64,000 bases of DNA from a virus. The position numbers and the translations under genes are program-made. The stretch spans positions 32,324 through 96,323 of the IMG/VR virus record IMGVR_UViG_3300039190_000120; one strand, written 5' to 3'. The notes under the pieces were generated by a model. It did not search any database. It saw only the letters and a list, made by a program, of their open reading frames with translations, and had not been told where the DNA came from. Below are positions 1 to 64,000 of the stretch, in pieces. Position 1 is the stretch's first letter; every line of letters starts with the position of its first letter.

Positions 1-967
1 TAACGTCCATGTAGAACTCGTACCCGATGATCTCAGATACCTGATTGGCGACGTTGAGCTTCGTCTCAAACTCGGATGCTAAGACCTCAGCACCCATGTT
101 GCCATAATTCAGCGAGAAGGGAGATACCTTGGAGAGGTCGAGGTCCCCCTGCTTGAACGGCTTGTGGAACTTAGGGTCGTAGCTTGCCGCCTTACCTTTC
201 TTACCTTTCTGGAACTTCGAGCGGTCAACCACATGATCTAGAAGGTCGCCCTGCAATACGTCTCCTTTAGGGCCGAACATACGTAGAGAGTTGGAGATGC
301 GGCCCCATCTAGCAGTCCAGTAGGCCATCAATCGAAGCCGCTCCGTCTGAGTAGGCTCCGACCGGTGGTTACGGTTGCCGAAGTTCATGTTACGCACGTT
401 CATCGAGTTACCGTGCACCTGCTGGCTCAGGTTGTAGATGATCGAGAAGGGGTTCTTGCCTGTGAAGAAGTTGCCCTCCAGATTGAAACGTGCCTGTTGA
501 TCCGCCCTTGCCGCCAGTACAGACGGGTTGAGGTTGACCTGCTGAATGTTCCACCAGTATAGAATGTCGGAGCAGGCAAGAGAGACCGTTTGTTCACCGG
601 CGCTATAGTTCTCGTCTACCGATGTGACGATACCCCAGAAGACCGGATAGAACATCGGGGTACCACCCACGGTGAACTGCCCCTTCATGTAGATCTGGAC
701 CTCCATCATCGTGGTAAGGGTCAGGTGCCCTCCCACGTAAATGTCGTCAAGATAGTGCTGCGGCACATGGAGGTCGAGAGATGCGGAGCCCGGAGCGCCA
801 GATACAGAGAGGTTGACGCTGACGCTGTTGATTAGGGGCTGCAAGGGGATCTTGCGGTAGGGATTATCCCCACTCGGCAGGCTCTGCTCTCCGTTGATAA
901 AGACCAGACAGTCGGGGGCCGAAGTGATCACGCTTCGGCGGTTAGCTTTGAAGGTACCCTGATACAT
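1..967 (-). CDS. Baseplate hub / tail-associated structural protein, N-terminal part (runs off the window)
   Basis: Not in ORF track; I translated an open frame from ATG at 967 (MYQGTFKANRRSVITSAPDCLVFING...FYPVFWGIVTSVDENYSAGEQTVSLACSDILYWW...ETKLNVANQVSEIIGYEFYMDV). Beta-rich hub-like pattern, downstream of tape measure. Confidence 0.6.
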   Translation of the reverse strand, partial: MYQGTFKANRRSVITSAPDCLVFINGEQSLPSGDNPYRKIPLQPLINSVSVNLSVSGAPGSASLDLHVPQHYLDDIYVGGHLTLTTMMEVQIYMKGQFTVGGTPMFYPVFWGIVTSVDENYSAGEQTVSLACSDILYWWNIQQVNLNPSVLAARADQQARFNLEGNFFTGKNPFSIIYNLSQQVHGNSMNVRNMNFGNRNHRSEPTQTERLRLMAYWTARWGRISNSLRMFGPKGDVLQGDLLDHVVDRSKFQKGKKGKAASYDPKFHKPFKQGDLDLSKVSPFSLNYGNMGAEVLASEFETKLNVANQVSEIIGYEFYMDV

Positions 968-1016
968 TCGCACTCCAGTGGTCCAATGAACTCACTAGAG
1001 TGGTTTTATCGAAGGA

Positions 1017-1352
1017 TTATGAGAGGTCCAAGTGACCCATCTCTAGCATACGGTTCCACGACGTGAACCAGCTCTGGATATTCTCACGGCCACCACCGCT
1101 ATTCGCCGTGTGGATATTGATGCCCACCTCACGAAGGTCCCAGCCTTCTGAGATAGCCAGCTCGACGAACCACTTGGCTGCATCTTTACCCTCCGGGACG
1201 TCTTCCCCCAGATCGTGGTCAAAGGACACATAGGAGGGACAACCACGCTCTTCCACGGTCTGGACGAACTCGTCATAGCTGCGGACCACCACCCAATCCC
1301 GGTCCGTCTTCGGGTCCCGCTCGTCATCTAAGTACAGGGAATAGGTCATCAT
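1017..1352 (-). CDS. Cyclic-phosphate-processing receiver domain protein
   Basis: LYLDDER, VVRSYDEF, SFDHDLG and IHTAN motifs typical of this stand-alone receiver family. Confidence 0.75.
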   Translation of the reverse strand: MMTYSLYLDDERDPKTDRDWVVVRSYDEFVQTVEERGCPSYVSFDHDLGEDVPEGKDAAKWFVELAISEGWDLREVGINIHTANSGGGRENIQSWFTSWNRMLEMGHLDLS

Positions 1353-1810
1353 ATTCTCAGAAAGTCACTGGTAAGTATTTCCGCAGCCTCGTCTCTCCGC
1401 GCTCTAAAACCCTCCATGCACCGCTCGTAGATCGTGGAGTGGTACCTCTTTGCTACGCGCTTCAAGAACTTCTTTGTAGCATAGAGGTCGTCTACCTCCA
1501 AGGGTCCAGACACGCGCCCTAGAATATCCCCGTAAGAGGCTCCACATTTTCTATTGTGGTATCGGAACTCTCTTCGTATCTTATAACCGCCACCAGAGTA
1601 GGGTGTAATACGTAGCTTGGCGTTAGCCCCCACAAGTAGTCCCTTAGCCTCAGAGCCTAGATAGCTTATGACTGCCGCCATCAAGTCCGTCTGGATAATC
1701 CAGTCATCATATCGGAAGTGTCCTCGTTCCTCGTTCGGCTTTGAAGAGGGCTTCGCACACACTATGAGATCACCCGGATGGTATTTAGAGGGTCGGTGTA
1801 GTAGGGGCAT
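1349..1810 (-). CDS. MPLLH-family paralog 5 (unknown function)
   Basis: Starts MPLLHRPSKYHPGDLIV; C-terminal LGRVSGPLEVDDLYATKKFLKRVAKRY; TAATG overlap with upstream gene. Confidence 0.8.
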   Translation of the reverse strand: MPLLHRPSKYHPGDLIVCAKPSSKPNEERGHFRYDDWIIQTDLMAAVISYLGSEAKGLLVGANAKLRITPYSGGGYKIRREFRYHNRKCGASYGDILGRVSGPLEVDDLYATKKFLKRVAKRYHSTIYERCMEGFRARRDEAAEILTSDFLRI

Positions 1811-2253
1811 TAGCGTACGTGGCTCCAAGTATATTGGCTTTTCTTGAACATGCTAAAGCACTGCTCGTAAATGGCGGTATGGTACTTCTTGACCACGCGC
1901 TTTAAGAACTTTAGGGCAACATACGGGTCCTCCCAATCCAAGTGACCCCGGACTACACCTAGCGGGTGCCCATTAATAAGGTAGGCCGTCTCCTCTAGTG
2001 AATGGTAAGTATTAACCAACCGGAAGCCTCCACCCATATAAGGGGTGATAGTGATCCCAGCATGGCCTTTAGAAACCAACCCATACTTCCCCTGCTTCCG
2101 ATGGACCTTGGACAGGGATATTTTCGTCTGAATATCCCACTCCTCGTAGATAATATCACGCACAGAACCATCTCCGGGACGGGAGCAGGGGTCGGAGCAA
2201 ACAAGTAGATCCCCGGCTCGAAGAGTTCTATCTGGCATATGGAGTAGTGGCAT
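1810..2253 (-). CDS. MPLLH-family paralog 4
   Basis: MPLLHMPDRTLRAGDLLV...LGVVRGHLDWEDPYVALKFLKRVVKKY. Confidence 0.8.
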   Translation of the reverse strand: MPLLHMPDRTLRAGDLLVCSDPCSRPGDGSVRDIIYEEWDIQTKISLSKVHRKQGKYGLVSKGHAGITITPYMGGGFRLVNTYHSLEETAYLINGHPLGVVRGHLDWEDPYVALKFLKRVVKKYHTAIYEQCFSMFKKSQYTWSHVR

Positions 2254-2666
2254 TACAGGTCCTTTCGCACACGGAGCCATTCGTCCACTGCCAGCTCATG
2301 GAGGTAGCTGGAGTATCGTTTTGCAACCCGCTTCAGGTACTTGTATACAACGTAGGAGTCCCGGCAGTCAAGAGAACCGGACACACGGCCTAGCAGTAAG
2401 TCAGAGGTCCTGATCACCTGACTTTGCACGTCCCATCGACCCCTCTCTGTCAGCCGGTATCCACCCTTACCATAAGGGATCACGGTGATAGAGCCTAGAA
2501 GGTCCATTTGAAAATGATTATCAACCCCCGCATGACGGTAGGTACCTAGAGCCAGACGAACTTCCGGCTCAGCTTGGTGTGCGAATAGATACCGATCAGC
2601 TTCGGCTTCAGCGAACAGCACGAGATCTCCCGGCTGGTACCTCTTAGTCTTGTGGAGTAGTGGCAT
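2253..2666 (-). CDS. MPLLH-family paralog 3
   Basis: MPLLHKTKRYQPGDLVL...LGRVSGSLDCRDSYVVYKYLKRVAKRY. Confidence 0.8.
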   Translation of the reverse strand: MPLLHKTKRYQPGDLVLFAEAEADRYLFAHQAEPEVRLALGTYRHAGVDNHFQMDLLGSITVIPYGKGGYRLTERGRWDVQSQVIRTSDLLLGRVSGSLDCRDSYVVYKYLKRVAKRYSSYLHELAVDEWLRVRKDL

Positions 2667-2667
2667 G

Positions 2668-3084
2668 TTATCCCTCGATCTGCGTTGCAGCATACCACAC
2701 TTGGAAACAGGAGTCGTAGATAGCTGCGTGGTATCTCTTAGCCACCCTACGGAGGTACTTTTCCATCGCATACGTGTCGGAGCAGTCAATCGTTCCTGAC
2801 ACACGGCCTAACAAGTCGGAGAACTCACCCCAGATTAGTGCCCTACCACCGCATGGATGCCGGTTAAGGAAACGGTAGCCTCCTGAGAGATAGGGAGTGA
2901 TTGCGATACACGCCTGCCGGTAATGGAAAATACCCCCCATAGCAATCTCTTTGTGACGAGCCAAAACTAGAGTGGTCTCCGGCTCAGGCTCCATACCTAC
3001 CTCAACATATACATGGGCCTGAGGCTCTGCTAAGACTATGAGATCACCCTTGTGGAGCTTCTCCGCTTTGTGAAGCAATGGCAT
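2668..3084 (-). CDS. MPLLH-family paralog 2
   Basis: MPLLHKAEKLHKGDLIV...LGRVSGTIDCSDTYAMEKYLRRVAKRY. Confidence 0.8.
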   Translation of the reverse strand: MPLLHKAEKLHKGDLIVLAEPQAHVYVEVGMEPEPETTLVLARHKEIAMGGIFHYRQACIAITPYLSGGYRFLNRHPCGGRALIWGEFSDLLGRVSGTIDCSDTYAMEKYLRRVAKRYHAAIYDSCFQVWYAATQIEG

Positions 3085-3590
3085 TAGTAGCCCGGCTCTT
3101 CAAAAGGGGTGTAGTGGTAGACGTAATGAAGCTCTTCTTTGAAGAAGTCACGGTACCGCTTCGCCACGTTGCGGAGATAGGCACGACAAGCATACGGATC
3201 TTGTGTGTCCAGCTTGCCCGCTACCGCTCCCATGACGGCATCAGATACTACCACGTCACCGAACATTTGTCGAGCCCTTCCCGAATAGTGATCAAAATAC
3301 CGGCACACATAAGAGGAGGGGGTGATCTCCACATCTGCGATAATATTGACCGTGATAAGTTCCTGCTCCATCCACTGAATATCACGCATACCCTCTGGAG
3401 GTTGTAGCACGCGGGTAGACTGGTATTCAGCGACGGTGAGGGTGCCTACAGGAGTGACCTCGCTCCGTAAAAGAGAGGCCCACTCTCCAAAGACATTGGG
3501 CTCGTATGCTTCATCTTCCTCGAAGTCGGTGTAGTAGTAGACAATGAGGTCGCCCTCATAGTACCGATCACTCGGGTGAATCAAGGGCAT
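3084..3590 (-). CDS. MPLLH-family paralog 1
   Basis: MPLIHPSDRYYEGDLIV...MGAVAGKLDTQDPYACRAYLRNVAKRY. Confidence 0.8.
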   Translation of the reverse strand: MPLIHPSDRYYEGDLIVYYYTDFEEDEAYEPNVFGEWASLLRSEVTPVGTLTVAEYQSTRVLQPPEGMRDIQWMEQELITVNIIADVEITPSSYVCRYFDHYSGRARQMFGDVVVSDAVMGAVAGKLDTQDPYACRAYLRNVAKRYRDFFKEELHYVYHYTPFEEPGY

Positions 3591-4777
3591 TAAGACCTCT
3601 CAAGTCGCTGCTCATATCGAACAGTGAAGGACCAGTTATAGTCAAAGGTGAAGGGACTACTCTCAGAATGCGTGAGGGAGAAGGAATCGAAGGAGCCCGT
3701 GTAGATCGTGCCATCATAGAAGATGGACACAGCGCCCACAAGGGAGATCCGGTGATCCGTGTTGTAGATGTAGCCGTTACTCCGGTAGACCTGATACAGA
3801 GAGAGGAACTGCTGGTAAGCATAGGAGCCTTTCCTAGAGCCCACAGCAAGGCCGCCAGCCGGATTCCCCAAGCTATCCTTTCTGTTGATATAGAAGACGC
3901 CCACCTTACCACTAGCGTTGATCTTAGGCTGTTGCTCGCCCCAGAACTCAACGGTGAAGCCATCCCTCGTGTGGTTGGCATCGCTCACGATAAACTCGTA
4001 GCTCTTCGAGAACGTCTCCGGGTTCACGTACATGAAGAGCGGGGGGAGCTGTGACATATAGAGCGCCTGCTCACGCAAGAAGTCCAAATCATCCTGTACC
4101 CGTGAGCGTCGAGCCCTCTGAATGTCATTATTCTCGCTGAAAGGGTCTTCCAGCGCTCTTCGAGCTTTGCCCGTAATCGGGGTATTCATCTCGGAGAGAC
4201 GAGAGCCTGCTTCTCTAGAAGAGTTCTGGAACTGCTCATAGCGGTTACGCATCTCCGTCAGGTAGTAATTACGGGCATCCTCTTGGCGCTGGTGCTTAAT
4301 CAAAGCCTCTCCACCATCCAAGAACCGGGGGTCGTCTGCATCCAGACCGTCGTCATTGTAAGCCGGGACCTCTACCTCCATCGTCGTAGAGGGAGACGTG
4401 GCAACTACTTGATCTACAGTAGTCGTAGAAGCCCCCTTGGCATCCTCGGTGGAGAACCTCTCAGACATACCAGAGAGACGGACATTGGCGGTCTGAGGAG
4501 AGGGTATCCTCTTGGTGGTCGTGTTGCCGGTGGGGAAGTTTCGGGGAGGCACGATAGAGATCATCATAGGAATCAGAGGACGCTTAGCGTGCCCCACTGA
4601 CTGTACCGGACTAGGGAAGGCGTTGAAGTCGTAACCATGCCCCGTCACCAGACCGGAGTAGTATTCCACGACGGAATTCGCCTTCTCGAAGCCTCGCTGA
4701 AGCTGTGGCTCTTGGTCCGGGTTGTACGTGTTACCGGTAAGGGCCTCTAGGATTTCTTCGGTGGTAGCCACAATCAA
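3590..4777 (-). CDS. Baseplate / tail-tube-initiator-like structural protein
   Basis: C-terminal domain (YVNPETFSKSY...VEFWGEQ...YDGTIYTGSFDSFSLTHSESSPFTFDY) is paralogous to the 4786-5337 protein; position after tape measure. Confidence 0.55.
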   Translation of the reverse strand: MIVATTEEILEALTGNTYNPDQEPQLQRGFEKANSVVEYYSGLVTGHGYDFNAFPSPVQSVGHAKRPLIPMMISIVPPRNFPTGNTTTKRIPSPQTANVRLSGMSERFSTEDAKGASTTTVDQVVATSPSTTMEVEVPAYNDDGLDADDPRFLDGGEALIKHQRQEDARNYYLTEMRNRYEQFQNSSREAGSRLSEMNTPITGKARRALEDPFSENNDIQRARRSRVQDDLDFLREQALYMSQLPPLFMYVNPETFSKSYEFIVSDANHTRDGFTVEFWGEQQPKINASGKVGVFYINRKDSLGNPAGGLAVGSRKGSYAYQQFLSLYQVYRSNGYIYNTDHRISLVGAVSIFYDGTIYTGSFDSFSLTHSESSPFTFDYNWSFTVRYEQRLERS

Positions 4778-4785
4778 GGCTCCTA

Positions 4786-5337
4786 TTAAGTGATCAGGTT
4801 GACAACCTCTTCCTCTGCCCGGAAAGCGAAGTCCCCGGAGAGCATGAAGGGTTGGGAGGACGACTCACTGACATTGAAGCTGCGGAATGAGCCGTCGTAA
4901 ATGCCGCCCTCGAAGATCATTCGGATGCGGCCACGGTACTGCACATTGCCTTGGGTGTCGTAAATGAGACCGTTGTTATGGAAGAGATCGAGGAGGTGGT
5001 GGAACTTCTCGTAGGCGATCGTCTCTCGGCGGTTCTGTACCGCGAGCCCCGTGTCCACGTTGATGAAGGCACCGGACACGATTTCGGCACTTACGTCCAC
5101 GAGCTGATCCCCGAAGTGTTGTTCATGCCAACCGCCCCTCGTCTGGATACGCTCAACCACCTTTGAGTAGTTGAGGCTCAGGGAGGTGGGGTTGATATGA
5201 AGGTACAGCGCCTCTGGAAGCAGAAGGCTCTCGTAGTCAATAGAGAGCACCTGAAACAGGAGGGGGATCTTATCTCCTCCGTCAGTGGGGCCTCCGAAAG
5301 CACTCGGGATCGAGGCGTTAGAATATCCTGTTGGCAT
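4786..5337 (-). CDS. Baseplate / tail-tube-initiator-like protein
   Basis: LHINPTSLSLNYSK...TRGGWHEQHFGD...YDGSFRSFNVSESSSQPF; immediately downstream of tape measure. Confidence 0.6.
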   Translation of the reverse strand: MPTGYSNASIPSAFGGPTDGGDKIPLLFQVLSIDYESLLLPEALYLHINPTSLSLNYSKVVERIQTRGGWHEQHFGDQLVDVSAEIVSGAFINVDTGLAVQNRRETIAYEKFHHLLDLFHNNGLIYDTQGNVQYRGRIRMIFEGGIYDGSFRSFNVSESSSQPFMLSGDFAFRAEEEVVNLIT

Positions 5338-5348
5338 GACTTACCTCC

Positions 5349-8300
5349 TTATGACATACTGCGGGCTCGTTCCCATTCCTCAAGTACCTTGAGGATGGTC
5401 CGGCGGATCTCACTCTGGTTCCCGCCGTTGATGAAGAAGTTGGCGTGCATCGTGTTTCCACCACCCCCACCACCGCCACTCGAACCACCGGATGCTCCAG
5501 CCTTTTTGAGAAGCTCGGGTACGAACTGACCCTTAGAACCGGCCACCGTATTAGCGAGGGATTCTTGATCAACCACAATGTCGCCCGGCTGTAGGCTCAG
5601 GAAGGGGATACCCTTCGTCATAATACGAGCATCACCGGCTTCTTTGGGCTTAGCAGGCCTGATCCCGTAAGAGTCCACAATATCCTTCGCAAGAGGATTG
5701 TTCTCGAACATCTTGATGGCATCTTTATTGCCTGCCTGATATTCGTTAACCAAGTGCGCTGCCTCATCCCTAGAGACCTCGAAATCTGCTGCCAAGTCTG
5801 ATACAGCTTGTTTGTAGGTCTGGGCTTTAATCTGCCGGTCAACCAGCTTCTTAATCGCCTTGTCAGAAAGCATGATACCTTTTTCTTCCAGCACTGCCTT
5901 CGTTTCCTTTTGTATCGTCTCAGAGTCCTCTGCAAAAACATTGCCCTCGTCCAGCTTCTTTTTCATCACCTCGTCCAGCTCGTCACGAGCCTGAGACAGC
6001 ATGATGGCCTCGTCTAGAAGTTTTTTGAGGTCCTCCCCCTCGTAGGTCTTACCGTCTCTGATAACCTTCGTTAGCTTTCCATAGTTTTTATCTTTTCGTC
6101 CACGGAAGTTGTCTACCCATTCATCCCCATACTTGAACCTCTTAGTTCCGTCAGCGAGGCTTTGGTCAAGCAATGCCTTCCCGGATGCAGCGTGTTTGTC
6201 ATACTCTTCCCGTGATTTGATTCCAGTACGGGCAGAGCGTCCAGCATCCTCAATCCCCATCCCGGAATCTAGCAGGCGGCGCTCTGCTGCGTTCTGACGG
6301 AGAGAGCCCTCCAGCTCTGCTATCCGCTCACGAGCAGCGGTGGCACTATCTTCATCGCCATCCTCCTGAGCCAGTTTTAGAGTCTCTCTCGCAGAACGGA
6401 GGCCTCGTCGAGTTTCGGCATCCTCCTTCATCAGGTTGACCCGGCGCTCCTTCTCGGGACCTTGCCCCCCAAAGAAGTCGACGATAGCGCTGTAAATGTC
6501 CAACACTACCTCGTAGATCCCGGATACTAGATCCATCATCTTGTACTTGAGGGTGTCCAGCATGGACCTCTGCATATCAGCCTGCTTTTCAGCCAGAGTC
6601 TTCTGGTTCTTCTGCTCTTCCAGCATCTCCTCCTGTTTATCCTTCGTCATGTACTCCATCAAGTCGGACCAGTTCATGTTCTGTAGTTCAGCGGCCTCTA
6701 CAGAATAGCCCATCTTCTCAGCCATCTCTTGGAAGGACTCAGGATCTTCTGCGGCGGCCTGACGGAGAAGCTCAAGATCACCGGACATAGAGGACTTGAG
6801 GCTCTTGAGCATACGAAGCTGGTCCTCACTGTATCCCTGTGACTCGGCAAGAACAGAGTTGATGTTCTCCAGCGGCATCCCCAGCTTCCCTGTGAGGTCT
6901 CCAATCTGGAGTGCAATCTGATCTCCCAGAGCGAAGTCTCCCATGATACCCTGAAGCTCCAGCTCATTGTTCTTGTCGGCCTCTAAGATACGGCGGTACT
7001 TGTCAAACTTCTCGCCGGTCTTGTTGTCGAGGCGGTTGAGTGTGGCGTCAAGCATGTTCTTTTGCTTGGCCGTCATCTTTTCCATCGCACCCTCAAAGCC
7101 GAACTTATCAAAGAGCTTCTCAGCACCTCCACCCATCTTCTCAAAGGCTTTCTGAATCACCTGAGGATCGAGGGACTTCTCCACCGACTTCTGGGCCTTT
7201 TCAGCCATCTTAGCTACTTTGCTAATGCCGTTAACCGCGATCATCGAGACACGCTCGACGGCAGACATATTTTTGATTGCTGTGGATAGCGTCTGGACAA
7301 AATCTTCGGCACTCTTGGCGTCCATGATATTGGTGAGCTTGCTGAAGAGGGCCGCCGTCTCTTGGATCTTGTAGTTGTAGAGGCCCATCTCACCTACCAC
7401 ATTCTGGACGGTGGAGTAGAACTTCTTGGTACTCACACCGGCCTCTTGTGCAAATGAGATCACCTGAGTCATGGTATCCATCGCCTCGTCAAACGACTGC
7501 TGTGTTACATCACCCAAGGTACCAATCAGCTCGGCAGCCTCGGTGGCATCCACACCAAGTGCTAGCGCTCGGGTCTGAACCTCCATCAGCATTTCCTTTG
7601 AGCTGACACCTTCATCACGAATATCCCCCATAAGCATACCAGCTTCATGGAGGCCAGTCGTAATACCCGCCATCTCTTCGGGATCTAGACCCATCATCCG
7701 AAGGTCCATATCCGTCATGACGGTATTACGGAACTCACGCATAGCCTCTTCTGAGTCTGCCAGCTTGTCCTCAAAGTTCGTGTAGTTGGTAGAGGCCATC
7801 TCCACGAGCGAGACGTTCTTGAGCATGGACTTGTTGATGTCCTTGACCTTGGCGTCTAGATCTAGGAACAGCTTGACAATGGTGCCAATAGCTCCTGCAG
7901 CGATAGCCAGAGGACCGGCGATCTTGGCAAACTTACCTAGCGCTCCTGCCAGCTTACCTGCGGTGCCCCCAGCACCCCCCTTCATCTGGGCATCAAAGGC
8001 TCGCTTCTGGCCCTGCTCCCCGATGTTTTTAGCCCCGGACCCCAAGGTCTGTGCAAACCCCTTCACATCGCCCGACCGGAGAGCTTGGATAGCGTTCATA
8101 CCGCCGCCCAGAGCATCCCCGCTCAGGTCTGCTAGGGACTTTTTCTCGGTATTGACGAGCTTATCAAACTCCTTCTGGTGCTTCTCAAAGACCTTTCCCG
8201 TCTGGGCCATCTCGAAGGCATAGGCCTTCTTGATCTCTGCGAACCTCTCTTTGGCGGCCTTCTTGGAGTCCTCGTCACCGGCCTGCATCACCTTGGCAAG

Positions 8301-8609
8301 ACCGTCCATCTCCCCTTTCATATCCCGTAGACGCTTCTCTTGGCGGCGCATCTTGCCGGAGCTGAACATACCTCCCCATTCTTTGGATGCACTGGAGATA
8401 GACCCCTCTAGCTCCGTGATGGAGCTGCGCATCCCCATAAACTGATTTTCCAGAGAGGCATTAGACTTCTTACCCTCCGAAGAGAATTCTTGGAAAGTAG
8501 AGAGCGCCCCTTTCAGTGACCTCTCGACATTACCAAACTGCTTCTCGACGGAGGCAGCACCCTGCTGCTCCACCTCGAAAATCAACTTTGTCAGTTCTTG
8601 ATCAGCCAT
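5349..8609 (-). CDS. Tail tape measure protein
   Basis: 1086 aa, helical, Ala/Gly-rich hydrophobic segment (AGPLAIAAGAIGTIVKLF), Gly-rich C-terminus; follows tail tube and two chaperone-like genes. Confidence 0.8.
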   Translation of the reverse strand: MADQELTKLIFEVEQQGAASVEKQFGNVERSLKGALSTFQEFSSEGKKSNASLENQFMGMRSSITELEGSISSASKEWGGMFSSGKMRRQEKRLRDMKGEMDGLAKVMQAGDEDSKKAAKERFAEIKKAYAFEMAQTGKVFEKHQKEFDKLVNTEKKSLADLSGDALGGGMNAIQALRSGDVKGFAQTLGSGAKNIGEQGQKRAFDAQMKGGAGGTAGKLAGALGKFAKIAGPLAIAAGAIGTIVKLFLDLDAKVKDINKSMLKNVSLVEMASTNYTNFEDKLADSEEAMREFRNTVMTDMDLRMMGLDPEEMAGITTGLHEAGMLMGDIRDEGVSSKEMLMEVQTRALALGVDATEAAELIGTLGDVTQQSFDEAMDTMTQVISFAQEAGVSTKKFYSTVQNVVGEMGLYNYKIQETAALFSKLTNIMDAKSAEDFVQTLSTAIKNMSAVERVSMIAVNGISKVAKMAEKAQKSVEKSLDPQVIQKAFEKMGGGAEKLFDKFGFEGAMEKMTAKQKNMLDATLNRLDNKTGEKFDKYRRILEADKNNELELQGIMGDFALGDQIALQIGDLTGKLGMPLENINSVLAESQGYSEDQLRMLKSLKSSMSGDLELLRQAAAEDPESFQEMAEKMGYSVEAAELQNMNWSDLMEYMTKDKQEEMLEEQKNQKTLAEKQADMQRSMLDTLKYKMMDLVSGIYEVVLDIYSAIVDFFGGQGPEKERRVNLMKEDAETRRGLRSARETLKLAQEDGDEDSATAARERIAELEGSLRQNAAERRLLDSGMGIEDAGRSARTGIKSREEYDKHAASGKALLDQSLADGTKRFKYGDEWVDNFRGRKDKNYGKLTKVIRDGKTYEGEDLKKLLDEAIMLSQARDELDEVMKKKLDEGNVFAEDSETIQKETKAVLEEKGIMLSDKAIKKLVDRQIKAQTYKQAVSDLAADFEVSRDEAAHLVNEYQAGNKDAIKMFENNPLAKDIVDSYGIRPAKPKEAGDARIMTKGIPFLSLQPGDIVVDQESLANTVAGSKGQFVPELLKKAGASGGSSGGGGGGGNTMHANFFINGGNQSEIRRTILKVLEEWERARSMS

Positions 8610-8623
8610 ATAGGTACGTTAGG

Positions 8624-9808
8624 TTAGGACTCGTCATCCCACTCAGAGCGTGGGTAGGACGGGCGCATTTGGTTAAGGTCATCGGAGACCCGCTCATAAT
8701 GCTCACGTATGAGTGGATTCTCGGTAGACGGCTCTTCTTCTGGCTGCGTAGGTCGCCTATCAGCGGGGACGTCCTCTTCATCAATGAATCCCCACCGCAA
8801 TAGAGCCGCCTCACGCTCCTCTACAGACGGCTGTTCCTCAGAGTCCCTGAGACGCTTCCTACGCTCGTAGTCCGTCATATCTAGGTAGTCCGCAATCTCG
8901 TCTTCTGAGTATCCCTCACGTACAACACGGGGCTCCTCATGGCCTTTAGAGTCACGGCGCTCGACCGCTTTACGACGGCGCTCCTCCTGCTCATGCTTCT
9001 GTTTGAGGTAGGCATCCCGGACCTTCTTCTGGTGCTGCTCAATGATCCAATCGTGGAAGTCCTTCTCTTCCCGGTTAGCCCTTTCCATCTGGTCAAGAAG
9101 CTCTTCGGCTGTTTCGTTGGTAATGCGGATCTGATTGTTGGTGGTAACGAGGCCCGGATCTCTCCCCTCGTAGAGCGCTTCCCTACGCTTCTCCCGCTGC
9201 TTCATCTGCTTGCGGTCCGACTGGTCCATCTCTTTGATCTGCTTAGGAGCGTGCGGACTGACGCTGAACTTGGCAAGCTGGTACCTCTGGAGGTACTCTT
9301 CCTCTGCGTCCTCCATCGTATTGAAGTAGACCCACAGGCGTTGGTGCATGTTGACACCCATATGCTCCGTACCCTCAAAGCCGGTGCATCTGGGGTCACA
9401 GGGAGAATTACCCTTGAGCATGTACCACGACTGGCGGCTCTGGGGACCATAGGAATACCCCTCTACCATCCTTAGGCACGACGCAGCTCTCCTGTTGATA
9501 TTGTCAGCACAGGTGAGGAGAGCGATCAACACCCGGTCGGGCAGAGACATATAGATCTCTGCTAAGGTGGGTACATGCTTCCTTCTCTCGGGGAGGATGC
9601 TTTCGTGGTTGAAAAAGAGGGTGGAGTACGCCAAGAAAAAAGAGGCCTGACGCTTCCAACCCTCCTCTTCGGAATAGGATTGGAGGTCGATCAGCTCGTA
9701 TTCAGATTGATTCACGGTCTTGAGGACGATAGGCACTCCAGCCACATCGACCTCAGTTGTCAAGAATCCTCGGTACAGGAGTTTCTCAAGGCGGTTATAA
9801 TCGGGCAT
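8624..9808 (-). CDS. Putative tail assembly chaperone
   Basis: IVLKTVNQSEY motif resembles the IDLRTLKQGEH motif of the upstream gene; directly precedes tape measure. Confidence 0.5.
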   Translation of the reverse strand: MPDYNRLEKLLYRGFLTTEVDVAGVPIVLKTVNQSEYELIDLQSYSEEEGWKRQASFFLAYSTLFFNHESILPERRKHVPTLAEIYMSLPDRVLIALLTCADNINRRAASCLRMVEGYSYGPQSRQSWYMLKGNSPCDPRCTGFEGTEHMGVNMHQRLWVYFNTMEDAEEEYLQRYQLAKFSVSPHAPKQIKEMDQSDRKQMKQREKRREALYEGRDPGLVTTNNQIRITNETAEELLDQMERANREEKDFHDWIIEQHQKKVRDAYLKQKHEQEERRRKAVERRDSKGHEEPRVVREGYSEDEIADYLDMTDYERRKRLRDSEEQPSVEEREAALLRWGFIDEEDVPADRRPTQPEEEPSTENPLIREHYERVSDDLNQMRPSYPRSEWDDES

Positions 9809-9828
9809 ATCATTGATCCCCTACCCCC

Positions 9829-11040
9829 TTAGTGTTCCTTGAAGTGGGGATTCTCGTTACCTTTAGGTGGCTGATTGAAGGAGTCCTCTCCCTCTTCCTT
9901 ACCCTGCTGAGTGCGGCGGTTGAGGCGCTGGGGGTTGGCCTTCTCAAACCCCTCTGCTATCGGCAGATCACTCGTGTCAATCTGAGACTTGCGGACAACC
10001 GGTGCTTGCTGTGCCTGCTGCTGGGAAGGTAAGTTCCCTTCTTCCACACGAGGGGTCACACGGTTCAGAGGCTGCCGACGTCTCTTGTTGAGGTTCGCCT
10101 GTGCATCTTGTTGGCGTCTACTATTCACGGGCTCCTGTGGGCGCTCTTCCTGCGGGGCTCCACCGTTACGCTCCTGCAAGATCTTCTCTTGCTCTTCAAA
10201 GTAGGCCTGCTCCTCTTCCGTGTAGGGAGTTTCGGGATCGTCAAGACGGATAAACCTTCCTCCGTCCTCTTGGGGTTCCTGAGGTGGTGCTGGCTCGTCA
10301 GGTACCTGTGAGCTTTCGTGCTCTACACTGATCGAGCCTCCTTCCATTTCCCTTTCCGCTAAGGCCTGTCGAGCTTCCTCTTCTGTGAGTGACCCAAACA
10401 GGGACCCCCTCAGATCATTTTCACTAAGATCCTCGCTTGGTTCTTTGGCAACACCAAGCTCCTCTTCCTCAGGCTCAGCCTCTGCGGGATACAGCTCGTC
10501 CTCACGGCCCAGCTCTTTGTAAAGCTCTTCACGGCGCTTCTCAACACGACGTAGCTCTTCTTCCGGGTCACGGAACTTGATCTTCTCTGCGGCCTTTTCC
10601 TCCGACTCAGACAGCATATCTGCATACTTGTTATGGAGGGCGTCGATCACGGAGGGGTCCATATCGTAGAGGAGATGGCGCACAAAAACGTGCTTCTCCA
10701 TCTTGAGGGGAACACCTTCTTCATTGACCTCTCCGGTTTCGATATACTCGATGCCTCGAAAGTCAATATCACCGATACGCATAATGGCGTGAGTAAGAGG
10801 CTCTGCCTTACGGACTGCGAAGAAGTCCATCGTAGCGTCGATGGCAATCGACTCTGCCTCTTCCTCGTACTGATCCATGTAGGATGCGACGTACTGGTTG
10901 ACCAGCTTGTGTTCACCCTGTTTGAGGGTTCGCAGGTCGATCTCCATGCCGTGGATCTCGACGGTATCTTCTAGGATACCTAGATTTTGGAACTTGCTTA
11001 GGCCGTTTTTGATACGGTCAAAGGTAAGGACGTTACTCAT
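9829..11040 (-). CDS. Putative tail assembly chaperone with acidic disordered C-terminus
   Basis: EIDLRTLKQGE N-terminal domain; between tail tube and tape measure. Confidence 0.5.
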   Translation of the reverse strand: MSNVLTFDRIKNGLSKFQNLGILEDTVEIHGMEIDLRTLKQGEHKLVNQYVASYMDQYEEEAESIAIDATMDFFAVRKAEPLTHAIMRIGDIDFRGIEYIETGEVNEEGVPLKMEKHVFVRHLLYDMDPSVIDALHNKYADMLSESEEKAAEKIKFRDPEEELRRVEKRREELYKELGREDELYPAEAEPEEEELGVAKEPSEDLSENDLRGSLFGSLTEEEARQALAEREMEGGSISVEHESSQVPDEPAPPQEPQEDGGRFIRLDDPETPYTEEEQAYFEEQEKILQERNGGAPQEERPQEPVNSRRQQDAQANLNKRRRQPLNRVTPRVEEGNLPSQQQAQQAPVVRKSQIDTSDLPIAEGFEKANPQRLNRRTQQGKEEGEDSFNQPPKGNENPHFKEH

Positions 11041-11070
11041 TGGATTCCTCTACTCAAAGGGAGAATACTC

Positions 11071-11739
11071 TCACAGATAATCTTCGACGCCTTCAAACTG
11101 GCGGTCATACTCTTCGACGAGCTGCTTGAAAATGCCTAGCTCTTTCATGTTGGCGATCTTTTCGCCTTCATCGGAGTTAGGCCACTTGTACTCAGCACCA
11201 TGCAATAAAAGCTCATAACCGGCACCACCGGGGTCGAGGATATAAGGTCCCCACACCTCACTATAGCGGCGGGAGTGATAAGTGAGCCCTACCACCTTGT
11301 CAGTACGCCCAAGCGGGTCAATGGGACGGTTCTTGAAGACGCTTACTGTGATGCCCTCGTACACACCGAAAGCCGGAACATCGAGGTGATCTTGCCACGT
11401 CTGAATCACTGCATTGACGAGCTTACGCATCAAGTAGGGAGGGACGTAGTAATCATCACCATGAAAAGAAAACTTGACGCCCGACACTGAATACTCGAAC
11501 TTGGCACGTTGATAGTACCACGTGATGGCCCTCACAAAGATACCAGCACCCACTACAGTGACGCCTGCTGTTGACCAGACGAGGCCCGGATCGTTGAAAT
11601 CTAGGGCAGCCCAGATGGTGCACAGGATACCAATGATGGTAAAGGCTCCTGCCGTCCAGCTCATATTACGAGCGAACCGGAGGCGCTTGGCATCCTCATT
11701 GGGTACCGGATACTTGTCTGCGGTAAGTAGCTTCGACAT
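11071..11739 (-). CDS. Membrane protein (two N-terminal TM helices)
   Basis: Hydrophobic segments WTAGAFTIIGILCTIWAAL and LVWSTAGVTVVGAGIFVRAI. Confidence 0.7.
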   Translation of the reverse strand: MSKLLTADKYPVPNEDAKRLRFARNMSWTAGAFTIIGILCTIWAALDFNDPGLVWSTAGVTVVGAGIFVRAITWYYQRAKFEYSVSGVKFSFHGDDYYVPPYLMRKLVNAVIQTWQDHLDVPAFGVYEGITVSVFKNRPIDPLGRTDKVVGLTYHSRRYSEVWGPYILDPGGAGYELLLHGAEYKWPNSDEGEKIANMKELGIFKQLVEEYDRQFEGVEDYL

Positions 11740-14375
11740 TAGAGATCCTCGTCATTCAGATAGGTGGTGGCGACCTTGGAGGCAAGCGTTTTGAATCCCG
11801 TAGAGTCTGTGATTTCCGCCATATAGGCTTCGTGTTCCTTCACCATGCGCTCTAGGTGGGGATAGAACCACTCACGTAGCTGCGTGCTATTGATTCCATC
11901 ACCCGCTTCAAATGCGTGAGGTAGGATCTCTAGCATATCACTTCTATGCAACACATCACGTGAGGTATTGAGTAGGAACTCCAGACGCTCGACAGCCTTT
12001 TCCTTAGAGTAGTCAGAGTCTGGCAGCTTCGAGTCGTAGTTGCTGTGGCTGAACATGTGGGAGCCGTCATTAAACCTGACGGTAACACCGCCATGCGTGC
12101 TCAGCTCAACACCAACGACTTCGGCACCCCTCTGCGGAATACTCTCCAAAGAGGTGGTGATAGCGGCCTGCTTGTTGATCGAGCTATCACGGCCCTCGAA
12201 GTAGTTGTCCTTCTTGCAGCGAGGGGAGCCGGGTTTCTTGTATTTGCAGTTATGGGCAATCATTCCATTTGCCACAAAAGATACATCTTCGGGAACACTA
12301 ACGTCATACACATCAGTCTCCCCTTGAGCCTCTACCTGTGTGACTCTATCAAAGTAATACCCATGATTCATAAGCTCACGAATATTATCAACAACACCTT
12401 CGGTGCCTCTACAGGATTCTAAGGCGTCCCACTTGCGGAGTAGACGTGAGAGGCTCACCCTTTTGGTGCCGGGAAATGCTGACCTAACCTTGCTACCTAA
12501 TTTAAGAAGGGACTCAGCCGGGATCATCTCAAACTCGGACCCCCTCTGACGCTGGCGATCTCCAGATACGGCCACCTTCTTAAATGCCGTTCCTATCTGA
12601 TCTCGGTATTTCACCACCATAGGCTTACTGTGTACCCGGACATTAAAATAGCCACGAGCGTTACATTCGAGACTGGCAGGTATACCAAAGTTCAGTAGAA
12701 GCAGGTGTAGCTGACGGGCTAGAGGCTCAGAGGAGGTAGACAAGTCAACACGGTTCAGGTGGTCGGAGTCTCCAGTGTACCCATCACCCTCGACGAAACC
12801 TACCAAGAATTCCCTCACCATCTCACGAGGCGCTTCCATAATAATGGAAGGTACCTGCTTGTCGTGAGCTGTTCCCGGAGGTAGACCTAAAGCCTCAAAA
12901 AACTCTCTATACCAGCGTGTTCTGAGACGAACCTTCCCGCAATCTTTCCACCCTTCCTCGGACCTATCTCGCCACTCTACGATAGGCTCCTGTCCAAATA
13001 CCTCTTTTGAGCAGCGAACAAAATCCCTAATGAGTCGGGGATCGGTGTTGGAGAACTCCACACCTTCTTCCGTTACAGATCCTTCAGCAACTAAGTAGCC
13101 CAGCAATCTCGCTAGAGCAGGAGATAGTTCTCGTGGCTGCCTAAATGGAATGACATTGTTCCATGTGTTGGTTTCATACCCGATCTCAGGTAGTGTGGTA
13201 CGTGCTCCCCATACACCATGCGTAGGTAGCACTGCATAGCGTCCTAGAGCTTCCTGAGCCTCTACCCATTCCGTACTGTAATCATTCTCGTTAAGTACGA
13301 GGATCTGGTGGTCCGGGGTACAGGTGAGGGAATAACCATGTTTAGTGTTTACGGACACCGTGGACTTGGTACCTGTATAAATGATATGGCTAGAAGCGGC
13401 CTCTCCATATCGGGAGGCCAGTCTTACACGGGTTGGTTTAGCTTCTACCCCATCGGAGTGCATTACCTTTTGACCCGCAGCTTCGTTGTATAACTCCTCC
13501 ACACTTTTAAGTCCGTTCTGTGTAGGCACTAAGGTGTTGCCTGCCACACAGTAGCGGGACCAAGCGATAGCCCACGCCTTGTCCTCGTCCATCCCCTTGT
13601 CTTTGTGCTCTTTGACGTACCGCTCGACAGTCTTAGGAATGTCCTTTGCTCTCCGTGCCATACTAGCGGCACGGGAATCCTGAGAGAGGTAGGACGCCAG
13701 TAGACCGTTCATCTGGTCAGATCGGACTGCAATGTCCAACTGGAGATGATCGAGCAGAGCATCTAGGATCTGGAGTGCCTCATACTCTTTGACCACCAAA
13801 GCACGTTCCAACAAGCGGACCGCTTTGTCCTGAGCTTTGAGAGCACCACGTGAGGGGTCACGCTGGATACCCCCTACCATATCAGACAGGAGAGCAGTCA
13901 GGCGGCCTTCAGCTACCCCTCCAGTATCCACACCGTCAAGTACCTCGGAGGCTGCGGACTCCACAGAGCCGGTAGGCAGGCCGATCTTGAGGTACCCGAT
14001 TAGGGAGCGAATGAACTCGTGGGCGTCACGGTTGGAGAGGGAGGCATCATCATCCAGCTCTTCCCGCACCATCTGAGCCAGCTTCGTCTCGGCACGCTGC
14101 GGATCTTTGCTGGGAAAAGGGGAGAGTGCCTGCAGGATATAGCTCTTGATACCCTCGATCAGCTTCTTCTGGAAGCCATCGGACAGGTTAGGGAGGTAGG
14201 TAGCCCGGAGGTATCTAGAGGAGACCTTGGAGGCCAGAGCGCCTTCACGGCTTCCTGTCACGACGGAGGTGCCGTTCTCTTCCATGTAGTCGAGAAGACT
14301 ACGGATCGGAACCTTGAGGCCGGGCTCACGGGCTCCCATAGCAAGCAGGAGGCGTTTCAGATCGTCGGGATTCAT
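11739..14375 (-). CDS. Putative virion protein containing an intein
   Basis: 878 aa in the tail module; LASKVxxxYL motif near both ends; intein inserted at AWAIAWSRY/CKYK. Confidence 0.7.
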   Translation of the reverse strand: MNPDDLKRLLLAMGAREPGLKVPIRSLLDYMEENGTSVVTGSREGALASKVSSRYLRATYLPNLSDGFQKKLIEGIKSYILQALSPFPSKDPQRAETKLAQMVREELDDDASLSNRDAHEFIRSLIGYLKIGLPTGSVESAASEVLDGVDTGGVAEGRLTALLSDMVGGIQRDPSRGALKAQDKAVRLLERALVVKEYEALQILDALLDHLQLDIAVRSDQMNGLLASYLSQDSRAASMARRAKDIPKTVERYVKEHKDKGMDEDKAWAIAWSRYCVAGNTLVPTQNGLKSVEELYNEAAGQKVMHSDGVEAKPTRVRLASRYGEAASSHIIYTGTKSTVSVNTKHGYSLTCTPDHQILVLNENDYSTEWVEAQEALGRYAVLPTHGVWGARTTLPEIGYETNTWNNVIPFRQPRELSPALARLLGYLVAEGSVTEEGVEFSNTDPRLIRDFVRCSKEVFGQEPIVEWRDRSEEGWKDCGKVRLRTRWYREFFEALGLPPGTAHDKQVPSIIMEAPREMVREFLVGFVEGDGYTGDSDHLNRVDLSTSSEPLARQLHLLLLNFGIPASLECNARGYFNVRVHSKPMVVKYRDQIGTAFKKVAVSGDRQRQRGSEFEMIPAESLLKLGSKVRSAFPGTKRVSLSRLLRKWDALESCRGTEGVVDNIRELMNHGYYFDRVTQVEAQGETDVYDVSVPEDVSFVANGMIAHNCKYKKPGSPRCKKDNYFEGRDSSINKQAAITTSLESIPQRGAEVVGVELSTHGGVTVRFNDGSHMFSHSNYDSKLPDSDYSKEKAVERLEFLLNTSRDVLHRSDMLEILPHAFEAGDGINSTQLREWFYPHLERMVKEHEAYMAEITDSTGFKTLASKVATTYLNDEDL
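12249..13550 (-). mobile_element. Intein with LAGLIDADG homing endonuclease (434 aa)
   Basis: Starts CVAGNTLV, block B TCTPDHQIL, LLGYLVAEGS and FLVGFVEGDG, ends VYDVSV...FVANGMIAHN followed by Cys+1. Confidence 0.93.
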
Positions 14376-14394
14376 ACTCTAGACCTAGTGGTTA

Positions 14395-14430
14395 AGAAAA
14401 GGGGGAGAGGCCCTTAGAGAGCCCCTCCCC
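14395..14430 (-). terminator. Rho-independent terminator after tail tube
   Basis: GGGGAGGGGC/GCCTCTCCCC stem followed by CTTTTCTT on the minus strand. Confidence 0.75.
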
Positions 14431-14446
14431 GCTCATTGATCTCGGA

Positions 14447-15109
14447 TTAAGCGAGGCCAGTCGGTGCGCCCTGTCCGTTGGAATAACGGATCGAGCTGCT
14501 GGAATCCTCAAACGGGTTGTTACCCGTGCTGATGATCTCGCCGTAGGAGCTGGTACCGTCAATAATGTCAGTGACCTTGATACCTACGTTCTCTTGGACC
14601 AGTGCAGAGTCCGAAGAGTAGTCAGCACCCCAGCTTTCCATCCAGCACGCCTCGTAGAAGGTGAGGATGGCTTCATTCACGCCGTCAGACGACGGAGTAA
14701 CGAGCTTGGGGCTTACCGATTCGTTGGTAGCAATCCGGCTGAATACCAGCTCTTGCTTAATGTCGAAGGGCCAGCGGTGGTGCTTGAGCGAGCGCACAAG
14801 ACCGTCCGTACCGGCTTTGTATCCGAATACCTGCCAGATGTTGCTCAGGTACAGGAGGGTACGAGTGACGGAGATCGACATTGAAGGCGTGGTGCCGGGC
14901 ACCAGCTCTGCAATTTGATCACCATAGCCCATACCACGAACCTCTTCGATGGTACGGCTCTCACTCAGGCCAAAGGAACTGAGCACGCCAACCTGACTGA
15001 AAGCAGACTTGCCGGTCGGAACAGAAAAGACCTTGTTCTTCTGGCTTACCGCAATCCGGGTGTTGGGCGTGGTTCCACGGCGGTAGATGTAACTATCATT
15101 GTCTCGCAT
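14447..15109 (-). CDS. Tail tube protein
   Basis: QVGVLSSFGLSESRTIEEVRGMGYGDQIAELVPG, WPFDIKQE, FYEACWM...VQENVGIKVTDI; upstream of chaperones and tape measure. Confidence 0.75.
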   Translation of the reverse strand: MRDNDSYIYRRGTTPNTRIAVSQKNKVFSVPTGKSAFSQVGVLSSFGLSESRTIEEVRGMGYGDQIAELVPGTTPSMSISVTRTLLYLSNIWQVFGYKAGTDGLVRSLKHHRWPFDIKQELVFSRIATNESVSPKLVTPSSDGVNEAILTFYEACWMESWGADYSSDSALVQENVGIKVTDIIDGTSSYGEIISTGNNPFEDSSSSIRYSNGQGAPTGLA

Positions 15110-15147
15110 GGACAACCTCTCTAGGTTAAGTTAAGATCGGATCTTGA

Positions 15148-15717
15148 TTAAATGTCGAGGTCCATCAGGTCAGGGGCATCAACCCACTCACCATCATCCT
15201 CAAACGCCTCTTCAACGGTTTCTTCAACTTCCGCGTAATCCGACCAATTGGACTTCTTCTTGTTGCCACCACCCAGCATCATCTCTTGAACCACGTCGTG
15301 GTCCTTGTTGCGGAGGCGGGCTTCCCACTCACTACCGCTCGTGTTGTATTCCTCAGGCTCGTAGGTCGTCAGGTCCTTCATCTGCTGAAGCTCTTCTTCC
15401 CCGGCAGACTTCCGGCCAAAGTAGTAGGTCCCATTAGCGCTCTGGTCGCCGTAAATAGCGTCAACTTCGCGCTCGACAATCTCCAGAGACTGCATACTGG
15501 AACTCTCAGCCTCGACTAGCTTGGCAAGACGGTCGAGACGGCGGCACGTAGCTACCTTCTCCTCAGTGAGGTCGTTGCCTTCACCAAGCGTGTCAAGCAC
15601 TAGACGGCTGATCTTCTTGGCAATTCTAGCTTCTGTATCGGCCTTGAGTTGCTTCATATCTCGGAGATTTGTCTCAATCTCCTCGATCCATCGGCTGATT
15701 TTATTGAATTCACTCAT
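15148..15717 (-). CDS. Hypothetical protein (probably virion-associated)
   Basis: ATG at 15717 with GGAG RBS; coiled-coil N-terminus, IYGDQSANGTYYFG motif, acidic tail. Confidence 0.65.
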   Translation of the reverse strand: MSEFNKISRWIEEIETNLRDMKQLKADTEARIAKKISRLVLDTLGEGNDLTEEKVATCRRLDRLAKLVEAESSSMQSLEIVEREVDAIYGDQSANGTYYFGRKSAGEEELQQMKDLTTYEPEEYNTSGSEWEARLRNKDHDVVQEMMLGGGNKKKSNWSDYAEVEETVEEAFEDDGEWVDAPDLMDLDI

Positions 15718-15802
15718 TTGATCTCCAACTGTCTGGGGTCCTCTGGTCAATGCGGCCACCCAACAGTGACTATCAAAGGATTATTTGTGGGGAGGAGATC
15801 AC

Positions 15803-15835
15803 AAAAAAAGCCCCCCTGAGAAAACAGGAGGGCTA
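15803..15835 (-). terminator. Rho-independent terminator
   Basis: AGCCCTCCTG/CAGGGGGGCT stem plus T-run on the minus strand. Confidence 0.8.
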
Positions 15836-15860
15836 GGGTACATCTAAATGTGGAGGTGGG

Positions 15861-16418
15861 TTAGGAAGCGAGGCCCATCTGGTTCATGGCTTCCTTTCGC
15901 CACTCGGTACGAATGTCCCCGGACGCTGCACCTTGAGGACGCATAGGCACACCCAGCTCTTTGAGTGTCTTAGAGAGGGTCATCTCAGACACATCGGGAT
16001 ACACCTCTTGGAGTTCCGCCAGTGATAGGTCCTCTACCACATACAGACGAATAAGTCGCTCAGAGTCGACTTTCTCCATGAAAGGTACAGGCTCTTCGTA
16101 ATAGCCCAACTCTTCCATGATAGACTTGGCAACGTCCCAAGAACATTCAAGATGCTCAGAGAGGTCTTTGATGGTCATATCGGGTTCCTCTGCCAAGAGG
16201 CCCGCTGCCTTCTCCCGTCTCTGGGCATGTAGCTGCTGATGGACGGGAGGTTCTTGCCTCTCCAGTCCCATCTTTCGGACGTGATACCAGACTGTTTGTT
16301 TGGAGACGCCTTCCCCGATACGCTCCCCAATCTCACTCAGGCTCAGGTACTCTTCCCCCTTCCGATCGAAGAGTACCTTAATCTTCTGCTTGTCTTCGGT
16401 GCTCACTCGTTGTCCCAT
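15861..16418 (-). CDS. Multi-HTH DNA-binding protein
   Basis: Three HTH-like segments (LSLSEIGERIG..SKQTVWYHV; MTIKDLSEHLECSWDVA; LSLAELQEVY..SEMTLSKTL). Confidence 0.65.
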   Translation of the reverse strand: MGQRVSTEDKQKIKVLFDRKGEEYLSLSEIGERIGEGVSKQTVWYHVRKMGLERQEPPVHQQLHAQRREKAAGLLAEEPDMTIKDLSEHLECSWDVAKSIMEELGYYEEPVPFMEKVDSERLIRLYVVEDLSLAELQEVYPDVSEMTLSKTLKELGVPMRPQGAASGDIRTEWRKEAMNQMGLAS

Positions 16419-16517
16419 TGGTGCTCCTTATAGTGCTCACGTTACGACCTCCATGCCTTTGTCTACAATCGTGAGAAACTTGTCTATCTCCATAGATACC
16501 ACAAGAGAGGAAGTCCG

Positions 16518-17096
16518 TCAAAAGGGAAATTTATCTGCCAAGACGTGGCTTGGCGTCCTGTCACGCCAGTATCTGACCTTGATTTTATTCAGGCCGGAAC
16601 GGAAGTCAAAGTTGAGCGCCTCTGCACACCCCTTAGAGAGGTCCATCACGCCCCTCCACCGGCCCGGACTCTCGTCCACATACCGCTTAGGACCCCACCC
16701 ACCACCTTCTCTCTGCCGTACCAAGTATTGTCCCCCAGAGATGGGTACTTTGATGCCCCAGCCCCCTTCATGGAGGTTAGCTCCGTAGGGGCCACGGTCA
16801 TTAACCCGACAAAAAGCTCGGTTTCCGGTCTTCACAACTTCCACGAGGACCATTGTGTTGAGCGGGATACTTCGGGACGCACATGTACGCAGAGAGGGGT
16901 CAAATAGCTCCCCGGTTGCTGTACGACGTCCGTGCATTCCATTGTCCCCGGAACCTCCACCATACCACGAGGCCACCCCCGCCTGCTGGACAGGAGGGAC
17001 TTGGACGGAGGGGAGGTCAACAGGCTCACCGGCTTGGTAATGCGCAAACATTGCCGTGAGAACCATTAGTTTTACAACACTCATACGTATCACCAT
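16518..17096 (-). CDS. rlpA: RlpA-like (DPBB) lytic transglycosylase with N-terminal signal
   Basis: GVASWYG, HGRRTATGELFD, RVNDRGPY, MDLSKGCAEAL motifs. Confidence 0.85.
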   Translation of the reverse strand: MVIRMSVVKLMVLTAMFAHYQAGEPVDLPSVQVPPVQQAGVASWYGGGSGDNGMHGRRTATGELFDPSLRTCASRSIPLNTMVLVEVVKTGNRAFCRVNDRGPYGANLHEGGWGIKVPISGGQYLVRQREGGGWGPKRYVDESPGRWRGVMDLSKGCAEALNFDFRSGLNKIKVRYWRDRTPSHVLADKFPF

Positions 17097-17121
17097 GTAT
17101 CAAAGGTCATCTAACTAGGGT

Positions 17122-17150
17122 CACATACCCTAAGATCACGCCCGTGTCAA
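17122..17150 (-). promoter_or_regulatory. Sigma70-like promoter for rlpA-like gene
   Basis: TTGACA-17 bp-TATGTG, with TAGGG just before the -10 as in the early promoter family. Confidence 0.6.
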
Positions 17151-17199
17151 ATATCCTTTTGTAACGCTTAGAAGTACCTAACTTACACGAGGCACCCGA

Positions 17200-17403
17200 A
17201 TGTCCAAAAAAGCTCCCCTATGTCAGATCATCAAGCCTGCCCCTTGGCAGAGCAAACCTTCGGATACCTCAGAGGGGCTTTACTGGCGTCAAGACGAATT
17301 CCAGACCCCCATCTCAGAAGTCAGCGAGACAATAGCTAAAGAGGAGGCCCCCACCAAGGAAATAGACACGAGGCTGCCGATGCCACAGATAGAGGAGGAC
17401 TAG
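17200..17403 (+). CDS. Hypothetical protein
   Basis: 67-aa ORF, GAGG RBS, preceded by TATCCTTTTG motif. Confidence 0.5.
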   Translation: MSKKAPLCQIIKPAPWQSKPSDTSEGLYWRQDEFQTPISEVSETIAKEEAPTKEIDTRLPMPQIEED

Positions 17404-17488
17404 GGGAGTCCCGTATTCTGTTTATATATACCAACCTACAGCATGTAGGTATCTCTCACTATTTTGACGATCTTCGGCAGGTTTTGGC

Positions 17489-17924
17489 ATGGCATTCCCC
17501 CCAAACTCCCTGTTTATCAGGGTGCGGCATTTGAAAAATAATGCAGGGTCGCTGTACCTAAACGATCTGGACACCCAAGATAACAGGAACCAGCACCTCA
17601 AGATTCCTGTCTACGTGCCCTATGGTGCTACGGTCGACATTCCCCTGAATGATGCCGTGCTCATTTCGTACAAGCGCGGGTTGGATTGAGGTTAATAGTG
17701 TTGAGGTATCGGGAACTAGAATCCGTCACACTGCTGGAGACGCCACGGCCCAAATTAATCCGTGGTATGGATCAGTCACATGGAATCGGGTGATATTAGA
17801 TGTAGGTAGTAGCGATATTATCCGCATTGTGGTTGATATTGTGGATCACGGTGCTATTGAGACGGCCATTGAAACTGTGTCAGTGACCATCACAAACCTA
17901 GAGACCACCAACACGACGCCCTAA
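17489..17924 (+). pseudogene. Frameshifted / internally deleted remnant of a structural-like gene
   Basis: Two protein-like overlapping frames (17489-17689 and 17649-17924) joined near 17675. Confidence 0.4.
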
Positions 17925-18742
17925 AGCACCCCTTTGAGTGTCTCAATAATTTCCGCACTCCCCAATGCAGTATCGGAGCCCACCACGGCCCCGGAGGAGA
18001 TAGACCAGTCTCCTTCGGGGTCTACTTCATTGAGACGCCCTAGTACCCTCTCGGGGTCAAGATATGGGACGAGCCCGCTCTTCCTTCCTACCCTCACCTC
18101 TTCCTCTCGGAACCAGATCCCACACGTGTATCCCTCCTGATAAAGGAGATCCCACACGTAGTCTTCGGACTCGAATGCCACGAAAGGCCCCAGCTCGTCT
18201 AGAACAGTATACTCAGGATCGGGCATCTCTACAGGCGGTAGAATGCCGTCCTCTACATACCCAATGATCATCTGAGCACACTGCGAGATCGTCTTCAGGA
18301 TTTTTTCCACAGGGACTTGACTCCCTACGTACTGATCTGTAAGGTTCTTTAGCGTATACGTCAGCTCCATGTGTTCCAGTGGGATATGCCCAAAGGCCGG
18401 AGGCCCTAAGCGACTCACCAGATCAATGGAGCTGACTAGAGTCGTACAGCTAGGTTTGAGTACGATCCGTGGCTGGATGAAAATCGCAGCCGCCATCAAA
18501 GCATCGTACCTGCTCCAGTTGGTAAGTACCAGTACAGAAGGCATGTCTTGGCCCAACAACACACGCTCATGAAACAACCTCAAGGCACCGGGATCGAAGG
18601 GGGTAAACCCTTCACCATGATGCTCAAAGGCATAGAGACTCAGATCACGAGTCTCTTCGGGAGAGCACTGCGTTTCAAAGCAGATCACGCCCTCTTGGTA
18701 GCCGGTGAAACTTGGAAGAATACGAATCTGACGGTCAGACAT
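17921..18742 (-). CDS. Hypothetical protein, possible degenerate DHH-like phosphoesterase
   Basis: YAFEHHG and downstream D-A-hydrophobic motif; weak resemblance only. Confidence 0.45.
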   Translation of the reverse strand: MSDRQIRILPSFTGYQEGVICFETQCSPEETRDLSLYAFEHHGEGFTPFDPGALRLFHERVLLGQDMPSVLVLTNWSRYDALMAAAIFIQPRIVLKPSCTTLVSSIDLVSRLGPPAFGHIPLEHMELTYTLKNLTDQYVGSQVPVEKILKTISQCAQMIIGYVEDGILPPVEMPDPEYTVLDELGPFVAFESEDYVWDLLYQEGYTCGIWFREEEVRVGRKSGLVPYLDPERVLGRLNEVDPEGDWSISSGAVVGSDTALGSAEIIETLKGVL

Positions 18743-18875
18743 ATGGTTTGCTCCCTGACGTTTTCGACGGATGGGGGCGTAATTCATTTATATCCGCGAC
18801 GTATAGATGCTGTACCGATAACTAGATCGACGTGCAGACATAAACTGAGCGGAATCCGTCAATTAGGAGGTTGTC

Positions 18876-19823
18876 TTGAGTAAGAAGTGGACACAAGATC
18901 GAATCAAAGAAGCCCTCACCATTCTTAGCAAACACCATGAGTATAGTCAAGCTCTAGAAGAGATTGACGAGTCCTCTAACTCGCTTGGATCTGCCTTCCA
19001 GAGAGGTGGTCTCGAAGCGCCCACCACCTACCTCGCAGAGGATGAAAAGGAAGCGCTCTTCCGCCGCAACAGTCATTTGCCGGAAGGCCTGCGTAGCATC
19101 GTGGTGTTCAATGACGTGCACGTTCCCTTCCACAACAAAAACGGCGTGGAGGCTGTGCTCGACTTCTGCCGGGATAACCAACCGGACGTGATCGTGATCA
19201 ACGGGGACTTCCTCGATTGCTACTCGATCAGTGACTTCCACAAGGCTCCGGGAATGCCCGTTCTACAGGACGAGCTGGACGAGGGGCTGGAGATCTTGGA
19301 GAAGCTGCGGCGCTACTGCCCACTCTCAGAGATCTGGTACACAGAGGGCAACCACGAAGAACGCCTTCGCCGTCTGATCAAGCAGCAGCACGGGCTTTAC
19401 GGGCTCAAGGCCTTTACCCTCGAATCTCTGCTTGAATTCGACCGCCTCGGTATCAACTACAAGCAGTATGGTGACGTCGTTTGGTTTGGCGATCTCGCCA
19501 TCTACCACGGCACGCACATCAGTGGTCACGCTGCTTACTCGGCTCGACGTGAGCTGGAGCGTGGTGGCTTTAAGTATTGCATCACCGGCCACGTCCACCG
19601 TCTCGGGTTTCACCACCGCAAAGGCTACACGGGGAACCGGATGGCCCTTGAGAACGGCGGGCTCTTCGACATTGAGCAGTGTGACTACATGCTGAATCCG
19701 AACTGGATGAATGGCTTCTCCATCGTCTACCAAGACGTAGAAAAGGATTTCATTCAGATCAACCCGATCCCGATGGAGTATGACGGGACGTTCATCTGGA
19801 ACAACAAATGGTACGGCTGCTAA
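18876..19823 (+). CDS. Calcineurin-like metallophosphoesterase
   Basis: DVH, GDFLD, GNHE, HG, GHVH motifs in canonical order. Confidence 0.9.
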   Translation: MSKKWTQDRIKEALTILSKHHEYSQALEEIDESSNSLGSAFQRGGLEAPTTYLAEDEKEALFRRNSHLPEGLRSIVVFNDVHVPFHNKNGVEAVLDFCRDNQPDVIVINGDFLDCYSISDFHKAPGMPVLQDELDEGLEILEKLRRYCPLSEIWYTEGNHEERLRRLIKQQHGLYGLKAFTLESLLEFDRLGINYKQYGDVVWFGDLAIYHGTHISGHAAYSARRELERGGFKYCITGHVHRLGFHHRKGYTGNRMALENGGLFDIEQCDYMLNPNWMNGFSIVYQDVEKDFIQINPIPMEYDGTFIWNNKWYGC

Positions 19824-19854
19824 GGCCACCACCCACTACCAAGGATAAAGCACG

Positions 19855-20571
19855 ATGCTACTACTAATAGACGGTATTGACGGTGCGGGGAAGAGCACTC
19901 TCCTAGAGGCACTGCTCGACCTCATTCTCGAAGTCGACCACGACTACCACGACGGATTCAAACACGTCGTCAATACCTTCCAGTTCCCCTCTCGTATGCC
20001 GCAAGGCCCGGAGAAGGCAGATGCGTTCAGTCGGACCATGTTCCACCTGAATGACTTCTTCGAGACGATGCGAGATCACAAAGGGTTTGACGACATTCGC
20101 ATCTGCGACCGGTCGTTTATCACCACAATGGCCTACCAAGGTTTCAATGAGAAGGCGGGGGAGGCTCTCTTGAGTCACCGCTTCGAGTCGATCATGACTC
20201 TTGGAGCAGAGGCCATGCTCACCACACGGAATCCCTCGGATATGGAGAGCACCAAAGACGTATTCTTCCTGCACGTCAAGTGTGACCCGGAAGAAGCCGC
20301 CAAGCGTATCCTAAGCCGTTCTACGGATAGGGTAGGTGAGATCGAGCAGGAGTCCAACCCCGAAGCCCTGAGAGAACGTCTGGCGACGTTACAGGACCGT
20401 CTGAACCTGTGTTATGCAGAGACTCGGATGCGGATTGACCCTCTACTCCCCCAGCACAACTACTTCTTTCTCGAAGTGGATAGCACGGAGACGGGAACCA
20501 AAGAGATGGCTGAACAGGTTATGGACTTGATCAAGCCTATCAAGTGGCCCCAACAGACCTCAATTTTCTAA
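19855..20571 (+). CDS. tmk: Thymidylate (dNMP) kinase-like
   Basis: IDGIDGAGKST P-loop, FP, ICDRSF...AYQG. Confidence 0.8.
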   Translation: MLLLIDGIDGAGKSTLLEALLDLILEVDHDYHDGFKHVVNTFQFPSRMPQGPEKADAFSRTMFHLNDFFETMRDHKGFDDIRICDRSFITTMAYQGFNEKAGEALLSHRFESIMTLGAEAMLTTRNPSDMESTKDVFFLHVKCDPEEAAKRILSRSTDRVGEIEQESNPEALRERLATLQDRLNLCYAETRMRIDPLLPQHNYFFLEVDSTETGTKEMAEQVMDLIKPIKWPQQTSIF

Positions 20572-20876
20572 TCTAGCCACAGGTCAAGTATCTCTTTGAC
20601 CACGGCAGTGCCGAAATGTTCGGTCCCAGCATACAGATGGATAGAGGTACCCACCTCAATAGCCCGGTGTTTCTCGGGTCCGGTTACTAGGAATGACAGC
20701 CGGGCTTCCTGAGTATCACCGGGCTCCAGTACCCCACCCTCCCCGAAGTCAACCCTAACCGTCCACATATTAGAGGCACCCTCGTAATCAGAAGGTACGA
20801 TGATACCGGTCTTGATAGGTCGGGTGTGTATGCCACCCTCGTGGTACGTGAAGTCTACTAGCAGATCATACTTCAT
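20568..20876 (-). CDS. Stand-alone EF-Tu domain-3-like protein
   Basis: HEGGIHTRPIKTG...LEPGDTQEARLSF...GTSIHLYAGTEHFGTAVVKEI parallels EF-Tu EGGRHTPF...MPGD...GLRFAIREGGRTVGAGVV. Confidence 0.6.
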   Translation of the reverse strand: MKYDLLVDFTYHEGGIHTRPIKTGIIVPSDYEGASNMWTVRVDFGEGGVLEPGDTQEARLSFLVTGPEKHRAIEVGTSIHLYAGTEHFGTAVVKEILDLWLD

Positions 20877-20887
20877 AGGGGTCCTCT

Positions 20888-20920
20888 AAAAGCAAAGCCG
20901 GACCTCCTAGAAGGCCCGGC
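20888..20920 (-). terminator. Rho-independent terminator
   Basis: GCCGGGCCT/AGGTCCGGC stem then TTTGCTTTT. Confidence 0.75.
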
Positions 20921-20946
20921 GAAGGTACAAGTGGGTTAGGCGGTGC

Positions 20947-21126
20947 CTAGAACTGCAGGATAGTGACACCACGGTTGGACTTCTCCTCGTCCTCTTCCTT
21001 ATGCTCTTCCCAATTCTCACCGGAAGCTGGGGGAAGGGGGAGGTCTATCTGAGGACGCTCACGTTCTCTCTCACGTTCACGGTCCTTTTTGATTTTGTCG
21101 TATACAATGTAGTCAGGCAATCGCAT
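20947..21126 (-). CDS. Small charged protein (59 aa, below ORF-track cutoff)
   Basis: MRLPDYIVYDKIKKDRERERERERPQIDLPLPP...SNRGVTILQF; GAGGAG RBS, own promoter (TTTACG-17-TATTAG, 21170-21198) and terminator. Confidence 0.75.
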   Translation of the reverse strand: MRLPDYIVYDKIKKDRERERERERPQIDLPLPPASGENWEEHKEEDEEKSNRGVTILQF

Positions 21127-21200
21127 CGTTTACTCCTCAATGAGAGGACAACTAAACTCTCTCTAGTGTCTAATACCCTAGAGAGACTACTGCGTAAAAT

Positions 21201-21419
21201 TTATCCAGTAACTACGGACGACACCAAGAGGTCAGGGTCCACGTCCTTTTGGAGGTACGCTTCCAGCTCTCTAATCACTTTCACATCGAGGCCCTCAAGG
21301 CGCTCTACAAATACGGTCTGAAGACTAGCGTCATAGTCCTCATAGACGACCAGTTCTTGGTCGGTGGTAGGCAGGCGTTCCTGCCAGTTGAGAAAAGCGG
21401 TTTCTATCTGATCCCTCAT
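21201..21419 (-). CDS. Hypothetical protein
   Basis: 72-aa ORF in operon orientation. Confidence 0.55.
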   Translation of the reverse strand: MRDQIETAFLNWQERLPTTDQELVVYEDYDASLQTVFVERLEGLDVKVIRELEAYLQKDVDPDLLVSSVVTG

Positions 21420-21423
21420 TGGG

Positions 21424-22275
21424 TCACTCCGTATATAGCTTATCCTGAGCTTTCCGGTAAACGTGCTTCCACGTCTTGCCTCTCAGGATATTGTGCATTG
21501 ATGATGAATTAATTCCGAACATCTGAGCCAGATCCTTCTGCTGAAAGTCACCGGTAGAGTATCTACGGTGGGCCTCCCAAACCTGATCTTCGGTGAGTTT
21601 GGAGACTTTCTCACAAAGGTTCCTTTTCTCCGCAGAGGATTTCGTGTGCCCTTTTGCGGGGCTTTCATGGTGCTCGTAATATTGTTGGAGTGACTGGCTA
21701 ATCTTTTCTCGTACTTCGGGTTTGCGTTCCTTCCCATAGTAGTGATGATTTTCACCTGAGTAATTGGGCCGCTTCTTACCTTTCCAAAAGCCCGCTGCAA
21801 ACTCGGGGTTAGCTTTGCGGATAGCCTCCTTATGCGCCTCTGACAGATGCCTTCCGGACTTCGCCGCAGATAGCTTTTGCTTTGTACTTTCAGGGAGGCT
21901 CTTACCCCAGAGATAGTGATTCTCTCCTGCTATATCAGGCCGCTTTTTACCTTCCCAATACTTGGACGGTGTTTCTGCATCCTGAGCAATGTTGTATAGC
22001 TGATCCCACCTATCCGATTCCAGATAGACATTGAAGTACATTTGTTCCCGCACAGATAGAGCAACTACCGGACACTCCTCAACCAGACGGAACTCAAAGG
22101 CATCCTCACCATATTTGTTCCAAGCATTTTGAAGATGTTGGTTCACATGCCTCCCGGTAATTAGGCGGTACTTATGTGTGACGTACCGCTTCGATACGTT
22201 TTCTGACTGCCCTATGTACCTCTTGCCTGTCCGCACATTTACTATCTGGTAGATGCCGCTGGTCATGCTAATCAC
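21424..22275 (-). CDS. GIY-YIG homing endonuclease with NUMOD3-like repeats
   Basis: SGIYQIVN..GKRYIGQS, REQ, YNIA, repeated GENH..GK / KLS motifs, C-terminal HTH. Confidence 0.9.
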   Translation of the reverse strand: MISMTSGIYQIVNVRTGKRYIGQSENVSKRYVTHKYRLITGRHVNQHLQNAWNKYGEDAFEFRLVEECPVVALSVREQMYFNVYLESDRWDQLYNIAQDAETPSKYWEGKKRPDIAGENHYLWGKSLPESTKQKLSAAKSGRHLSEAHKEAIRKANPEFAAGFWKGKKRPNYSGENHHYYGKERKPEVREKISQSLQQYYEHHESPAKGHTKSSAEKRNLCEKVSKLTEDQVWEAHRRYSTGDFQQKDLAQMFGINSSSMHNILRGKTWKHVYRKAQDKLYTE

Positions 22276-22454
22276 TCAGGGTAATCATTCACATGGAAGC
22301 CCGGACCTTCTAGCTTAAATGAGGGTGCGGAGATTAACTTCTTGGTTTCGCCCTCGCATTCGGGGCACTCAGGGTCGGGATCGTCGTGCTTGGATAGTTC
22401 TTTGAACTCGTGCTCACATTCGGCGTTGGTACACTGATAACGGTATATAGGCAT
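22272..22454 (-). CDS. FmdB-family zinc-ribbon protein
   Basis: MPIYRYQC...CEHEF...CPEC...KKLISAPSFKLEGPGFHVNDY. Confidence 0.88.
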   Translation of the reverse strand: MPIYRYQCTNAECEHEFKELSKHDDPDPECPECEGETKKLISAPSFKLEGPGFHVNDYPE

Positions 22455-22455
22455 A

Positions 22456-22998
22456 TCATTGACTCTCGACTTGGATACTAAAGGGACTGGCGTCCTCGCA
22501 GTACCACGTATCACAGAAGAAATGGAAGGTAGTAGCATCAGGGCTGATACGTAGGACTACTGGCTTCTTAACACGGCGGCGGCCTTTCGTGTCAAGTGCA
22601 TCGGCCACCGACGTCTCTAGCATGAGGTATCTCTTCTTGCGTAGGATACCAAGTCCCTCTTCCTGTACGGCTTTCAGGTCACGCCCGTTAATCAGGTAGA
22701 AGAGGTCTTGCTCAGGGGCGGCTATGGGGTAGTCAAACTGTTCAGTCGTATGCCCTGTGAGCGCCCGGTATTGGTTTCCATCTCTTACATCGAAGTACGT
22801 ACCTTCTCCATCTTCGAGGGCCTCTTTAATGAGGGCCTCTGGAAGCTCCATCGGCTGGGACAGTTGGAGCCCGTAGACGATGCTCTCTGTGTCGACGAAT
22901 CCCTCTTCGTCAAGGTACAGGTCGTACCTCTCAGGGTCGTGTCGGAGAGCATCGAGAAGCATCTTGCGTACTTGTGACTTCGTTACGTCAGTCATCAC
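22456..22998 (-). CDS. Tpt1/KptA (RNA 2'-phosphotransferase)-like protein, degenerate
   Basis: LRHDP..LYLDEEGFV, YRALTGHT, KPVVLRI; HGT and VHLS motifs replaced. Confidence 0.7.
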   Translation of the reverse strand: MMTDVTKSQVRKMLLDALRHDPERYDLYLDEEGFVDTESIVYGLQLSQPMELPEALIKEALEDGEGTYFDVRDGNQYRALTGHTTEQFDYPIAAPEQDLFYLINGRDLKAVQEEGLGILRKKRYLMLETSVADALDTKGRRRVKKPVVLRISPDATTFHFFCDTWYCEDASPFSIQVESQ

Positions 22999-23792
22999 GA
23001 CCCCCTCTGGGTAAGCGTCGTCAGGTATCCGTTCAGAGCGTCTAGGGTAGTAGCTTGGTAGAAGAACCGGGAGGCTCCACCTTCGTCCCCTGAATCAGGC
23101 TCATTAGCATAGTTGCCTCCCGTAACAAACCAACTGGAGGGGTTACTCTTACTTGAAGTAAGGTTTCCTCTACCTCTAGCCCTAAGCATACCACTCTGTT
23201 GATCCAGTAGGTGGACGGGGCAGTCAGGTTGGCATCTCCAGTCGTCTACTTCCTCTGTACCATCATCATTGACCAGCCACTTAGAGCGAGCATCCTCAAA
23301 CTCTTGACCAGAGCCCTGCATGAACATGGAGTTGGTTGTAAGCCCGCTCTTAGCGCCGATCTTGCCGGAGCCATTGGAAGGCTTTACGTTCTTCGTACCT
23401 ACGCACTCACATTCGGGACCATGTACTAGGAGGAAATTAGAGGGGAAGCGACCGTGATCTTTAATCTCAGTCTCAGTTCCAGTCACAAACCCATCGACGA
23501 AGCCGGTGCGGTCTGCTTTTGGCTTTGAGGCATTGGTCCGCGTAGTGTTCCCAATACGACCAGAAGCAATGTCGAGATAGCCAGTCCCCTTACGCACCGC
23601 TTGGCTCACTATGGTATCAGCTAGAGGTGCCCGGAGAAGAAGGCCCATTGTAGGTCCGTTAGGGGCTTGGATAGAGAAGCAGTCTCGCACTTCTAGCCCC
23701 GCACGCCTCGCTTGGAAACCGGCACGATCGACGGTGATAGGGTCCGTTAGAAGGACTAGGTACTCGCCTGCTTGTAGGCTCAAGTCAGTCAT
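22995..23792 (-). CDS. DNA methyltransferase-derived protein lacking catalytic motifs, copy 1
   Basis: AGLEVRD, GTGYLDI, GRFPSN, GGASRFF; no DPPY or FxGxG; start taken at MTDLSLQ. Confidence 0.65.
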   Translation of the reverse strand: MTDLSLQAGEYLVLLTDPITVDRAGFQARRAGLEVRDCFSIQAPNGPTMGLLLRAPLADTIVSQAVRKGTGYLDIASGRIGNTTRTNASKPKADRTGFVDGFVTGTETEIKDHGRFPSNFLLVHGPECECVGTKNVKPSNGSGKIGAKSGLTTNSMFMQGSGQEFEDARSKWLVNDDGTEEVDDWRCQPDCPVHLLDQQSGMLRARGRGNLTSSKSNPSSWFVTGGNYANEPDSGDEGGASRFFYQATTLDALNGYLTTLTQRGS

Positions 23793-24066
23793 CTTCGGGT
23801 ACAACCACTTTGATGGTGCCGTGTTCTTCGAGGTCGAGGATATGACCGCCGCCTCCAGTGACGCCCTCTTCTTGGTCAGGCCATCCCTCAGGCAGCTCGT
23901 CTGCGAACTTGTAGCGAATCCACCGTGGACCTCTGGAATGTTCCTCGAACTCCATCTCCGGGAAGCAGGCCTGCACTGCCAACTCAGGCTCGGGGGCCGC
24001 CACATAGTCGGCCTTCTTGAGAGGCAGGGAGATGCGGTACTTATTTAGGTCGGTGGATTCGCACAT
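23785..24066 (-). CDS. Hypothetical protein
   Basis: ORF between tdk and MTase-like gene. Confidence 0.55.
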   Translation of the reverse strand: MCESTDLNKYRISLPLKKADYVAAPEPELAVQACFPEMEFEEHSRGPRWIRYKFADELPEGWPDQEEGVTGGGGHILDLEEHGTIKVVVPEDD

Positions 24067-24077
24067 AGGAGGTACCT

Positions 24078-24644
24078 CTACTCGTTGATTATCTCGTAAC
24101 ACTGTCTACACAGGGCTTCGTACAGATCCCCAGAGCCCTCTACAATGCGTGAGGAAGACTCTACTTTCAGGTGATTGCGTAAGGCCGGGTTTCCACAACG
24201 GGTGCAGATAGCCAGCATCTTACTGACGTACTCTGCTTCGGCCATCAGGCCTAGTGTGGTTTCAAAGGGCTCTTTACGGAAGTCTTGGTCGAGCCCCGCA
24301 CAGATGATGCGCTTACCGGCCAGAGCCCACGAGCGGCATACTTCCACGAGGTCGGTATCAAAGAACTGCACCTCGTCAATGCCCACTACCTCTACGGTCC
24401 GGTTCTCTGACAGGAGGCGGTCAACGTCTTCGGCGCTCTCTACGTAGTGACCCGTAAGGGATTGCTCCGTATGCGTAGTGATAGCGCCCTTCTCGTACCG
24501 GGCATCCTTACTGAATGCTACCACATCTTGGTTAGCTATCAAAGCCCTTTCCAGCCGCCTCAGGAGTTCGGTAGACTTGCCACCAAACATGGTGCCCGTT
24601 ACTACTTCAATCCAGCCTCTATTTTGTCCGGGTCTAATGTCCAT
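24078..24644 (-). CDS. tdk: Thymidine kinase
   Basis: GTMFGGKSTELLRR, VGIDEVQFF, AGLDQDF, zinc motif CTRC...YEALCRQC. Confidence 0.95.
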   Translation of the reverse strand: MDIRPGQNRGWIEVVTGTMFGGKSTELLRRLERALIANQDVVAFSKDARYEKGAITTHTEQSLTGHYVESAEDVDRLLSENRTVEVVGIDEVQFFDTDLVEVCRSWALAGKRIICAGLDQDFRKEPFETTLGLMAEAEYVSKMLAICTRCGNPALRNHLKVESSSRIVEGSGDLYEALCRQCYEIINE

Positions 24645-24653
24645 AGTCGTCTC

Positions 24654-25103
24654 TCAGAGAATCACAGTCTGTTCGGAGTCGGGGTTGGTCGTGCCAATGA
24701 TACAGGTGGTGTCATCCCCTTTGGTACCGCCTACAATGATCGTATTGCGGCGAATGCGGGGGTGAGCATAGAAACGGTGTCCCAAGAAGGTACCGGAGTA
24801 GCCTTTATCAGGATCGTGATGTTCGATAGAGATGGCGTCTGAGCAGTGGAGCCGCAGCAGGTAGTAGATCTTGCTGTGCATGAAGATCCCCAGCTTGTCG
24901 AGCCCGGTAGTACCCTCTGCGAGGTCGAGCAGATTCAAAAAGGTTGCCAGCAAGACAGACCGGTTCTGGAACGCCTCAGGCTTGATACGACGATACTGTT
25001 TACGCTGTGATCCTGCGTGTAGCAGCGCCGTGAGGGACGTGCTGGCTTCGGGGAAGGTTTTGACTTCCATCTGGAAAGTAGGGCTAACCAGATCCATACT
25101 CAA
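24654..25103 (-). CDS. Hypothetical protein
   Basis: 149-aa ORF preceded by TAATCCATTTG motif. Confidence 0.6.
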   Translation of the reverse strand: MSMDLVSPTFQMEVKTFPEASTSLTALLHAGSQRKQYRRIKPEAFQNRSVLLATFLNLLDLAEGTTGLDKLGIFMHSKIYYLLRLHCSDAISIEHHDPDKGYSGTFLGHRFYAHPRIRRNTIIVGGTKGDDTTCIIGTTNPDSEQTVIL

Positions 25104-25163
25104 CTCCTAGTAGATACTATTCATAGTGATAACAAATGGATTATCTGCGATATTCTCGGGTGA

Positions 25164-25331
25164 TCACCCAAAAAGATCGCCAAAGCCCACTTCTTCGGGC
25201 TCTTCGGCGTCAGTATCGGCATCCTCAAAGCCTGATCGTCGAGCCGTGAAGCCAACTCTATCTACAGAAGTGGGGGCACAAAAGACAACCAGATGTTCAC
25301 CGTCACCGTCATATGTGTCCGGTGTGATCAT
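25164..25331 (-). pseudogene. Internally deleted third copy of the MTase-derived family (55 aa)
   Basis: MITPDTYDGDGEHLVVFCAPTSVDRVGFTARRSGFE matches GEHLVLLVDPTSVDKAGFSARRAGLE, then jumps to an acidic DLFG tail. Confidence 0.7.
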
Positions 25332-25576
25332 CTGTCCTTCACCAAGTGATCTGGCATTCGGAAAGAGTATGAAGTGCCCTTCTCGTCAGACTCGACTACG
25401 ACGTCCCAGCCAGCCTCTTCATAGCGATCTAGTAAGGGGCTTATAGACTCAGGGTTCATTGTGAGCGGCACGTAGCACACCGGATCTATTGCCCACTCAT
25501 GACTTCTGAGGTAGGCGTCAATGGTCTGTTCCCAGAGCAGATAATTTCGGTGTGCTACTTGGTGTGGGTGAATCAT
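25328..25576 (-). CDS. Hypothetical protein
   Basis: ATGA overlaps on both sides. Confidence 0.6.
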   Translation of the reverse strand: MIHPHQVAHRNYLLWEQTIDAYLRSHEWAIDPVCYVPLTMNPESISPLLDRYEEAGWDVVVESDEKGTSYSFRMPDHLVKDR

Positions 25577-26170
25577 TCAGAGTCCTCAGGGTAGCATGAA
25601 TTCATGAACATATCATCTTGCGGAAGATCCCCCAGCTTCCACTTCTGGACGAGACGTACTGGATAGTAGATTTCCCCACTGTAGCTCTCATAGGGGTCAT
25701 CCGTGAAGAACCTCGCTTCGGGGTCCACGGGGTCGTTATTGAAGCCCTTGTAGACCTCGAAAGTCTCTTCGTCTAGGTCTACGACGTAGGCCCACTCGCA
25801 AAAGAGACTGTCCCTAGCGAAGTCGAGGGAGTCGGTAACAGGCACCTCTCCCTCACTCTCCTGAATGTAGGGGAGAATGTCGGTACCCATATCACGGTGG
25901 AGAGAGGGCCAACGCTCTTTGAAGGTGTCGGACTGCTCCATCGTAGCCCTTCCGTCTTTAGCGCCCACCTGAGCCCATCGCTTCTGTAAGTCTCCATGAA
26001 TCGTCTTCACGTTCTGGAGACCGGCCTCGAACTGGTCACGATCGAACTCGTCTCGTAGGAAATGCAGCGCCTGAATACCTTGACCACCGGGATAACCGTC
26101 CCACTGGCAGTATTTGGCGACCACATACTCCCCCGTCCTTCACAACGCACGTCAGATTTCTCGTACCCAT
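25573..26170 (-). pseudogene. Phage hypothetical protein with +1 frameshift in a G-run
   Basis: MGTRNLTCVVKDG (ATG 26170) joins EYVVAKYCQWDGYPGGQG if one G is removed from G5 near 26130; promoter TTGACG-17-TACGTA at 26216-26244. Confidence 0.7.
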
Positions 26171-26482
26171 ACTGATTCTCCTACCACGTAGTAAGTATCC
26201 TAAAACCTACCACATTACGTACCAAAACTTTGGAGGCTCGTCAAGGCTACTCTGCGGGAGGGGGAGTCATAATGAGGGCAATCTCGTCCTCGTCAAAACC
26301 GTAGCTGTCGAGGATAGTAGGTATGTCCGGCACGTCTTTGAGTACGTCCTGACAGGCACCAATACTCAGGTCTATTTTGATAGTCTTCATATGTCGAGCC
26401 TAAGATCCGCTAATAATCTGTTTATGAGGACCGGAAGTAGTAGGTAGATAGTCCCTTGGAACGCCAAAAGGTAAGACACGTC

Positions 26483-27115
26483 ATGGACCAACTCAAGATC
26501 TCAGTATCATCTCTTCCGGGCCACGAGCGATCTCTGTACGATCATAGCATCAAGATGGCGTACTCGCAAGAGTCCCTTCGCCCCTATCTTCTCCCGATCA
26601 TCAAAGAGGCTGCAAGGTCCATCGGCCTCAACAAGCTCAAACAGCTTCACGAGAAGAGGGGCACATTTGCTATCCTCTCGGCGTACCGTCCTCTCTCCAA
26701 GAGCGAGAACCAAGACCGGCATGGCGAGTTGATCCGGGACCTACAAATCATGGGGTACCGTAAGTGGTATGACGCCAAGGGCTACTGGACACATACAGAG
26801 AAGAGCCTCTTGGTTCCAAAAATGAACTTCGGGGACGCCATGCAGATGGGACACAAGTACGACCAAGATGCTGTTGTGTTTAAGTCTATGGACGGTATTA
26901 TCGGGATCTACTACATGGCTGATCGTACGGTTCAGTTGGTAGGCCCTGATATTGAGATGGAAGCGGAAGACGATGATGCTATCACCAACTTCCGTAACAC
27001 CGGACTCACGTACGACCTGTATGACGAGCGCATTCCCTTCCGTGGCCCCGTCACGAAGAAGTACCTTGAGCAGAAAGGGTATGCAGACGACTATCCCGGC
27101 CTGATGGCTATGTAA
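26483..27115 (+). CDS. DUF3293-like protein
   Basis: FAILSAYRP..ENQDRH.EL...EKSLLVP...GHKYDQDAVVF. Confidence 0.6.
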   Translation: MDQLKISVSSLPGHERSLYDHSIKMAYSQESLRPYLLPIIKEAARSIGLNKLKQLHEKRGTFAILSAYRPLSKSENQDRHGELIRDLQIMGYRKWYDAKGYWTHTEKSLLVPKMNFGDAMQMGHKYDQDAVVFKSMDGIIGIYYMADRTVQLVGPDIEMEAEDDDAITNFRNTGLTYDLYDERIPFRGPVTKKYLEQKGYADDYPGLMAM

Positions 27116-27725
27116 CAGTCGCTGTGAAGACGTCCGGGCCTTCCAGAACCTGACCACGCACAAACGAAGATCCACCCTCAAATAGGAGAAGCTCTTGCTC
27201 ATTGAATACGAGCAGGACTTCTCCTATTGGGTTTGACCTCACCTCGGTTAGCGTGGCCCCCAGCAAGGGTGTGAGCGTATGTGCCACCTGAGGACTGTCT
27301 TCTTCGGAGGTAGCCCAGACACGCACGTCATCGTCCTTTAGCAGCTCAGAGCGGCTACGGTCCAGATAGACGAGATGCTTTCGGCTCTCATATACATTGA
27401 ACCGGATAGGCGTATCCATCTGGTCCTGAGGCTCGAAGTACAGGAGAAGTGCCTCGTCATAGGTCTCGAAACCGTAGAGCCGGTGGCCCAACGTGGTCAC
27501 AACCGTCTGGACGTACCTGTACTTATCGCCAGTGGCCCCGAAGGGAAGCCACTTGACCTCTCGAAAGGTGGTAGCAGGGTTGGAGCCGGGCCATGATAAG
27601 GTCCGACCCGTATGTCCCTTACTCTCCATCGCCTCACGTACGAGATCTTCTACCTCGTCATCATCGAGGCCGTGGTAGCTAAGAGGCTCCCCGTTCCGCA
27701 ATCGTTTTTTATTTAGCTCGTCCAC
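27108..27725 (-). CDS. Hypothetical protein
   Basis: 205-aa ORF with protein-like composition. Confidence 0.6.
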   Translation of the reverse strand: MDELNKKRLRNGEPLSYHGLDDDEVEDLVREAMESKGHTGRTLSWPGSNPATTFREVKWLPFGATGDKYRYVQTVVTTLGHRLYGFETYDEALLLYFEPQDQMDTPIRFNVYESRKHLVYLDRSRSELLKDDDVRVWATSEEDSPQVAHTLTPLLGATLTEVRSNPIGEVLLVFNEQELLLFEGGSSFVRGQVLEGPDVFTATVT

Positions 27726-27773
27726 AGCGTACTGCCTCAGTCTTCTAGGTATACAGTCCCAATGGAATATACC

Positions 27774-28640
27774 CTAGTAACGGGTGGGCGTCAAACAAGT
27801 TAGACCCGTGAGGTACTGTTGAAGGTCGTCTAGTGTGGTTGCCTGCTTGAAGAACCGGGAGGCACCTCCCTCGTCTCCGTACCGTGACATATTCCGGTCA
27901 GGCCCCATCTCATAGGCATTCGCATCGTAGGAGTCGGCTACCACGGCTGTAGAGCCATCTCTAGCATGACCGGCTGCGTGCATCCCACCTGCCAAGCTCT
28001 GGACGTCTAGGTGCCTCACGGGACACGAGGATTGGCATCTCCAGTCGGCTACCTCCTCTTTTCCGTAGTCTGAGGGGTCGGTGTAAAACGGAATTGAACC
28101 TTCAAACTTCTGATCCGACGATCCAAACCCCACGCCCCGTTCAGTGGTACCTTCATCCTCACCACCACGACCGGGTTGGTTGGAGGCTTTCACCTTCTTC
28201 GTACCAACGCACTCACAGTTGGGACCGTGAAGCAAGAGCACATTCGAGGGGAACCTACCCAGAGACTCCGCTCTCTTGACCTTCTCGACGGCCTCCACCT
28301 TTCGTGCCTCCAGCACCTCTTCATCGTGCATCCAAGGGCGATCACCATACAGCTCGCTGCGTTTCCCGTTCGCAGTGTCCCCGCCGTCTAGTGAATCAGT
28401 GGTGCTAATACGGCCAGCATCAATGTCAAGGTAGCCGGTGCCACCACGAACCACTTGACCCACGATGGTGTCCTCAAGAGGTCTTCGGAGTAGGAGCCCC
28501 ATCATTGGTCCTAATGGACCAAGAATAGAGAAGCAATCCCGTACCTCTAGTCCAGCACGTCTGGCAGAGAAGCCTGCCTTATCGACAGAGGTGGGGTCTA
28601 CTAAAAGCACCAGATGTTCACCGGGTACTAAGTCATTCAT
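27774..28640 (-). CDS. DNA methyltransferase-derived protein lacking catalytic motifs, copy 2
   Basis: Clear paralog of 22995-23792; start taken at MNDLVPGE. Confidence 0.65.
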   Translation of the reverse strand: MNDLVPGEHLVLLVDPTSVDKAGFSARRAGLEVRDCFSILGPLGPMMGLLLRRPLEDTIVGQVVRGGTGYLDIDAGRISTTDSLDGGDTANGKRSELYGDRPWMHDEEVLEARKVEAVEKVKRAESLGRFPSNVLLLHGPNCECVGTKKVKASNQPGRGGEDEGTTERGVGFGSSDQKFEGSIPFYTDPSDYGKEEVADWRCQSSCPVRHLDVQSLAGGMHAAGHARDGSTAVVADSYDANAYEMGPDRNMSRYGDEGGASRFFKQATTLDDLQQYLTGLTCLTPTRY

Positions 28641-29223
28641 CCCCGAACCTCTCAACAAATACAGGTGTCCTCTCCCCATAATAGGCCCCGATCACGTTGT
28701 ATTCAAAGAACTCAGTAGCCTCGGAGCGAGACATTGTATCCCGTTCCATGAGGATCTCGATACAGGCGTCGTAATCGTAAGCGACCAGAGGGTCCGAACC
28801 GGCTCGACGTGAGACACCTAAGATAGCCTCGTCAAAGCCGTCCGCAAACCACAGATCATCATACTCCTGTGCTAATCGCTCTCGCCGGGTGGGAGGTGGC
28901 TCCTCTACCTGAAACAGCTCGTGTATCGTATCCTCTGTGATCCTATTTGCCAACTCGTGACGACCTCCAGCCGTCTTGAGAAGCTCATAGATCTGGGGGG
29001 TTGCCCCGCTTTCCTTTAGCTGTGTAAGACTCACTTCCCACCTATACTCCGCACTAGAGTCACAAAACCCGATGGTCCGGGCAGCCGGGTTATCACTACA
29101 ATATATCCGGGACCCCGTAGTCCTAGCATGGTCGTAAGCCATCTGTACTAACCGATCCCCCGCCTTGCTTGACTCACGGAACACACTGTAGGCCTCGTCC
29201 ACGTCAAAGTAGTTGCGAATCAT
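28633..29223 (-). CDS. MIRN-motif protein fused to a common phage domain (DGFDEAILG...YNVIGAYYGERTP)
   Basis: Starts MIRNYF. Confidence 0.7.
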   Translation of the reverse strand: MIRNYFDVDEAYSVFRESSKAGDRLVQMAYDHARTTGSRIYCSDNPAARTIGFCDSSAEYRWEVSLTQLKESGATPQIYELLKTAGGRHELANRITEDTIHELFQVEEPPPTRRERLAQEYDDLWFADGFDEAILGVSRRAGSDPLVAYDYDACIEILMERDTMSRSEATEFFEYNVIGAYYGERTPVFVERFGDE

Positions 29224-29723
29224 TCGTCCTCCAAGGATACACCCAGCTCCGCAGCCATTTTCTCGTAAGCATCTGAGAGGTAGGAAGCACGAGTCACGTA
29301 GGTGTCAGCACCAACCGTAGCAGTAAGCTGGAAGCCTACAGTCCTCGTGTTGTAAGGCTGGCCGTCTTTGAGCCTCTTTTCCAGGATCTGGGCGATACTG
29401 CTCACACGTCGTTTCAGTTCGTCAAGATCCATCGTTTTCTCCTCTTCAAACTTCTCTTTGATTGCCAAATACAGAGCGTCGTCTAGGGGGAGGGAGTCGG
29501 GGAACACAACGTCTATGATGCGGCTTAATTCAGCCTGTAAGCTCTTGATGTGCTGGTCGGCATACCCGACACCACCCTCTAAGGCACGGATACGTTTAAG
29601 TGCCCGCTGGAGAAGGGGATCTGAGGCTCGACCCTCCAACGCCTCTTCTATGGCAGCGCCGCACTCGACGTCATGTAATCCTTCAAGGTCTAGTTGATCA
29701 TCCATTTGAAGCCTCAGGTACAA
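29220..29723 (-). CDS. Hypothetical protein
   Basis: Coupled ORF in operon; start uncertain. Confidence 0.55.
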   Translation of the reverse strand: MYLRLQMDDQLDLEGLHDVECGAAIEEALEGRASDPLLQRALKRIRALEGGVGYADQHIKSLQAELSRIIDVVFPDSLPLDDALYLAIKEKFEEEKTMDLDELKRRVSSIAQILEKRLKDGQPYNTRTVGFQLTATVGADTYVTRASYLSDAYEKMAAELGVSLEDE

Positions 29724-30093
29724 CTACAGGGAAGTCCCGTCTAGGTTCAGGCACGCCGTCGTCTGAGATATATAGGTATCCCAGCTCATGCCACCACGCC
29801 TTGGTAATGGTTCCACCGAAACAGGTGTTCACGTAGCGAATATCGAGAGGCCCTTCGTGACCCCGGAGGGCCTCGATTACCTCCCGTGTTGAGTAGGCGG
29901 GAGGATCGCCCCTGTCAAAGGCACGATCATACATGTAGTTCCTCGAATCTTTGTACTCGACCCACAGGACGTCCTCCCTCCATTCGAGAGACAGTACGAC
30001 ACCCGATATTTCTCTATCCATGCTGATGAAGACAAAGCGGTGATCCGGCTTATCAGATTGCTCCAATACTTCAATGAATTCCGATACGTCCAT
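29698..30093 (-). CDS. Hypothetical protein
   Basis: ORF immediately after topoisomerase gene. Confidence 0.6.
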   Translation of the reverse strand: MDVSEFIEVLEQSDKPDHRFVFISMDREISGVVLSLEWREDVLWVEYKDSRNYMYDRAFDRGDPPAYSTREVIEALRGHEGPLDIRYVNTCFGGTITKAWWHELGYLYISDDGVPEPRRDFPVVVPEASNG

Positions 30094-30097
30094 GACT

Positions 30098-32374
30098 TTA
30101 CTCCCCTTGGCGAATCTCTACCGGCTGGCGGTTCCAGCGAATGAGGTGGCCTCTCTTGATGATCTGGTAGCCCTTGTTACCGCGCTTCGTCGGCTTGTAC
30201 GTCTGGTGAGTAACCATGCGCTCCGCACCACGATTTGTCTCGACGTGTAGATTGGCCCCCTGATTCTCCCCACAAAGGGTGTAGGCCAGTACCTCGTCCT
30301 TATCTGCAAGGCTGATCGCCTTCACGCCTTTGCCAGCTCCCTTGTAGAGCTTGACCTCTTCTGCATCGAAGGTTGTACCCCTACCACCGTGGGTAGCAAG
30401 CACCACATAGTCCTCAGGCCTAACGAGGCAGCAGTTTATCACGGCATCATCGTCATCGAGCCGCTGGTACGTTCGTCCAACCGTGGTCGACGGATCTGTG
30501 AAGCCTTCTAGGTCAAAGCGGACAGCACTGCCACTCTTGGTGACGGCCAACATAATCGCATCCACCGGGTCGGTAGAGGCGGGTAATACGAGGTCGTCAA
30601 TAGTCACCACGTTGACGACACGCTCACCGTCCTCAAAAGAGAACATGGCTTGGATGGGATCTCCATAGCCCGTGGTCAAGGGGAGGTCCGCAACACGAGC
30701 TGTGTAGCACTTACCTGCCGACGTGAAGAAGAGGGCGGTATCCTTAGTGTTGCCGGGGAGTACCCAACCAATCTCGTCATTGTCTCGGCAGCGAAGACTG
30801 GTGAGGTCGCCGTACGACTTCTGGGTACGCACCCAACCGTCACGTGATACGATTACATTCACGTCCTCCGACTCAATGTAGTCCTCTTCGTTGAAGTCGA
30901 AGTCATTGACCTCCACTTCGACGGACGTGCGCCTCTTGTCCCCATACGCTCGTGAGAGTTCTCTCAGCTCGGAGCGGATAAGGGACCAGACAGCTTCATC
31001 ATCGTCGAGGACCTTCCGTACCTGCTTGGCCTCACTCCTCTTGGCAGCCAGCTCGTCCAATACGCTCTGCTTCTCAGTGTTCGCCAGACGGTAGATAGGA
31101 AGAGAGATGATCGCCTCTGCCTGATCTTCGTCGAAGTCAAAGGCTTCCTTCACCGCTGTGCGGGCTTCCCCCTTGGAGGACGCCGACTGGACGATCTTCA
31201 AGAGCTTCTGGGTGTTACTGAAGGCCACCTCGTAGGCTTCGAGCACGTGGATACGCCGCTCTAGTCCGTCAAGTTGGTGCTGGAGTCTGCGGGTCGTCAC
31301 CTCGAAGCGGAAGTCGAGGAATGCCTGCAAGATCTCTTTGAGGTCTGCCCTCTTGGGCTCAGGAACCGGCAACTCGTCCGTGGGGAACAGGCAAGTGAGG
31401 TTCATGTGGAAGCGATCTTCCAGTGGAGTCTTCTTGAAGAGGTAGGCCAGTGCCGCCTCGTGGTCAGCTCCCCTCTTGAGTTCGAGGACAATACGCACCT
31501 CGTCTGTGCTCTCGTCCCTCACGTCTGTCACCTGAGGGAGGTCGGAAGTAGCCACGTGAGAAGCAATCTTCTCGATCATGCTACTCTTGTTGGCTGCGTA
31601 CGGGATTTCAGTGATGATAATGGCCTTCTTGCCCCGGCCCATATCTTCGATTTCCCGCTTAGCCCGGATGGTGAACGAGCCCTGCCCTTCTTCATAGAAG
31701 GACGTAATCTCGTCTTGGTTCTCCAGAATGACGCCGCCTGTGGGGAAGTCCGGTCCCTTGATGTGGTGCTTGACAAGGGTGGAGATGCGTCGGGTCGGGT
31801 TAGAGATCAGATCAATACAGGCGTCGAGCACTTCCTTTGCATTGTGGGGCGGGATATTCGTCGCCATACCCACCGCAATTCCCGTGCCTCCATTGATCAG
31901 GAGGTTCGGTACCTGAGCAGGTAGGACGTCCGGCTCTTCTTCGGTGTTATCGAAGTTGGTTCGGAAGTCCACCGTGCCATCTTTGAGTTCCTCCAGCAGA
32001 CGCTCTGCCATCGGAGCCAGACGGGCCTCGATATACCGCATAGCTGCAGCCCCATCACCGTCGATCGAGCCGTAGTTGCCGTGGCCGTCCACGAGGGGAT
32101 AGCGCATCGAGAAGTCCTGAGCCATTCGTACCAGCGTGTCGGCAATACTCTGATCACCGTGAGGGTGATAAGCAGCCATGACACGCCCGACGATAGCGGC
32201 GTTCTTCCGGTACTTGGCTGACGAGGAGAGTTTGAGGTCATTGTACATCGCGTAGAGAATCCTACGCTGCACCGGCTTCAAGCCGTCTCTCACGTCAGGG
32301 ATTGCCCTCGACGTGATCACGCTCATAGCGTAGCTCAGGTATCTCTTGCGGATTTCTTCGTGCATCAAAGCCAT
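30098..32374 (-). CDS. Type IIA DNA topoisomerase subunit A (GyrA/ParC family)
   Basis: RAIPDVRDGLKPVQRRILY, YHPHGD, AAAMRY catalytic Tyr, GIAVGMATNIPPHN, beta-pinwheel CTD; no clear GyrA box. Confidence 0.95.
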   Translation of the reverse strand: MALMHEEIRKRYLSYAMSVITSRAIPDVRDGLKPVQRRILYAMYNDLKLSSSAKYRKNAAIVGRVMAAYHPHGDQSIADTLVRMAQDFSMRYPLVDGHGNYGSIDGDGAAAMRYIEARLAPMAERLLEELKDGTVDFRTNFDNTEEEPDVLPAQVPNLLINGGTGIAVGMATNIPPHNAKEVLDACIDLISNPTRRISTLVKHHIKGPDFPTGGVILENQDEITSFYEEGQGSFTIRAKREIEDMGRGKKAIIITEIPYAANKSSMIEKIASHVATSDLPQVTDVRDESTDEVRIVLELKRGADHEAALAYLFKKTPLEDRFHMNLTCLFPTDELPVPEPKRADLKEILQAFLDFRFEVTTRRLQHQLDGLERRIHVLEAYEVAFSNTQKLLKIVQSASSKGEARTAVKEAFDFDEDQAEAIISLPIYRLANTEKQSVLDELAAKRSEAKQVRKVLDDDEAVWSLIRSELRELSRAYGDKRRTSVEVEVNDFDFNEEDYIESEDVNVIVSRDGWVRTQKSYGDLTSLRCRDNDEIGWVLPGNTKDTALFFTSAGKCYTARVADLPLTTGYGDPIQAMFSFEDGERVVNVVTIDDLVLPASTDPVDAIMLAVTKSGSAVRFDLEGFTDPSTTVGRTYQRLDDDDAVINCCLVRPEDYVVLATHGGRGTTFDAEEVKLYKGAGKGVKAISLADKDEVLAYTLCGENQGANLHVETNRGAERMVTHQTYKPTKRGNKGYQIIKRGHLIRWNRQPVEIRQGE

Positions 32375-32391
32375 TCGTGTGTCCTATCTGT

Positions 32392-32595
32392 CTAATCTAA
32401 TTGGAGGTAGCTTCCCCGCCTCGGAGGAATATTGAGCTTTTCCCCGTAAACATTCATATCCATCCCATCCACTTGCAGAGTTACATACACGTGTATATAG
32501 GAATAGGTATCCAGACCTTTGTGTAAATAGATTTTACCGGGTCCTATTAGGTCAGGGATTGCCCGGCCCAGCACGTTGAAAAGGTTACGTATCAC
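32392..32595 (-). CDS. MIRN-motif protein
   Basis: GTG start, MIRNLFN. Confidence 0.55.
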   Translation of the reverse strand: MIRNLFNVLGRAIPDLIGPGKIYLHKGLDTYSYIHVYVTLQVDGMDMNVYGEKLNIPPRRGSYLQLD

Positions 32596-33178
32596 GGGAC
32601 TCCAGTATCTTGTCGAGCATCAGGGCCAGTACAAAGGCGTGGCCCATCTTCTTGTCGGGACTGTTGAAGACCTCGTTGTACGTGAGCCCTTTAGCTTTAT
32701 GGTCGTACCCGTCGAAGTCTCGAAGGGCAACCTTTGTACCACCCAGAACCATCTTGGTCAAGCGTCGGAAGGCATACGTATCACGCAGAGCCTGCGAGTA
32801 GATCCGGGTGTAGATCTTCTTTCGAGCCTCTGTGTAGGTAAGACGTTCGCCGTCCCACCAACTGAACTCCGGCTTAGCACCCTTACCCATCGGGTACCGG
32901 TGAGCATAGCTATCTGCCCAGCCTTCTGTGGCCCACTCCCAATAGAGATCATTGGGCTCGCCATCTTCACCGACGTGCTCTAGGTAGACCTTGCTGAACT
33001 GCCAGCCGTTCTCGACGTTCTGCGCCACGTGCCCGTCATATAAATCTACAGGAGCGGCGACGAAAGGACTGAGGCCCTTCGTCCAGTTCTGTGATCTGGA
33101 AGTGGTTACGATCTCCTCGTAACCTTCGGGTACAGGGTCACGATAGCTGATTACTCTAACAAGGGGGTCGTCACTCAT
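32585..33178 (-). CDS. DUF6939-like protein
   Basis: TTSRS.NW..GLSPF, VENGWQFSKVY, ARKKIY..IY motifs. Confidence 0.55.
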   Translation of the reverse strand: MSDDPLVRVISYRDPVPEGYEEIVTTSRSQNWTKGLSPFVAAPVDLYDGHVAQNVENGWQFSKVYLEHVGEDGEPNDLYWEWATEGWADSYAHRYPMGKGAKPEFSWWDGERLTYTEARKKIYTRIYSQALRDTYAFRRLTKMVLGGTKVALRDFDGYDHKAKGLTYNEVFNSPDKKMGHAFVLALMLDKILESRDT

Positions 33179-33438
33179 ATGAGGTCGATAAGGTCTTCAG
33201 GTGGGGTGAGGTCAAGCTCTTGGCCGTCCCAAAAGCGGACCTTCGTTTTCGTATAGAGGGCGGTAGGCTGGAACTCGTAGAAGAACCAGTTACTCCGGGT
33301 CGTGTGGATAGGCTCTTCGAGGGAGGTCAGCCATCTTCTGATTTTGCCTTCCTCACGTTCTCCCTGCTCTTGCCCCAGAAAGCGACTGAGGTGGCGCATA
33401 ATGATGGGGACGGTCTGCTCTACTAGTGCTTCATCCAT
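33175..33438 (-). CDS. Hypothetical protein
   Basis: Coupled small ORF. Confidence 0.55.
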   Translation of the reverse strand: MDEALVEQTVPIIMRHLSRFLGQEQGEREEGKIRRWLTSLEEPIHTTRSNWFFYEFQPTALYTKTKVRFWDGQELDLTPPEDLIDLI

Positions 33439-33439
33439 T

Positions 33440-33646
33440 CTAACTCTCCTGCTCCGAATGCCACTTCAAGAACTCAAGGGCCTCCGACCGGTCCACAAGA
33501 AGGTCGACACCTCCAAAGACGAGGACGTAATCCTTACTGTTCTGACCGCCCCTGTTCTTTTCCTCCGGCGTCGTAGGTCGGAGCGTCCACTCCACCGTGG
33601 GGTGCAGCTCCACGAGACTGATTGCTGGGTTGTTGCTTATCTCCAC
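33440..33646 (-). CDS. Hypothetical protein
   Basis: GGAGG RBS before GTG. Confidence 0.5.
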   Translation of the reverse strand: MEISNNPAISLVELHPTVEWTLRPTTPEEKNRGGQNSKDYVLVFGGVDLLVDRSEALEFLKWHSEQES

Positions 33647-33803
33647 GTACCTTTACCTCCACTCCACGGTCCTCCGAACACCCATCAAGGGCATAGTGCT
33701 TCTCTCCAAACGTAACCCCAAATAGGAGCGCCCAGAAGACTAGGAAAATGATGATGAAAAACAAGCAACCACCACAGTTGCATCCGATCTCTACGTCAGC
33801 CAT
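33534..33803 (-). CDS. Small membrane protein
   Basis: GCNCGGCLFFIIIFLVFWALLFGV; 3' end overlaps next gene and may be frameshifted. Confidence 0.55.
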   Translation of the reverse strand: MADVEIGCNCGGCLFFIIIFLVFWALLFGVTFGEKHYALDGCSEDRGVEVKVRGDKQQPSNQSRGAAPHGGVDAPTYDAGGKEQGRSEQ

Positions 33804-33815
33804 GCCGAATCTCCC

Positions 33816-33983
33816 TTATTCAGGTGCCTCAGATACCTCAGGGGGTGCCTCTTCTCCGCCCCCGGTGGTCGAGGTACACATGCTCGTATAGATAACAAGG
33901 GTGAAAACAGCCCAGAGGAGTACGAAAGCCCTAAACACTCGCCCCCAAAACCCCTTGCTCTTCTCTTTGATTTCAACTTCCAT
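33816..33983 (-). CDS. Small membrane protein
   Basis: MEVEIKEK..FRAFVLLWAVFTLVIY single TM. Confidence 0.55.
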   Translation of the reverse strand: MEVEIKEKSKGFWGRVFRAFVLLWAVFTLVIYTSMCTSTTGGGEEAPPEVSEAPE

Positions 33984-33993
33984 GACATATCTC

Positions 33994-34812
33994 CTATAAC
34001 GAATTAAGATGGTCACTAGCTAGCTTATATTTCCGGGGGAGGTAGCGGGTAGCTTCCGCATACAACCAGTTAAATATCCGTCTTGTCTTTACATTACCTT
34101 CACACTGTAAAGAATAGGCATTTGCTACCGAATCAGAGCACACCTTACCCAGACTCACACCCACATTCTGTTGTATCTTATCCTTCACATGCAAAAGGTA
34201 ACTTTCAGTGGACGAGCGTAATGCGAACACTAGTTGCGGCGTGACAGCTTTTTTGCGCAGGTAAAAGGACCCATCGCCCTCAAAGAATCCCCTGAGGTAA
34301 TGATGGTATAGATTTTCGGGTAGATCCGGCGCTTGGAGATGCTTGGTTTTGTTAGGTATGACACCCCACCCCTTTAGATCATCAACTAGCTCCTTCCTGC
34401 TAATGGAGATAGCACAATAGGGATGCCCATTTTTAGTGACACCCTCTCTGAGTTTATGACCGGACTCAATATCTCTCTTGAAGTTAGCAAGGTGTTCCTT
34501 ATCCTTACCAGATAGTCTAATGCTTAGATGCCAACTACCACTCCCACCTTGAGACACACACCCGTCTGCCGTAATAAAACCCAGCCAATACGCTGATTCC
34601 TTCGTTAGCTTATTAAAATACTGATCATTACAGCGAAGAAGATTACGGGGACCGTGTTTTCGGTCTCTGGAAATGCCCCTACGCTTGAGAATTCGCCAGA
34701 CCGTAACCGAACTAATCCCAGATTCCTCTGCTATATTAGCTACAGACATATCATCCGTTTGGTAGAGATTACACACCAAAGTCTCTACCTCCCGGCTGGT
34801 TCTCTTACCCAT
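33994..34812 (-). CDS. Free-standing LAGLIDADG homing endonuclease with N-terminal HTH
   Basis: AYWLGFITADG and YLRGFFEGDG; visibly more AT-rich than neighbours. Confidence 0.9.
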   Translation of the reverse strand: MGKRTSREVETLVCNLYQTDDMSVANIAEESGISSVTVWRILKRRGISRDRKHGPRNLLRCNDQYFNKLTKESAYWLGFITADGCVSQGGSGSWHLSIRLSGKDKEHLANFKRDIESGHKLREGVTKNGHPYCAISISRKELVDDLKGWGVIPNKTKHLQAPDLPENLYHHYLRGFFEGDGSFYLRKKAVTPQLVFALRSSTESYLLHVKDKIQQNVGVSLGKVCSDSVANAYSLQCEGNVKTRRIFNWLYAEATRYLPRKYKLASDHLNSL

Positions 34813-35834
34813 AGCACATCTCCCAGAGCCGACTATAAAAACCTTCGGGAGAGTTCATAGACAAACCTGATTGCTGAAAGTCATTGATTTCAACCACGAT
34901 CCACCGGCCCTCTTCTGTCTTAGCCACGTCAACCACAAAGGCTGGTACCTTCGGGGCCAATCGAGCAGCTACCAGATCGGCCAGCTCTCGTGCTTCCTCA
35001 GGGAGAGGTCCCATCTGTTCGGCACACTCAGCTTGGGACCAGTAGTAGGCCGCACTCACGAGGTCAGTGCCCCAGAAGAAACAGCGCCACTCATTGGTGA
35101 TGGGCATCCCATTGATACCCTCTTCGAGCTTCTCAAGAGGCACGTACTCTCTGATTGCCAAGCCTTGGTCTGCCAAGCAAGGGGTCGTCATACAGGCGGC
35201 TTAGGACGGCTCTCAAGGCCTCTCGATCTTCCGCAAACATGTGGGTATCCCACTTGAACTTACGGCTATTCGTCTTGCCCTTGACAACGTACCCATGCTC
35301 TGTATCAGGCACGTTCTTCCAGCCCATACCGAACCACGTCTGCGGAGTCAAAGAAGGTCCCAGATCGTGGTACCACTCCATATCCGCTATATACTTGTGC
35401 TGCTTATGAGTGTTGACCAGACGAGAGCCTTTCGATTCCAGCTCTTCCTCTAGATCCTTGTAGAAGGGGAGACACGAGTACCTGCCAATGACCGTGGCAT
35501 CTTCTGGTATCTCAGAGCGAAACCGCGTCAAGAGAGATCCCCAGATTCGCTCTGCGACCTCGTACTCTTCCTCGGTGTCTTGGTCACGACGGAACAGGAT
35601 ACGGTAGTCCACAGGCTCCGGCTCGTCCCCAATCAGGATGGTATACCAGTTGATCCCCACTTTCTCGGGGTCTTCATCCTCCACAAACTCACCAAGGTAC
35701 CACTCAGGTGGGCCTTCCCGGAAGGCATTGATGTTCCTCTTCCACCGCTTCCCGATGGTCGTGGCCGTGGGGAGGGAGCATGAATACTCCCGGAGCTTGT
35801 CGAACTCCTCTTGTGTCAGGCGTATCGTTTCCAT
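34805..35834 (-). pseudogene. ATP-grasp (R2K/DUF4343-like) protein split by a +1 frameshift
   Basis: YVVKGKTNSRK in 35133-35834; IREYVPL, NEWRCFF, FVVDVA, IVVEIND in 34805-35191; removing one G near 35172 joins them. Confidence 0.75.
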
Positions 35835-36304
35835 CAGGAAGCCACCTTTGCTTGGTCGTGGTATTTCAAGAGGTACAACTCGCAGTCGGCCAGAAAAGAC
35901 GACTGGTACCTTCGGAAGCGCTCATTCAGGCTAATCAAGCACTGGTAAGCCTCACTCTCCGTATTCTCCAGATCGGAGCGATACCGGCGAATGTAGACAA
36001 GAGCGTCAGATACGAGAGCCAAAATAGTGGCCGCTACTCCCGCATCCAGTACATGGTCCATATCGTCAAGCACACTGAGCAGGCGAATCCCCTGAGAGGC
36101 AAAGCCGTGCTCAGCCCAGCGAAGGAATCCACCCTCCTGAGAGAGTTGCTCATTCAGGTTGCCCAGCAAGACCGCTGCCACCTGTTGGGCTCCCAGATGG
36201 TCTAGGAACTCCGCATAGCTCCAGTCCACGCCTTCCCAGCGGGCGTACGCCTCGTCCATTAGGCGCTGATGCTCACTATCTTTCATTGCTTCCATACGTA
36301 ACAC
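35834..36304 (-). CDS. Hypothetical protein, possible DUF4375/DMP19-like
   Basis: LGNLNEQLSQEGGFLRW resembles the NGGFxQ motif; promoter TTGACG-17-TATGCT at 36331-36359. Confidence 0.45.
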   Translation of the reverse strand: MLRMEAMKDSEHQRLMDEAYARWEGVDWSYAEFLDHLGAQQVAAVLLGNLNEQLSQEGGFLRWAEHGFASQGIRLLSVLDDMDHVLDAGVAATILALVSDALVYIRRYRSDLENTESEAYQCLISLNERFRRYQSSFLADCELYLLKYHDQAKVAS

Positions 36305-36355
36305 CTCGTACCAATACGTTAACGCAAGGCAGCATACCGTAATGTCGGAGGGGCG

Positions 36356-36598
36356 TCAAAGGTCTTTGGAGATTTTCAGTGCCCCTTCGCAGATAGAGCA
36401 TGTACCTTCCACAGCGATACCTGCCGACACCTCTTGGACCCTACCCGTATTGTCACAGGCAAAGCAGTGATCAAAGGTTACTTTACGTACTACCACGCTA
36501 GGCCTCCCATCTTTTGGAGGCCCCACTGTGACTAGAGGCTCGCCTCCCTTCTCAAGGTTGCTCAGGTGAAGATCGAATACAACAGGCTTAGTTACCAT
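36356..36598 (-). CDS. Small zinc-finger protein
   Basis: CFAC...CSIC. Confidence 0.5.
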   Translation of the reverse strand: MVTKPVVFDLHLSNLEKGGEPLVTVGPPKDGRPSVVVRKVTFDHCFACDNTGRVQEVSAGIAVEGTCSICEGALKISKDL

Positions 36599-37133
36599 AG
36601 ACGCGGACGTAATCAACATAGCTGTGGGTGTCGCAGGTTTCGACGAAGGACTGCATCCACTGATCTTCATCAAGCTCAGGGTAGTAGACGCAGGTGTCGT
36701 CCTCTTCGACCTCTTCGTGAACGATGGTTAGACGGAGTTCGTCGGTCAGGTGCAGGGTCTGGCGATAAATCTCCCCACCGCCAATCACGTAAACCTCCTG
36801 ATAGTCCGCACAGTCAGCGAGCGCATCCACGATACTACGAGCAAAGACCACTTCGGCCCTGTCTGTCTCGACGTGGATGCAGTCCTGCTCTCCCTCATAG
36901 GTGAGGGTCTCGCCACCAAACTCCACCTCTTCCCGTCTCGACAGGACAACATTGATGCGGGAAGGTAGAGGCTTTGAGCCCAAAGACTCGAACGTAGTAC
37001 GGCCCATGATGATGGGGTGCCCCGTCGTAATCTCTTTGAAGCGACGAAGGTCATCTTTGATCATCCAAGGGATGCCGCCATCTTTGGCAATTACGTGGTT
37101 CTCACTGAGTGCTGCGACGTGATATACTTTCAT
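36588..37133 (-). CDS. folA: Dihydrofolate reductase
   Basis: IPW.IKDDLRRFKEITTGHPIIMGRTTFES, PLPSRINVVLSR, VIGGGEIY. Confidence 0.95.
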   Translation of the reverse strand: MKVYHVAALSENHVIAKDGGIPWMIKDDLRRFKEITTGHPIIMGRTTFESLGSKPLPSRINVVLSRREEVEFGGETLTYEGEQDCIHVETDRAEVVFARSIVDALADCADYQEVYVIGGGEIYRQTLHLTDELRLTIVHEEVEEDDTCVYYPELDEDQWMQSFVETCDTHSYVDYVRVYGN

Positions 37134-37152
37134 TCCATTCTCCTATGGTCCT

Positions 37153-37986
37153 TTAGACTGCAACGGGAGCTGTGATTTTGGGGTCGTGCTTGTATCCCAC
37201 GAGGTTAATGTCCTCGTAAGTGAAGCCGTCAATATCTTTGATCTTGGGATTGAGCATCAGCGTGGGAAGATGCTTCGGCTCACGGGCCAACTGCGTACGC
37301 ACCTGTTCAAGATGGTTCTGGTAGATGTGCAGGTCGCCAAATGAGTGCACGAACGTACCTACCTCCAGATCACATACCTGAGCAATCATGTGCGTAAGCA
37401 AAGCGTAGGATGCGATATTGAAGGGTACACCCAAGAAGGCGTCAGCACTGCGTTGGTAGAGCTGACAAGAGAGCTTCCCGTCGTCTACATAGAACTGGAA
37501 GAGAATGTGGCAGGGGGGTAGAGCCATCTCTTCAATCTGAGCAGCGTTCCAAGCGGACACGATGTGACGCCGGGAGTTCGGGTTGGTCTTGATGCTCTCG
37601 ATTACGTTGGCAATCTGGTCTATAGGTCGTGTGGAATAGGCAAAGTAAGGGACCGCTCTACGTTCTCGTATGTACTTAGGCCACGAGCGCCACTGATACC
37701 CATAGACAGGCCCTAGCTCACCGGTTTCATCGTCACCCCATTCATCCCAAATCGAAACGCCACGCTCCTGCAGGTCGAACTTATTGGTAGAGCCCGAAAG
37801 GAACCAGAGCAGCTCTTCGGCCACACCCCGCCACCACACACGCTTGGTGGTGACGATAGGGAAGCCCTCGCTCAGGTCGTAACGGTTCTGGTACCCAAAG
37901 GTACTGAGGGTTCCGGTACCTGTACGGTCGCCCTTCTCAGAGCCATTCTCAAGCACGTATTCAAGTAAGTCTAGGTACTGCCTCAT
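37153..37986 (-). CDS. thyA: Thymidylate synthase
   Basis: [43 protein letters not shown]. Confidence 0.97.
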
Positions 37987-38141
37987 TCTTCCTCCAAGGT
38001 GCTCGCCAGCTTTGTTAGTATGTCAATGAGAGCCTCACAGAGTCGAACCTTCTCTTGGTCGGCTTGCAGTACGCCCGTCTTTTCTTTTAGCTGCTCCCGC
38101 TCAAGAATACGGCGGGCCTCTTCTAGGGTCATATCTTCCAT
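37983..38141 (-). CDS. Small hypothetical protein (52 aa)
   Basis: [14 protein letters not shown]..., GAGG RBS, ATGA overlap with thyA. Confidence 0.6.
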
Positions 38142-38210
38142 TTGCTACCTCAACGAATTGATCACGTATCATGTATGCCACGTGTATGATCACACGTCAA
38201 GGTGGCGCAC

Positions 38211-38252
38211 AAAAAGAAAACCCCGGCTACCACATAAGGGCAGTAACCGGGG
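38211..38252 (-). terminator. Rho-independent terminator
   Basis: CCCCGGTTAC/GTAGCCGGGG stem then TTTTCTTTTT. Confidence 0.75.
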
Positions 38253-38273
38253 TTGGTTTTGGGGCGGGAGACA

Positions 38274-38585
38274 TTACCCGCTATGTTCTTGACACCCTTC
38301 GCACAGATAGAAGAGATCGACCTCTCCCGACTCGACTTCATCCATGCTCTCAAAGAGAGCGTCCTCTCGTTGACGAGGGAGGATGGAGGAGTTGCAGGAG
38401 ACGCAGCATGAAGAGTTGTAGCTCCGTCTCAACCGTGCAGCCGGAAATTGCTCCAAGATGATTTCTTTGGGAGCCCCCAGAACGAAGTCGGCATAGGCGA
38501 CTCCGTGGATCTTCCGAAGGCAATCGTAAAACATCTGAAACACGTCGTTGTTCAGTTCATCACCCGTGAGGTACCGCGCTGACAT
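38274..38585 (-). CDS. Cys-rich hypothetical protein
   Basis: CVSC...CEGC. Confidence 0.55.
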   Translation of the reverse strand: MSARYLTGDELNNDVFQMFYDCLRKIHGVAYADFVLGAPKEIILEQFPAARLRRSYNSSCCVSCNSSILPRQREDALFESMDEVESGEVDLFYLCEGCQEHSG

Positions 38586-38899
38586 TAGTTGCCTCGTTTG
38601 ATTCGTAGTCGTCTTATTACCTTTGCTACAGGCTTGGGGTTAAGTGCATCGAGGTTAACCTCTCTAGCCTTCCTTCCCAGCCGAAGACGTATTGCTTTCA
38701 CGAAAGCATGGGGGTTTGAGTAACCCGTACGCCGCTGGGCTCGTCTGTACTCGTACCAGAGTACAGGTGAGGTAAAGAGTAAGAGAACAAGACGAAACCA
38801 GTAGAGCGCCTTCTCTGTACCCGTAAGGGGTACGGATTCGATCAAGCCGTTACCTGACCCTTCACCTGAGTCTATCTCTTTTGGTTTCATTTCTATCAC
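38585..38899 (-). CDS. Membrane-associated hypothetical protein
   Basis: ALYWFRLVLLLFTSPVLWY hydrophobic segment. Confidence 0.55.
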   Translation of the reverse strand: MIEMKPKEIDSGEGSGNGLIESVPLTGTEKALYWFRLVLLLFTSPVLWYEYRRAQRRTGYSNPHAFVKAIRLRLGRKAREVNLDALNPKPVAKVIRRLRIKRGN

Positions 38900-39121
38900 T
38901 TCCCTATTTCTACCACTTCCCTATTTATACCCCAAAATGACCATCTAAGCAAGTGGATTTTTTGGATTTTTCCACCACACCTTAAATCGTCCTAGAGGCT
39001 TTATTGAACGGCAATCCCCCGCTGGGGAACAGGATTACGTCTTTATATCACGGTACACTCTGCCCATCAAGAGCGCATTAAAAATAGATAGGAAATTCGG
39101 GCCGCTCACGATCTAGCGAAC

Positions 39122-39152
39122 AAAGAAAAGGCCGGACTTAGGTAGCCCGGCC
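39122..39152 (-). terminator. Rho-independent terminator
   Basis: GGCCGGGCT/AGTCCGGCC stem then TTTTCTTT. Confidence 0.75.
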
Positions 39153-39182
39153 TTGACTCTGGATGGTATGTGGAGGTGCCTG

Positions 39183-39689
39183 CTACAGCGTGTGCAGGAC
39201 CTCGATCTTCCGGCTGAACTTGGTATCGTCCAGCTTAATCCATCCCTTGTTCTCAATCGCGTGCACAATGGTCGCAACACCCGATTTGTCCAACTCGTCC
39301 GCAATCTCGGAGTAGGTCGGACTGTGGCCGTGCTTTTCGATATGCCCTTGGATCGTCGAGAGCACTTCCTGTTGAGTGTCCGTCAGCTCAAGAGGACCCG
39401 TGCCCTTCTTCCCGCGCCCCTTACGACTACGGCTCCGGGCACGCATCGTCTTTTGAGACTTGCCTTGCGGCTCAGGCGGGGTTTCCGGCTCAGGCGGCTT
39501 GGCCTCTTGTGGAGCGGTAGAAAACCCCAACTCTTGGAAAGCCTCCATCATGCCCTGTTGGGCGGCGGCCTTCACTTTGGTCTTAACCATCTGGCGAACT
39601 GCTTCCGACTCTTCTTGCAAGTATTGCTCGAATTGCTCGTTCATAGTAGTCCCCATCGTAGGTGTTAGTGGGTTGCTCTTACTGCTCAA
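39183..39689 (-). CDS. Protein with C-terminal LexA-type DNA-binding domain, no peptidase domain
   Basis: LTDTQQEVLSTIQGHIEKHGHSPTYSEIADEL...IENKGWI...RKIEV; promoter TTGACA-17-TACCAT at 39699-39727. Confidence 0.75.
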   Translation of the reverse strand: MSSKSNPLTPTMGTTMNEQFEQYLQEESEAVRQMVKTKVKAAAQQGMMEAFQELGFSTAPQEAKPPEPETPPEPQGKSQKTMRARSRSRKGRGKKGTGPLELTDTQQEVLSTIQGHIEKHGHSPTYSEIADELDKSGVATIVHAIENKGWIKLDDTKFSRKIEVLHTL

Positions 39690-39732
39690 CCATCTAGTAT
39701 GGTACGCCCTAATACGTCACTTGTCAAGTGAT

Positions 39733-40131
39733 TCAGTTAAGTATGGGCTTTCTTAGTTGCACCGGTCCTCCACAGCCCTTCGACCGGCAGAAGTACGTCT
39801 TGATTGTAGCCCCCTTCTTCTTGTTCTGGTAGGCTCTCGCATGTAGCGGGTCGCCACAGTGAGAGCAGGTGTCTCTCCCGGAAAGGAAGAGTGTTTGGAT
39901 AAGAGCGGAACAGCGAGCTAGAAACTGAGTCTTCCAGTCGAGTCCTGCAGCTTTCATAGCGCTGGCCTTTATGGGTTGATAGTTGGGTTGGGAAATGACG
40001 AGGATAAGTAGATCGTCCTCCTCAGGTACCACACACAGCTCATAACAGCCTTCTATGGCCTTACAGTAACGCCCCGCCTCACGGGGCTCGAAACCTTGGG
40101 CAGATAGGTAGCTATCAACTTTCGAGTCCAT
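39733..40131 (-). CDS. Hypothetical protein with C-terminal zinc ribbon
   Basis: CSHCG...FC...GC; promoter TTGACA-17-TAACTT at 40225-40253. Confidence 0.6.
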   Translation of the reverse strand: MDSKVDSYLSAQGFEPREAGRYCKAIEGCYELCVVPEEDDLLILVISQPNYQPIKASAMKAAGLDWKTQFLARCSALIQTLFLSGRDTCSHCGDPLHARAYQNKKKGATIKTYFCRSKGCGGPVQLRKPILN

Positions 40132-40381
40132 TCTCAGGGTCCTTCATATCATGACAGTAGGTTACGGCCCCACAGCCCTTTCAGAATCGTTTAGATGTGT
40201 TATATTCCCCACATTCCAACAGGAAAGTTAGCAGCGAGTACGTCATATGTCAAAGGAAATGCGTATAAGTAACCGGATTGGTTACTGATATGGGAGGTAA
40301 GGCGCAGTATCTCTAGGCGAGAGGCACCTAGAAAAGTCCTCAAGAATGCTAGTGTTGGTGCATTCTGTTAAGGTACGGTAG

Positions 40382-40807
40382 TTATATAAGGCTGGTATGA
40401 CGATAGTTGCGCCATAGATTGATAACTTTTTTATTTTGCTCACGCCCTTGGTGCTGCCGCAAGGTAGAGTCCTTCCGGGCCTCTTCAAGGTCGCTTACGA
40501 ACTCTCGTGCACCATCATAGCCACCTCTCCGGTAATTACCGTTCTCCTGTCGAGTGAGGGACCCGTAAACCACTGTGTTGGTGGGTAGGTACCACTTAGC
40601 AGTGAGAGAGAGGACGCTTTGGTTGTTTTCCTTATAGACCCACGATAAGCATACGGACTTGTCCTGAGCTTCTCCCGGATGCGCTATCAGCCAAGAGTCA
40701 GACCTGATTAGATGGGGGCCGTGCTTTGTCCGGTGAACAAAGTCGCATAGCTCTTGATCAGGCCAGTCCCAAATAAGGATGCCCGTAGGAAACTTGAAGT
40801 GTATCAT
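40382..40807 (-). CDS. Hypothetical protein
   Basis: Start taken at MIHFKFP, next to upstream stop. Confidence 0.55.
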   Translation of the reverse strand: MIHFKFPTGILIWDWPDQELCDFVHRTKHGPHLIRSDSWLIAHPGEAQDKSVCLSWVYKENNQSVLSLTAKWYLPTNTVVYGSLTRQENGNYRRGGYDGAREFVSDLEEARKDSTLRQHQGREQNKKVINLWRNYRHTSLI

Positions 40808-40809
40808 GC

Positions 40810-41271
40810 TCACGTCTCTTGTGCTTTGTGTAGTGCTCGTCGGAGCTGGGTTTCCGTTGCCCGCACCGGGTCCAGAACCCAAGCGTCATCCTGCCTGTGT
40901 TTGACCAGAACCTCTGTCCAGAATTTCAATAAGGCACGGTAGTGACTCAGAAGGATGCGGTTCGTCTCAAAAGAGGCGTAAATATGGCGCTTGGGCACAT
41001 GCCACTTTTTCTCTCCGTACTCCCGGACGTACTCAATAGACTCCCCCACCTTCCAGTCAATCTCATACCAGAGTCTGTTTCGCTGGGGTCCATCGGAACC
41101 CGACTGAAAGCCCCAAGACTCCGACTTGAAGAAGGTCCACCGAAGTTTGAGGCCTCCATCAGTAAGGTCTATCGAGGAAGGGTCTAAGACCTCCGACGTA
41201 AAGATACGCCCAAAGTCCCTGTACGGTAGGTGAGCTAAGAGGCAGGCTGTGGTTGTACGGTCTAGAACCAT
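40810..41271 (-). CDS. Divergent MIRN-family protein
   Basis: MVLDRT..., P...LRWTF pattern; promoter TTGACA-17-TAACGT at 41290-41318. Confidence 0.6.
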   Translation of the reverse strand: MVLDRTTTACLLAHLPYRDFGRIFTSEVLDPSSIDLTDGGLKLRWTFFKSESWGFQSGSDGPQRNRLWYEIDWKVGESIEYVREYGEKKWHVPKRHIYASFETNRILLSHYRALLKFWTEVLVKHRQDDAWVLDPVRATETQLRRALHKAQET

Positions 41272-41329
41272 AACACACTCTTATCAAATACGTTATGAGA
41301 CTACCATAGCCGTGTCAAAGTGACAATCA

Positions 41330-41893
41330 CTACTCATTCCCGGCCTCTCGATACAACTCCATCAGCCGATGGAGCCTCAGACCCTGCTCTAAAGGGGAAG
41401 TGCCTTCGGCATCGTCCCCGTCTTCATCGTCTAGGGGGTGTGAGAAAGGACTGCCCTCCGGGTCGTAAAAAACAGGCTCAATCCCGTTGGAGACGTGAGG
41501 TATGATCTGCGGCCTAGACCGACCAGTCGGCATGGAGTCCACCACAAATGTTCTGTGCTGTCTCTCCGGCTCCATAAAGGCGGTCCACCTGAACATCACC
41601 TCAGATGTGTAGGAGTGATAAGGAGACTCAACGGGGTCCTCTCGCCGGTTGAGTTCCAGTGTACCTTCCATCACCTCGTCCTTGAGACGCTCCTGCACAA
41701 CTCGCTTGTGATTCGGAGGTATCCGATTGAGGTCCAACTTGTAGTCGATGTAATCTGCCCTCTGATCACTGCGGCTTTGGACAGTGATCCACCTTCTCTG
41801 GAGCTTAACACCATTCTCACGCCCTTTGGTGAGCAAGATGTTGTACCCCTTATGCCGGGCTCCACGTAGGTTGTTGAAGTAGTTACGTATCAT
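41330..41893 (-). CDS. MIRN-motif protein
   Basis: MIRNYFNNL. Confidence 0.7.
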   Translation of the reverse strand: MIRNYFNNLRGARHKGYNILLTKGRENGVKLQRRWITVQSRSDQRADYIDYKLDLNRIPPNHKRVVQERLKDEVMEGTLELNRREDPVESPYHSYTSEVMFRWTAFMEPERQHRTFVVDSMPTGRSRPQIIPHVSNGIEPVFYDPEGSPFSHPLDDEDGDDAEGTSPLEQGLRLHRLMELYREAGNE

Positions 41894-42122
41894 CGAACTC
41901 GAATACTCGGTAGTCGTCTAAGTGCGGATCGTACACGAGGACGGGTACTCGAAGGCGCAGGTCGCCCTGTACGAGCCGGACTCGTCCTTCTCTTTGAGAG
42001 TACCACCATACCTTATCGATCACAAGGGTGATACCGAATGATACGTCTTGGCCCTGCTGCCGAAGCTCAAACTCCAACCGTTCTTTCCGACAGGCTATCT
42101 GATTGAGCCAGTTATAGATCAT
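41883..42122 (-). CDS. MIRN-motif protein
   Basis: MIYNWLNQ. Confidence 0.65.
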   Translation of the reverse strand: MIYNWLNQIACRKERLEFELRQQGQDVSFGITLVIDKVWWYSQREGRVRLVQGDLRLRVPVLVYDPHLDDYRVFEFDDT

Positions 42123-42133
42123 AACCACACGGG

Positions 42134-42430
42134 TTATGAGTCGATTATGAGACGGCCAAGGGCGTGGGGATTGAATACAGCGACTCCGATACGGGTCTGG
42201 ATACGACCTAGAGGAGCAGACCTCCCTGTGTGGGCCTCCAAGGTGAAACCACGGCCCCGAAATAGCCTTGGACCCTTGTGATGTACTATCCCCTTGGAGT
42301 CGACAAACAAGCACATAACGCCCATGCTGTTTGTCCTCGTGATCTCTATCTGGTGGGCGGGGAACTCTTCTAGGTACGTCTCCACGGGCTCCCTTCGATC
42401 CTCCAATATGTCAAACCAGTTGCGTATCAT
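42134..42430 (-). CDS. MIRN-motif protein
   Basis: MIRNWFDIL. Confidence 0.65.
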   Translation of the reverse strand: MIRNWFDILEDRREPVETYLEEFPAHQIEITRTNSMGVMCLFVDSKGIVHHKGPRLFRGRGFTLEAHTGRSAPLGRIQTRIGVAVFNPHALGRLIIDS

Positions 42431-42977
42431 GTGAGTCTCCTAAGGTATCCTCGTAAAGTTGCTCTAGGCTGCCTGCCTCCTCGACGGCATCCTCAATCCT
42501 TTCCCGTATGACCATCACTGATCTTGCCACAAGCCGAATGCCTTCGCTGATACGGGAGCTACCACTCTCAAAGCCAATCTCTTCATGTGCTTTGAGCCCA
42601 TCAGAGAGTGTCATCAGGAAGTAGTCTAGAGGTACCTTATCGCCGCCCAAAAGGACCATCCTCATACAGGCCATGAGAAGCTCAAGGTACTGGTGAGGCT
42701 GTGTTCTGGGGTCCAGTTCAACTAGATCATTCCTCAGTCCCTCATAGATATTAGCATCAAACCCGCATTTCATATCTGCATAGAGGTCGATCTCTTCGAT
42801 CTCCCCATCTCGAACCACCACGGGTCCGTTCCACCCGTGATCACCGCTGTGAAAGTAGCAGCGGTAGGTAGAGCCGTCCTCAATCAGAGCCACCTCAGTA
42901 TCCTCATACTTACGGACGAGACGATATAGGGGCTTTCTGTTCGTGTCAAGTGCGTTGAAGTAATTAGTTATTGTCAT
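42411..42977 (-). CDS. MIRN-motif protein
   Basis: MTITNYFNAL. Confidence 0.65.
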   Translation of the reverse strand: MTITNYFNALDTNRKPLYRLVRKYEDTEVALIEDGSTYRCYFHSGDHGWNGPVVVRDGEIEEIDLYADMKCGFDANIYEGLRNDLVELDPRTQPHQYLELLMACMRMVLLGGDKVPLDYFLMTLSDGLKAHEEIGFESGSSRISEGIRLVARSVMVIRERIEDAVEEAGSLEQLYEDTLGDSHDTQLV

Positions 42978-43533
42978 CGTCATCATCTCCGTCCCAGCTC
43001 CATACCACGTCGCCTGAAATATGAATATCGCCCATAAGTATCGTCGAGGGTCTGTCTGAGATCTGCCTAACGTCACTCAGGTCTGGCTGCAGGGGGACGT
43101 CACCGGAGAGGACACCCAAGTATTGGCAAGTCCTCTCGTCATACGTCACTTCTATTGACGCTCTAGATGGGGTCAGAGACACGTTCTCTACCACCGCTAC
43201 GTCCTGATAAGCTACGTCGTCATAAATAACGGGGTACTGATTGATCCCACGTATGTCCTCCGGTGGTCTAGCGGGATCAAAACCAATGGAGACGTAATCA
43301 TGGGGACCGGGGTCAGGGATGCGAGACTCCAGAGCCATCTGAAAGAGTAGACCCCCATCGGCCCCTCGCACCTGATAGCAGAGGACACGAGGATCTGCGG
43401 CACCCCTTACAGCCAAGATGGAATCCCGCACACGCACCAACTGGAAGTAGGCATCGTCCGTCCGCTCCACAGAGGTCTCAATCTCTTTCCGTATGACGGG
43501 GTTTGATAGCTTATTGAACAGGTTACTGATCAT
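42964..43533 (-). CDS. MIRN-motif protein
   Basis: MISNLFNKL. Confidence 0.65.
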   Translation of the reverse strand: MISNLFNKLSNPVIRKEIETSVERTDDAYFQLVRVRDSILAVRGAADPRVLCYQVRGADGGLLFQMALESRIPDPGPHDYVSIGFDPARPPEDIRGINQYPVIYDDVAYQDVAVVENVSLTPSRASIEVTYDERTCQYLGVLSGDVPLQPDLSDVRQISDRPSTILMGDIHISGDVVWSWDGDDDDDNN

Positions 43534-43867
43534 GGTCATCATCCGATTCCACAGGGCATTGATCTAAAAAGAGCGCCGGTCTGGTAACATAGTTAGGTTG
43601 CAGCTCGAACGTCTCTCTAGGCCTGTTTGGAGACCCTTCAATAGGGAATCTAGGTGTTCCTCCAAATAGACTTCCCAGCACTTCAGGCAGAGGCCTTGCC
43701 TTGACACGCAGCCTCGCTCCCATAACCTCTCGATCTCCACAGTGAAGGTAGTACCGCCACTCCCTCTCACCCTCCACCACGCCGAACTCATGAGCACCGT
43801 GAGCATCCACCTCGTGTTCGATGATCCCCCGCCAACCCGCTACCACATTGAACCAGTTATTGATCAT
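43523..43867 (-). CDS. MIRN-motif protein
   Basis: MINNWFNVV. Confidence 0.65.
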   Translation of the reverse strand: MINNWFNVVAGWRGIIEHEVDAHGAHEFGVVEGEREWRYYLHCGDREVMGARLRVKARPLPEVLGSLFGGTPRFPIEGSPNRPRETFELQPNYVTRPALFLDQCPVESDDDHDQ

Positions 43868-44279
43868 CAGCATCGTCCTGACGGATCAAGGTGTGGCGCT
43901 CTGCGTCCGTCAAGAATGAGGACGGCCCGGAGGACCCATAGCGTCCGGTGTTCTCCATAAAGAAAATAGCCCCTACAGGCTGTTGCATAGGCTCTATACG
44001 CACCAGATTATGCCGTATGAGGCCCCGCTCTGTGAGCGGGACAGGACCCTCGGGGCGAAAGCGTTGACCTCCGATCTCTACGCAGGCTTCATGGAGTAGG
44101 TGATAGGGACCGGAGTCTTCCTGTTCACTGGACAGGGCACGGATATGGAGGCGCTTGTCTTTCCACAGAAGATCAAAGCGTAGGTTAGGTGCCATCTCGA
44201 ACAGCTCAGGGGCCACCCACCCCGGAAGCTCTCCTGCGTCTACCCCCGTCTGTACGAGTGCGAAATAGTTTTTGATCAT
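43857..44279 (-). CDS. MIRN-motif protein, first of a seven-gene run
   Basis: MIKNYFALV; GGAGGAG RBS; promoter TTTACG-17-TATAGT at 44300-44328. Confidence 0.7.
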   Translation of the reverse strand: MIKNYFALVQTGVDAGELPGWVAPELFEMAPNLRFDLLWKDKRLHIRALSSEQEDSGPYHLLHEACVEIGGQRFRPEGPVPLTERGLIRHNLVRIEPMQQPVGAIFFMENTGRYGSSGPSSFLTDAERHTLIRQDDADDQ

Positions 44280-44332
44280 ACGTACTCCTCCTAGCTGGAA
44301 CTATACCAGATCGGAAGAGTATCGTAAACGGT

Positions 44333-44560
44333 CTAGGCCCGCTCGATCTTCTCGAAGGCTCCCATGAAGAAGGGGAGTCCTACCGGCTCACGGGTGTCTG
44401 CATACTCCAAGCCGTAGCAGCCTTCGGAACCACAGACGTCGACCTGAGCAACAACACACTCCACCAGCGGGTACTCTTTGTTTCCTCGCTGCGTGGTACA
44501 GCCGCCTTCCATACGTTTGAGGCGCACATACACCTTATCACCCTTCTTGAGCTTCTCCAT
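44333..44560 (-). CDS. Small SH3/KOW-like hypothetical protein
   Basis: MEKLKKGDKVYV; promoter TTGACC-17-TATTAG at 44600-44628. Confidence 0.55.
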   Translation of the reverse strand: MEKLKKGDKVYVRLKRMEGGCTTQRGNKEYPLVECVVAQVDVCGSEGCYGLEYADTREPVGLPFFMGAFEKIERA

Positions 44561-44607
44561 CCGGTCTCTCCGCGTAAGTAGTGTCCCTATTGTCACTACC
44601 TAATACC

Positions 44608-45084
44608 CTACGAAGCACGGTAGGTCAAATTAAGGTCCCACACAGGATCTTCCCAAGGTGCAAATACTGGTCGAGGTATGTACGTCTCAATCATATCGGG
44701 GATTGGAACCTGTTGGTACTCCTCCTGCTCTCCATACATCTTAAAGGTGTGGTAGAGCAGGTCTTCCGTGAGATGGTACCAATCCCAAGACCGCTCATGC
44801 CGAAGGGAATCCTCGCAGCCGCCACCACGGGGGTTATAGCATTGGGAGGCTATCTCGAACTTCTGTGTTCGCACCTGCCAGATCACCCGATACTTCTCGA
44901 ATATGTTATTGCCGGTGTCGTACTGCCAGACAAAGACGACTTCAATGAGCTGATCTGTACCGGGATTAGGTACGGCCTTGACCGCAGGCCGGGGGATATG
45001 ATCAAGGTCGTGGTACCAGAGAGAGGATGCACGCTCTTTCAAGACACCCATCAAGTAGCCTACGGTACTGTGGTTTCTAATCAT
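44608..45084 (-). CDS. MIRN-motif protein
   Basis: MIRNHS..., P...VFVWQY. Confidence 0.7.
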   Translation of the reverse strand: MIRNHSTVGYLMGVLKERASSLWYHDLDHIPRPAVKAVPNPGTDQLIEVVFVWQYDTGNNIFEKYRVIWQVRTQKFEIASQCYNPRGGGCEDSLRHERSWDWYHLTEDLLYHTFKMYGEQEEYQQVPIPDMIETYIPRPVFAPWEDPVWDLNLTYRAS

Positions 45085-45092
45085 GGGTAGGT

Positions 45093-45551
45093 CTACAGCG
45101 TATTGTGTTGGACAAGTTCCTCTACGGCCCTCTTAGCTTCTTTGAGAGCACACTTCGTCCCATCCCGGTACGCCTTGATGGCGTGGATCTTCCCTTCGGT
45201 GTTGTAGAGGTAGAGAATTCGAGTTTCAAAGTCCTTCTGTGCCTTTGCCTCAGGGTCTTGGTGTGAGGGGTAAAAGGCACGACGGGAAACCACCTTGATT
45301 TCGCCCTTCTCTTTGTAGGCCTCACGGTCGAGCTTCTGAGCACCCTTCACGTCTGCCAGCATATCGACCATGAGTTGGGCCTTGTCCTTCTCTGAGGGCA
45401 CAACCACCTCTTGACCCCCGTGCATGATCAACTGCACACCTTCCGGGACCACAAAGGCCACGGACACGAGAGCTGCGTCGATCAGGGCAGAATTGACTCC
45501 CTCTGCAGCATCGGCCACAAACGAGGTACTTATGTTACTGGTAGTAGTCAT
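45093..45551 (-). CDS. Protein with C-terminal ribosomal L7/L12-CTD-like domain
   Basis: GKIHAIKAYRDGTKCALKEAKRAVE matches the KIxAIKxxRxxTGxGLKEAKxxVE pattern. Confidence 0.65.
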   Translation of the reverse strand: MTTTSNISTSFVADAAEGVNSALIDAALVSVAFVVPEGVQLIMHGGQEVVVPSEKDKAQLMVDMLADVKGAQKLDREAYKEKGEIKVVSRRAFYPSHQDPEAKAQKDFETRILYLYNTEGKIHAIKAYRDGTKCALKEAKRAVEELVQHNTL

Positions 45552-45583
45552 ACGTAGTATCGTACCTTACGGGGGCAAAGGCT

Positions 45584-46003
45584 TCAAGACGATTTCTCAA
45601 CCTCAAGGGTCTCCACCCCAAGTTCGGCATCTTCTCGGAACTTGTCAATCCAACCCTGTGCTGCCTCTTCATCAGTGAAGACTCGGGTGACAAGGGTGTC
45701 GTAGTCAGTCACAACGCAGACCGTCTGCTCAGGCTCGTACTCAGTTTCAACCACCAAGCCCCGCATCAAGGTCCAACCCTCGTCTACAGCGCCATCCTCC
45801 ATGAACGCCTCAGCCGCATCCTCGTTGGAGAAGATACGTACCCCATAGTCGTCAGGCTGGAAGGCCACGTAGAGGCTAAGGTTGCCTCTAATAACGTCCA
45901 CGAGGGATTCCAGTGTCCCCGTGAGCTTCCCAAAATTCTGGACGAAGGAAGGTACCTGATAATCCAAGAGACGCTTGCCCCATACGGTGCGGAAGAAGTC
46001 CAT
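45584..46003 (-). CDS. Hypothetical protein with internal repeat
   Basis: RIFSNEDAAEAF and RVFTDEEAAQGW. Confidence 0.6.
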   Translation of the reverse strand: MDFFRTVWGKRLLDYQVPSFVQNFGKLTGTLESLVDVIRGNLSLYVAFQPDDYGVRIFSNEDAAEAFMEDGAVDEGWTLMRGLVVETEYEPEQTVCVVTDYDTLVTRVFTDEEAAQGWIDKFREDAELGVETLEVEKSS

Positions 46004-46004
46004 G

Positions 46005-46514
46005 CTAGCCTCCTAAGGCTGCTCTAAAAGGGTTGTCGAAGGGTGAACTCGTATCGAAGGTGTTACGCAATGACTCAGAGTAGAACCGCGTATGGAGCTG
46101 GGCCACGTCATCTTCGGTAATAAGCGACGAACGTCGGTACATCACACCACCCATCAGGTCGCCAATATCTTCGAGGGTTAGGTGCTGACCCGTTTCTAGA
46201 GCCACGTATAACCAGTTATGGAGGACACGCTCTTTGATAGGCATACCTGCTGACTTGAACAGGGTGCTGTAGTCATACAGGGAGTGTAGCCCATCCCCAT
46301 ATCCGAAGACGAACCTGTCCATTGAAGGGTCCCAACTGAACCGAAAAAACTGTGTATCTCTACTGGAGAACTCGAAAACCCATATGAGATGCACCGTGAG
46401 GATAGCGGTCACATGCTCCTCATAGACCTCAAAGATGGGCTCCGGGAGTGTGCTTCCGATCCGCCTCTGGGCCTCTCCATACAGGAGGCCTAGTATGTAC
46501 CTATCCTGTATCAT
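46005..46514 (-). CDS. Divergent MIRN-family protein
   Basis: MIQDRYILG..., LPEP...LIWVF. Confidence 0.65.
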   Translation of the reverse strand: MIQDRYILGLLYGEAQRRIGSTLPEPIFEVYEEHVTAILTVHLIWVFEFSSRDTQFFRFSWDPSMDRFVFGYGDGLHSLYDYSTLFKSAGMPIKERVLHNWLYVALETGQHLTLEDIGDLMGGVMYRRSSLITEDDVAQLHTRFYSESLRNTFDTSSPFDNPFRAALGG

Positions 46515-46744
46515 GGGTCGTCTTCGAGGTTCTTCGAGAAGGCTTCGTCAACCAGCTCAGGATAGTCTTTTCTGATTCTGTTCTCGATTTTGTCAGCGAC
46601 TTCCTCGGGAGTAAGCGCATCACCGAACCAGAGCCCGATGGTCCAATTGTGCACCCCGTAAGGTGAGACTACGTGGGTATCCACCCCACGATCCTCCAAA
46701 ACCTTGATAGGTTCTTTTACGTTCTTTTGGATCTGTGTTGGCAT
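46511..46744 (-). CDS. Hypothetical protein
   Basis: AAGGAG RBS, ATGA overlap. Confidence 0.6.
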   Translation of the reverse strand: MPTQIQKNVKEPIKVLEDRGVDTHVVSPYGVHNWTIGLWFGDALTPEEVADKIENRIRKDYPELVDEAFSKNLEDDP

Positions 46745-46756
46745 TCCAATCTCCTT

Positions 46757-46861
46757 TCACACGGGCTGGTCGAAGCCTACACCCACCATCCAGTAAATCA
46801 ACACGCTGAATGCTGCGTAGGTCAGAACCATCAGGATACGCTCTTTCGTCTGTTCGCTCAT
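46757..46861 (-). CDS. Small membrane peptide (34 aa)
   Basis: MSEQTKERILMVLTYAAFSVLIYWMVGVGFDQPV; GAGG RBS; promoter TTGACG-17-TACAAA at 46908-46936. Confidence 0.6.
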   Translation of the reverse strand: MSEQTKERILMVLTYAAFSVLIYWMVGVGFDQPV

Positions 46862-46965
46862 TGGGGACCTCTCCGTGGTCGATGGTAATAACTCCCTGTC
46901 ACACCCCTTTGTACCCTAAGGTAGGAGGAGCGTCAAAAAAAGATTCTCGGAGAGGTCCCGTAAGG

Positions 46966-47649
46966 TCATCGGAGCTTGGATTCGTCGAAGTCCGGGAACT
47001 GCGGTGTGATTTCGTAGCACTTGCCGTCCCGGATAAAGGCCCGCCAGTAGTCCCCGGTGTCTTCCCCTTGCCCGGTCACGGTGAACAAGCCCTCGATGGT
47101 TTCGGAGAGCTTTGTGAAGAAGTCCTTCCACTGGTAGAACTTCACGTCACCGGACGAGAAGGTACGGTCCTTATGGTGGTAAAACGTGTACCCTTGCCCG
47201 GCTGTGAACATCTTATCCTCGTTTCTGTCGAGGGAGATCTCCAAGGTTTCTTCATCGACGAGAGCGATGCTGATCTTCTCATCATCGAACTGGACTGCAT
47301 CAGGAAACCTCGTGTCGGTGAACTCTTCATTGAGCCCTTCGACGAGGTACTTTGACAGTTGCCTTTTCCACCCGCCCACGTACTTCTCGATGCTGAGGTC
47401 TTCTCGGCTGTCAAAACCCTCCCGCGCAAACAGCACGGTGCCGTCCTCAATCTCGTGCTGGTGTACCACTTCCGAGGTGCTGTCACTCTTATGAAATTGG
47501 ATGACAATATTCGAAGAATAGCTGCTTCCGATCTCGAATGACTCGCCCCAGACAACCTCGTAATCTCCGACGTCAATCCGAATCGGTTGCCGAAGGTAGT
47601 GCTCCGGAAGGTCGTCAATAAATACTTTCAGGTCTTCTAGTGTGTGCAT
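46966..47649 (-). CDS. Phage hypothetical protein
   Basis: 227 aa, GGAGG RBS, LFTVTGQGEDTGDYWR motif. Confidence 0.65.
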   Translation of the reverse strand: MHTLEDLKVFIDDLPEHYLRQPIRIDVGDYEVVWGESFEIGSSYSSNIVIQFHKSDSTSEVVHQHEIEDGTVLFAREGFDSREDLSIEKYVGGWKRQLSKYLVEGLNEEFTDTRFPDAVQFDDEKISIALVDEETLEISLDRNEDKMFTAGQGYTFYHHKDRTFSSGDVKFYQWKDFFTKLSETIEGLFTVTGQGEDTGDYWRAFIRDGKCYEITPQFPDFDESKLR

Positions 47650-47736
47650 GTTGCCTCCCTTATCTAATTGGTGACCTGCCTCTTCAGTACGTGGTGGTCA
47701 GTCCACGTAGACGCCCTCACTATGAGAGCGTTTCGG

Positions 47737-47982
47737 CTAGTTGTCGTCGACACACAGCACTTCGCCGTGCACCTCGTCGTCCTCGTCAGGCCCCTTGCAC
47801 TTCACGACAACACAGGGCTCATCAGGAATGGGGTTCTGGCAGCACGTCTCACCCCTGTAATCGTAGCAGAGACTGCCACCATCGGTGGTCCACGTGTCGT
47901 CATTGTTGATGTCTGACGTCGGCTCGACGCCGCCGCCACAACCAACCGCGAAAAGCATCGCAATCAGAATAATCCGTTTCAT
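47737..47982 (-). CDS. Small Cys-rich lipoprotein
   Basis: MKRIILIAMLFAVG-C lipobox; GGAGG RBS. Confidence 0.7.
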   Translation of the reverse strand: MKRIILIAMLFAVGCGGGVEPTSDINNDDTWTTDGGSLCYDYRGETCCQNPIPDEPCVVVKCKGPDEDDEVHGEVLCVDDN

Positions 47983-48008
47983 TGTTGCCTCCATGTATCA
48001 GTTGTTAG

Positions 48009-48070
48009 CCTGCCTCATCAGTAAGTGAGTGGCTAGTCTCACTCATACGCCCGGTTGCCCGGGGGCGAAG
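48009..48070 (-). ncRNA. Degenerate type II hammerhead-ribozyme-like element
   Basis: Minus strand: gcc CCCGG-gcaa-CCGGG cg UA UGAGUGAG-loop-CUCACUUA CUGAUGA ggc; GAAA core strand absent. Confidence 0.45.
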
Positions 48071-48134
48071 TTCTCTTCATCGGTGATACGGGCCTTGCTA
48101 CGGCCTTGGCGAGAGAATGTCTCGTCTTCTTCAC

Positions 48135-48383
48135 TCATTGGGTGTGAACCTCTCGCTGAAGGCCGTAATAAATGCTTGCACGTTGCTTAGCGTTGTCACC
48201 CCAGAAGTGGTTGTTGTCCTTAGTTGTGGACCAACCCTCTTCTGGATGCGTGTAGACAATCGCCACGTGATGCTCGTTTTCGTGATTGCCACCACACTCA
48301 CCGTGAGGCCACATCTGTAGGACCAACTCACGGTCGTCATCTATTTTGGTGCTTTCCAGCACCTTCCACTTTCGGTCTGCCAT
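48135..48383 (-). CDS. Hypothetical protein
   Basis: 82-aa ORF in early operon. Confidence 0.6.
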   Translation of the reverse strand: MADRKWKVLESTKIDDDRELVLQMWPHGECGGNHENEHHVAIVYTHPEEGWSTTKDNNHFWGDNAKQRASIYYGLQREVHTQ

Positions 48384-48392
48384 CTGGCCCTC

Positions 48393-48611
48393 TTAGCGCT
48401 TGGCGTACTTGACGATTTCGTTGTCTTTGCCGCCCACGAAGATCTCCCCAAAGATGCACTTGGAGTCACCCTCACGGAGGATCGCACCACCGTCAGCTTC
48501 ACCCTTGCGGGCAAGACCTTTGACCTTGCTGATAAGCCCGCTCTTCGTGCGAGCGTTCACAAGGTAGCCTTCCTCTTGATGGAAGACGTGGGCATAAGGT
48601 ACGTAGCGCAT
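48393..48611 (-). CDS. Hypothetical protein
   Basis: GGAGG RBS; promoter TTGACG-17-TACTCA at 48670-48698. Confidence 0.6.
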   Translation of the reverse strand: MRYVPYAHVFHQEEGYLVNARTKSGLISKVKGLARKGEADGGAILREGDSKCIFGEIFVGGKDNEIVKYAKR

Positions 48612-48705
48612 ATGAACCTCCGTAGTGGGAGTTAGTGTTTGAGGAGGCGACTCCTCCCCGGCTCACTAATGAGTACCATAGCTATCCTACGGCGTCAAAA
48701 GAATC

Positions 48706-49347
48706 TTACCGATTGGAGTCGAAGTTCTCGACTTTCTCCCTCAGGGAGTCAGGCCCCTCCTCGTCAAGACACTGTAATGCCTCGGATATTTTGAAGCCCT
48801 TCGGCAGGCCCAGCATAAGACGGACAGCATGGAGACCTCCATCAAAAGACTCCCACAACTGTTGGGCCGTGTCTTTGTCTGTCGTGTTATCCACGAGATC
48901 AGGGCTTAGCTCGATCGAAGTACCATCATCATACTGAATCTCGACCCTCACTGCTTTTTTTGTCATCTCTTTCTTCCACAGGCTATTCTGAATAGTGGCA
49001 CGATACAGGGTTGTCTCCGTACCGTCCTCGAAGTAAATGGTCACGGATCGAGGAGTCTCCCAGACCTCTCTTTGGTGCTGAGAGTGCTCCCTTTCCCTCT
49101 GAAGTTCGTTGATAAGCCGGAGCACGTAGACGCCACAGGCCATGACAATGAGGCCGCCGCCGATGTACGTCACCCTTTCTATCGTCCCACCAAGCCAATT
49201 GGAGATGGACATAAGGATGGAGACGAAAAAGCACACCTGCGAGGCGATAAAGCCATGCCTACTGTGCTTATTCTGCCAGACCGGGCTCTTCTTGAACTCC
49301 CGGATCAGGTACTTCGCTGTCTCGATCCTGTGTCCCATCGGCTTCAT
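48706..49347 (-). CDS. Membrane protein (two TM) with repeated IxFxDGT motif
   Basis: Two hydrophobic helices; VTIYFEDGTE and VEIQYDDGTS. Confidence 0.6.
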   Translation of the reverse strand: MKPMGHRIETAKYLIREFKKSPVWQNKHSRHGFIASQVCFFVSILMSISNWLGGTIERVTYIGGGLIVMACGVYVLRLINELQREREHSQHQREVWETPRSVTIYFEDGTETTLYRATIQNSLWKKEMTKKAVRVEIQYDDGTSIELSPDLVDNTTDKDTAQQLWESFDGGLHAVRLMLGLPKGFKISEALQCLDEEGPDSLREKVENFDSNR

Positions 49348-49423
49348 TCAGTAGGGCTATGAGGGTGCCGACTTCTTCTTGATGGAGGAGGTGCATGTAG
49401 GAGCCTAGTCTATTCCGAATCAT
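49268..49423 (-). CDS. Short or truncated MIRN-motif ORF
   Basis: MIRNRLGSY. Confidence 0.45.
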   Translation of the reverse strand: MIRNRLGSYMHLLHQEEVGTLIALLNEADGTQDRDSEVPDPGVQEEPGLAE

Positions 49424-49847
49424 GAGGCATCCTGTGAGAAAGGAGTGGTGGTACTTCCTGTAGAGCTTCCGCAAACTGATGCAAGCCCGGAATCTCTTTT
49501 CGCAAGTAGCGAGCCTCGCCCACACTGTATGAATTCTTGACGGTCACTAAGAGCTTCTCAAGGTCTGTATACTTGTGCGTGCCCCTTCGATCCCACCCAC
49601 CTAGAATCTCCGACCAAAAGTAGTGCGAGAACCAACAAAAGTAAAAGCCCTCCTGATTAAAGAGCAGGTAGTAAAAATGACGCATTGGGGGCCGGGGATG
49701 GTCAGGTATGTCGATCAAATAGCCCACCCCTATTCTCTCTGAAGCCGTCTTATGGAAGGCGGGACAACCCAAGACCTCTACGGCTCTGTCCAGCGCGTAG
49801 TGTGTCCCTAAGATCTCCTGAGTCCTGCTGAGATGATTATGTATCAT
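49410..49847 (-). CDS. MIRN-motif protein
   Basis: MIHNHL...VLGCP. Confidence 0.65.
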   Translation of the reverse strand: MIHNHLSRTQEILGTHYALDRAVEVLGCPAFHKTASERIGVGYLIDIPDHPRPPMRHFYYLLFNQEGFYFCWFSHYFWSEILGGWDRRGTHKYTDLEKLLVTVKNSYSVGEARYLRKEIPGLHQFAEALQEVPPLLSHRMPHDSE

Positions 49848-50070
49848 GGCAGAAGAACTTGGAACGAGCCCCTAAGACATACACAGAGCGACGTGAGGAC
49901 TCCCCCTCGACTCGAATGACAAGGCGTGGTTGGACCTCGGGACCACGGCGATTCTGGGCCACGTTTCTATTTGCCATCTTCTTGAAGGTCCACGTCTCCT
50001 GCTCGGAGACCATACGCTTGATTCTAAGCTGGCATATATCTGCTTGGTTGAACCAGTTTTTGAGTGTCAT
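49837..50070 (-). CDS. MIRN-motif protein
   Basis: MTLKNWFNQ. Confidence 0.55.
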   Translation of the reverse strand: MTLKNWFNQADICQLRIKRMVSEQETWTFKKMANRNVAQNRRGPEVQPRLVIRVEGESSRRSVYVLGARSKFFCHDT

Positions 50071-50498
50071 GACGGGCTCCCCGATACCTGAGACTTGTAC
50101 CAACCCTCTCGCTCAAACAGTTCGGGTAAGTCTTGCATATGATGCGCCAGCCTATCGAGGCGGTAGCCACTCAGGGGCATGAACCTCCCGTCTTCCGAAG
50201 CCTTGATCCACTCGGTAGGGAGGTGGAAGGTCTTCTCTTCCCCACTCTGGTAGGAGATCAGAGTATCCTCTGTCTCGGCCCAGCGATCGCAGGTGGCCTT
50301 GGGATGGCTGTAGGTAGAACCTGTCATACTTCGATTGAGCCAGACTAATGTGAGACGGGCAAAACCCAACGTCGGATATATCTCTAGCTCCGGCTGGGTA
50401 GGAAAGCCCATGATGGATACTAAATTGAAGACGCCGGGGAAGTAGCTATCCAGCTCAAGGAACTGACGAGCTTCCCTGATGTAATTACGTATCGGCAT
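50067..50498 (-). CDS. MIRN-motif protein
   Basis: MPIRNYI...MGFP...LTLVWL. Confidence 0.65.
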   Translation of the reverse strand: MPIRNYIREARQFLELDSYFPGVFNLVSIMGFPTQPELEIYPTLGFARLTLVWLNRSMTGSTYSHPKATCDRWAETEDTLISYQSGEEKTFHLPTEWIKASEDGRFMPLSGYRLDRLAHHMQDLPELFEREGWYKSQVSGSPS

Positions 50499-50715
50499 GT
50501 GTCTCTGAAAGCTCAGCAAGTCCTAGCGTCCAACCTACGGCGTACGAGTCTTGATTACGTTTGAGATAGGGTCGCATTACAGGGTAGATAGTCACGACCC
50601 GGAAGCGCCGACCATCGTCCTTCTCGATAATGTCCCCTATCTCGTGTGGTTTGGGAACACGGGGCCGGTTGTACAGCTCTCTTTGCAACTCTTCTTTGGT
50701 CTGGGCTCTAGCCAT
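50485..50715 (-). CDS. Hypothetical protein
   Basis: 76-aa ORF downstream of TTGACA-18-TATCAG. Confidence 0.6.
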   Translation of the reverse strand: MARAQTKEELQRELYNRPRVPKPHEIGDIIEKDDGRRFRVVTIYPVMRPYLKRNQDSYAVGWTLGLAELSETHADT

Positions 50716-50791
50716 CTCGTCTTCTCTCTGGTAGTCATAGAGCTAGCATCTATCTGATACCACAGTGCTATGCCTGTTGTCAAAGAGCCCA

Positions 50792-51276
50792 ATGATACGT
50801 AACTACCTCCCCTACAGTCACATCTTTGATGAAATTAGGTACCGGTGTCCCATCGGGTATGAGGTACTCAAGAGCTGCCCAATGCCCTCTCGTATCGAGA
50901 TGCGCGGGGCGAACTGGACGGTCCTCAATTGGGTATTCGACCGATCCGATACGATACGGAAGAGTTCGTAGTGAATATCTGCTTCATGCAAACAGACAGT
51001 GGTGAGATAAAGCCCCATTGGGAGGGCGAACCAGAGCCTGAAGACTGGCATCGTTCCAAAGATTATGAAGACCACGAGGCACTCATAAGAATGGTACGCC
51101 ACTACGCACGCCAAGACTCGGTGACAAAGCGGATACTACCAATGCCCGACGAAGTGGCTCGGGAGTTCTGGGAAGGACAGCCTCCCTTTAGCCTTCTTGT
51201 CCTGTCGACCTACGAGGTACTTCGTGCAGACGTCGGAGACAGCGGACCCTCAGTACACCAACTACGTCGATACTAG
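50792..51276 (+). pseudogene. Plus-strand MIRN-motif gene frameshifted by a 5-bp duplication
   Basis: MIRNYLPY...LNWVFDRSD; removing one CGATA copy near 50950 gives one 159-aa frame. Confidence 0.7.
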
Positions 51277-51410
51277 GTTTGAGTAGTGTGGACCCTGTGC
51301 AGACAATGGAAGGGGCAGACCGGAGCATATCAACAGGACTGCAATACTTACGGGGACTTAGTTTGTTTCCCGAAAAAGGGTTGGCAATGAAGGACCTAGC
51401 CTCGGTGTGA

Positions 51411-52069
51411 TCAGGAAAGTAGGTTGCCTCGAAGGTCCAACAGATGCCCTGATCTTGAGGCTCCGGGGAGGAGCCAGACCCAGCAAACAACCAGAGCACG
51501 GCTCGCGCTCTCATACTCAAGGTAGGAAGGTACGCCGTGATCAAGGGTTGGGGCAAAAGCCGGGAACCTCGAAGCGACCTCGTAGAGTAGGTTCCAGTAC
51601 GTGAAGTAGTTCTCAATCAAAACGGCGAAGACCACGTGGTCATAGAAGTCATAATCCGTCCAAAACTCACTGAGGACGAACCTGCCATTAGCGGAGAGGG
51701 GGACGGGTTGGAGTCCTTGTTCCTCAATACGATCACACAGGATGAAGATACCATCTGTGACCTGAGCTACCTCGTTGCGTACGAAGTTCCACCCGTTCTC
51801 GCTGATCCTGATCTTCTCGTAAGTGTATACCGTATGTGCACCATAGCCCTCTTGGAAGAGGATCTCCAGTGTCCATCTCCTCTCGTCTCTAGCGCCGATC
51901 TGATCGGGGTCACAAAAGCTCCAGTACGCAGTGAAGAACTGGTTCTCTAGGAGGCTTAAATCAGATGGCGGTACACCTCCCAACTCGTCCACTACGTATT
52001 TGACCCCGTGGACTTATGGCGGTACATATTGACAAGTGCAAATCCCTCTAGGTACCTTTCCTTAATCAT
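51411..52069 (-). pseudogene. Frameshifted MIRN-family gene with a second internal MIRN-like domain
   Basis: MIKERYLEG (ATG 52069) one base out of frame with DELGGVPP..AYWSF; internal LIENYF...GVP...VCWVW. Confidence 0.6.
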
Positions 52070-52190
52070 GCGAACTTCCTCTCTAACCTTGAGAGACGCA
52101 GGTCAATAAGACGCTGGCGTTGACCGCGGCCTGATTCATCCATCTTCAGCTTGTAACACCCATCCCGGATGCTATGCTATACAAACGTCT

Positions 52191-52457
52191 CTAGGTCGCG
52201 GACCTCGATGTGCTCTTCCTCATTGTGGTTGAGGACCCACTGAACTTCGTGTTGGTCATAGCGTAGCGGGTATAAGTAAGCACGATCCAGTAGTCCGGGT
52301 ACTCCCTGTCTTCGTAGATCCAGTAGATCGTAAACTCGGCCTCCTGAGAGATCCCACCAATGTCCGTAGGCACACCTAGAGTGCGGATCAATCCCGGAAT
52401 CACAGGGTCCAAAAGAGCCAGTGTCCTGTAGACCGGAAGATAGTTACGTATGCTCAT
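52191..52457 (-). pseudogene. MIRN-motif gene with 5-bp duplication frameshift
   Basis: MSIRNYL...LGVP...IYWIY; CGCTA x2 near 52260 shifts away from a protein-like YDQHEVQWVL frame. Confidence 0.6.
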
Positions 52458-52639
52458 ATCTTGGGATCCGGCCGGAGAAAAAATGGTCGTAGGTGCATCT
52501 CCACTCTATCCTCTGTGGCCGGGCCGGGGTCTAGGCTTCTGGAAGACATAAGAGGACCAACCCAGAAAGTCACGAAGGTAGGAGGTCCACCGGCACTTAG
52601 ATACAGGAGGTATTGTCTGTTGAACCAGTTGCGTATCAT
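52454..52639 (-). CDS. MIRN-motif ORF
   Basis: MIRNWFNRQ. Confidence 0.55.
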   Translation of the reverse strand: MIRNWFNRQYLLYLSAGGPPTFVTFWVGPLMSSRSLDPGPATEDRVEMHLRPFFLRPDPKI

Positions 52640-53120
52640 CCCAAAGCCTCCAAGATCTTAGCATGGGCGTCCTTATTGGGCTCCTGCTTAATACCTGAGG
52701 GACCACATAGGCGTCGGTGTGCAAGAACAGACTTCTTGAAGTCGGAGCCGTCCTCTATGAGCCGCCGCCTTTCTTCGACACTGCGATAGCCACGGGATAA
52801 GGCTCTCTGGAAATAGTGATAACCCTCTACCTTCCTGTCATGGGCCGGATTGAGGATCAAGGTGTAGACGTGGTGGACGTCCGTTCTCGCTTCCTCACCC
52901 TCGGTGAGGTCTACGAGCCGGACAAAACGATGCTAGCATCCTTTTCGGTGTACCGCCACAAGATAGCAATTGCATTGTCTATATCAGAGATGGCTGAGAA
53001 ATACCCGTAGCCCAGACACCAAGGGGACCCCAACGTCGAGATGTACTCCTCCCATAACAAGGGGTGGCGGTCGAGCAGAGGACCTACGACATAATAGAGG
53101 GGTGAGGTGTCGAGTATCAT
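52636..53120 (-). pseudogene. Divergent MIRN-family gene, frameshifted
   Basis: MILDTS...LGSP...ILWRY; continuation in another frame to 52636. Confidence 0.5.
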
Positions 53121-53386
53121 GTGAGGAACCTCTTTATGGACCCCAGCGTGTTGAGGTTGTAGGAGGGAATCATCTTACCGTACTCAGTGAGTGGGGGCGC
53201 TGCATCCAAAAAGGCATCGAGACCTACACACGTATTATTCTCGGTACTAGTACGTAGACCTTTGTTGTCGTACTCACGGTTCTCTATCCCCAAGATGATG
53301 GTCCCGTCAAGGTAGAGTCGGCAATTGTGGTCGAAAGGGACTCGAAGATGTAGAGAACCATGACGTGGTGAGTACCACCGTCTGCC

Positions 53387-53518
53387 TCAGGGTCCTGATT
53401 GACAGAGAGGATACACACGTAGTTGACCGTACGTCTGGAAGATAGGACCACCCATAGAGGCCCATCTCGACAGGAGGATACAACAAACCTCGTGATGGAG
53501 GAAGAAATTGCGTATCAT
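53387..53518 (-). pseudogene. Truncated MIRN-motif gene
   Basis: MIRNFFLHHEVCCILLSRWASMGGPIFQTYG, similar to the 53946 gene; not in ORF track. Confidence 0.55.
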
Positions 53519-53546
53519 AACAGGAACTCACGCTCGATTCGACCCA

Positions 53547-53946
53547 TCATTGACAAGTCGTAGGACGGCTCGATCCTCTTGAACTTCTCGGGCATCGGGT
53601 CGCACGCTCAGGCCGAGGGTGCACCTCTCCCGCACCAAACTCTCGCTTCCGACTGTGCTTAACACGTCCCCAACGACCATCATAGACACGAAGCTCTCGT
53701 ATGTGCCTCACACGTCCAGAGGGCCACAAAAAGGTCTTGTACTCCCAGAGGCTATCCTCCGACTCAAATTGGTGGGCCACGAATACCGAATCCTCGACGA
53801 TACTAATGATGCGAGGCTAGGCTAGGCGAGGCGAGGCGAGGTCGGCCCATCACCTTGAAGATCGTGCCCGTGCCCGTGCCCAGCGAAGGCCACTTCTCTA
53901 TCAGGCCCTGACAGATGGAGTAGTGATAGAGGTAATTGCGTATCAT
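53547..53946 (-). pseudogene. MIRN-motif gene disrupted by pentamer expansion
   Basis: MIRNYLYHY...MGRPR; six pentamers at 53811-53840; removing five restores GRPRIISIVEDSVFVAHQF. Confidence 0.7.
53811..53841. repeat. Mixed pentanucleotide repeat (GGCTA/GGCGA)
   Basis: gcgag gctag gctag gcgag gcgag gcgag g. Confidence 0.9.
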
Positions 53947-53950
53947 GCTC

Positions 53951-54215
53951 TCAGATACCTTCTATTACGGCGTAAGCAGTATCCAGTGCGTCACGTGGCT
54001 CTACATCTGTTCCCTCCACATCAGCATAGAGAGCTGCTGTCTCCCTGTGTAGCACAAAGGACATAAAGAAGGGAGGCCCACTGTACGTACCGGTGTGGTA
54101 AGACCACGTGATAATGAAGTAGTCCCCCTCTTGTGGGCAGACCTCCACGGCCTCACGGCCCCACGGCCTCGAAGAACTCCGTAAGCAGGGGTCCCAATTG
54201 CTCAGTGTCTACCAT
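53951..54215 (-). pseudogene. Gene disrupted by 8-bp repeat
   Basis: CACGGCC(T/C) x3 at 54146-54169 separates MVDTEQLG..FFEAV from EVCPQEGDYFIITWSY. Confidence 0.5.
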
Positions 54216-54474
54216 TCAGCACTCTCTATCATTCCGTACAGGGCGTGCACAGCATCCCACGACTTCTTATAGGGATACCTACGCCTTTCTGCTACAGATC
54301 GCCAAGCCTTCATCGAACCATCTGACCTGTCAATCTCGAACACAAGGTACTTCATATGCGTACCACCTCTTCGAGAGACTGCTGGCGTACAGAGAAACAC
54401 GGGTCCTCTTCTGTCTCCCTCTCCCATTCGATATGCTCGAAGCGAAGGCACAGGGTAGCTTAGCTCGTCATTGA

Positions 54475-54500
54475 GGTGAGGTGCGGTGCGGTGCGGTGCC
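54475..54500. repeat. Pentanucleotide repeat GGTGA(GGTGC)4 inside MPIRNL gene start (ATG 54525)
   Basis: ggtga ggtgc ggtgc ggtgc ggtgc c. Confidence 0.9.
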
Positions 54501-54526
54501 ATACTGTAAGGTTACGTATCGGCATC

Positions 54527-54763
54527 TTAGAGCGCCTTGCATTCGGAGAGATTGATACCGTGCTTCACAGCTTGTCCCTCTACGTCTGTACCTGCATAGA
54601 GAAAGGCCGCATCATCGAAGACCCAATTGGACCCTCCCGTACCGGACTGCCACACATGAAGGTAGCCCTCTGAGGTACTCCCCTTGTTGCGTGTCACGAA
54701 TACGAGGGGCTCTGAAACACGCAGATGACGCATGTGGTCTTCCTTCTCCTCTATGTCCTGCAT
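54527..54763 (-). CDS. Hypothetical protein
   Basis: 78-aa ORF; true start possibly MRHLRV. Confidence 0.5.
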   Translation of the reverse strand: MQDIEEKEDHMRHLRVSEPLVFVTRNKGSTSEGYLHVWQSGTGGSNWVFDDAAFLYAGTDVEGQAVKHGINLSECKAL

Positions 54764-54813
54764 GGCTAGGGCTAGGTCTAGGTCTAGGTCTAGGTCTAGG
54801 TCTAGGTCTAGGT
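54764..54813. repeat. Hexanucleotide repeat (CTAGGT)7
   Basis: Seven perfect units at 54772-54813, preceded by GGCTAG G. Confidence 0.95.
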
Positions 54814-55060
54814 AAGAGATAAGACCTGCTGCAGATAAAGACGATAGCTTATATTAGCTATGACCCCCGGTATGATTCGGTCCCCTTGTGTCCTTCGTGC
54901 CATTCGTTATGCCTCTTGTTGGTTAGTTCCTGTGTAACCACTCCTATATACCACAAAGGACGTAATAAGCGGGGTATTTATGTGGGGTCCTACGGGTATT
55001 TTAAGGGGGTTTTATTTGACCCCTTGCAGGAAGGAGTTGTGAGAGGGGGTCGCGGTCGAG

Positions 55061-55218
55061 GGAAGGGTTGAGCTAGAGGTCAAGAACCCATATCAGAAGG
55101 GCGTGAGAGGCCGATTATCGTCCTGTGACGGAGATCAAAGGAAGGGTTGAGCTAGAGGTCAAGAACCCATATCAGAAGGGCGTGAGAGGCCGATTATCGT
55201 CCTGTGACGGAGATCAAA
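55061..55218. repeat. Perfect 79-bp tandem duplication
   Basis: 55061-55139 equals 55140-55218. Confidence 0.95.
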
Positions 55219-55340
55219 GGATTATTGATAAGGCGTCATATGTACCGGGCATTCGGATCTGACGAAACAAAAATCCAGAAAAATAATTTCAAAAAAATAA
55301 AATATTGCTTGACAACAGATTCAAAATGTGGAGGACGGTA

Positions 55341-55571
55341 TTAGTGATCGAGATCAAGGCCGGGAATCATGTGCAGGAGATCCTCAGTGACTTCGGCATC
55401 GTGGGTAAGCAGGAGAGGCTGATCATAGGTCCTAGTGATCTCCCCCTTACTGAGGATGATCACCTCGAACTCGTCTGTCTTACTCCGGTCCGTCTGAATC
55501 CAGACCTTGGAGTCGAGGTAGTGATCAGGGATCTTGTCGAGTTGCTCTTTAAGGTCACGCCAAGTGAACAT
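55341..55571 (-). CDS. Hypothetical protein
   Basis: MFTWRDLKEQLDKIPDHYLD resembles the N-terminus of 46966-47649 (MHTLEDLKVFIDDLPEHYL). Confidence 0.6.
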   Translation of the reverse strand: MFTWRDLKEQLDKIPDHYLDSKVWIQTDRSKTDEFEVIILSKGEITRTYDQPLLLTHDAEVTEDLLHMIPGLDLDH

Positions 55572-56043
55572 AGGTATTCTCCATTTGTCAGGTCCACCAG
55601 CAGCCCATGACGGAAACTGCTTTCTGGAGCTGGGTGTGTGGGGTTAACGCATTAGGTGGTGGATTAGTATTTCCGGCCCGGCTCTCATAGAGAGAGAAGT
55701 AGTCTTGCCACGATCCCCGTGTGTACCAGAGATACAGATCGAAGGTCGTGCGTTGAGCTTCCGGGTTATTGGTATCTTCGGCTTCGCACCACTCGACGTA
55801 CTCTTTGAATTTGAGTGGGCCTCCATATGTTCCTCGTCCACTCTGTGTTAACGAGGCACGTGAACACAGAGTGGAAAGCGACGTGATCACAATCGTAGAG
55901 GCGGCCATCCTCTTCAAGAGCCGGGATCGTCAGTTGGTTGCCTTCTATCATATCTAGCGTGGGCCGAAGAAGAAGTCGAAGTGACGGTGAGATTGGTAAA
56001 GGTTCTGCCAAGCCAAGTGGCAGGGTACAGGACGTATTGCTCA

Positions 56044-56340
56044 TTACGCAAATGAAGCAAGCCAAGGTTGGGGGTACATATCTCGATACGTGTGGTGGTC
56101 CGGGGTTTGTTGAGTGAACGTGGTGTTGAACGAGAAGGGATTGTCTTCGGGCTTCTCTAACTGGAGGGTGAAGAGCCAGAGATAGCCAGTATGTGGGTCC
56201 TCGAAGGTCCAGTGGAGTTTGAGCTGATGGTCATCCGGGTACAGGGACGTAAACGAGAAGGGATGCCTGAGCTGATCCCACCATTTCGTAGTGGGGAAGT
56301 AGGAGAAGAAGGTACCTAGCTGGAAGCGTTCCTGAATCAT
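56044..56340 (-). CDS. Divergent MIRN-family protein
   Basis: MIQERFQLG...LHWTF. Confidence 0.6.
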   Translation of the reverse strand: MIQERFQLGTFFSYFPTTKWWDQLRHPFSFTSLYPDDHQLKLHWTFEDPHTGYLWLFTLQLEKPEDNPFSFNTTFTQQTPDHHTYRDMYPQPWLASFA

Positions 56341-56371
56341 GCGAAGGTCCTCATGCGAAGGTCCTCATGCG
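56337..56371. repeat. 14-bp tandem repeat x2.5
   Basis: TCATGCGAAGGTCC. Confidence 0.85.
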
Positions 56372-56527
56372 AGCTTGGTGTCATCCCTCTGTGGTGTGCA
56401 GGTCTGGGGGTTGAAAGCATTGTTGAACCTGAGGAGCCACTGTGGGTAAGCAAGCCACGGCTGCTTTAGATTATCTGAGCTGCGGCTGTAAGCAAAGTCA
56501 GGGGCTTCCTCGTAAGGATCATCTGCC

Positions 56528-56743
56528 TTAGGGGACCATGAAGGTCCAGACCGGCCAGAAGGAGGGAGCTGAATCAGTCACCTGAATGAAGGTCCAGATG
56601 AACTGGTAGACGTGGCAGGTATAGAGACGCCGGTATGTCCAGTTCGTCATATCGAAGGGGACGGCTGGTACAGCTTTCCTGATCAAGGGGTGTAACTGGT
56701 AATTGCACAGAGCGTACCCCGTGTGATGTAGGTCACGAATCAT
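56528..56743 (-). CDS. MIRN-family protein (probably truncated by frameshift)
   Basis: MIRDLHHTG...FIWTF. Confidence 0.55.
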   Translation of the reverse strand: MIRDLHHTGYALCNYQLHPLIRKAVPAVPFDMTNWTYRRLYTCHVYQFIWTFIQVTDSAPSFWPVWTFMVP

Positions 56744-57092
56744 GCTTCTTCCCTCTGATGTGATTCTGTAAGGCGCGTGCCCACCTCATGGAGCCTACCT
56801 CATGGAAAGCGCTGTAGGGAGGGTCAGCCGAATAGAAGCCCATCTCGAAGTCACCCCAAGACTCCGGGCTCTTGAGCAGCCGGAAGGAGAAACACATCTC
56901 GGGATAGTTGACCCCGTTGTAGAAGTGGGTACCCCCTGATAAGGTGAAGTTCCACTGGAGGACAACCATTCCGTCCTCTGTTACCCTCTTGTCATCGGGT
57001 GGGGCCGTAATTTGTTCGAGGACCTTGCGTACGTACCCCGTCTGAGCGTAGGAGGGGAGCGTAGAGTATATCCAGCGATTACTGATTGGCAT
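56733..57092 (-). CDS. MIRN-family protein
   Basis: MPISNRW...APP...LQWNF. Confidence 0.6.
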   Translation of the reverse strand: MPISNRWIYSTLPSYAQTGYVRKVLEQITAPPDDKRVTEDGMVVLQWNFTLSGGTHFYNGVNYPEMCFSFRLLKSPESWGDFEMGFYSADPPYSAFHEVGSMRWARALQNHIRGKKHDS

Positions 57093-57426
57093 TGTAATCC
57101 CCCGGTCTGATCCACTGCTCTTCTTCGTTCGTGAGACGCCACCAATGGAGCCAGTTCCTACTGGAGATACACTTGACGGTATCGTAATTCTCACCCACCC
57201 GGCCCTCCAGATACAGAGGGCGCTCGTTATGCTTGTACTTACGGAGGGCGAAATGAGAGACTTCATCTCTATTTGGATTCTTGAATAGCCAGACGAGATC
57301 AACGCACTCCGACGCCTGCTGTACGTAGGTAGGGGGCCTCAGTAGCTTCGAGAGTATAGCCTAGCCTAGCCTCACCGCACGTGAAGGCTATGAGGTCCTC
57401 AAGTGTATGATGTAGTTACGTATCAT
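57079..57426 (-). pseudogene. MIRN-motif gene disrupted near a pentamer tract
   Basis: MIRNYIIH then early stop; GTGC GGTGA (GGCTA)3 at 57356-57379; downstream frame RPP...LVWLF. Confidence 0.65.
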
Positions 57427-57975
57427 CTAGAGGGACTCGAAGAGCGCCTTATTGTAGTCACCAAAGCTACCGTCAACCAGCTCTTGAGGTGTGACCCACT
57501 TGACGACGCCCTCTTCCTCGCTCCCTAGCTCGCCTTCGTAGGTGGTGACGAGGTAGGTGATGCAGTCAAAGCCCGTGTTGGGAGCTGAGAAGACCGCAAC
57601 AAAGCCGGAACCTGTGAGGCCCGTCTCTTCTTTCAGCTCCCGCTTGGCAGCTTGGATCGGAGACTCTCCGGGCAGTCCGAAGTCAGTAGGGTCGTCCTTA
57701 CGTGAGACACCCAACACCTTGTAATTCCTGTCCCGGATAAAGATGGTGACAGCGAGGTCCTTGTCTTCGCTCTCGATCTTACCCTCTTCACGCAAAATAT
57801 CCAACCCCTGAAGGTAAGCGAGGGTGAACATACCGTCCTCTCTCTCAGGGAAGTGAGAGCGGAACATCTCGTAGTCCTCCTGAGAGGGGTAGAGGTACGA
57901 GTCCTCTCGGTACAGGTAGTTGGTATGCGCCGTATCCACCCCAAACTGAAGGATTGCGTTTCTCTTTACGCCCAT
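57427..57975 (-). CDS. NUDIX hydrolase with shortened Nudix box
   Basis: ESPIQAAKRELKEETGL; the GX5 segment before the first Glu appears deleted (FGLPG-ESP). Confidence 0.8.
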   Translation of the reverse strand: MGVKRNAILQFGVDTAHTNYLYREDSYLYPSQEDYEMFRSHFPEREDGMFTLAYLQGLDILREEGKIESEDKDLAVTIFIRDRNYKVLGVSRKDDPTDFGLPGESPIQAAKRELKEETGLTGSGFVAVFSAPNTGFDCITYLVTTYEGELGSEEEGVVKWVTPQELVDGSFGDYNKALFESL

Positions 57976-58224
57976 TTCGTATCCAGCTCTTCTTGAGTAG
58001 CTTCGAGCAGCTCCAGATAGACCATACCCGCACCTTCCGTCTCCGGGTCGTCCAGATAGGCCTCGAATTCACGCTTCGCCTGAGAGTAAGCCTGTTGGCC
58101 CACAAATGAGGGGCCACGATACCACTTGACCCACTCCGTTTGGAGCGTGCGCTCTTCTGAGGCTAGGCTCCGGGGTGACGCCTTTTGACCTTGAAGATAC
58201 CACTACTTTGGATGATGGTAGGCA

Positions 58225-58446
58225 TTACCCTTCCTCCAACAGCTTTTTGGCTTTGTTGATAGCTCGGGTACCGGACTCCTCGGACTTCCAGAAGTCACAG
58301 ACCCAGACCGACCAGTCATACCCAGCCGGATTCTTGTGCACCGAATGCAGATTCTCCCGCTGGTCCGTCTTGGTTGGCTTGTCTCGACGTGAGACGATGA
58401 AGGTATCGCCAGCTTCGTTGGTGTCCCGGAAAATTTCAGTAGCCAT
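58225..58446 (-). CDS. Hypothetical protein
   Basis: GAGGAGA RBS. Confidence 0.6.
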   Translation of the reverse strand: MATEIFRDTNEAGDTFIVSRRDKPTKTDQRENLHSVHKNPAGYDWSVWVCDFWKSEESGTRAINKAKKLLEEG

Positions 58447-58506
58447 ATCCGGGTCTCTCCTCAGTAGGGGTGTATATACCTTAGTACGTAGTGGACCGTC
58501 AAGGGA

Positions 58507-58725
58507 TTAAGCACCGATGTGGTGGTAGTAGCCCTTGGACTCGATCCTGACCAGTCCGTCTCCCAGCAGCTTGACGCTATCCACGCCAGCCTCGTCTTCC
58601 TCCACCACGACCCGCACAGGGCCTTTCCAGTGGTTGTCACGGCTGTACCGTCCGTTCTCGCCCTTGAAGGCACACCTCTTGAACAGGGCGGTGTTACGTT
58701 CTTGCTTTTCATCACGGTAGGTCAT
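58507..58725 (-). CDS. Hypothetical early protein
   Basis: GAGGAGAG RBS; ends SKGYYHHIGA. Confidence 0.65.
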   Translation of the reverse strand: MTYRDEKQERNTALFKRCAFKGENGRYSRDNHWKGPVRVVVEEDEAGVDSVKLLGDGLVRIESKGYYHHIGA

Positions 58726-58777
58726 CGTGTCTCTCCTCAGTAGGGGTTGGGGACTCCGTAGCCCCCGGACTCACTAG

Positions 58778-58806
58778 CTTATACCACAGCGACAAAGGTG
58801 AGTCAA
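58778..58806 (-). promoter_or_regulatory. Early sigma70-like promoter
   Basis: TTGACT-17-TATAAG. Confidence 0.75.
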
Positions 58807-58913
58807 AAGAATATCCCGTGAATTCCTGTCTCAAGGGGCGGTGATCTGTGAAAAGCGATAAAAGCCCCTGAATTTTCGTATCTCAGGGGCACCTACCGTG
58901 AATTTCTGTATCC

Positions 58914-59075
58914 TCAGGAGTTCAGTGCTTTCTTAGCGACGGAGCGAGCCAGCTTGCGGCTGGGACACCCCTCTTCTTCGCAGATCCAGTCCACGATCTC
59001 TTTGCGGGACTTGCCCTCTTTGTGCATATGAATGAAGTAGTTGATGGTTCCAATGTCACGGCGTTTCTTAGCCAT
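58914..59075 (-). CDS. Small basic protein (53 aa)
   Basis: MAKKRRDIGTINYFIHMHKEGKSRKEIVDWICEEEG...; GAGAGG RBS. Confidence 0.6.
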   Translation of the reverse strand: MAKKRRDIGTINYFIHMHKEGKSRKEIVDWICEEEGCPSRKLARSVAKKALNS

Positions 59076-59165
59076 TCTAAGCCTCTCTATCTAATGGTAG
59101 GTGTTAGTACGAGAAGAGGCCCACCGGATCTCTCCAGCGGGCCTCTCGTGGCCTCAGGGGGCCAA

Positions 59166-59609
59166 TTACAGGACCGATTCCGGGCCGTTGGTGAACACGT
59201 CGGCGCTAACCGGGTTGAGACGCTCACCATTGCCGAAGCGACGCTTGCGTTCCGCCTTGCTCAGGGGACGGCAGGTGCGGCAGTAGCTCTGCACGTAGGT
59301 CTTGCGACCGGCCTTGACCTTGCAGTTGCGGAAACCGAAGGCCTCTTTGATGGCCTCGACACCCTCGACTTCGTGACCGCAGGACGGGCACTCGTGGTCG
59401 ACCTTGGTCCAAGGCTTGCGGCGGCCCACCATTCCACGGTGGCCTCCCCGGCTGATCTCCGGGAACTTGCGCTCCAGCTCGTCATAGAGACGGCTGCTGT
59501 CCTTCTCGTCAAACTCGGGGTGGGCGTGAACCCAGCATTCGATGAAGCTCTTACGGATGGTGAGGTTGTCATTCTTCGAGTTAGCGTCGGTCGAGATCGA
59601 GTTCGTCAT
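59166..59609 (-). CDS. Zinc-finger early protein (CPSC...FGFR...QSYCRTC)
   Basis: GGAGA RBS; paralog of 62009-62376. Confidence 0.75.
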   Translation of the reverse strand: MTNSISTDANSKNDNLTIRKSFIECWVHAHPEFDEKDSSRLYDELERKFPEISRGGHRGMVGRRKPWTKVDHECPSCGHEVEGVEAIKEAFGFRNCKVKAGRKTYVQSYCRTCRPLSKAERKRRFGNGERLNPVSADVFTNGPESVL

Positions 59610-59677
59610 GGTCAGTCTCCTAAGTAGTGATCGTAGTGAGTATCGTATGTGGGGAGTATCTCTCCCTCTTGCACTAA

Positions 59678-59706
59678 CCTATACCCTAGTGGGCCAAGGG
59701 CGTAAA
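59678..59706 (-). promoter_or_regulatory. Early promoter
   Basis: TTTACG-17-TATAGG within ACTAGGGTATAGGTTAGTG. Confidence 0.75.
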
Positions 59707-59738
59707 AACTTTTCTCGAAAAAACCTCAGATAAGTTGC

Positions 59739-59774
59739 AAATCGCCCTCTGACCGGCTCCAGAGGGCGATTTTT
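59739..59774. terminator. Terminator hairpin
   Basis: AAATCGCCCTCTG/CAGAGGGCGATTT perfect inverted repeat. Confidence 0.75.
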
Positions 59775-59777
59775 ATT

Positions 59778-60480
59778 TCAGAGCATGGCCGCACAGAGAG
59801 CATGGCCGCACAGAGAGCATGGCCGCACAGAGAGCATGGCCGCACAGTTGGATTCCAGCCATTCCTCTGACAGATATTCTTTGAGATCCGGCATAGCAAC
59901 GGTCGGTGTGGACCGCCCCTTGAGTTCACCATGAGGGACACGACGGCTCACCTTGCTGGTACCCATCGGCATCTCGCAGCGGAACAAGCGGACCCCAATC
60001 ATATCCTCACGATCCTTCTCAACCGCTTTGTGTGCGGCTTCCTCGCTACGGTGGCGGCCTACGACACGGTAGATGTTCCTCGCATCCCCGTACAGGTTAA
60101 GGCAGGGTCTTACGGGTCCGCTCAGCCTCTTCCTCAGGGATAAGGTGGACCCGGAGGTAGCGAGTCTTCTTCGGTGCGTAGGAGCGTACGTAGACCAGAC
60201 CGTCACGCTGGAGGTAGACATACCCATCGGCACCGTACATCTTACCGGTACCACCGAAGCCGTCTGACTCTACGGGCTTGGCGTAGATAACCTCACCACT
60301 TGAGCGCCACGACCAGTTGGTACGCTTAGCGCCTTCCTCGTCCTTGTCACAGGCCCGGCCAAAGACCATGTAGCTGTAGTCGGAGGTTTTATCGGGGTTG
60401 TACCCGAACTCTTCCATCTCCTCGACGGGTATCGTCACAGCGGTCTTGTGTCCGTCATATCGTAGTTTTCCCCAAGTCAT
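59778..60480 (-). pseudogene. Hypothetical gene with probable frameshift near 60105
   Basis: MTWGKLRY...RTRKT continues as CLNLYGDARNIYRVVGRHRSEEAA in the adjacent frame. Confidence 0.5.
59781..59847. repeat. 17-bp tandem repeat x4
   Basis: GAGCATGGCCGCACAGA, no spacers. Confidence 0.95.
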
Positions 60481-60526
60481 GATGCGTCTCCTAGTCGTAG
60501 AGTAAATTAGAGTGCGTTAGTCTGCG

Positions 60527-60838
60527 TTAGAGGCTCAGGTAGAGTCCCGTGTGCTTCTCGAAGAAGGTCACGAGCTGGTCAGCGTAGACGTTGGTTTCCT
60601 CTTCGACCACCTTGATGTTGACGCCGTGCGCCTTGACGAACTCCAGATCGTAGAGGTCCATCCCGTTAAGGCGGATACGCACGTAGTTGACCTTACGGCT
60701 ACCCTTGAACTTGAACGTGACGCCCCCGCCTTCGAGAAGCAGGAAGTCCTTAGCGCCCACGAAGGTTTTGAGTCGGCGCTGTCCACCAAGCTGCTGGAGG
60801 ATGGTCTGGGCTACTTGCTTATCAGTCGTGGTGCTCAT
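60527..60838 (-). CDS. Phage early hypothetical protein
   Basis: AQTILQQLGG...GAKDF...NYVRIRL..DLYDLEF...FEKHTGLYLSL; GGAGA RBS. Confidence 0.75.
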   Translation of the reverse strand: MSTTTDKQVAQTILQQLGGQRRLKTFVGAKDFLLLEGGGVTFKFKGSRKVNYVRIRLNGMDLYDLEFVKAHGVNIKVVEEETNVYADQLVTFFEKHTGLYLSL

Positions 60839-60889
60839 GGGTGTCTCCATCTCGTTATCGGGGAGCCTCACTGGCCCCTCTTGCACTAA

Positions 60890-60918
60890 CCTATACCCTA
60901 GTGACGGGTGTTCGTCAA
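60890..60918 (-). promoter_or_regulatory. Early promoter
   Basis: TTGACG-17-TATAGG. Confidence 0.8.
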
Positions 60919-61155
60919 AAGAAACTCAGTAGAGTTCCCCGGTCGCCTCTTCAATCAGGGTGTAGATCTTCTTGGTAGCCACCTTGAGGGGGATACCCGC
61001 CTCCAGCATCGTATTCATCTGCCTTGTCACAGACAGAGGGCGAACAGTTCAGGTCCTCATAGATCGAGTCGAGAAATTTCTTCATGGTCATCATCTCCAT
61101 ACGGGGTAGCTTAGCTACGGGAGCCCCCGTCTAGGGACTCCCTGATAGCGGGGTC

Positions 61156-61470
61156 TCACTGATAGCGGAGCTTCTCTTCCACATCGGAGAGCGTCCACTC
61201 GTCCCGTTTGAGGGCGGCGGGACGGATGCCCACCTTCTCTTTGTAGCAGTCGGAGTACGACTGGAGAGCCATCTCGAACTCGTAGTGGTAGACGTTACGG
61301 AAGTCCGAAGCGATCCACTCCGACACGAGGAAGTAGCAGGTGTAACCCTCTTCTTCCGCCTGCTTCTTGTACTCAGCGTTCTGTTGCTGAATGTGCGAGA
61401 GCACGTCGGTATCTTCGAGCATCTCGACTTCTTCGGCGGTCAGGTTTTCAATCGCGGTCGTGGTGCTCAT
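61156..61470 (-). CDS. Phage early hypothetical protein
   Basis: YSDCYKEKVGIRP motif; GGAGA RBS. Confidence 0.7.
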   Translation of the reverse strand: MSTTTAIENLTAEEVEMLEDTDVLSHIQQQNAEYKKQAEEEGYTCYFLVSEWIASDFRNVYHYEFEMALQSYSDCYKEKVGIRPAALKRDEWTLSDVEEKLRYQ

Positions 61471-61520
61471 GATCTGTCTCCTGTCTCTAGGAAGGGGAGC
61501 CAACCTCCCCTCTACACTAA

Positions 61521-61549
61521 CCAATACCCTAGTAGAGAGGAGGCGTCAA
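61521..61549 (-). promoter_or_regulatory. Early promoter
   Basis: TTGACG-17-TATTGG. Confidence 0.75.
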
Positions 61550-61564
61550 AAACTATTTGAGAAA

Positions 61565-61909
61565 TTAGCAGAGGGTACGGATGGTACGGACGTTGTGTGT
61601 GGAGAAGTCGAGTTCCCCACTGCTGGGAACGAACCACGCCTCTTCCACGAGGTTGGCGTTGATTTCGTAGTCTTCCTCTTCGACCACCTTGAACTTGAAG
61701 GTGAGGGGCATCGTAGCAGAGCCGCTAAGGTGAGCCCGGCCAACCTCCTCAGTGAAGTTGGTCTCGATACCCTCAGGCTCGGTACCGTACGCCTTGAGAC
61801 TCTCACGCTTGGAAAAGCGGAAGGGCGCTCGACAAGACAAGGCAAGCTCGTCCTTATCCTCTGCACCCAGCAGGCTAAGCGTCTCTTTAAGGGCTTCGTC
61901 CTTCGTCAT
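61565..61909 (-). CDS. Hypothetical early protein
   Basis: GAGAGG RBS. Confidence 0.65.
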   Translation of the reverse strand: MTKDEALKETLSLLGAEDKDELALSCRAPFRFSKRESLKAYGTEPEGIETNFTEEVGRAHLSGSATMPLTFKFKVVEEEDYEINANLVEEAWFVPSSGELDFSTHNVRTIRTLC

Positions 61910-61940
61910 AGCGTCCTCTCTCGTGTCTCTAGCTCACTAA

Positions 61941-61969
61941 CCTATACCCTAAGTCTTGTGGAGCGTCAA
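61941..61969 (-). promoter_or_regulatory. Early promoter
   Basis: TTGACG-17-TATAGG; overlaps upstream terminator AGCCCCTG/CAGGGGCT. Confidence 0.8.
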
Positions 61970-62008
61970 AAAGCCCCTGCGGCCTTCTTACGGGCTCACA
62001 GGGGCTTT

Positions 62009-62376
62009 CTACTTAGCGCATCTGCGGCGCTTACGGGCCGGGACCGTTCCAGCTTCCGGTCCGTTCGTCCACGCCTCTTCCACGTTCACCGGGTTGATGC
62101 GGACGTTGCCGTTCTTGCTCTTACGCTTGGCAGCGCGGCACTCACGGCACCAGCTCTGCGTATACACCTTGCCGTTCTGGCGACGGAGGCCGAAGCCTTC
62201 CTTGATCGCTTCCACACCCTCTACGGTGTGTCCGCAGCACGGGTGATCTCCGGGTACTTGCGCTCCAGACGATCGTACAGAGCCGATGCGTCCTTACGGG
62301 AGAAGTTCGGGTGGTTGTGGGTCCAGCACTGGATGAAGTCTTTGCGAAGCTGCACGGTGTCTTCTTTCTTAGCCAT
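62009..62376 (-). pseudogene. Zinc-finger paralog with internal deletion and frameshift
   Basis: MAKKEDTVQLRKDFIQCW...YPEIT joined out of frame to PCCGHTVEGVEAIKEGFG; linker present in 59166-59609 is missing. Confidence 0.75.
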
Positions 62377-62438
62377 GATCGTATCTCCTGATCTCGTGTT
62401 CGTAGTAGTTGGTGGAGGCTTGGCCCCCTCGACACTAA

Positions 62439-62467
62439 CCTATACCCTAACCTTGGGAACCCGTCAA
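62439..62467 (-). promoter_or_regulatory. Early promoter
   Basis: TTGACG-17-TATAGG. Confidence 0.8.
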
Positions 62468-62540
62468 AACTTTCTTCAAAAAGATTTCGACACGCTACGT
62501 TAGGGTACCGTAGCGTAGCGTAGGACCCGACTAACAAAAG

Positions 62541-62795
62541 CTAAAGATCGCGTAGCGCAGTTCCGGCGCATCGTTTCATTTGAAGACTGTCGAGCTCTTC
62601 CTTCTCAGAGTCCGTCATTTCGACGGAATCACCAGCGACATAGGCGCACTCACGGCGGTCAGAGTACGCACCGCCTGTCATCACCAGTTGAACACTTGTA
62701 CGCAACTGGTGATGATGCCTGCAAGCCCCACGTACCTTGCCTTGCCTTGCCTTGCCTTGCCTTGCCTTGCCAACTGCTTTGTAATAGCGTTTCAT
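62541..62795 (-). CDS. Early hypothetical protein with in-frame (GGCAA)7 expansion
   Basis: MKRYYKAV-GKARQGKARQ-GKVRGACRHHH; GGAGA RBS. Confidence 0.6.
   Translation of the reverse strand: MKRYYKAVGKARQGKARQGKVRGACRHHHQLRTSVQLVMTGGAYSDRRECAYVAGDSVEMTDSEKEELDSLQMKRCAGTALRDL
62736..62770. repeat. Pentanucleotide repeat (CTTGC)7
   Basis: Seven perfect units. Confidence 0.95.
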
Positions 62796-62853
62796 ATCAT
62801 TCTCCGTCGTAAATCGTTAAGTTAAGGGGATCCAATGTCCCCATCTTCACTAA

Positions 62854-62882
62854 CCTATACCCTAGTGATCTCCTCCTGTCAA
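62854..62882 (-). promoter_or_regulatory. Early promoter
   Basis: TTGACA-17-TATAGG with AT-rich upstream AAATAATT. Confidence 0.85.
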
Positions 62883-62902
62883 AATTATTTAGTCCAAAGG
62901 GG

Positions 62903-63109
62903 CTATTTCTTTCGACCTTCTTCGAAGTACCAATCGGTATGGAGCTTGTTCAACTCCGACGATTTCTTTTTGCACGCATCCTCATCAGAGAGTAGGTAGC
63001 AGTATCCTGTATCAGCACCAAACACCCCGTAATCGCTGTACCTCTCGTCAAACTCCACATAGAAACCTACCTTGCGATCCTTTTCCAGTGCTTCAGTCAT
63101 GGTCTTCAT
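62903..63109 (-). CDS. Hypothetical early protein
   Basis: GGAGG RBS; YGVFGADTGYCY motif. Confidence 0.65.
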   Translation of the reverse strand: MKTMTEALEKDRKVGFYVEFDERYSDYGVFGADTGYCYLLSDEDACKKKSSELNKLHTDWYFEEGRKK

Positions 63110-63160
63110 TGCTGCCTCCTCGCTGTGTCCGGGAAAGCCAACCCTTCCCGTCTTCACTAC

Positions 63161-63189
63161 CTTATACCCTAGTTATCTCCGCCTGTCAA
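63161..63189 (-). promoter_or_regulatory. Early promoter
   Basis: TTGACA-17-TATAAG; near-copy of 62854-62882. Confidence 0.85.
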
Positions 63190-63195
63190 AATTAT

Positions 63196-63429
63196 TTAGT
63201 CACTCTCACCAATGCGGGCTAGCATGTTCCCGTCTATCACCACTGACGACAGTACCTCCGCTTGGTCCGACCATGATGCGGTACTAGGGTCTACCAGCAC
63301 CAACTGTACCTCTACGTGGCCCTCAGTGCCGTTCATGCCCCAAGAGTCCCCCTCTTCCACCCTCAACTGTAGGCGCTCACGTATGACCTCTAGTACACGT
63401 GCCTCTATGTCTTGCGATGCATCAGCCAT
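63196..63429 (-). CDS. Hypothetical protein
   Basis: GGAGA RBS. Confidence 0.6.
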   Translation of the reverse strand: MADASQDIEARVLEVIRERLQLRVEEGDSWGMNGTEGHVEVQLVLVDPSTASWSDQAEVLSSVVIDGNMLARIGESD

Positions 63430-63468
63430 TGCTTGTCTCCTAGACGTTTGTGCGCCGTCCCTTTGCCT

Positions 63469-63832
63469 TCAATTGTCTTCGAAGCGCACCAGACCTTTCC
63501 TAGCCAGATCCCTGTAGATTTTCCCCACAAGGGAGGCAGTCGACCCTACACGGTCTCCCAACTCTTGGCAGGTCTGTCCCGTGTTCTTTTGCAGGGCACG
63601 CAGCTGTTTGTCTGTCAGGTCCGGGTCCAGTTCATCTTGCATCTCACGCAGCTGCCTCCAGACGTTCAGCCATGTCCCCAAGCTGGTCAGCTTCCGGTGG
63701 ATACATGGAGGCCAACATCCCTCCTACCTCTTCATCCAAGGAACCGTACATGCCGTTGGCAGTCTTGAGCACATCACGCAAGCGGTCGTCGATCTTGTTG
63801 TGGTCGTCCGGGTCAATCGTAGAGAAACTCAT
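63469..63832 (-). pseudogene. Winged-HTH protein, frameshifted near 63650
   Basis: MSFSTID...ERLEAA continues as REMQDEL...LTDKQLRAL..TCQELGDRVG...LARKGLV in another frame. Confidence 0.55.
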
Positions 63833-63891
63833 GGTCCTAGTCTCCGTAGCTATGCTATGGGGGCAGGGGGTAGGCCCTCACCCCTAGTAGA

Positions 63892-64000
63892 TTAGTTTTT
63901 CGGCGCACGACATTTCTTGCACATGGTCTGCACGAACTCCGTGCCGTTGAGCTTGCGGGTGCCGAACACATGTCTCCGGGCGCTTGGCCCATTTACCACA
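63892..64000 (-). CDS. C-terminus of a third zinc-finger family member (partial)
   Basis: ...HVFGTRKLNGTEFVQTMCKKCRAPKN*. Confidence 0.6.
   Translation of the reverse strand, partial: VVNGPSARRHVFGTRKLNGTEFVQTMCKKCRAPKN

Follow-up and report, generated by a model that had tools for sequence, protein, structure and literature searches.

A seven-residue start peptide carried by about two dozen small genes within 16 kb marks, as judged from the sequence, a real gene family. We see about an even chance that this family is specific to the lineage, was amplified in tandem and evolves by birth and death, its extreme N-terminus being retained as a functional handle common to the members. The small accessory proteins of this uncultivated giant myovirus-like phage would constitute one lineage-specific superfamily, which may have expanded via tandem duplication and would now be in a state of birth and death (intact arrays beside fused genes and remnants that are truncated, frameshifted or inverted). 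Their common motif would be the extreme N-terminus, M(x)-I-x-N-aromatic-F/L-N/D-x-L, as the start of a predicted amphipathic helix heading a module of ~50–75 residues (helix plus beta-meander), with the remainder of each protein presumably diverged, in subtype 1 beyond recognition. Selection would hold these N-terminal two helical turns for one common job, most likely contact with one shared partner or packing surface, and the variable remainder would supply specificity.

Occurrence and enrichment of the motif

The cluster comes from part of the genome of an uncultivated giant phage (myovirus-like), and its small genes are without assigned function (ORFans). In its DNA form, ATGATHNNNAAYYDB, the motif M-I-x-N-aromatic is present in 14 copies in the window (the whole stretch of DNA that was analysed, 64,000 nucleotides) vs. 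0.59 ± 0.88 in shuffled sequences, and 14 copies of ATHNNNAAYTDSYT are found vs. 1.21 expected. The minus strand carries 13 of the 14 copies of the DNA form, and ATG precedes all of them. A looser peptide, M(x)-I/L-x-N, is found at the start of 20 ORFs clustered at 41.9–57.1 kb and of two more beside the nrd gene (the genome-wide count of M(x)[IL]xN covers ORFs of at least 20 aa).

All 22 starts listed in the initial annotation, as well as its six looser variants and an internal LIENYF copy, are present where it had placed them. Its estimate of ~28 members was too generous: the motif copies are real, but ~21 members are credible, the others being remnants or very short ORFs, with starts at 57426 (12 aa), 54525 (21 aa), 53518 (43 aa), 53946 (47 aa), 49423 (51 aa), 50792 on the plus strand (59 aa) and 52069 (25 aa, with a stop and a frameshift). 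The start codon of 32595 is GTG; in eight cases, the ORF has an earlier start codon than the one chosen, and in three, an in-frame ATG lies two to three codons upstream.

A bias toward ATGA-overlapping starts was checked and rejected as the cause of the enrichment. Indeed, among minus-strand ORFs outside the cluster, 47 of 111 start with ATGA and Ile follows Met in just 3, hence this bias does not account for the motif. The idea that the motif replaces a Shine-Dalgarno site was also rejected (such sites precede 54% of motif genes vs. 47% of other genes), as was an alternative genetic code for the ORF-poor region at 50.5–57.4 kb, where read-through of any stop lengthens ORFs to the same extent as elsewhere; the stops ending long ORFs are TGA (21), TAA (20) and TAG (13).

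Organization of the locus

The genes stand in tandem on the same strand, together with remnants, and comprise the following features.

Subtype 1 and associated elements:
28633..29223, minus strand: outlying subtype-1 member, MIRNYFD, 196 aa; N-terminal 111 aa plus C-terminal phrog_13182 domain
32392..32595, minus strand: outlying subtype-1 member, 67 aa, starting with GTG; a ribonucleotide reductase-like gene lies immediately downstream
41330..44279, minus strand: seven consecutive subtype-1 genes (starts 44279, 43867, 43533, 42977, 42430, 42122, 41893; 79–189 aa)
44603..44628, minus strand: copy of a repeated element resembling a promoter, TTGAC-N13-TAGGGTAT, immediately ahead of the subtype-1 array
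49837..50070, minus strand: subtype-1 member, MTLKNWFN, 77 aa, one additional codon behind ATG
52454..52639, minus strand: short subtype-1 member, MIRNWFN, 61 aa; first 17 nt are those of 42430

Subtype 2:
40810..41271, minus strand: subtype-2 member, MVLDR (loosest motif), 153 aa
44608..45084, minus strand: subtype-2 member, MIRNHS, 158 aa
46005..46514, minus strand: subtype-2 member, MIQDRY, 169 aa; modelled helix 2–19, four strands at 27–74
49410..49847, minus strand: subtype-2-like member, MIHNHL, 145 aa; body similarity non-significant
50067..50498, minus strand: subtype-2 member, MPIRNYI, 143 aa
51411..52069, minus strand: broken subtype-2 copy, 25-aa MIKERY ORF ending in TAG
52191..52457, minus strand: subtype-2 member, MSIRNYL, 88 aa
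52911..53120, minus strand: subtype-2 member, MILDT, 69 aa
56044..57092, minus strand: three subtype-2 members (starts 57092, 119 aa; 56743, 71 aa; 56340, 98 aa)

Short and orphan copies:
50792..50971, plus strand: sole plus-strand copy, 59-aa ORF; pairs with the 50498 copy as a 16-nt inverted repeat
53387..53946, minus strand: two short related ORFs, MIRNFF and MIRNYL, 43 and 47 aa; bodies partly in simple-sequence repeats
57388..57426, minus strand: orphan motif copy, 12-aa ORF, directly after a NUDIX gene; first 15 nt are those of 41893

All seven genes of the array at 41330..44279 open with M(x)I-x-N-[YWL]-[FL], have a positive in-frame codon-usage score and differ in their bodies. At five of the six junctions, the stop codon of the upstream gene (TAA or TGA) falls within the motif of the next one, which gives overlaps of 11, 14 or 20 nt. 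Several of the copies at 50.5–57.4 kb are truncated, frameshifted or inverted. In the broken copy at 51411..52069, the family pattern (GxP, then h-x-W-x-F) resumes in another frame, and TTG-IENYF inside it, at 51620, seems to be another fused copy. A generic scan for sigma-70 promoters and terminators yielded no excess over shuffles.

Two subtypes and their predicted structure

The previously proposed division into two subtypes was borne out, including the unalignable bodies of subtype 1 (MIxN[YW]F[ND]xL). The accompanying picture of diverse bodies applies to the eleven members of subtype 1, which lack body similarity, but not to the ten members of subtype 2, which are true paralogs with a mean Smith-Waterman z of 3.9 past residue 10. 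A leave-one-out HMM gave p < 0.05 for 6 of these ten, and, by sequence comparison, the subtype-2 genes are ordinary diverged paralogs. Two results count against a single family: the aggregate similarity of the eleven subtype-1 bodies is z −0.07, and a profile comparison of the subtypes aligned the first 9 columns only. A few subtype-1 pairs are alike over 30–58 residues, body similarity of subtype 1 vs. subtype 2 reaches z 1.7, the motif variants form a gradation between the subtypes, and the flavour of the motif goes in part with the type of body. No column past approximately residue 9 is conserved in either of two alignments (A2 and A3). Pfam and PHROGs searches with ~20 members returned nothing except the C-terminal domain of 29223, and no recognisable anti-host or effector domain in any body.

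AlphaFold modelling with paralog alignments predicts a helix at 5–23 plus three strands for 43867, and a helix at 2–19 plus four strands for 46514. Both models, one per subtype, are weak (pLDDT ~70 in helix/strand parts, 55–57 over the motif, mean 51–52 overall) and have the same N-terminal layout, a long helix from the motif followed by a beta-meander, which may be partly imposed because the alignments were anchored on the motif. Such models would place the motif at the head of a long helix in a helix plus beta-sheet module, and not on a detachable leader. Fold searches with the subtype-2 model gave no match above background (best Z 6.5), the ESM Atlas, whose own model was poor, gave no lead, and Chou-Fasman profiles were uninformative. 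The helical hydrophobic moment over residues 2–12 is 0.50 in subtype 1 vs. 0.30 in controls. A membrane-targeting helix is unlikely, the net charge of the first 18 residues ranging from −2 to +4 and not being consistently basic.

Relatives and recurrence

Homologue searches with four members, covering 5.8 billion proteins by shared words and 1.84 billion representatives by full HMMER, returned only the queries themselves; two borderline matches, a TPR protein and a SpaA-domain protein, were set aside as their scores were inflated by summing over repeats. By these sensitive searches with four members, the family turns up in this phage lineage alone. When viral, metagenome and genome collections were scanned with the motif and the proteins, they yielded the same phage again (L034) and three relatives resembling the distant relative G1, with contigs ending short of the accessory region; other matches were at chance level only. 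The same proteins were found in 3–4 independent assemblies, and a second population differs in repeat copy number and two SNPs only.

Gene turnover is evident between relatives: downstream of nrd, a motif-bearing gene in G1 stands where G0 has an unrelated one. The syntenic counterpart of 32595 in G1 (G1:1848) keeps N4, F6, N7 and L9, and the bodies barely align.

A possible portable address tag

It is conceivable, if rather unlikely, that the motif is a short portable address tag at the N-terminus, spread by recombination onto unrelated bodies and recognised by one receptor. The reader, which might be a prohead scaffold (cf. the T4 capsid targeting sequence, CTS), a compartment that the phage builds, a protease, an adaptor or a host hub, would see M/x-I-x-N-aromatic-F at the free chain end, and the cargo would be a fast-turnover library of small effectors. 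This proposal draws on the unalignable bodies of subtype 1, on the strongest conservation being at the extreme N-terminus, at a fixed distance from the chain end, and on identical 15–17-nt starts on unrelated bodies with ATA/CGY codons retained. It also draws on the N-terminal part of 29223, fused to a phrog_13182 domain that is a separate small gene in G1, and on the motif-bearing gene of G1 downstream of nrd, in whose place G0 has an unrelated gene. There is a documented precedent in T4: the T-even internal proteins (IPI–III, variable IP locus) are small and fast-evolving, with dissimilar bodies and a short conserved N-terminal peptide (PMC3012670).

The present set resembles the T4 CTS system in the clustering of its genes and in the short N-terminal peptide on dissimilar small bodies. 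This holds for the 11 subtype-1 genes and not for the 10 subtype-2 genes, half of the set here being ordinary paralogs, with motif flavour partly tracking body type. To our knowledge, the motif has no sequence likeness to the T4 CTS. Against a tag also stand the lack, in alignments A2 and A3, of a conserved prohead-protease cleavage position at its end (neither a Glu nor any other candidate site is conserved), the models, which extend the motif into a 15–20-residue helix of a folded module, and the absence of recognisable effector domains from the bodies. Moreover, no reader candidate was found on this fragment (~20% complete according to CheckV), which yielded neither PF03420 nor PF04586 and carries tail and baseplate genes but no head or prohead-protease genes.

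Peptide or nucleotide signal

Synonymous codon variation had been taken in the initial annotation to mean that the peptide is what is conserved. The sequence supports this, a peptide linked to the start codon being the unit conserved. The variation is real and codon-periodic, sitting at third codon positions and in all of codon 3, and the motif is displaced by whole codons only; however, it is not free, ATA and CGY being favoured. ATA encodes Ile in 14 of 27 copies (52%), its share being 10% over the genome and 19% among the first codons of the remaining genes, and CGY encodes Arg in 13 of 15 motif copies; the Asn, Tyr and Phe codons match genome usage. The core nonamer ATACGYAAY is in excess only directly after ATG (11 of 14 copies, the other 3 being at chance level), and no conservation was found upstream of the motif start codons, so that a free-standing DNA motif was rejected. 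Conservation independent of codon position or frame, as in an operator or recombination site, is not observed, the ATA and CGY bias being the only nucleotide-level excess. Together with the identical 15–17-nt starts on unrelated bodies, this bias hints at copying of 5'-ends or nucleotide selection beyond simple descent, a point against the favoured reading.

That the conserved unit is an mRNA- or DNA-level element with the peptide as a by-product appears improbable. It could take the form of a 5' coding element for translation initiation or coupling, a translational repressor site, or a short homology driving cassette duplication, deletion and exchange. Besides the codon bias, such an element would agree with the stops that the motif holds in both other frames (ATGA; xxT-AAy), so that upstream genes end within it, with the persistence of body-less orphan copies (57426, 54525) and one inverted copy, and with the direct repeats of the motif flanking every array gene. 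It is opposed by the codon-periodic, mostly synonymous variation with Asn, Tyr and Phe codons at genome usage, by the whole-codon shifts, by the unaltered Shine-Dalgarno frequency, and by the lack of nonamer excess away from ATG. In addition, the G1 counterpart retains residues N, F, N and L, not nucleotides, and the ORFs scanned included no recombinase.

A comparison can be made with operators of the T4 RegA type. RegA binds sites overlapping AUG, and here, too, a sequence at or just after AUG is common to many genes; the differences are that conservation is codon-periodic and lies only downstream of AUG, and that the relative keeps residues rather than bases. The favoured reading gains from a small second residue (T, T, P, S, P, P) in all six copies with an extra codon. 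In E. coli, Met is removed before a small second residue; if the same applies in this host, Ile would be second in the mature chain.

It is very improbable that the cluster is mostly non-functional debris, i.e., a decaying repeat region with relic ORF starts: the stretch at 50.5–57.4 kb does have short ORFs only, with broken copies, lower codon scores, a reversed GC skew and numerous simple repeats, but the genes at 41.3–46.5 kb are unbroken and closely coupled and have positive codon scores, the proteins recur across the independent assemblies, the second population shows no difference beyond repeat copy number and two SNPs, and the motif survives the G0/G1 divergence.

Related systems and implications

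The locus can be compared with two further known systems. Large phages contain lineage-specific multigene families in variable ("hyperplastic") regions, and T4-type cassettes are flanked by early-promoter stem-loops. The likeness extends to tandem same-strand ORFan arrays behind repeated promoter-like elements, gene turnover between relatives, remnants and fusions; here, however, the boundary that repeats consists of the initial 21 coding nt and their peptide, not of an intergenic promoter or hairpin. Poxvirus ankyrin/PRANC F-box-like proteins combine one constant docking motif with variable target-binding parts. The analogy is one of function, not of homology: many divergent paralogs have a short conserved element at one end, which here is N-terminal and ~7–9 residues long.

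Large uncultivated phages contain many small ORFan genes without a handle for study. The ~20 that carry the motif form a set whose members probably act via one common contact, and the partner in that contact, once found, would give a mode of action for all members together. Should the motif prove to be a transferable tag, the principle of the T4 internal proteins would have a second, independent case, and cargo loading a possible tool; should it be no more than the core that a diverging family has conserved, the locus still illustrates clearly how an accessory region of a phage evolves by birth and death, with intact arrays, fusions and decaying copies side by side. As to the promoter-like element TTGAC-N13-TAGGGTAT, a variant of it was observed at 46912–46939.

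The shared start motif and its count

The initial annotation's observation of a shared start motif, M(x)-I-x-N followed by an aromatic residue, is confirmed. All of its listed starts are found in the sequence, and its DNA equivalent, M-I-x-N followed by an aromatic or Leu codon, is present in 14 copies against 0.59 expected from shuffles, with 13 of the 14 on the minus strand and an ATG preceding every one. In a genome-wide scan, M(x)[IL]xN heading ORFs of >=20 aa forms a tight cluster at 41.9-57.1 kb, with two further copies, at the genes starting at 29223 and 32595, on either side of the ribonucleotide-reductase-like gene (nrd); matches in the other 60 kb are scattered and mostly internal. 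ATGA-overlap start bias does not account for the motif: outside the motif region, 47 of 111 ORFs start with ATGA, and Ile is the second residue in only 3 of those 47. When 65 nt around each of 21 copies are aligned, conservation starts exactly at the ATG and spans 21 nt, with none upstream, and the core nonamer ATACGYAAY has 14 copies in the genome, 11 of them directly after an ATG (0 or 3 nt) and the other three at chance level. Several of the chosen starts are not the earliest possible start in their ORF. Thus, the starts are real, but the proposed total of about 28 genes is too high and needs trimming, because seven copies are broken or belong to ORFs of 12-59 aa.

Conservation at the peptide level

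The proposal that the peptide, rather than the DNA, is the conserved unit is supported by codon-periodic variation (Ile ATA/ATT/ATC, Asn AAC/AAT, Phe TTC/TTT/CTC, with codon 3 free), by a whole-codon shift (in six copies an extra codon stands behind the ATG and the motif shifts along with it) and by residues kept in the nearest relative phage contig. The motif codons for Asn, Tyr and Phe match genome usage. A role of the motif at the level of mRNA or recombination may contribute, as indicated by a bias toward ATA for Ile (14 of 27, vs. 10% genome-wide and 19% in codons 1-10 of other genes) and CGT/CGC for Arg (13 of 15 copies), as well as by identical 15-17-nt starts on unrelated bodies; such a role, however, leaves the codon-periodic pattern unexplained. 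Shine-Dalgarno frequency shows no difference between motif genes and other genes. Both other reading frames of the motif contain stop codons, and for this reason an upstream gene in the array terminates 11, 14 or 20 nt inside the next one. All six added residues in the extra-codon copies are small, of the kind permitting Met removal; in E. coli a small second residue allows this removal, and the host of this phage may differ.

Relatedness and predicted structure of the bodies

The view that the bodies cannot be aligned holds for the eleven subtype 1 genes (MIxN[YW]F[ND]xL) and fails for the ten subtype 2 genes, which are related beyond the motif. After dropping the first ten residues, phmmer found no similarity between any pair. 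In a leave-one-out HMM test, the truncated query scored above 95% of its own shuffles for 6 of 10 subtype 2 members vs. 3 of 11 in subtype 1, and mean pairwise Smith-Waterman scores against shuffles (residues 11-75) gave z values of 3.9 within subtype 2, -0.07 within subtype 1 and 1.7 between subtypes. These tests of body similarity thus identify subtype 2 as a genuine paralog family, whose members share one helix, a Pro and two strands bearing W/F. Subtype 1 bodies are not alignable except for a few pairs (e.g., 42977/43867), and a profile comparison of the two subtypes aligns only nine columns.

AlphaFold was run with paralog alignments, anchored on the motif, for two members, 43867 and 46514. 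Both models are weak (mean pLDDT 52 and 51, ~70 in the N-terminal parts), and they give structure for the N-terminal parts, the C-terminal parts being left out. A helix at residues 5-23 followed by strands at 27-32, 35-42 and 45-49 is predicted for 43867, and a helix at 2-19 followed by four strands up to residue 74 for 46514; these weak models from motif-anchored alignments suggest an N-terminal module common to the modelled members. One helical face holds residues 2, 5, 6 and 9, and subtype 1 has a hydrophobic moment of 0.50 over residues 2-12, vs. 0.30 in controls. Fold searches returned generic alpha-plus-beta matches only (best Z 6.5).

Distribution and counterparts in a related phage

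The window covers the right-hand two thirds of a virus contig of 96,323 bp. CheckV puts this contig at ~20% completeness, which marks it as one piece of a very large phage genome. The contig, coding on the minus strand for nearly all genes, encodes baseplate J, a 1086-aa tape-measure-like protein, topoisomerase IB, RNA ligase, thymidylate synthase and the 758-aa ribonucleotide-reductase-like protein, the latter named from numerous phage matches and not from a family scan. Among the relatives found, the closest is G1, a 115,647-bp contig from IMG/VR; it is syntenic with this contig, with 65-77% nucleotide identity, and stops at the equivalent of window ~34 kb, short of the region of interest.

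No family member has Pfam or PHROGs matches, save the C-terminal domain of 29223, which is a standalone gene in G1. Family proteins were found only in 1-4 contigs, all of the same phage, and large protein collections held no family homologues of four members; two borderline matches (a TPR protein and a SpaA-domain protein) were set aside, their scores resting on repeat summing. Scanning viral and metagenome collections for the motif pattern gave only chance matches plus the same phage from a second sample, 99.6% identical and differing by a single hexamer unit, a single octamer unit and two SNPs, each of them within simple repeats. In G1, a small syntenic gene upstream of nrd keeps N4, F6, N7 and L9, while its remainder barely aligns. 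The slot directly downstream of nrd holds a 102-aa gene starting MIVNHS in G1 (record L004, 4375-4683 (+)) and an unrelated 131-aa gene in this phage (window 29698-30093 (-)); this is a gene replacement at a fixed position.

State of the locus and interpretation

Genes at 41.3-46.5 kb are intact and tightly coupled, and are preceded by copies of a promoter-like element that recurs in the window. In the 50.5-57.4 kb segment all ORFs are short, simple repeats are numerous, GC skew is reversed and codon scores are weaker; the segment also contains a subtype 2 copy broken by a stop and a frameshift, one inverted motif copy and orphan copies of the motif. Stop-codon recoding was rejected for this segment, as it does not rescue the ORFs there.

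The motif genes are best fitted by a lineage-specific superfamily, amplified in tandem and now turning over, in which selection would retain the N-terminal seven to nine residues. This extreme end shows the strongest conservation in these proteins, lies at a constant distance from the chain end and survives in the diverged G1 counterpart, which argues that the motif has its own job; the most parsimonious guess for that job is a shared contact. The analogy drawn earlier with capsid targeting of T4 internal proteins (PMC3012670) fits subtype 1 as a description but lacks a conserved cleavage position after the motif, the one defining feature testable in a ~20% fragment.

Neighbouring elements

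The promoter-like element has nine exact copies vs. 0 expected, and its density is highest at 59.7-63.2 kb, ahead of small genes.

Promoter-like and other elements in the window
17150, 27794, 44628, 60918, 61549, 61969, 62467, 62882, 63189 (-): promoter-like element TTGAC(R), 13 nt, (Y)TAGGGTAT, on to AGGTTAGTG
46912-46939 and 59664-59718: variants of this element
47670-47738 (-): Type II hammerhead ribozyme (RF02276, 43.9 bits, above gathering score)
55061-55221: perfect tandem duplication, 79 bp
57427-57975 (-): NUDIX hydrolase gene, its stop abutting an orphan motif copy
59780-59847: 17-bp unit, repeated four times
11739-14375 (-): intein-bearing 878-aa protein, the intein containing a LAGLIDADG endonuclease domain

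The ribozyme sits midway within the accessory region, with a small lipoprotein-like gene on one side and a 227-aa gene on the other. Simple-sequence repeats of 5-, 6- and 8-nt units at 53811-54813 vary in copy number between the two samples of this phage (hexamer at 53863, octamer at 54154). Part of the 878-aa intein gene is 96-98% identical between this phage and G1, with flanks only ~65-70% identical, which suggests a recent transfer of the intein. The proteins at genome 5102 (-) and window 14375 (-) have similar N-termini, with a leader L-K-x-x-L ... P-x-L ... P-I-R-x-x-L-D that differs from the motif.
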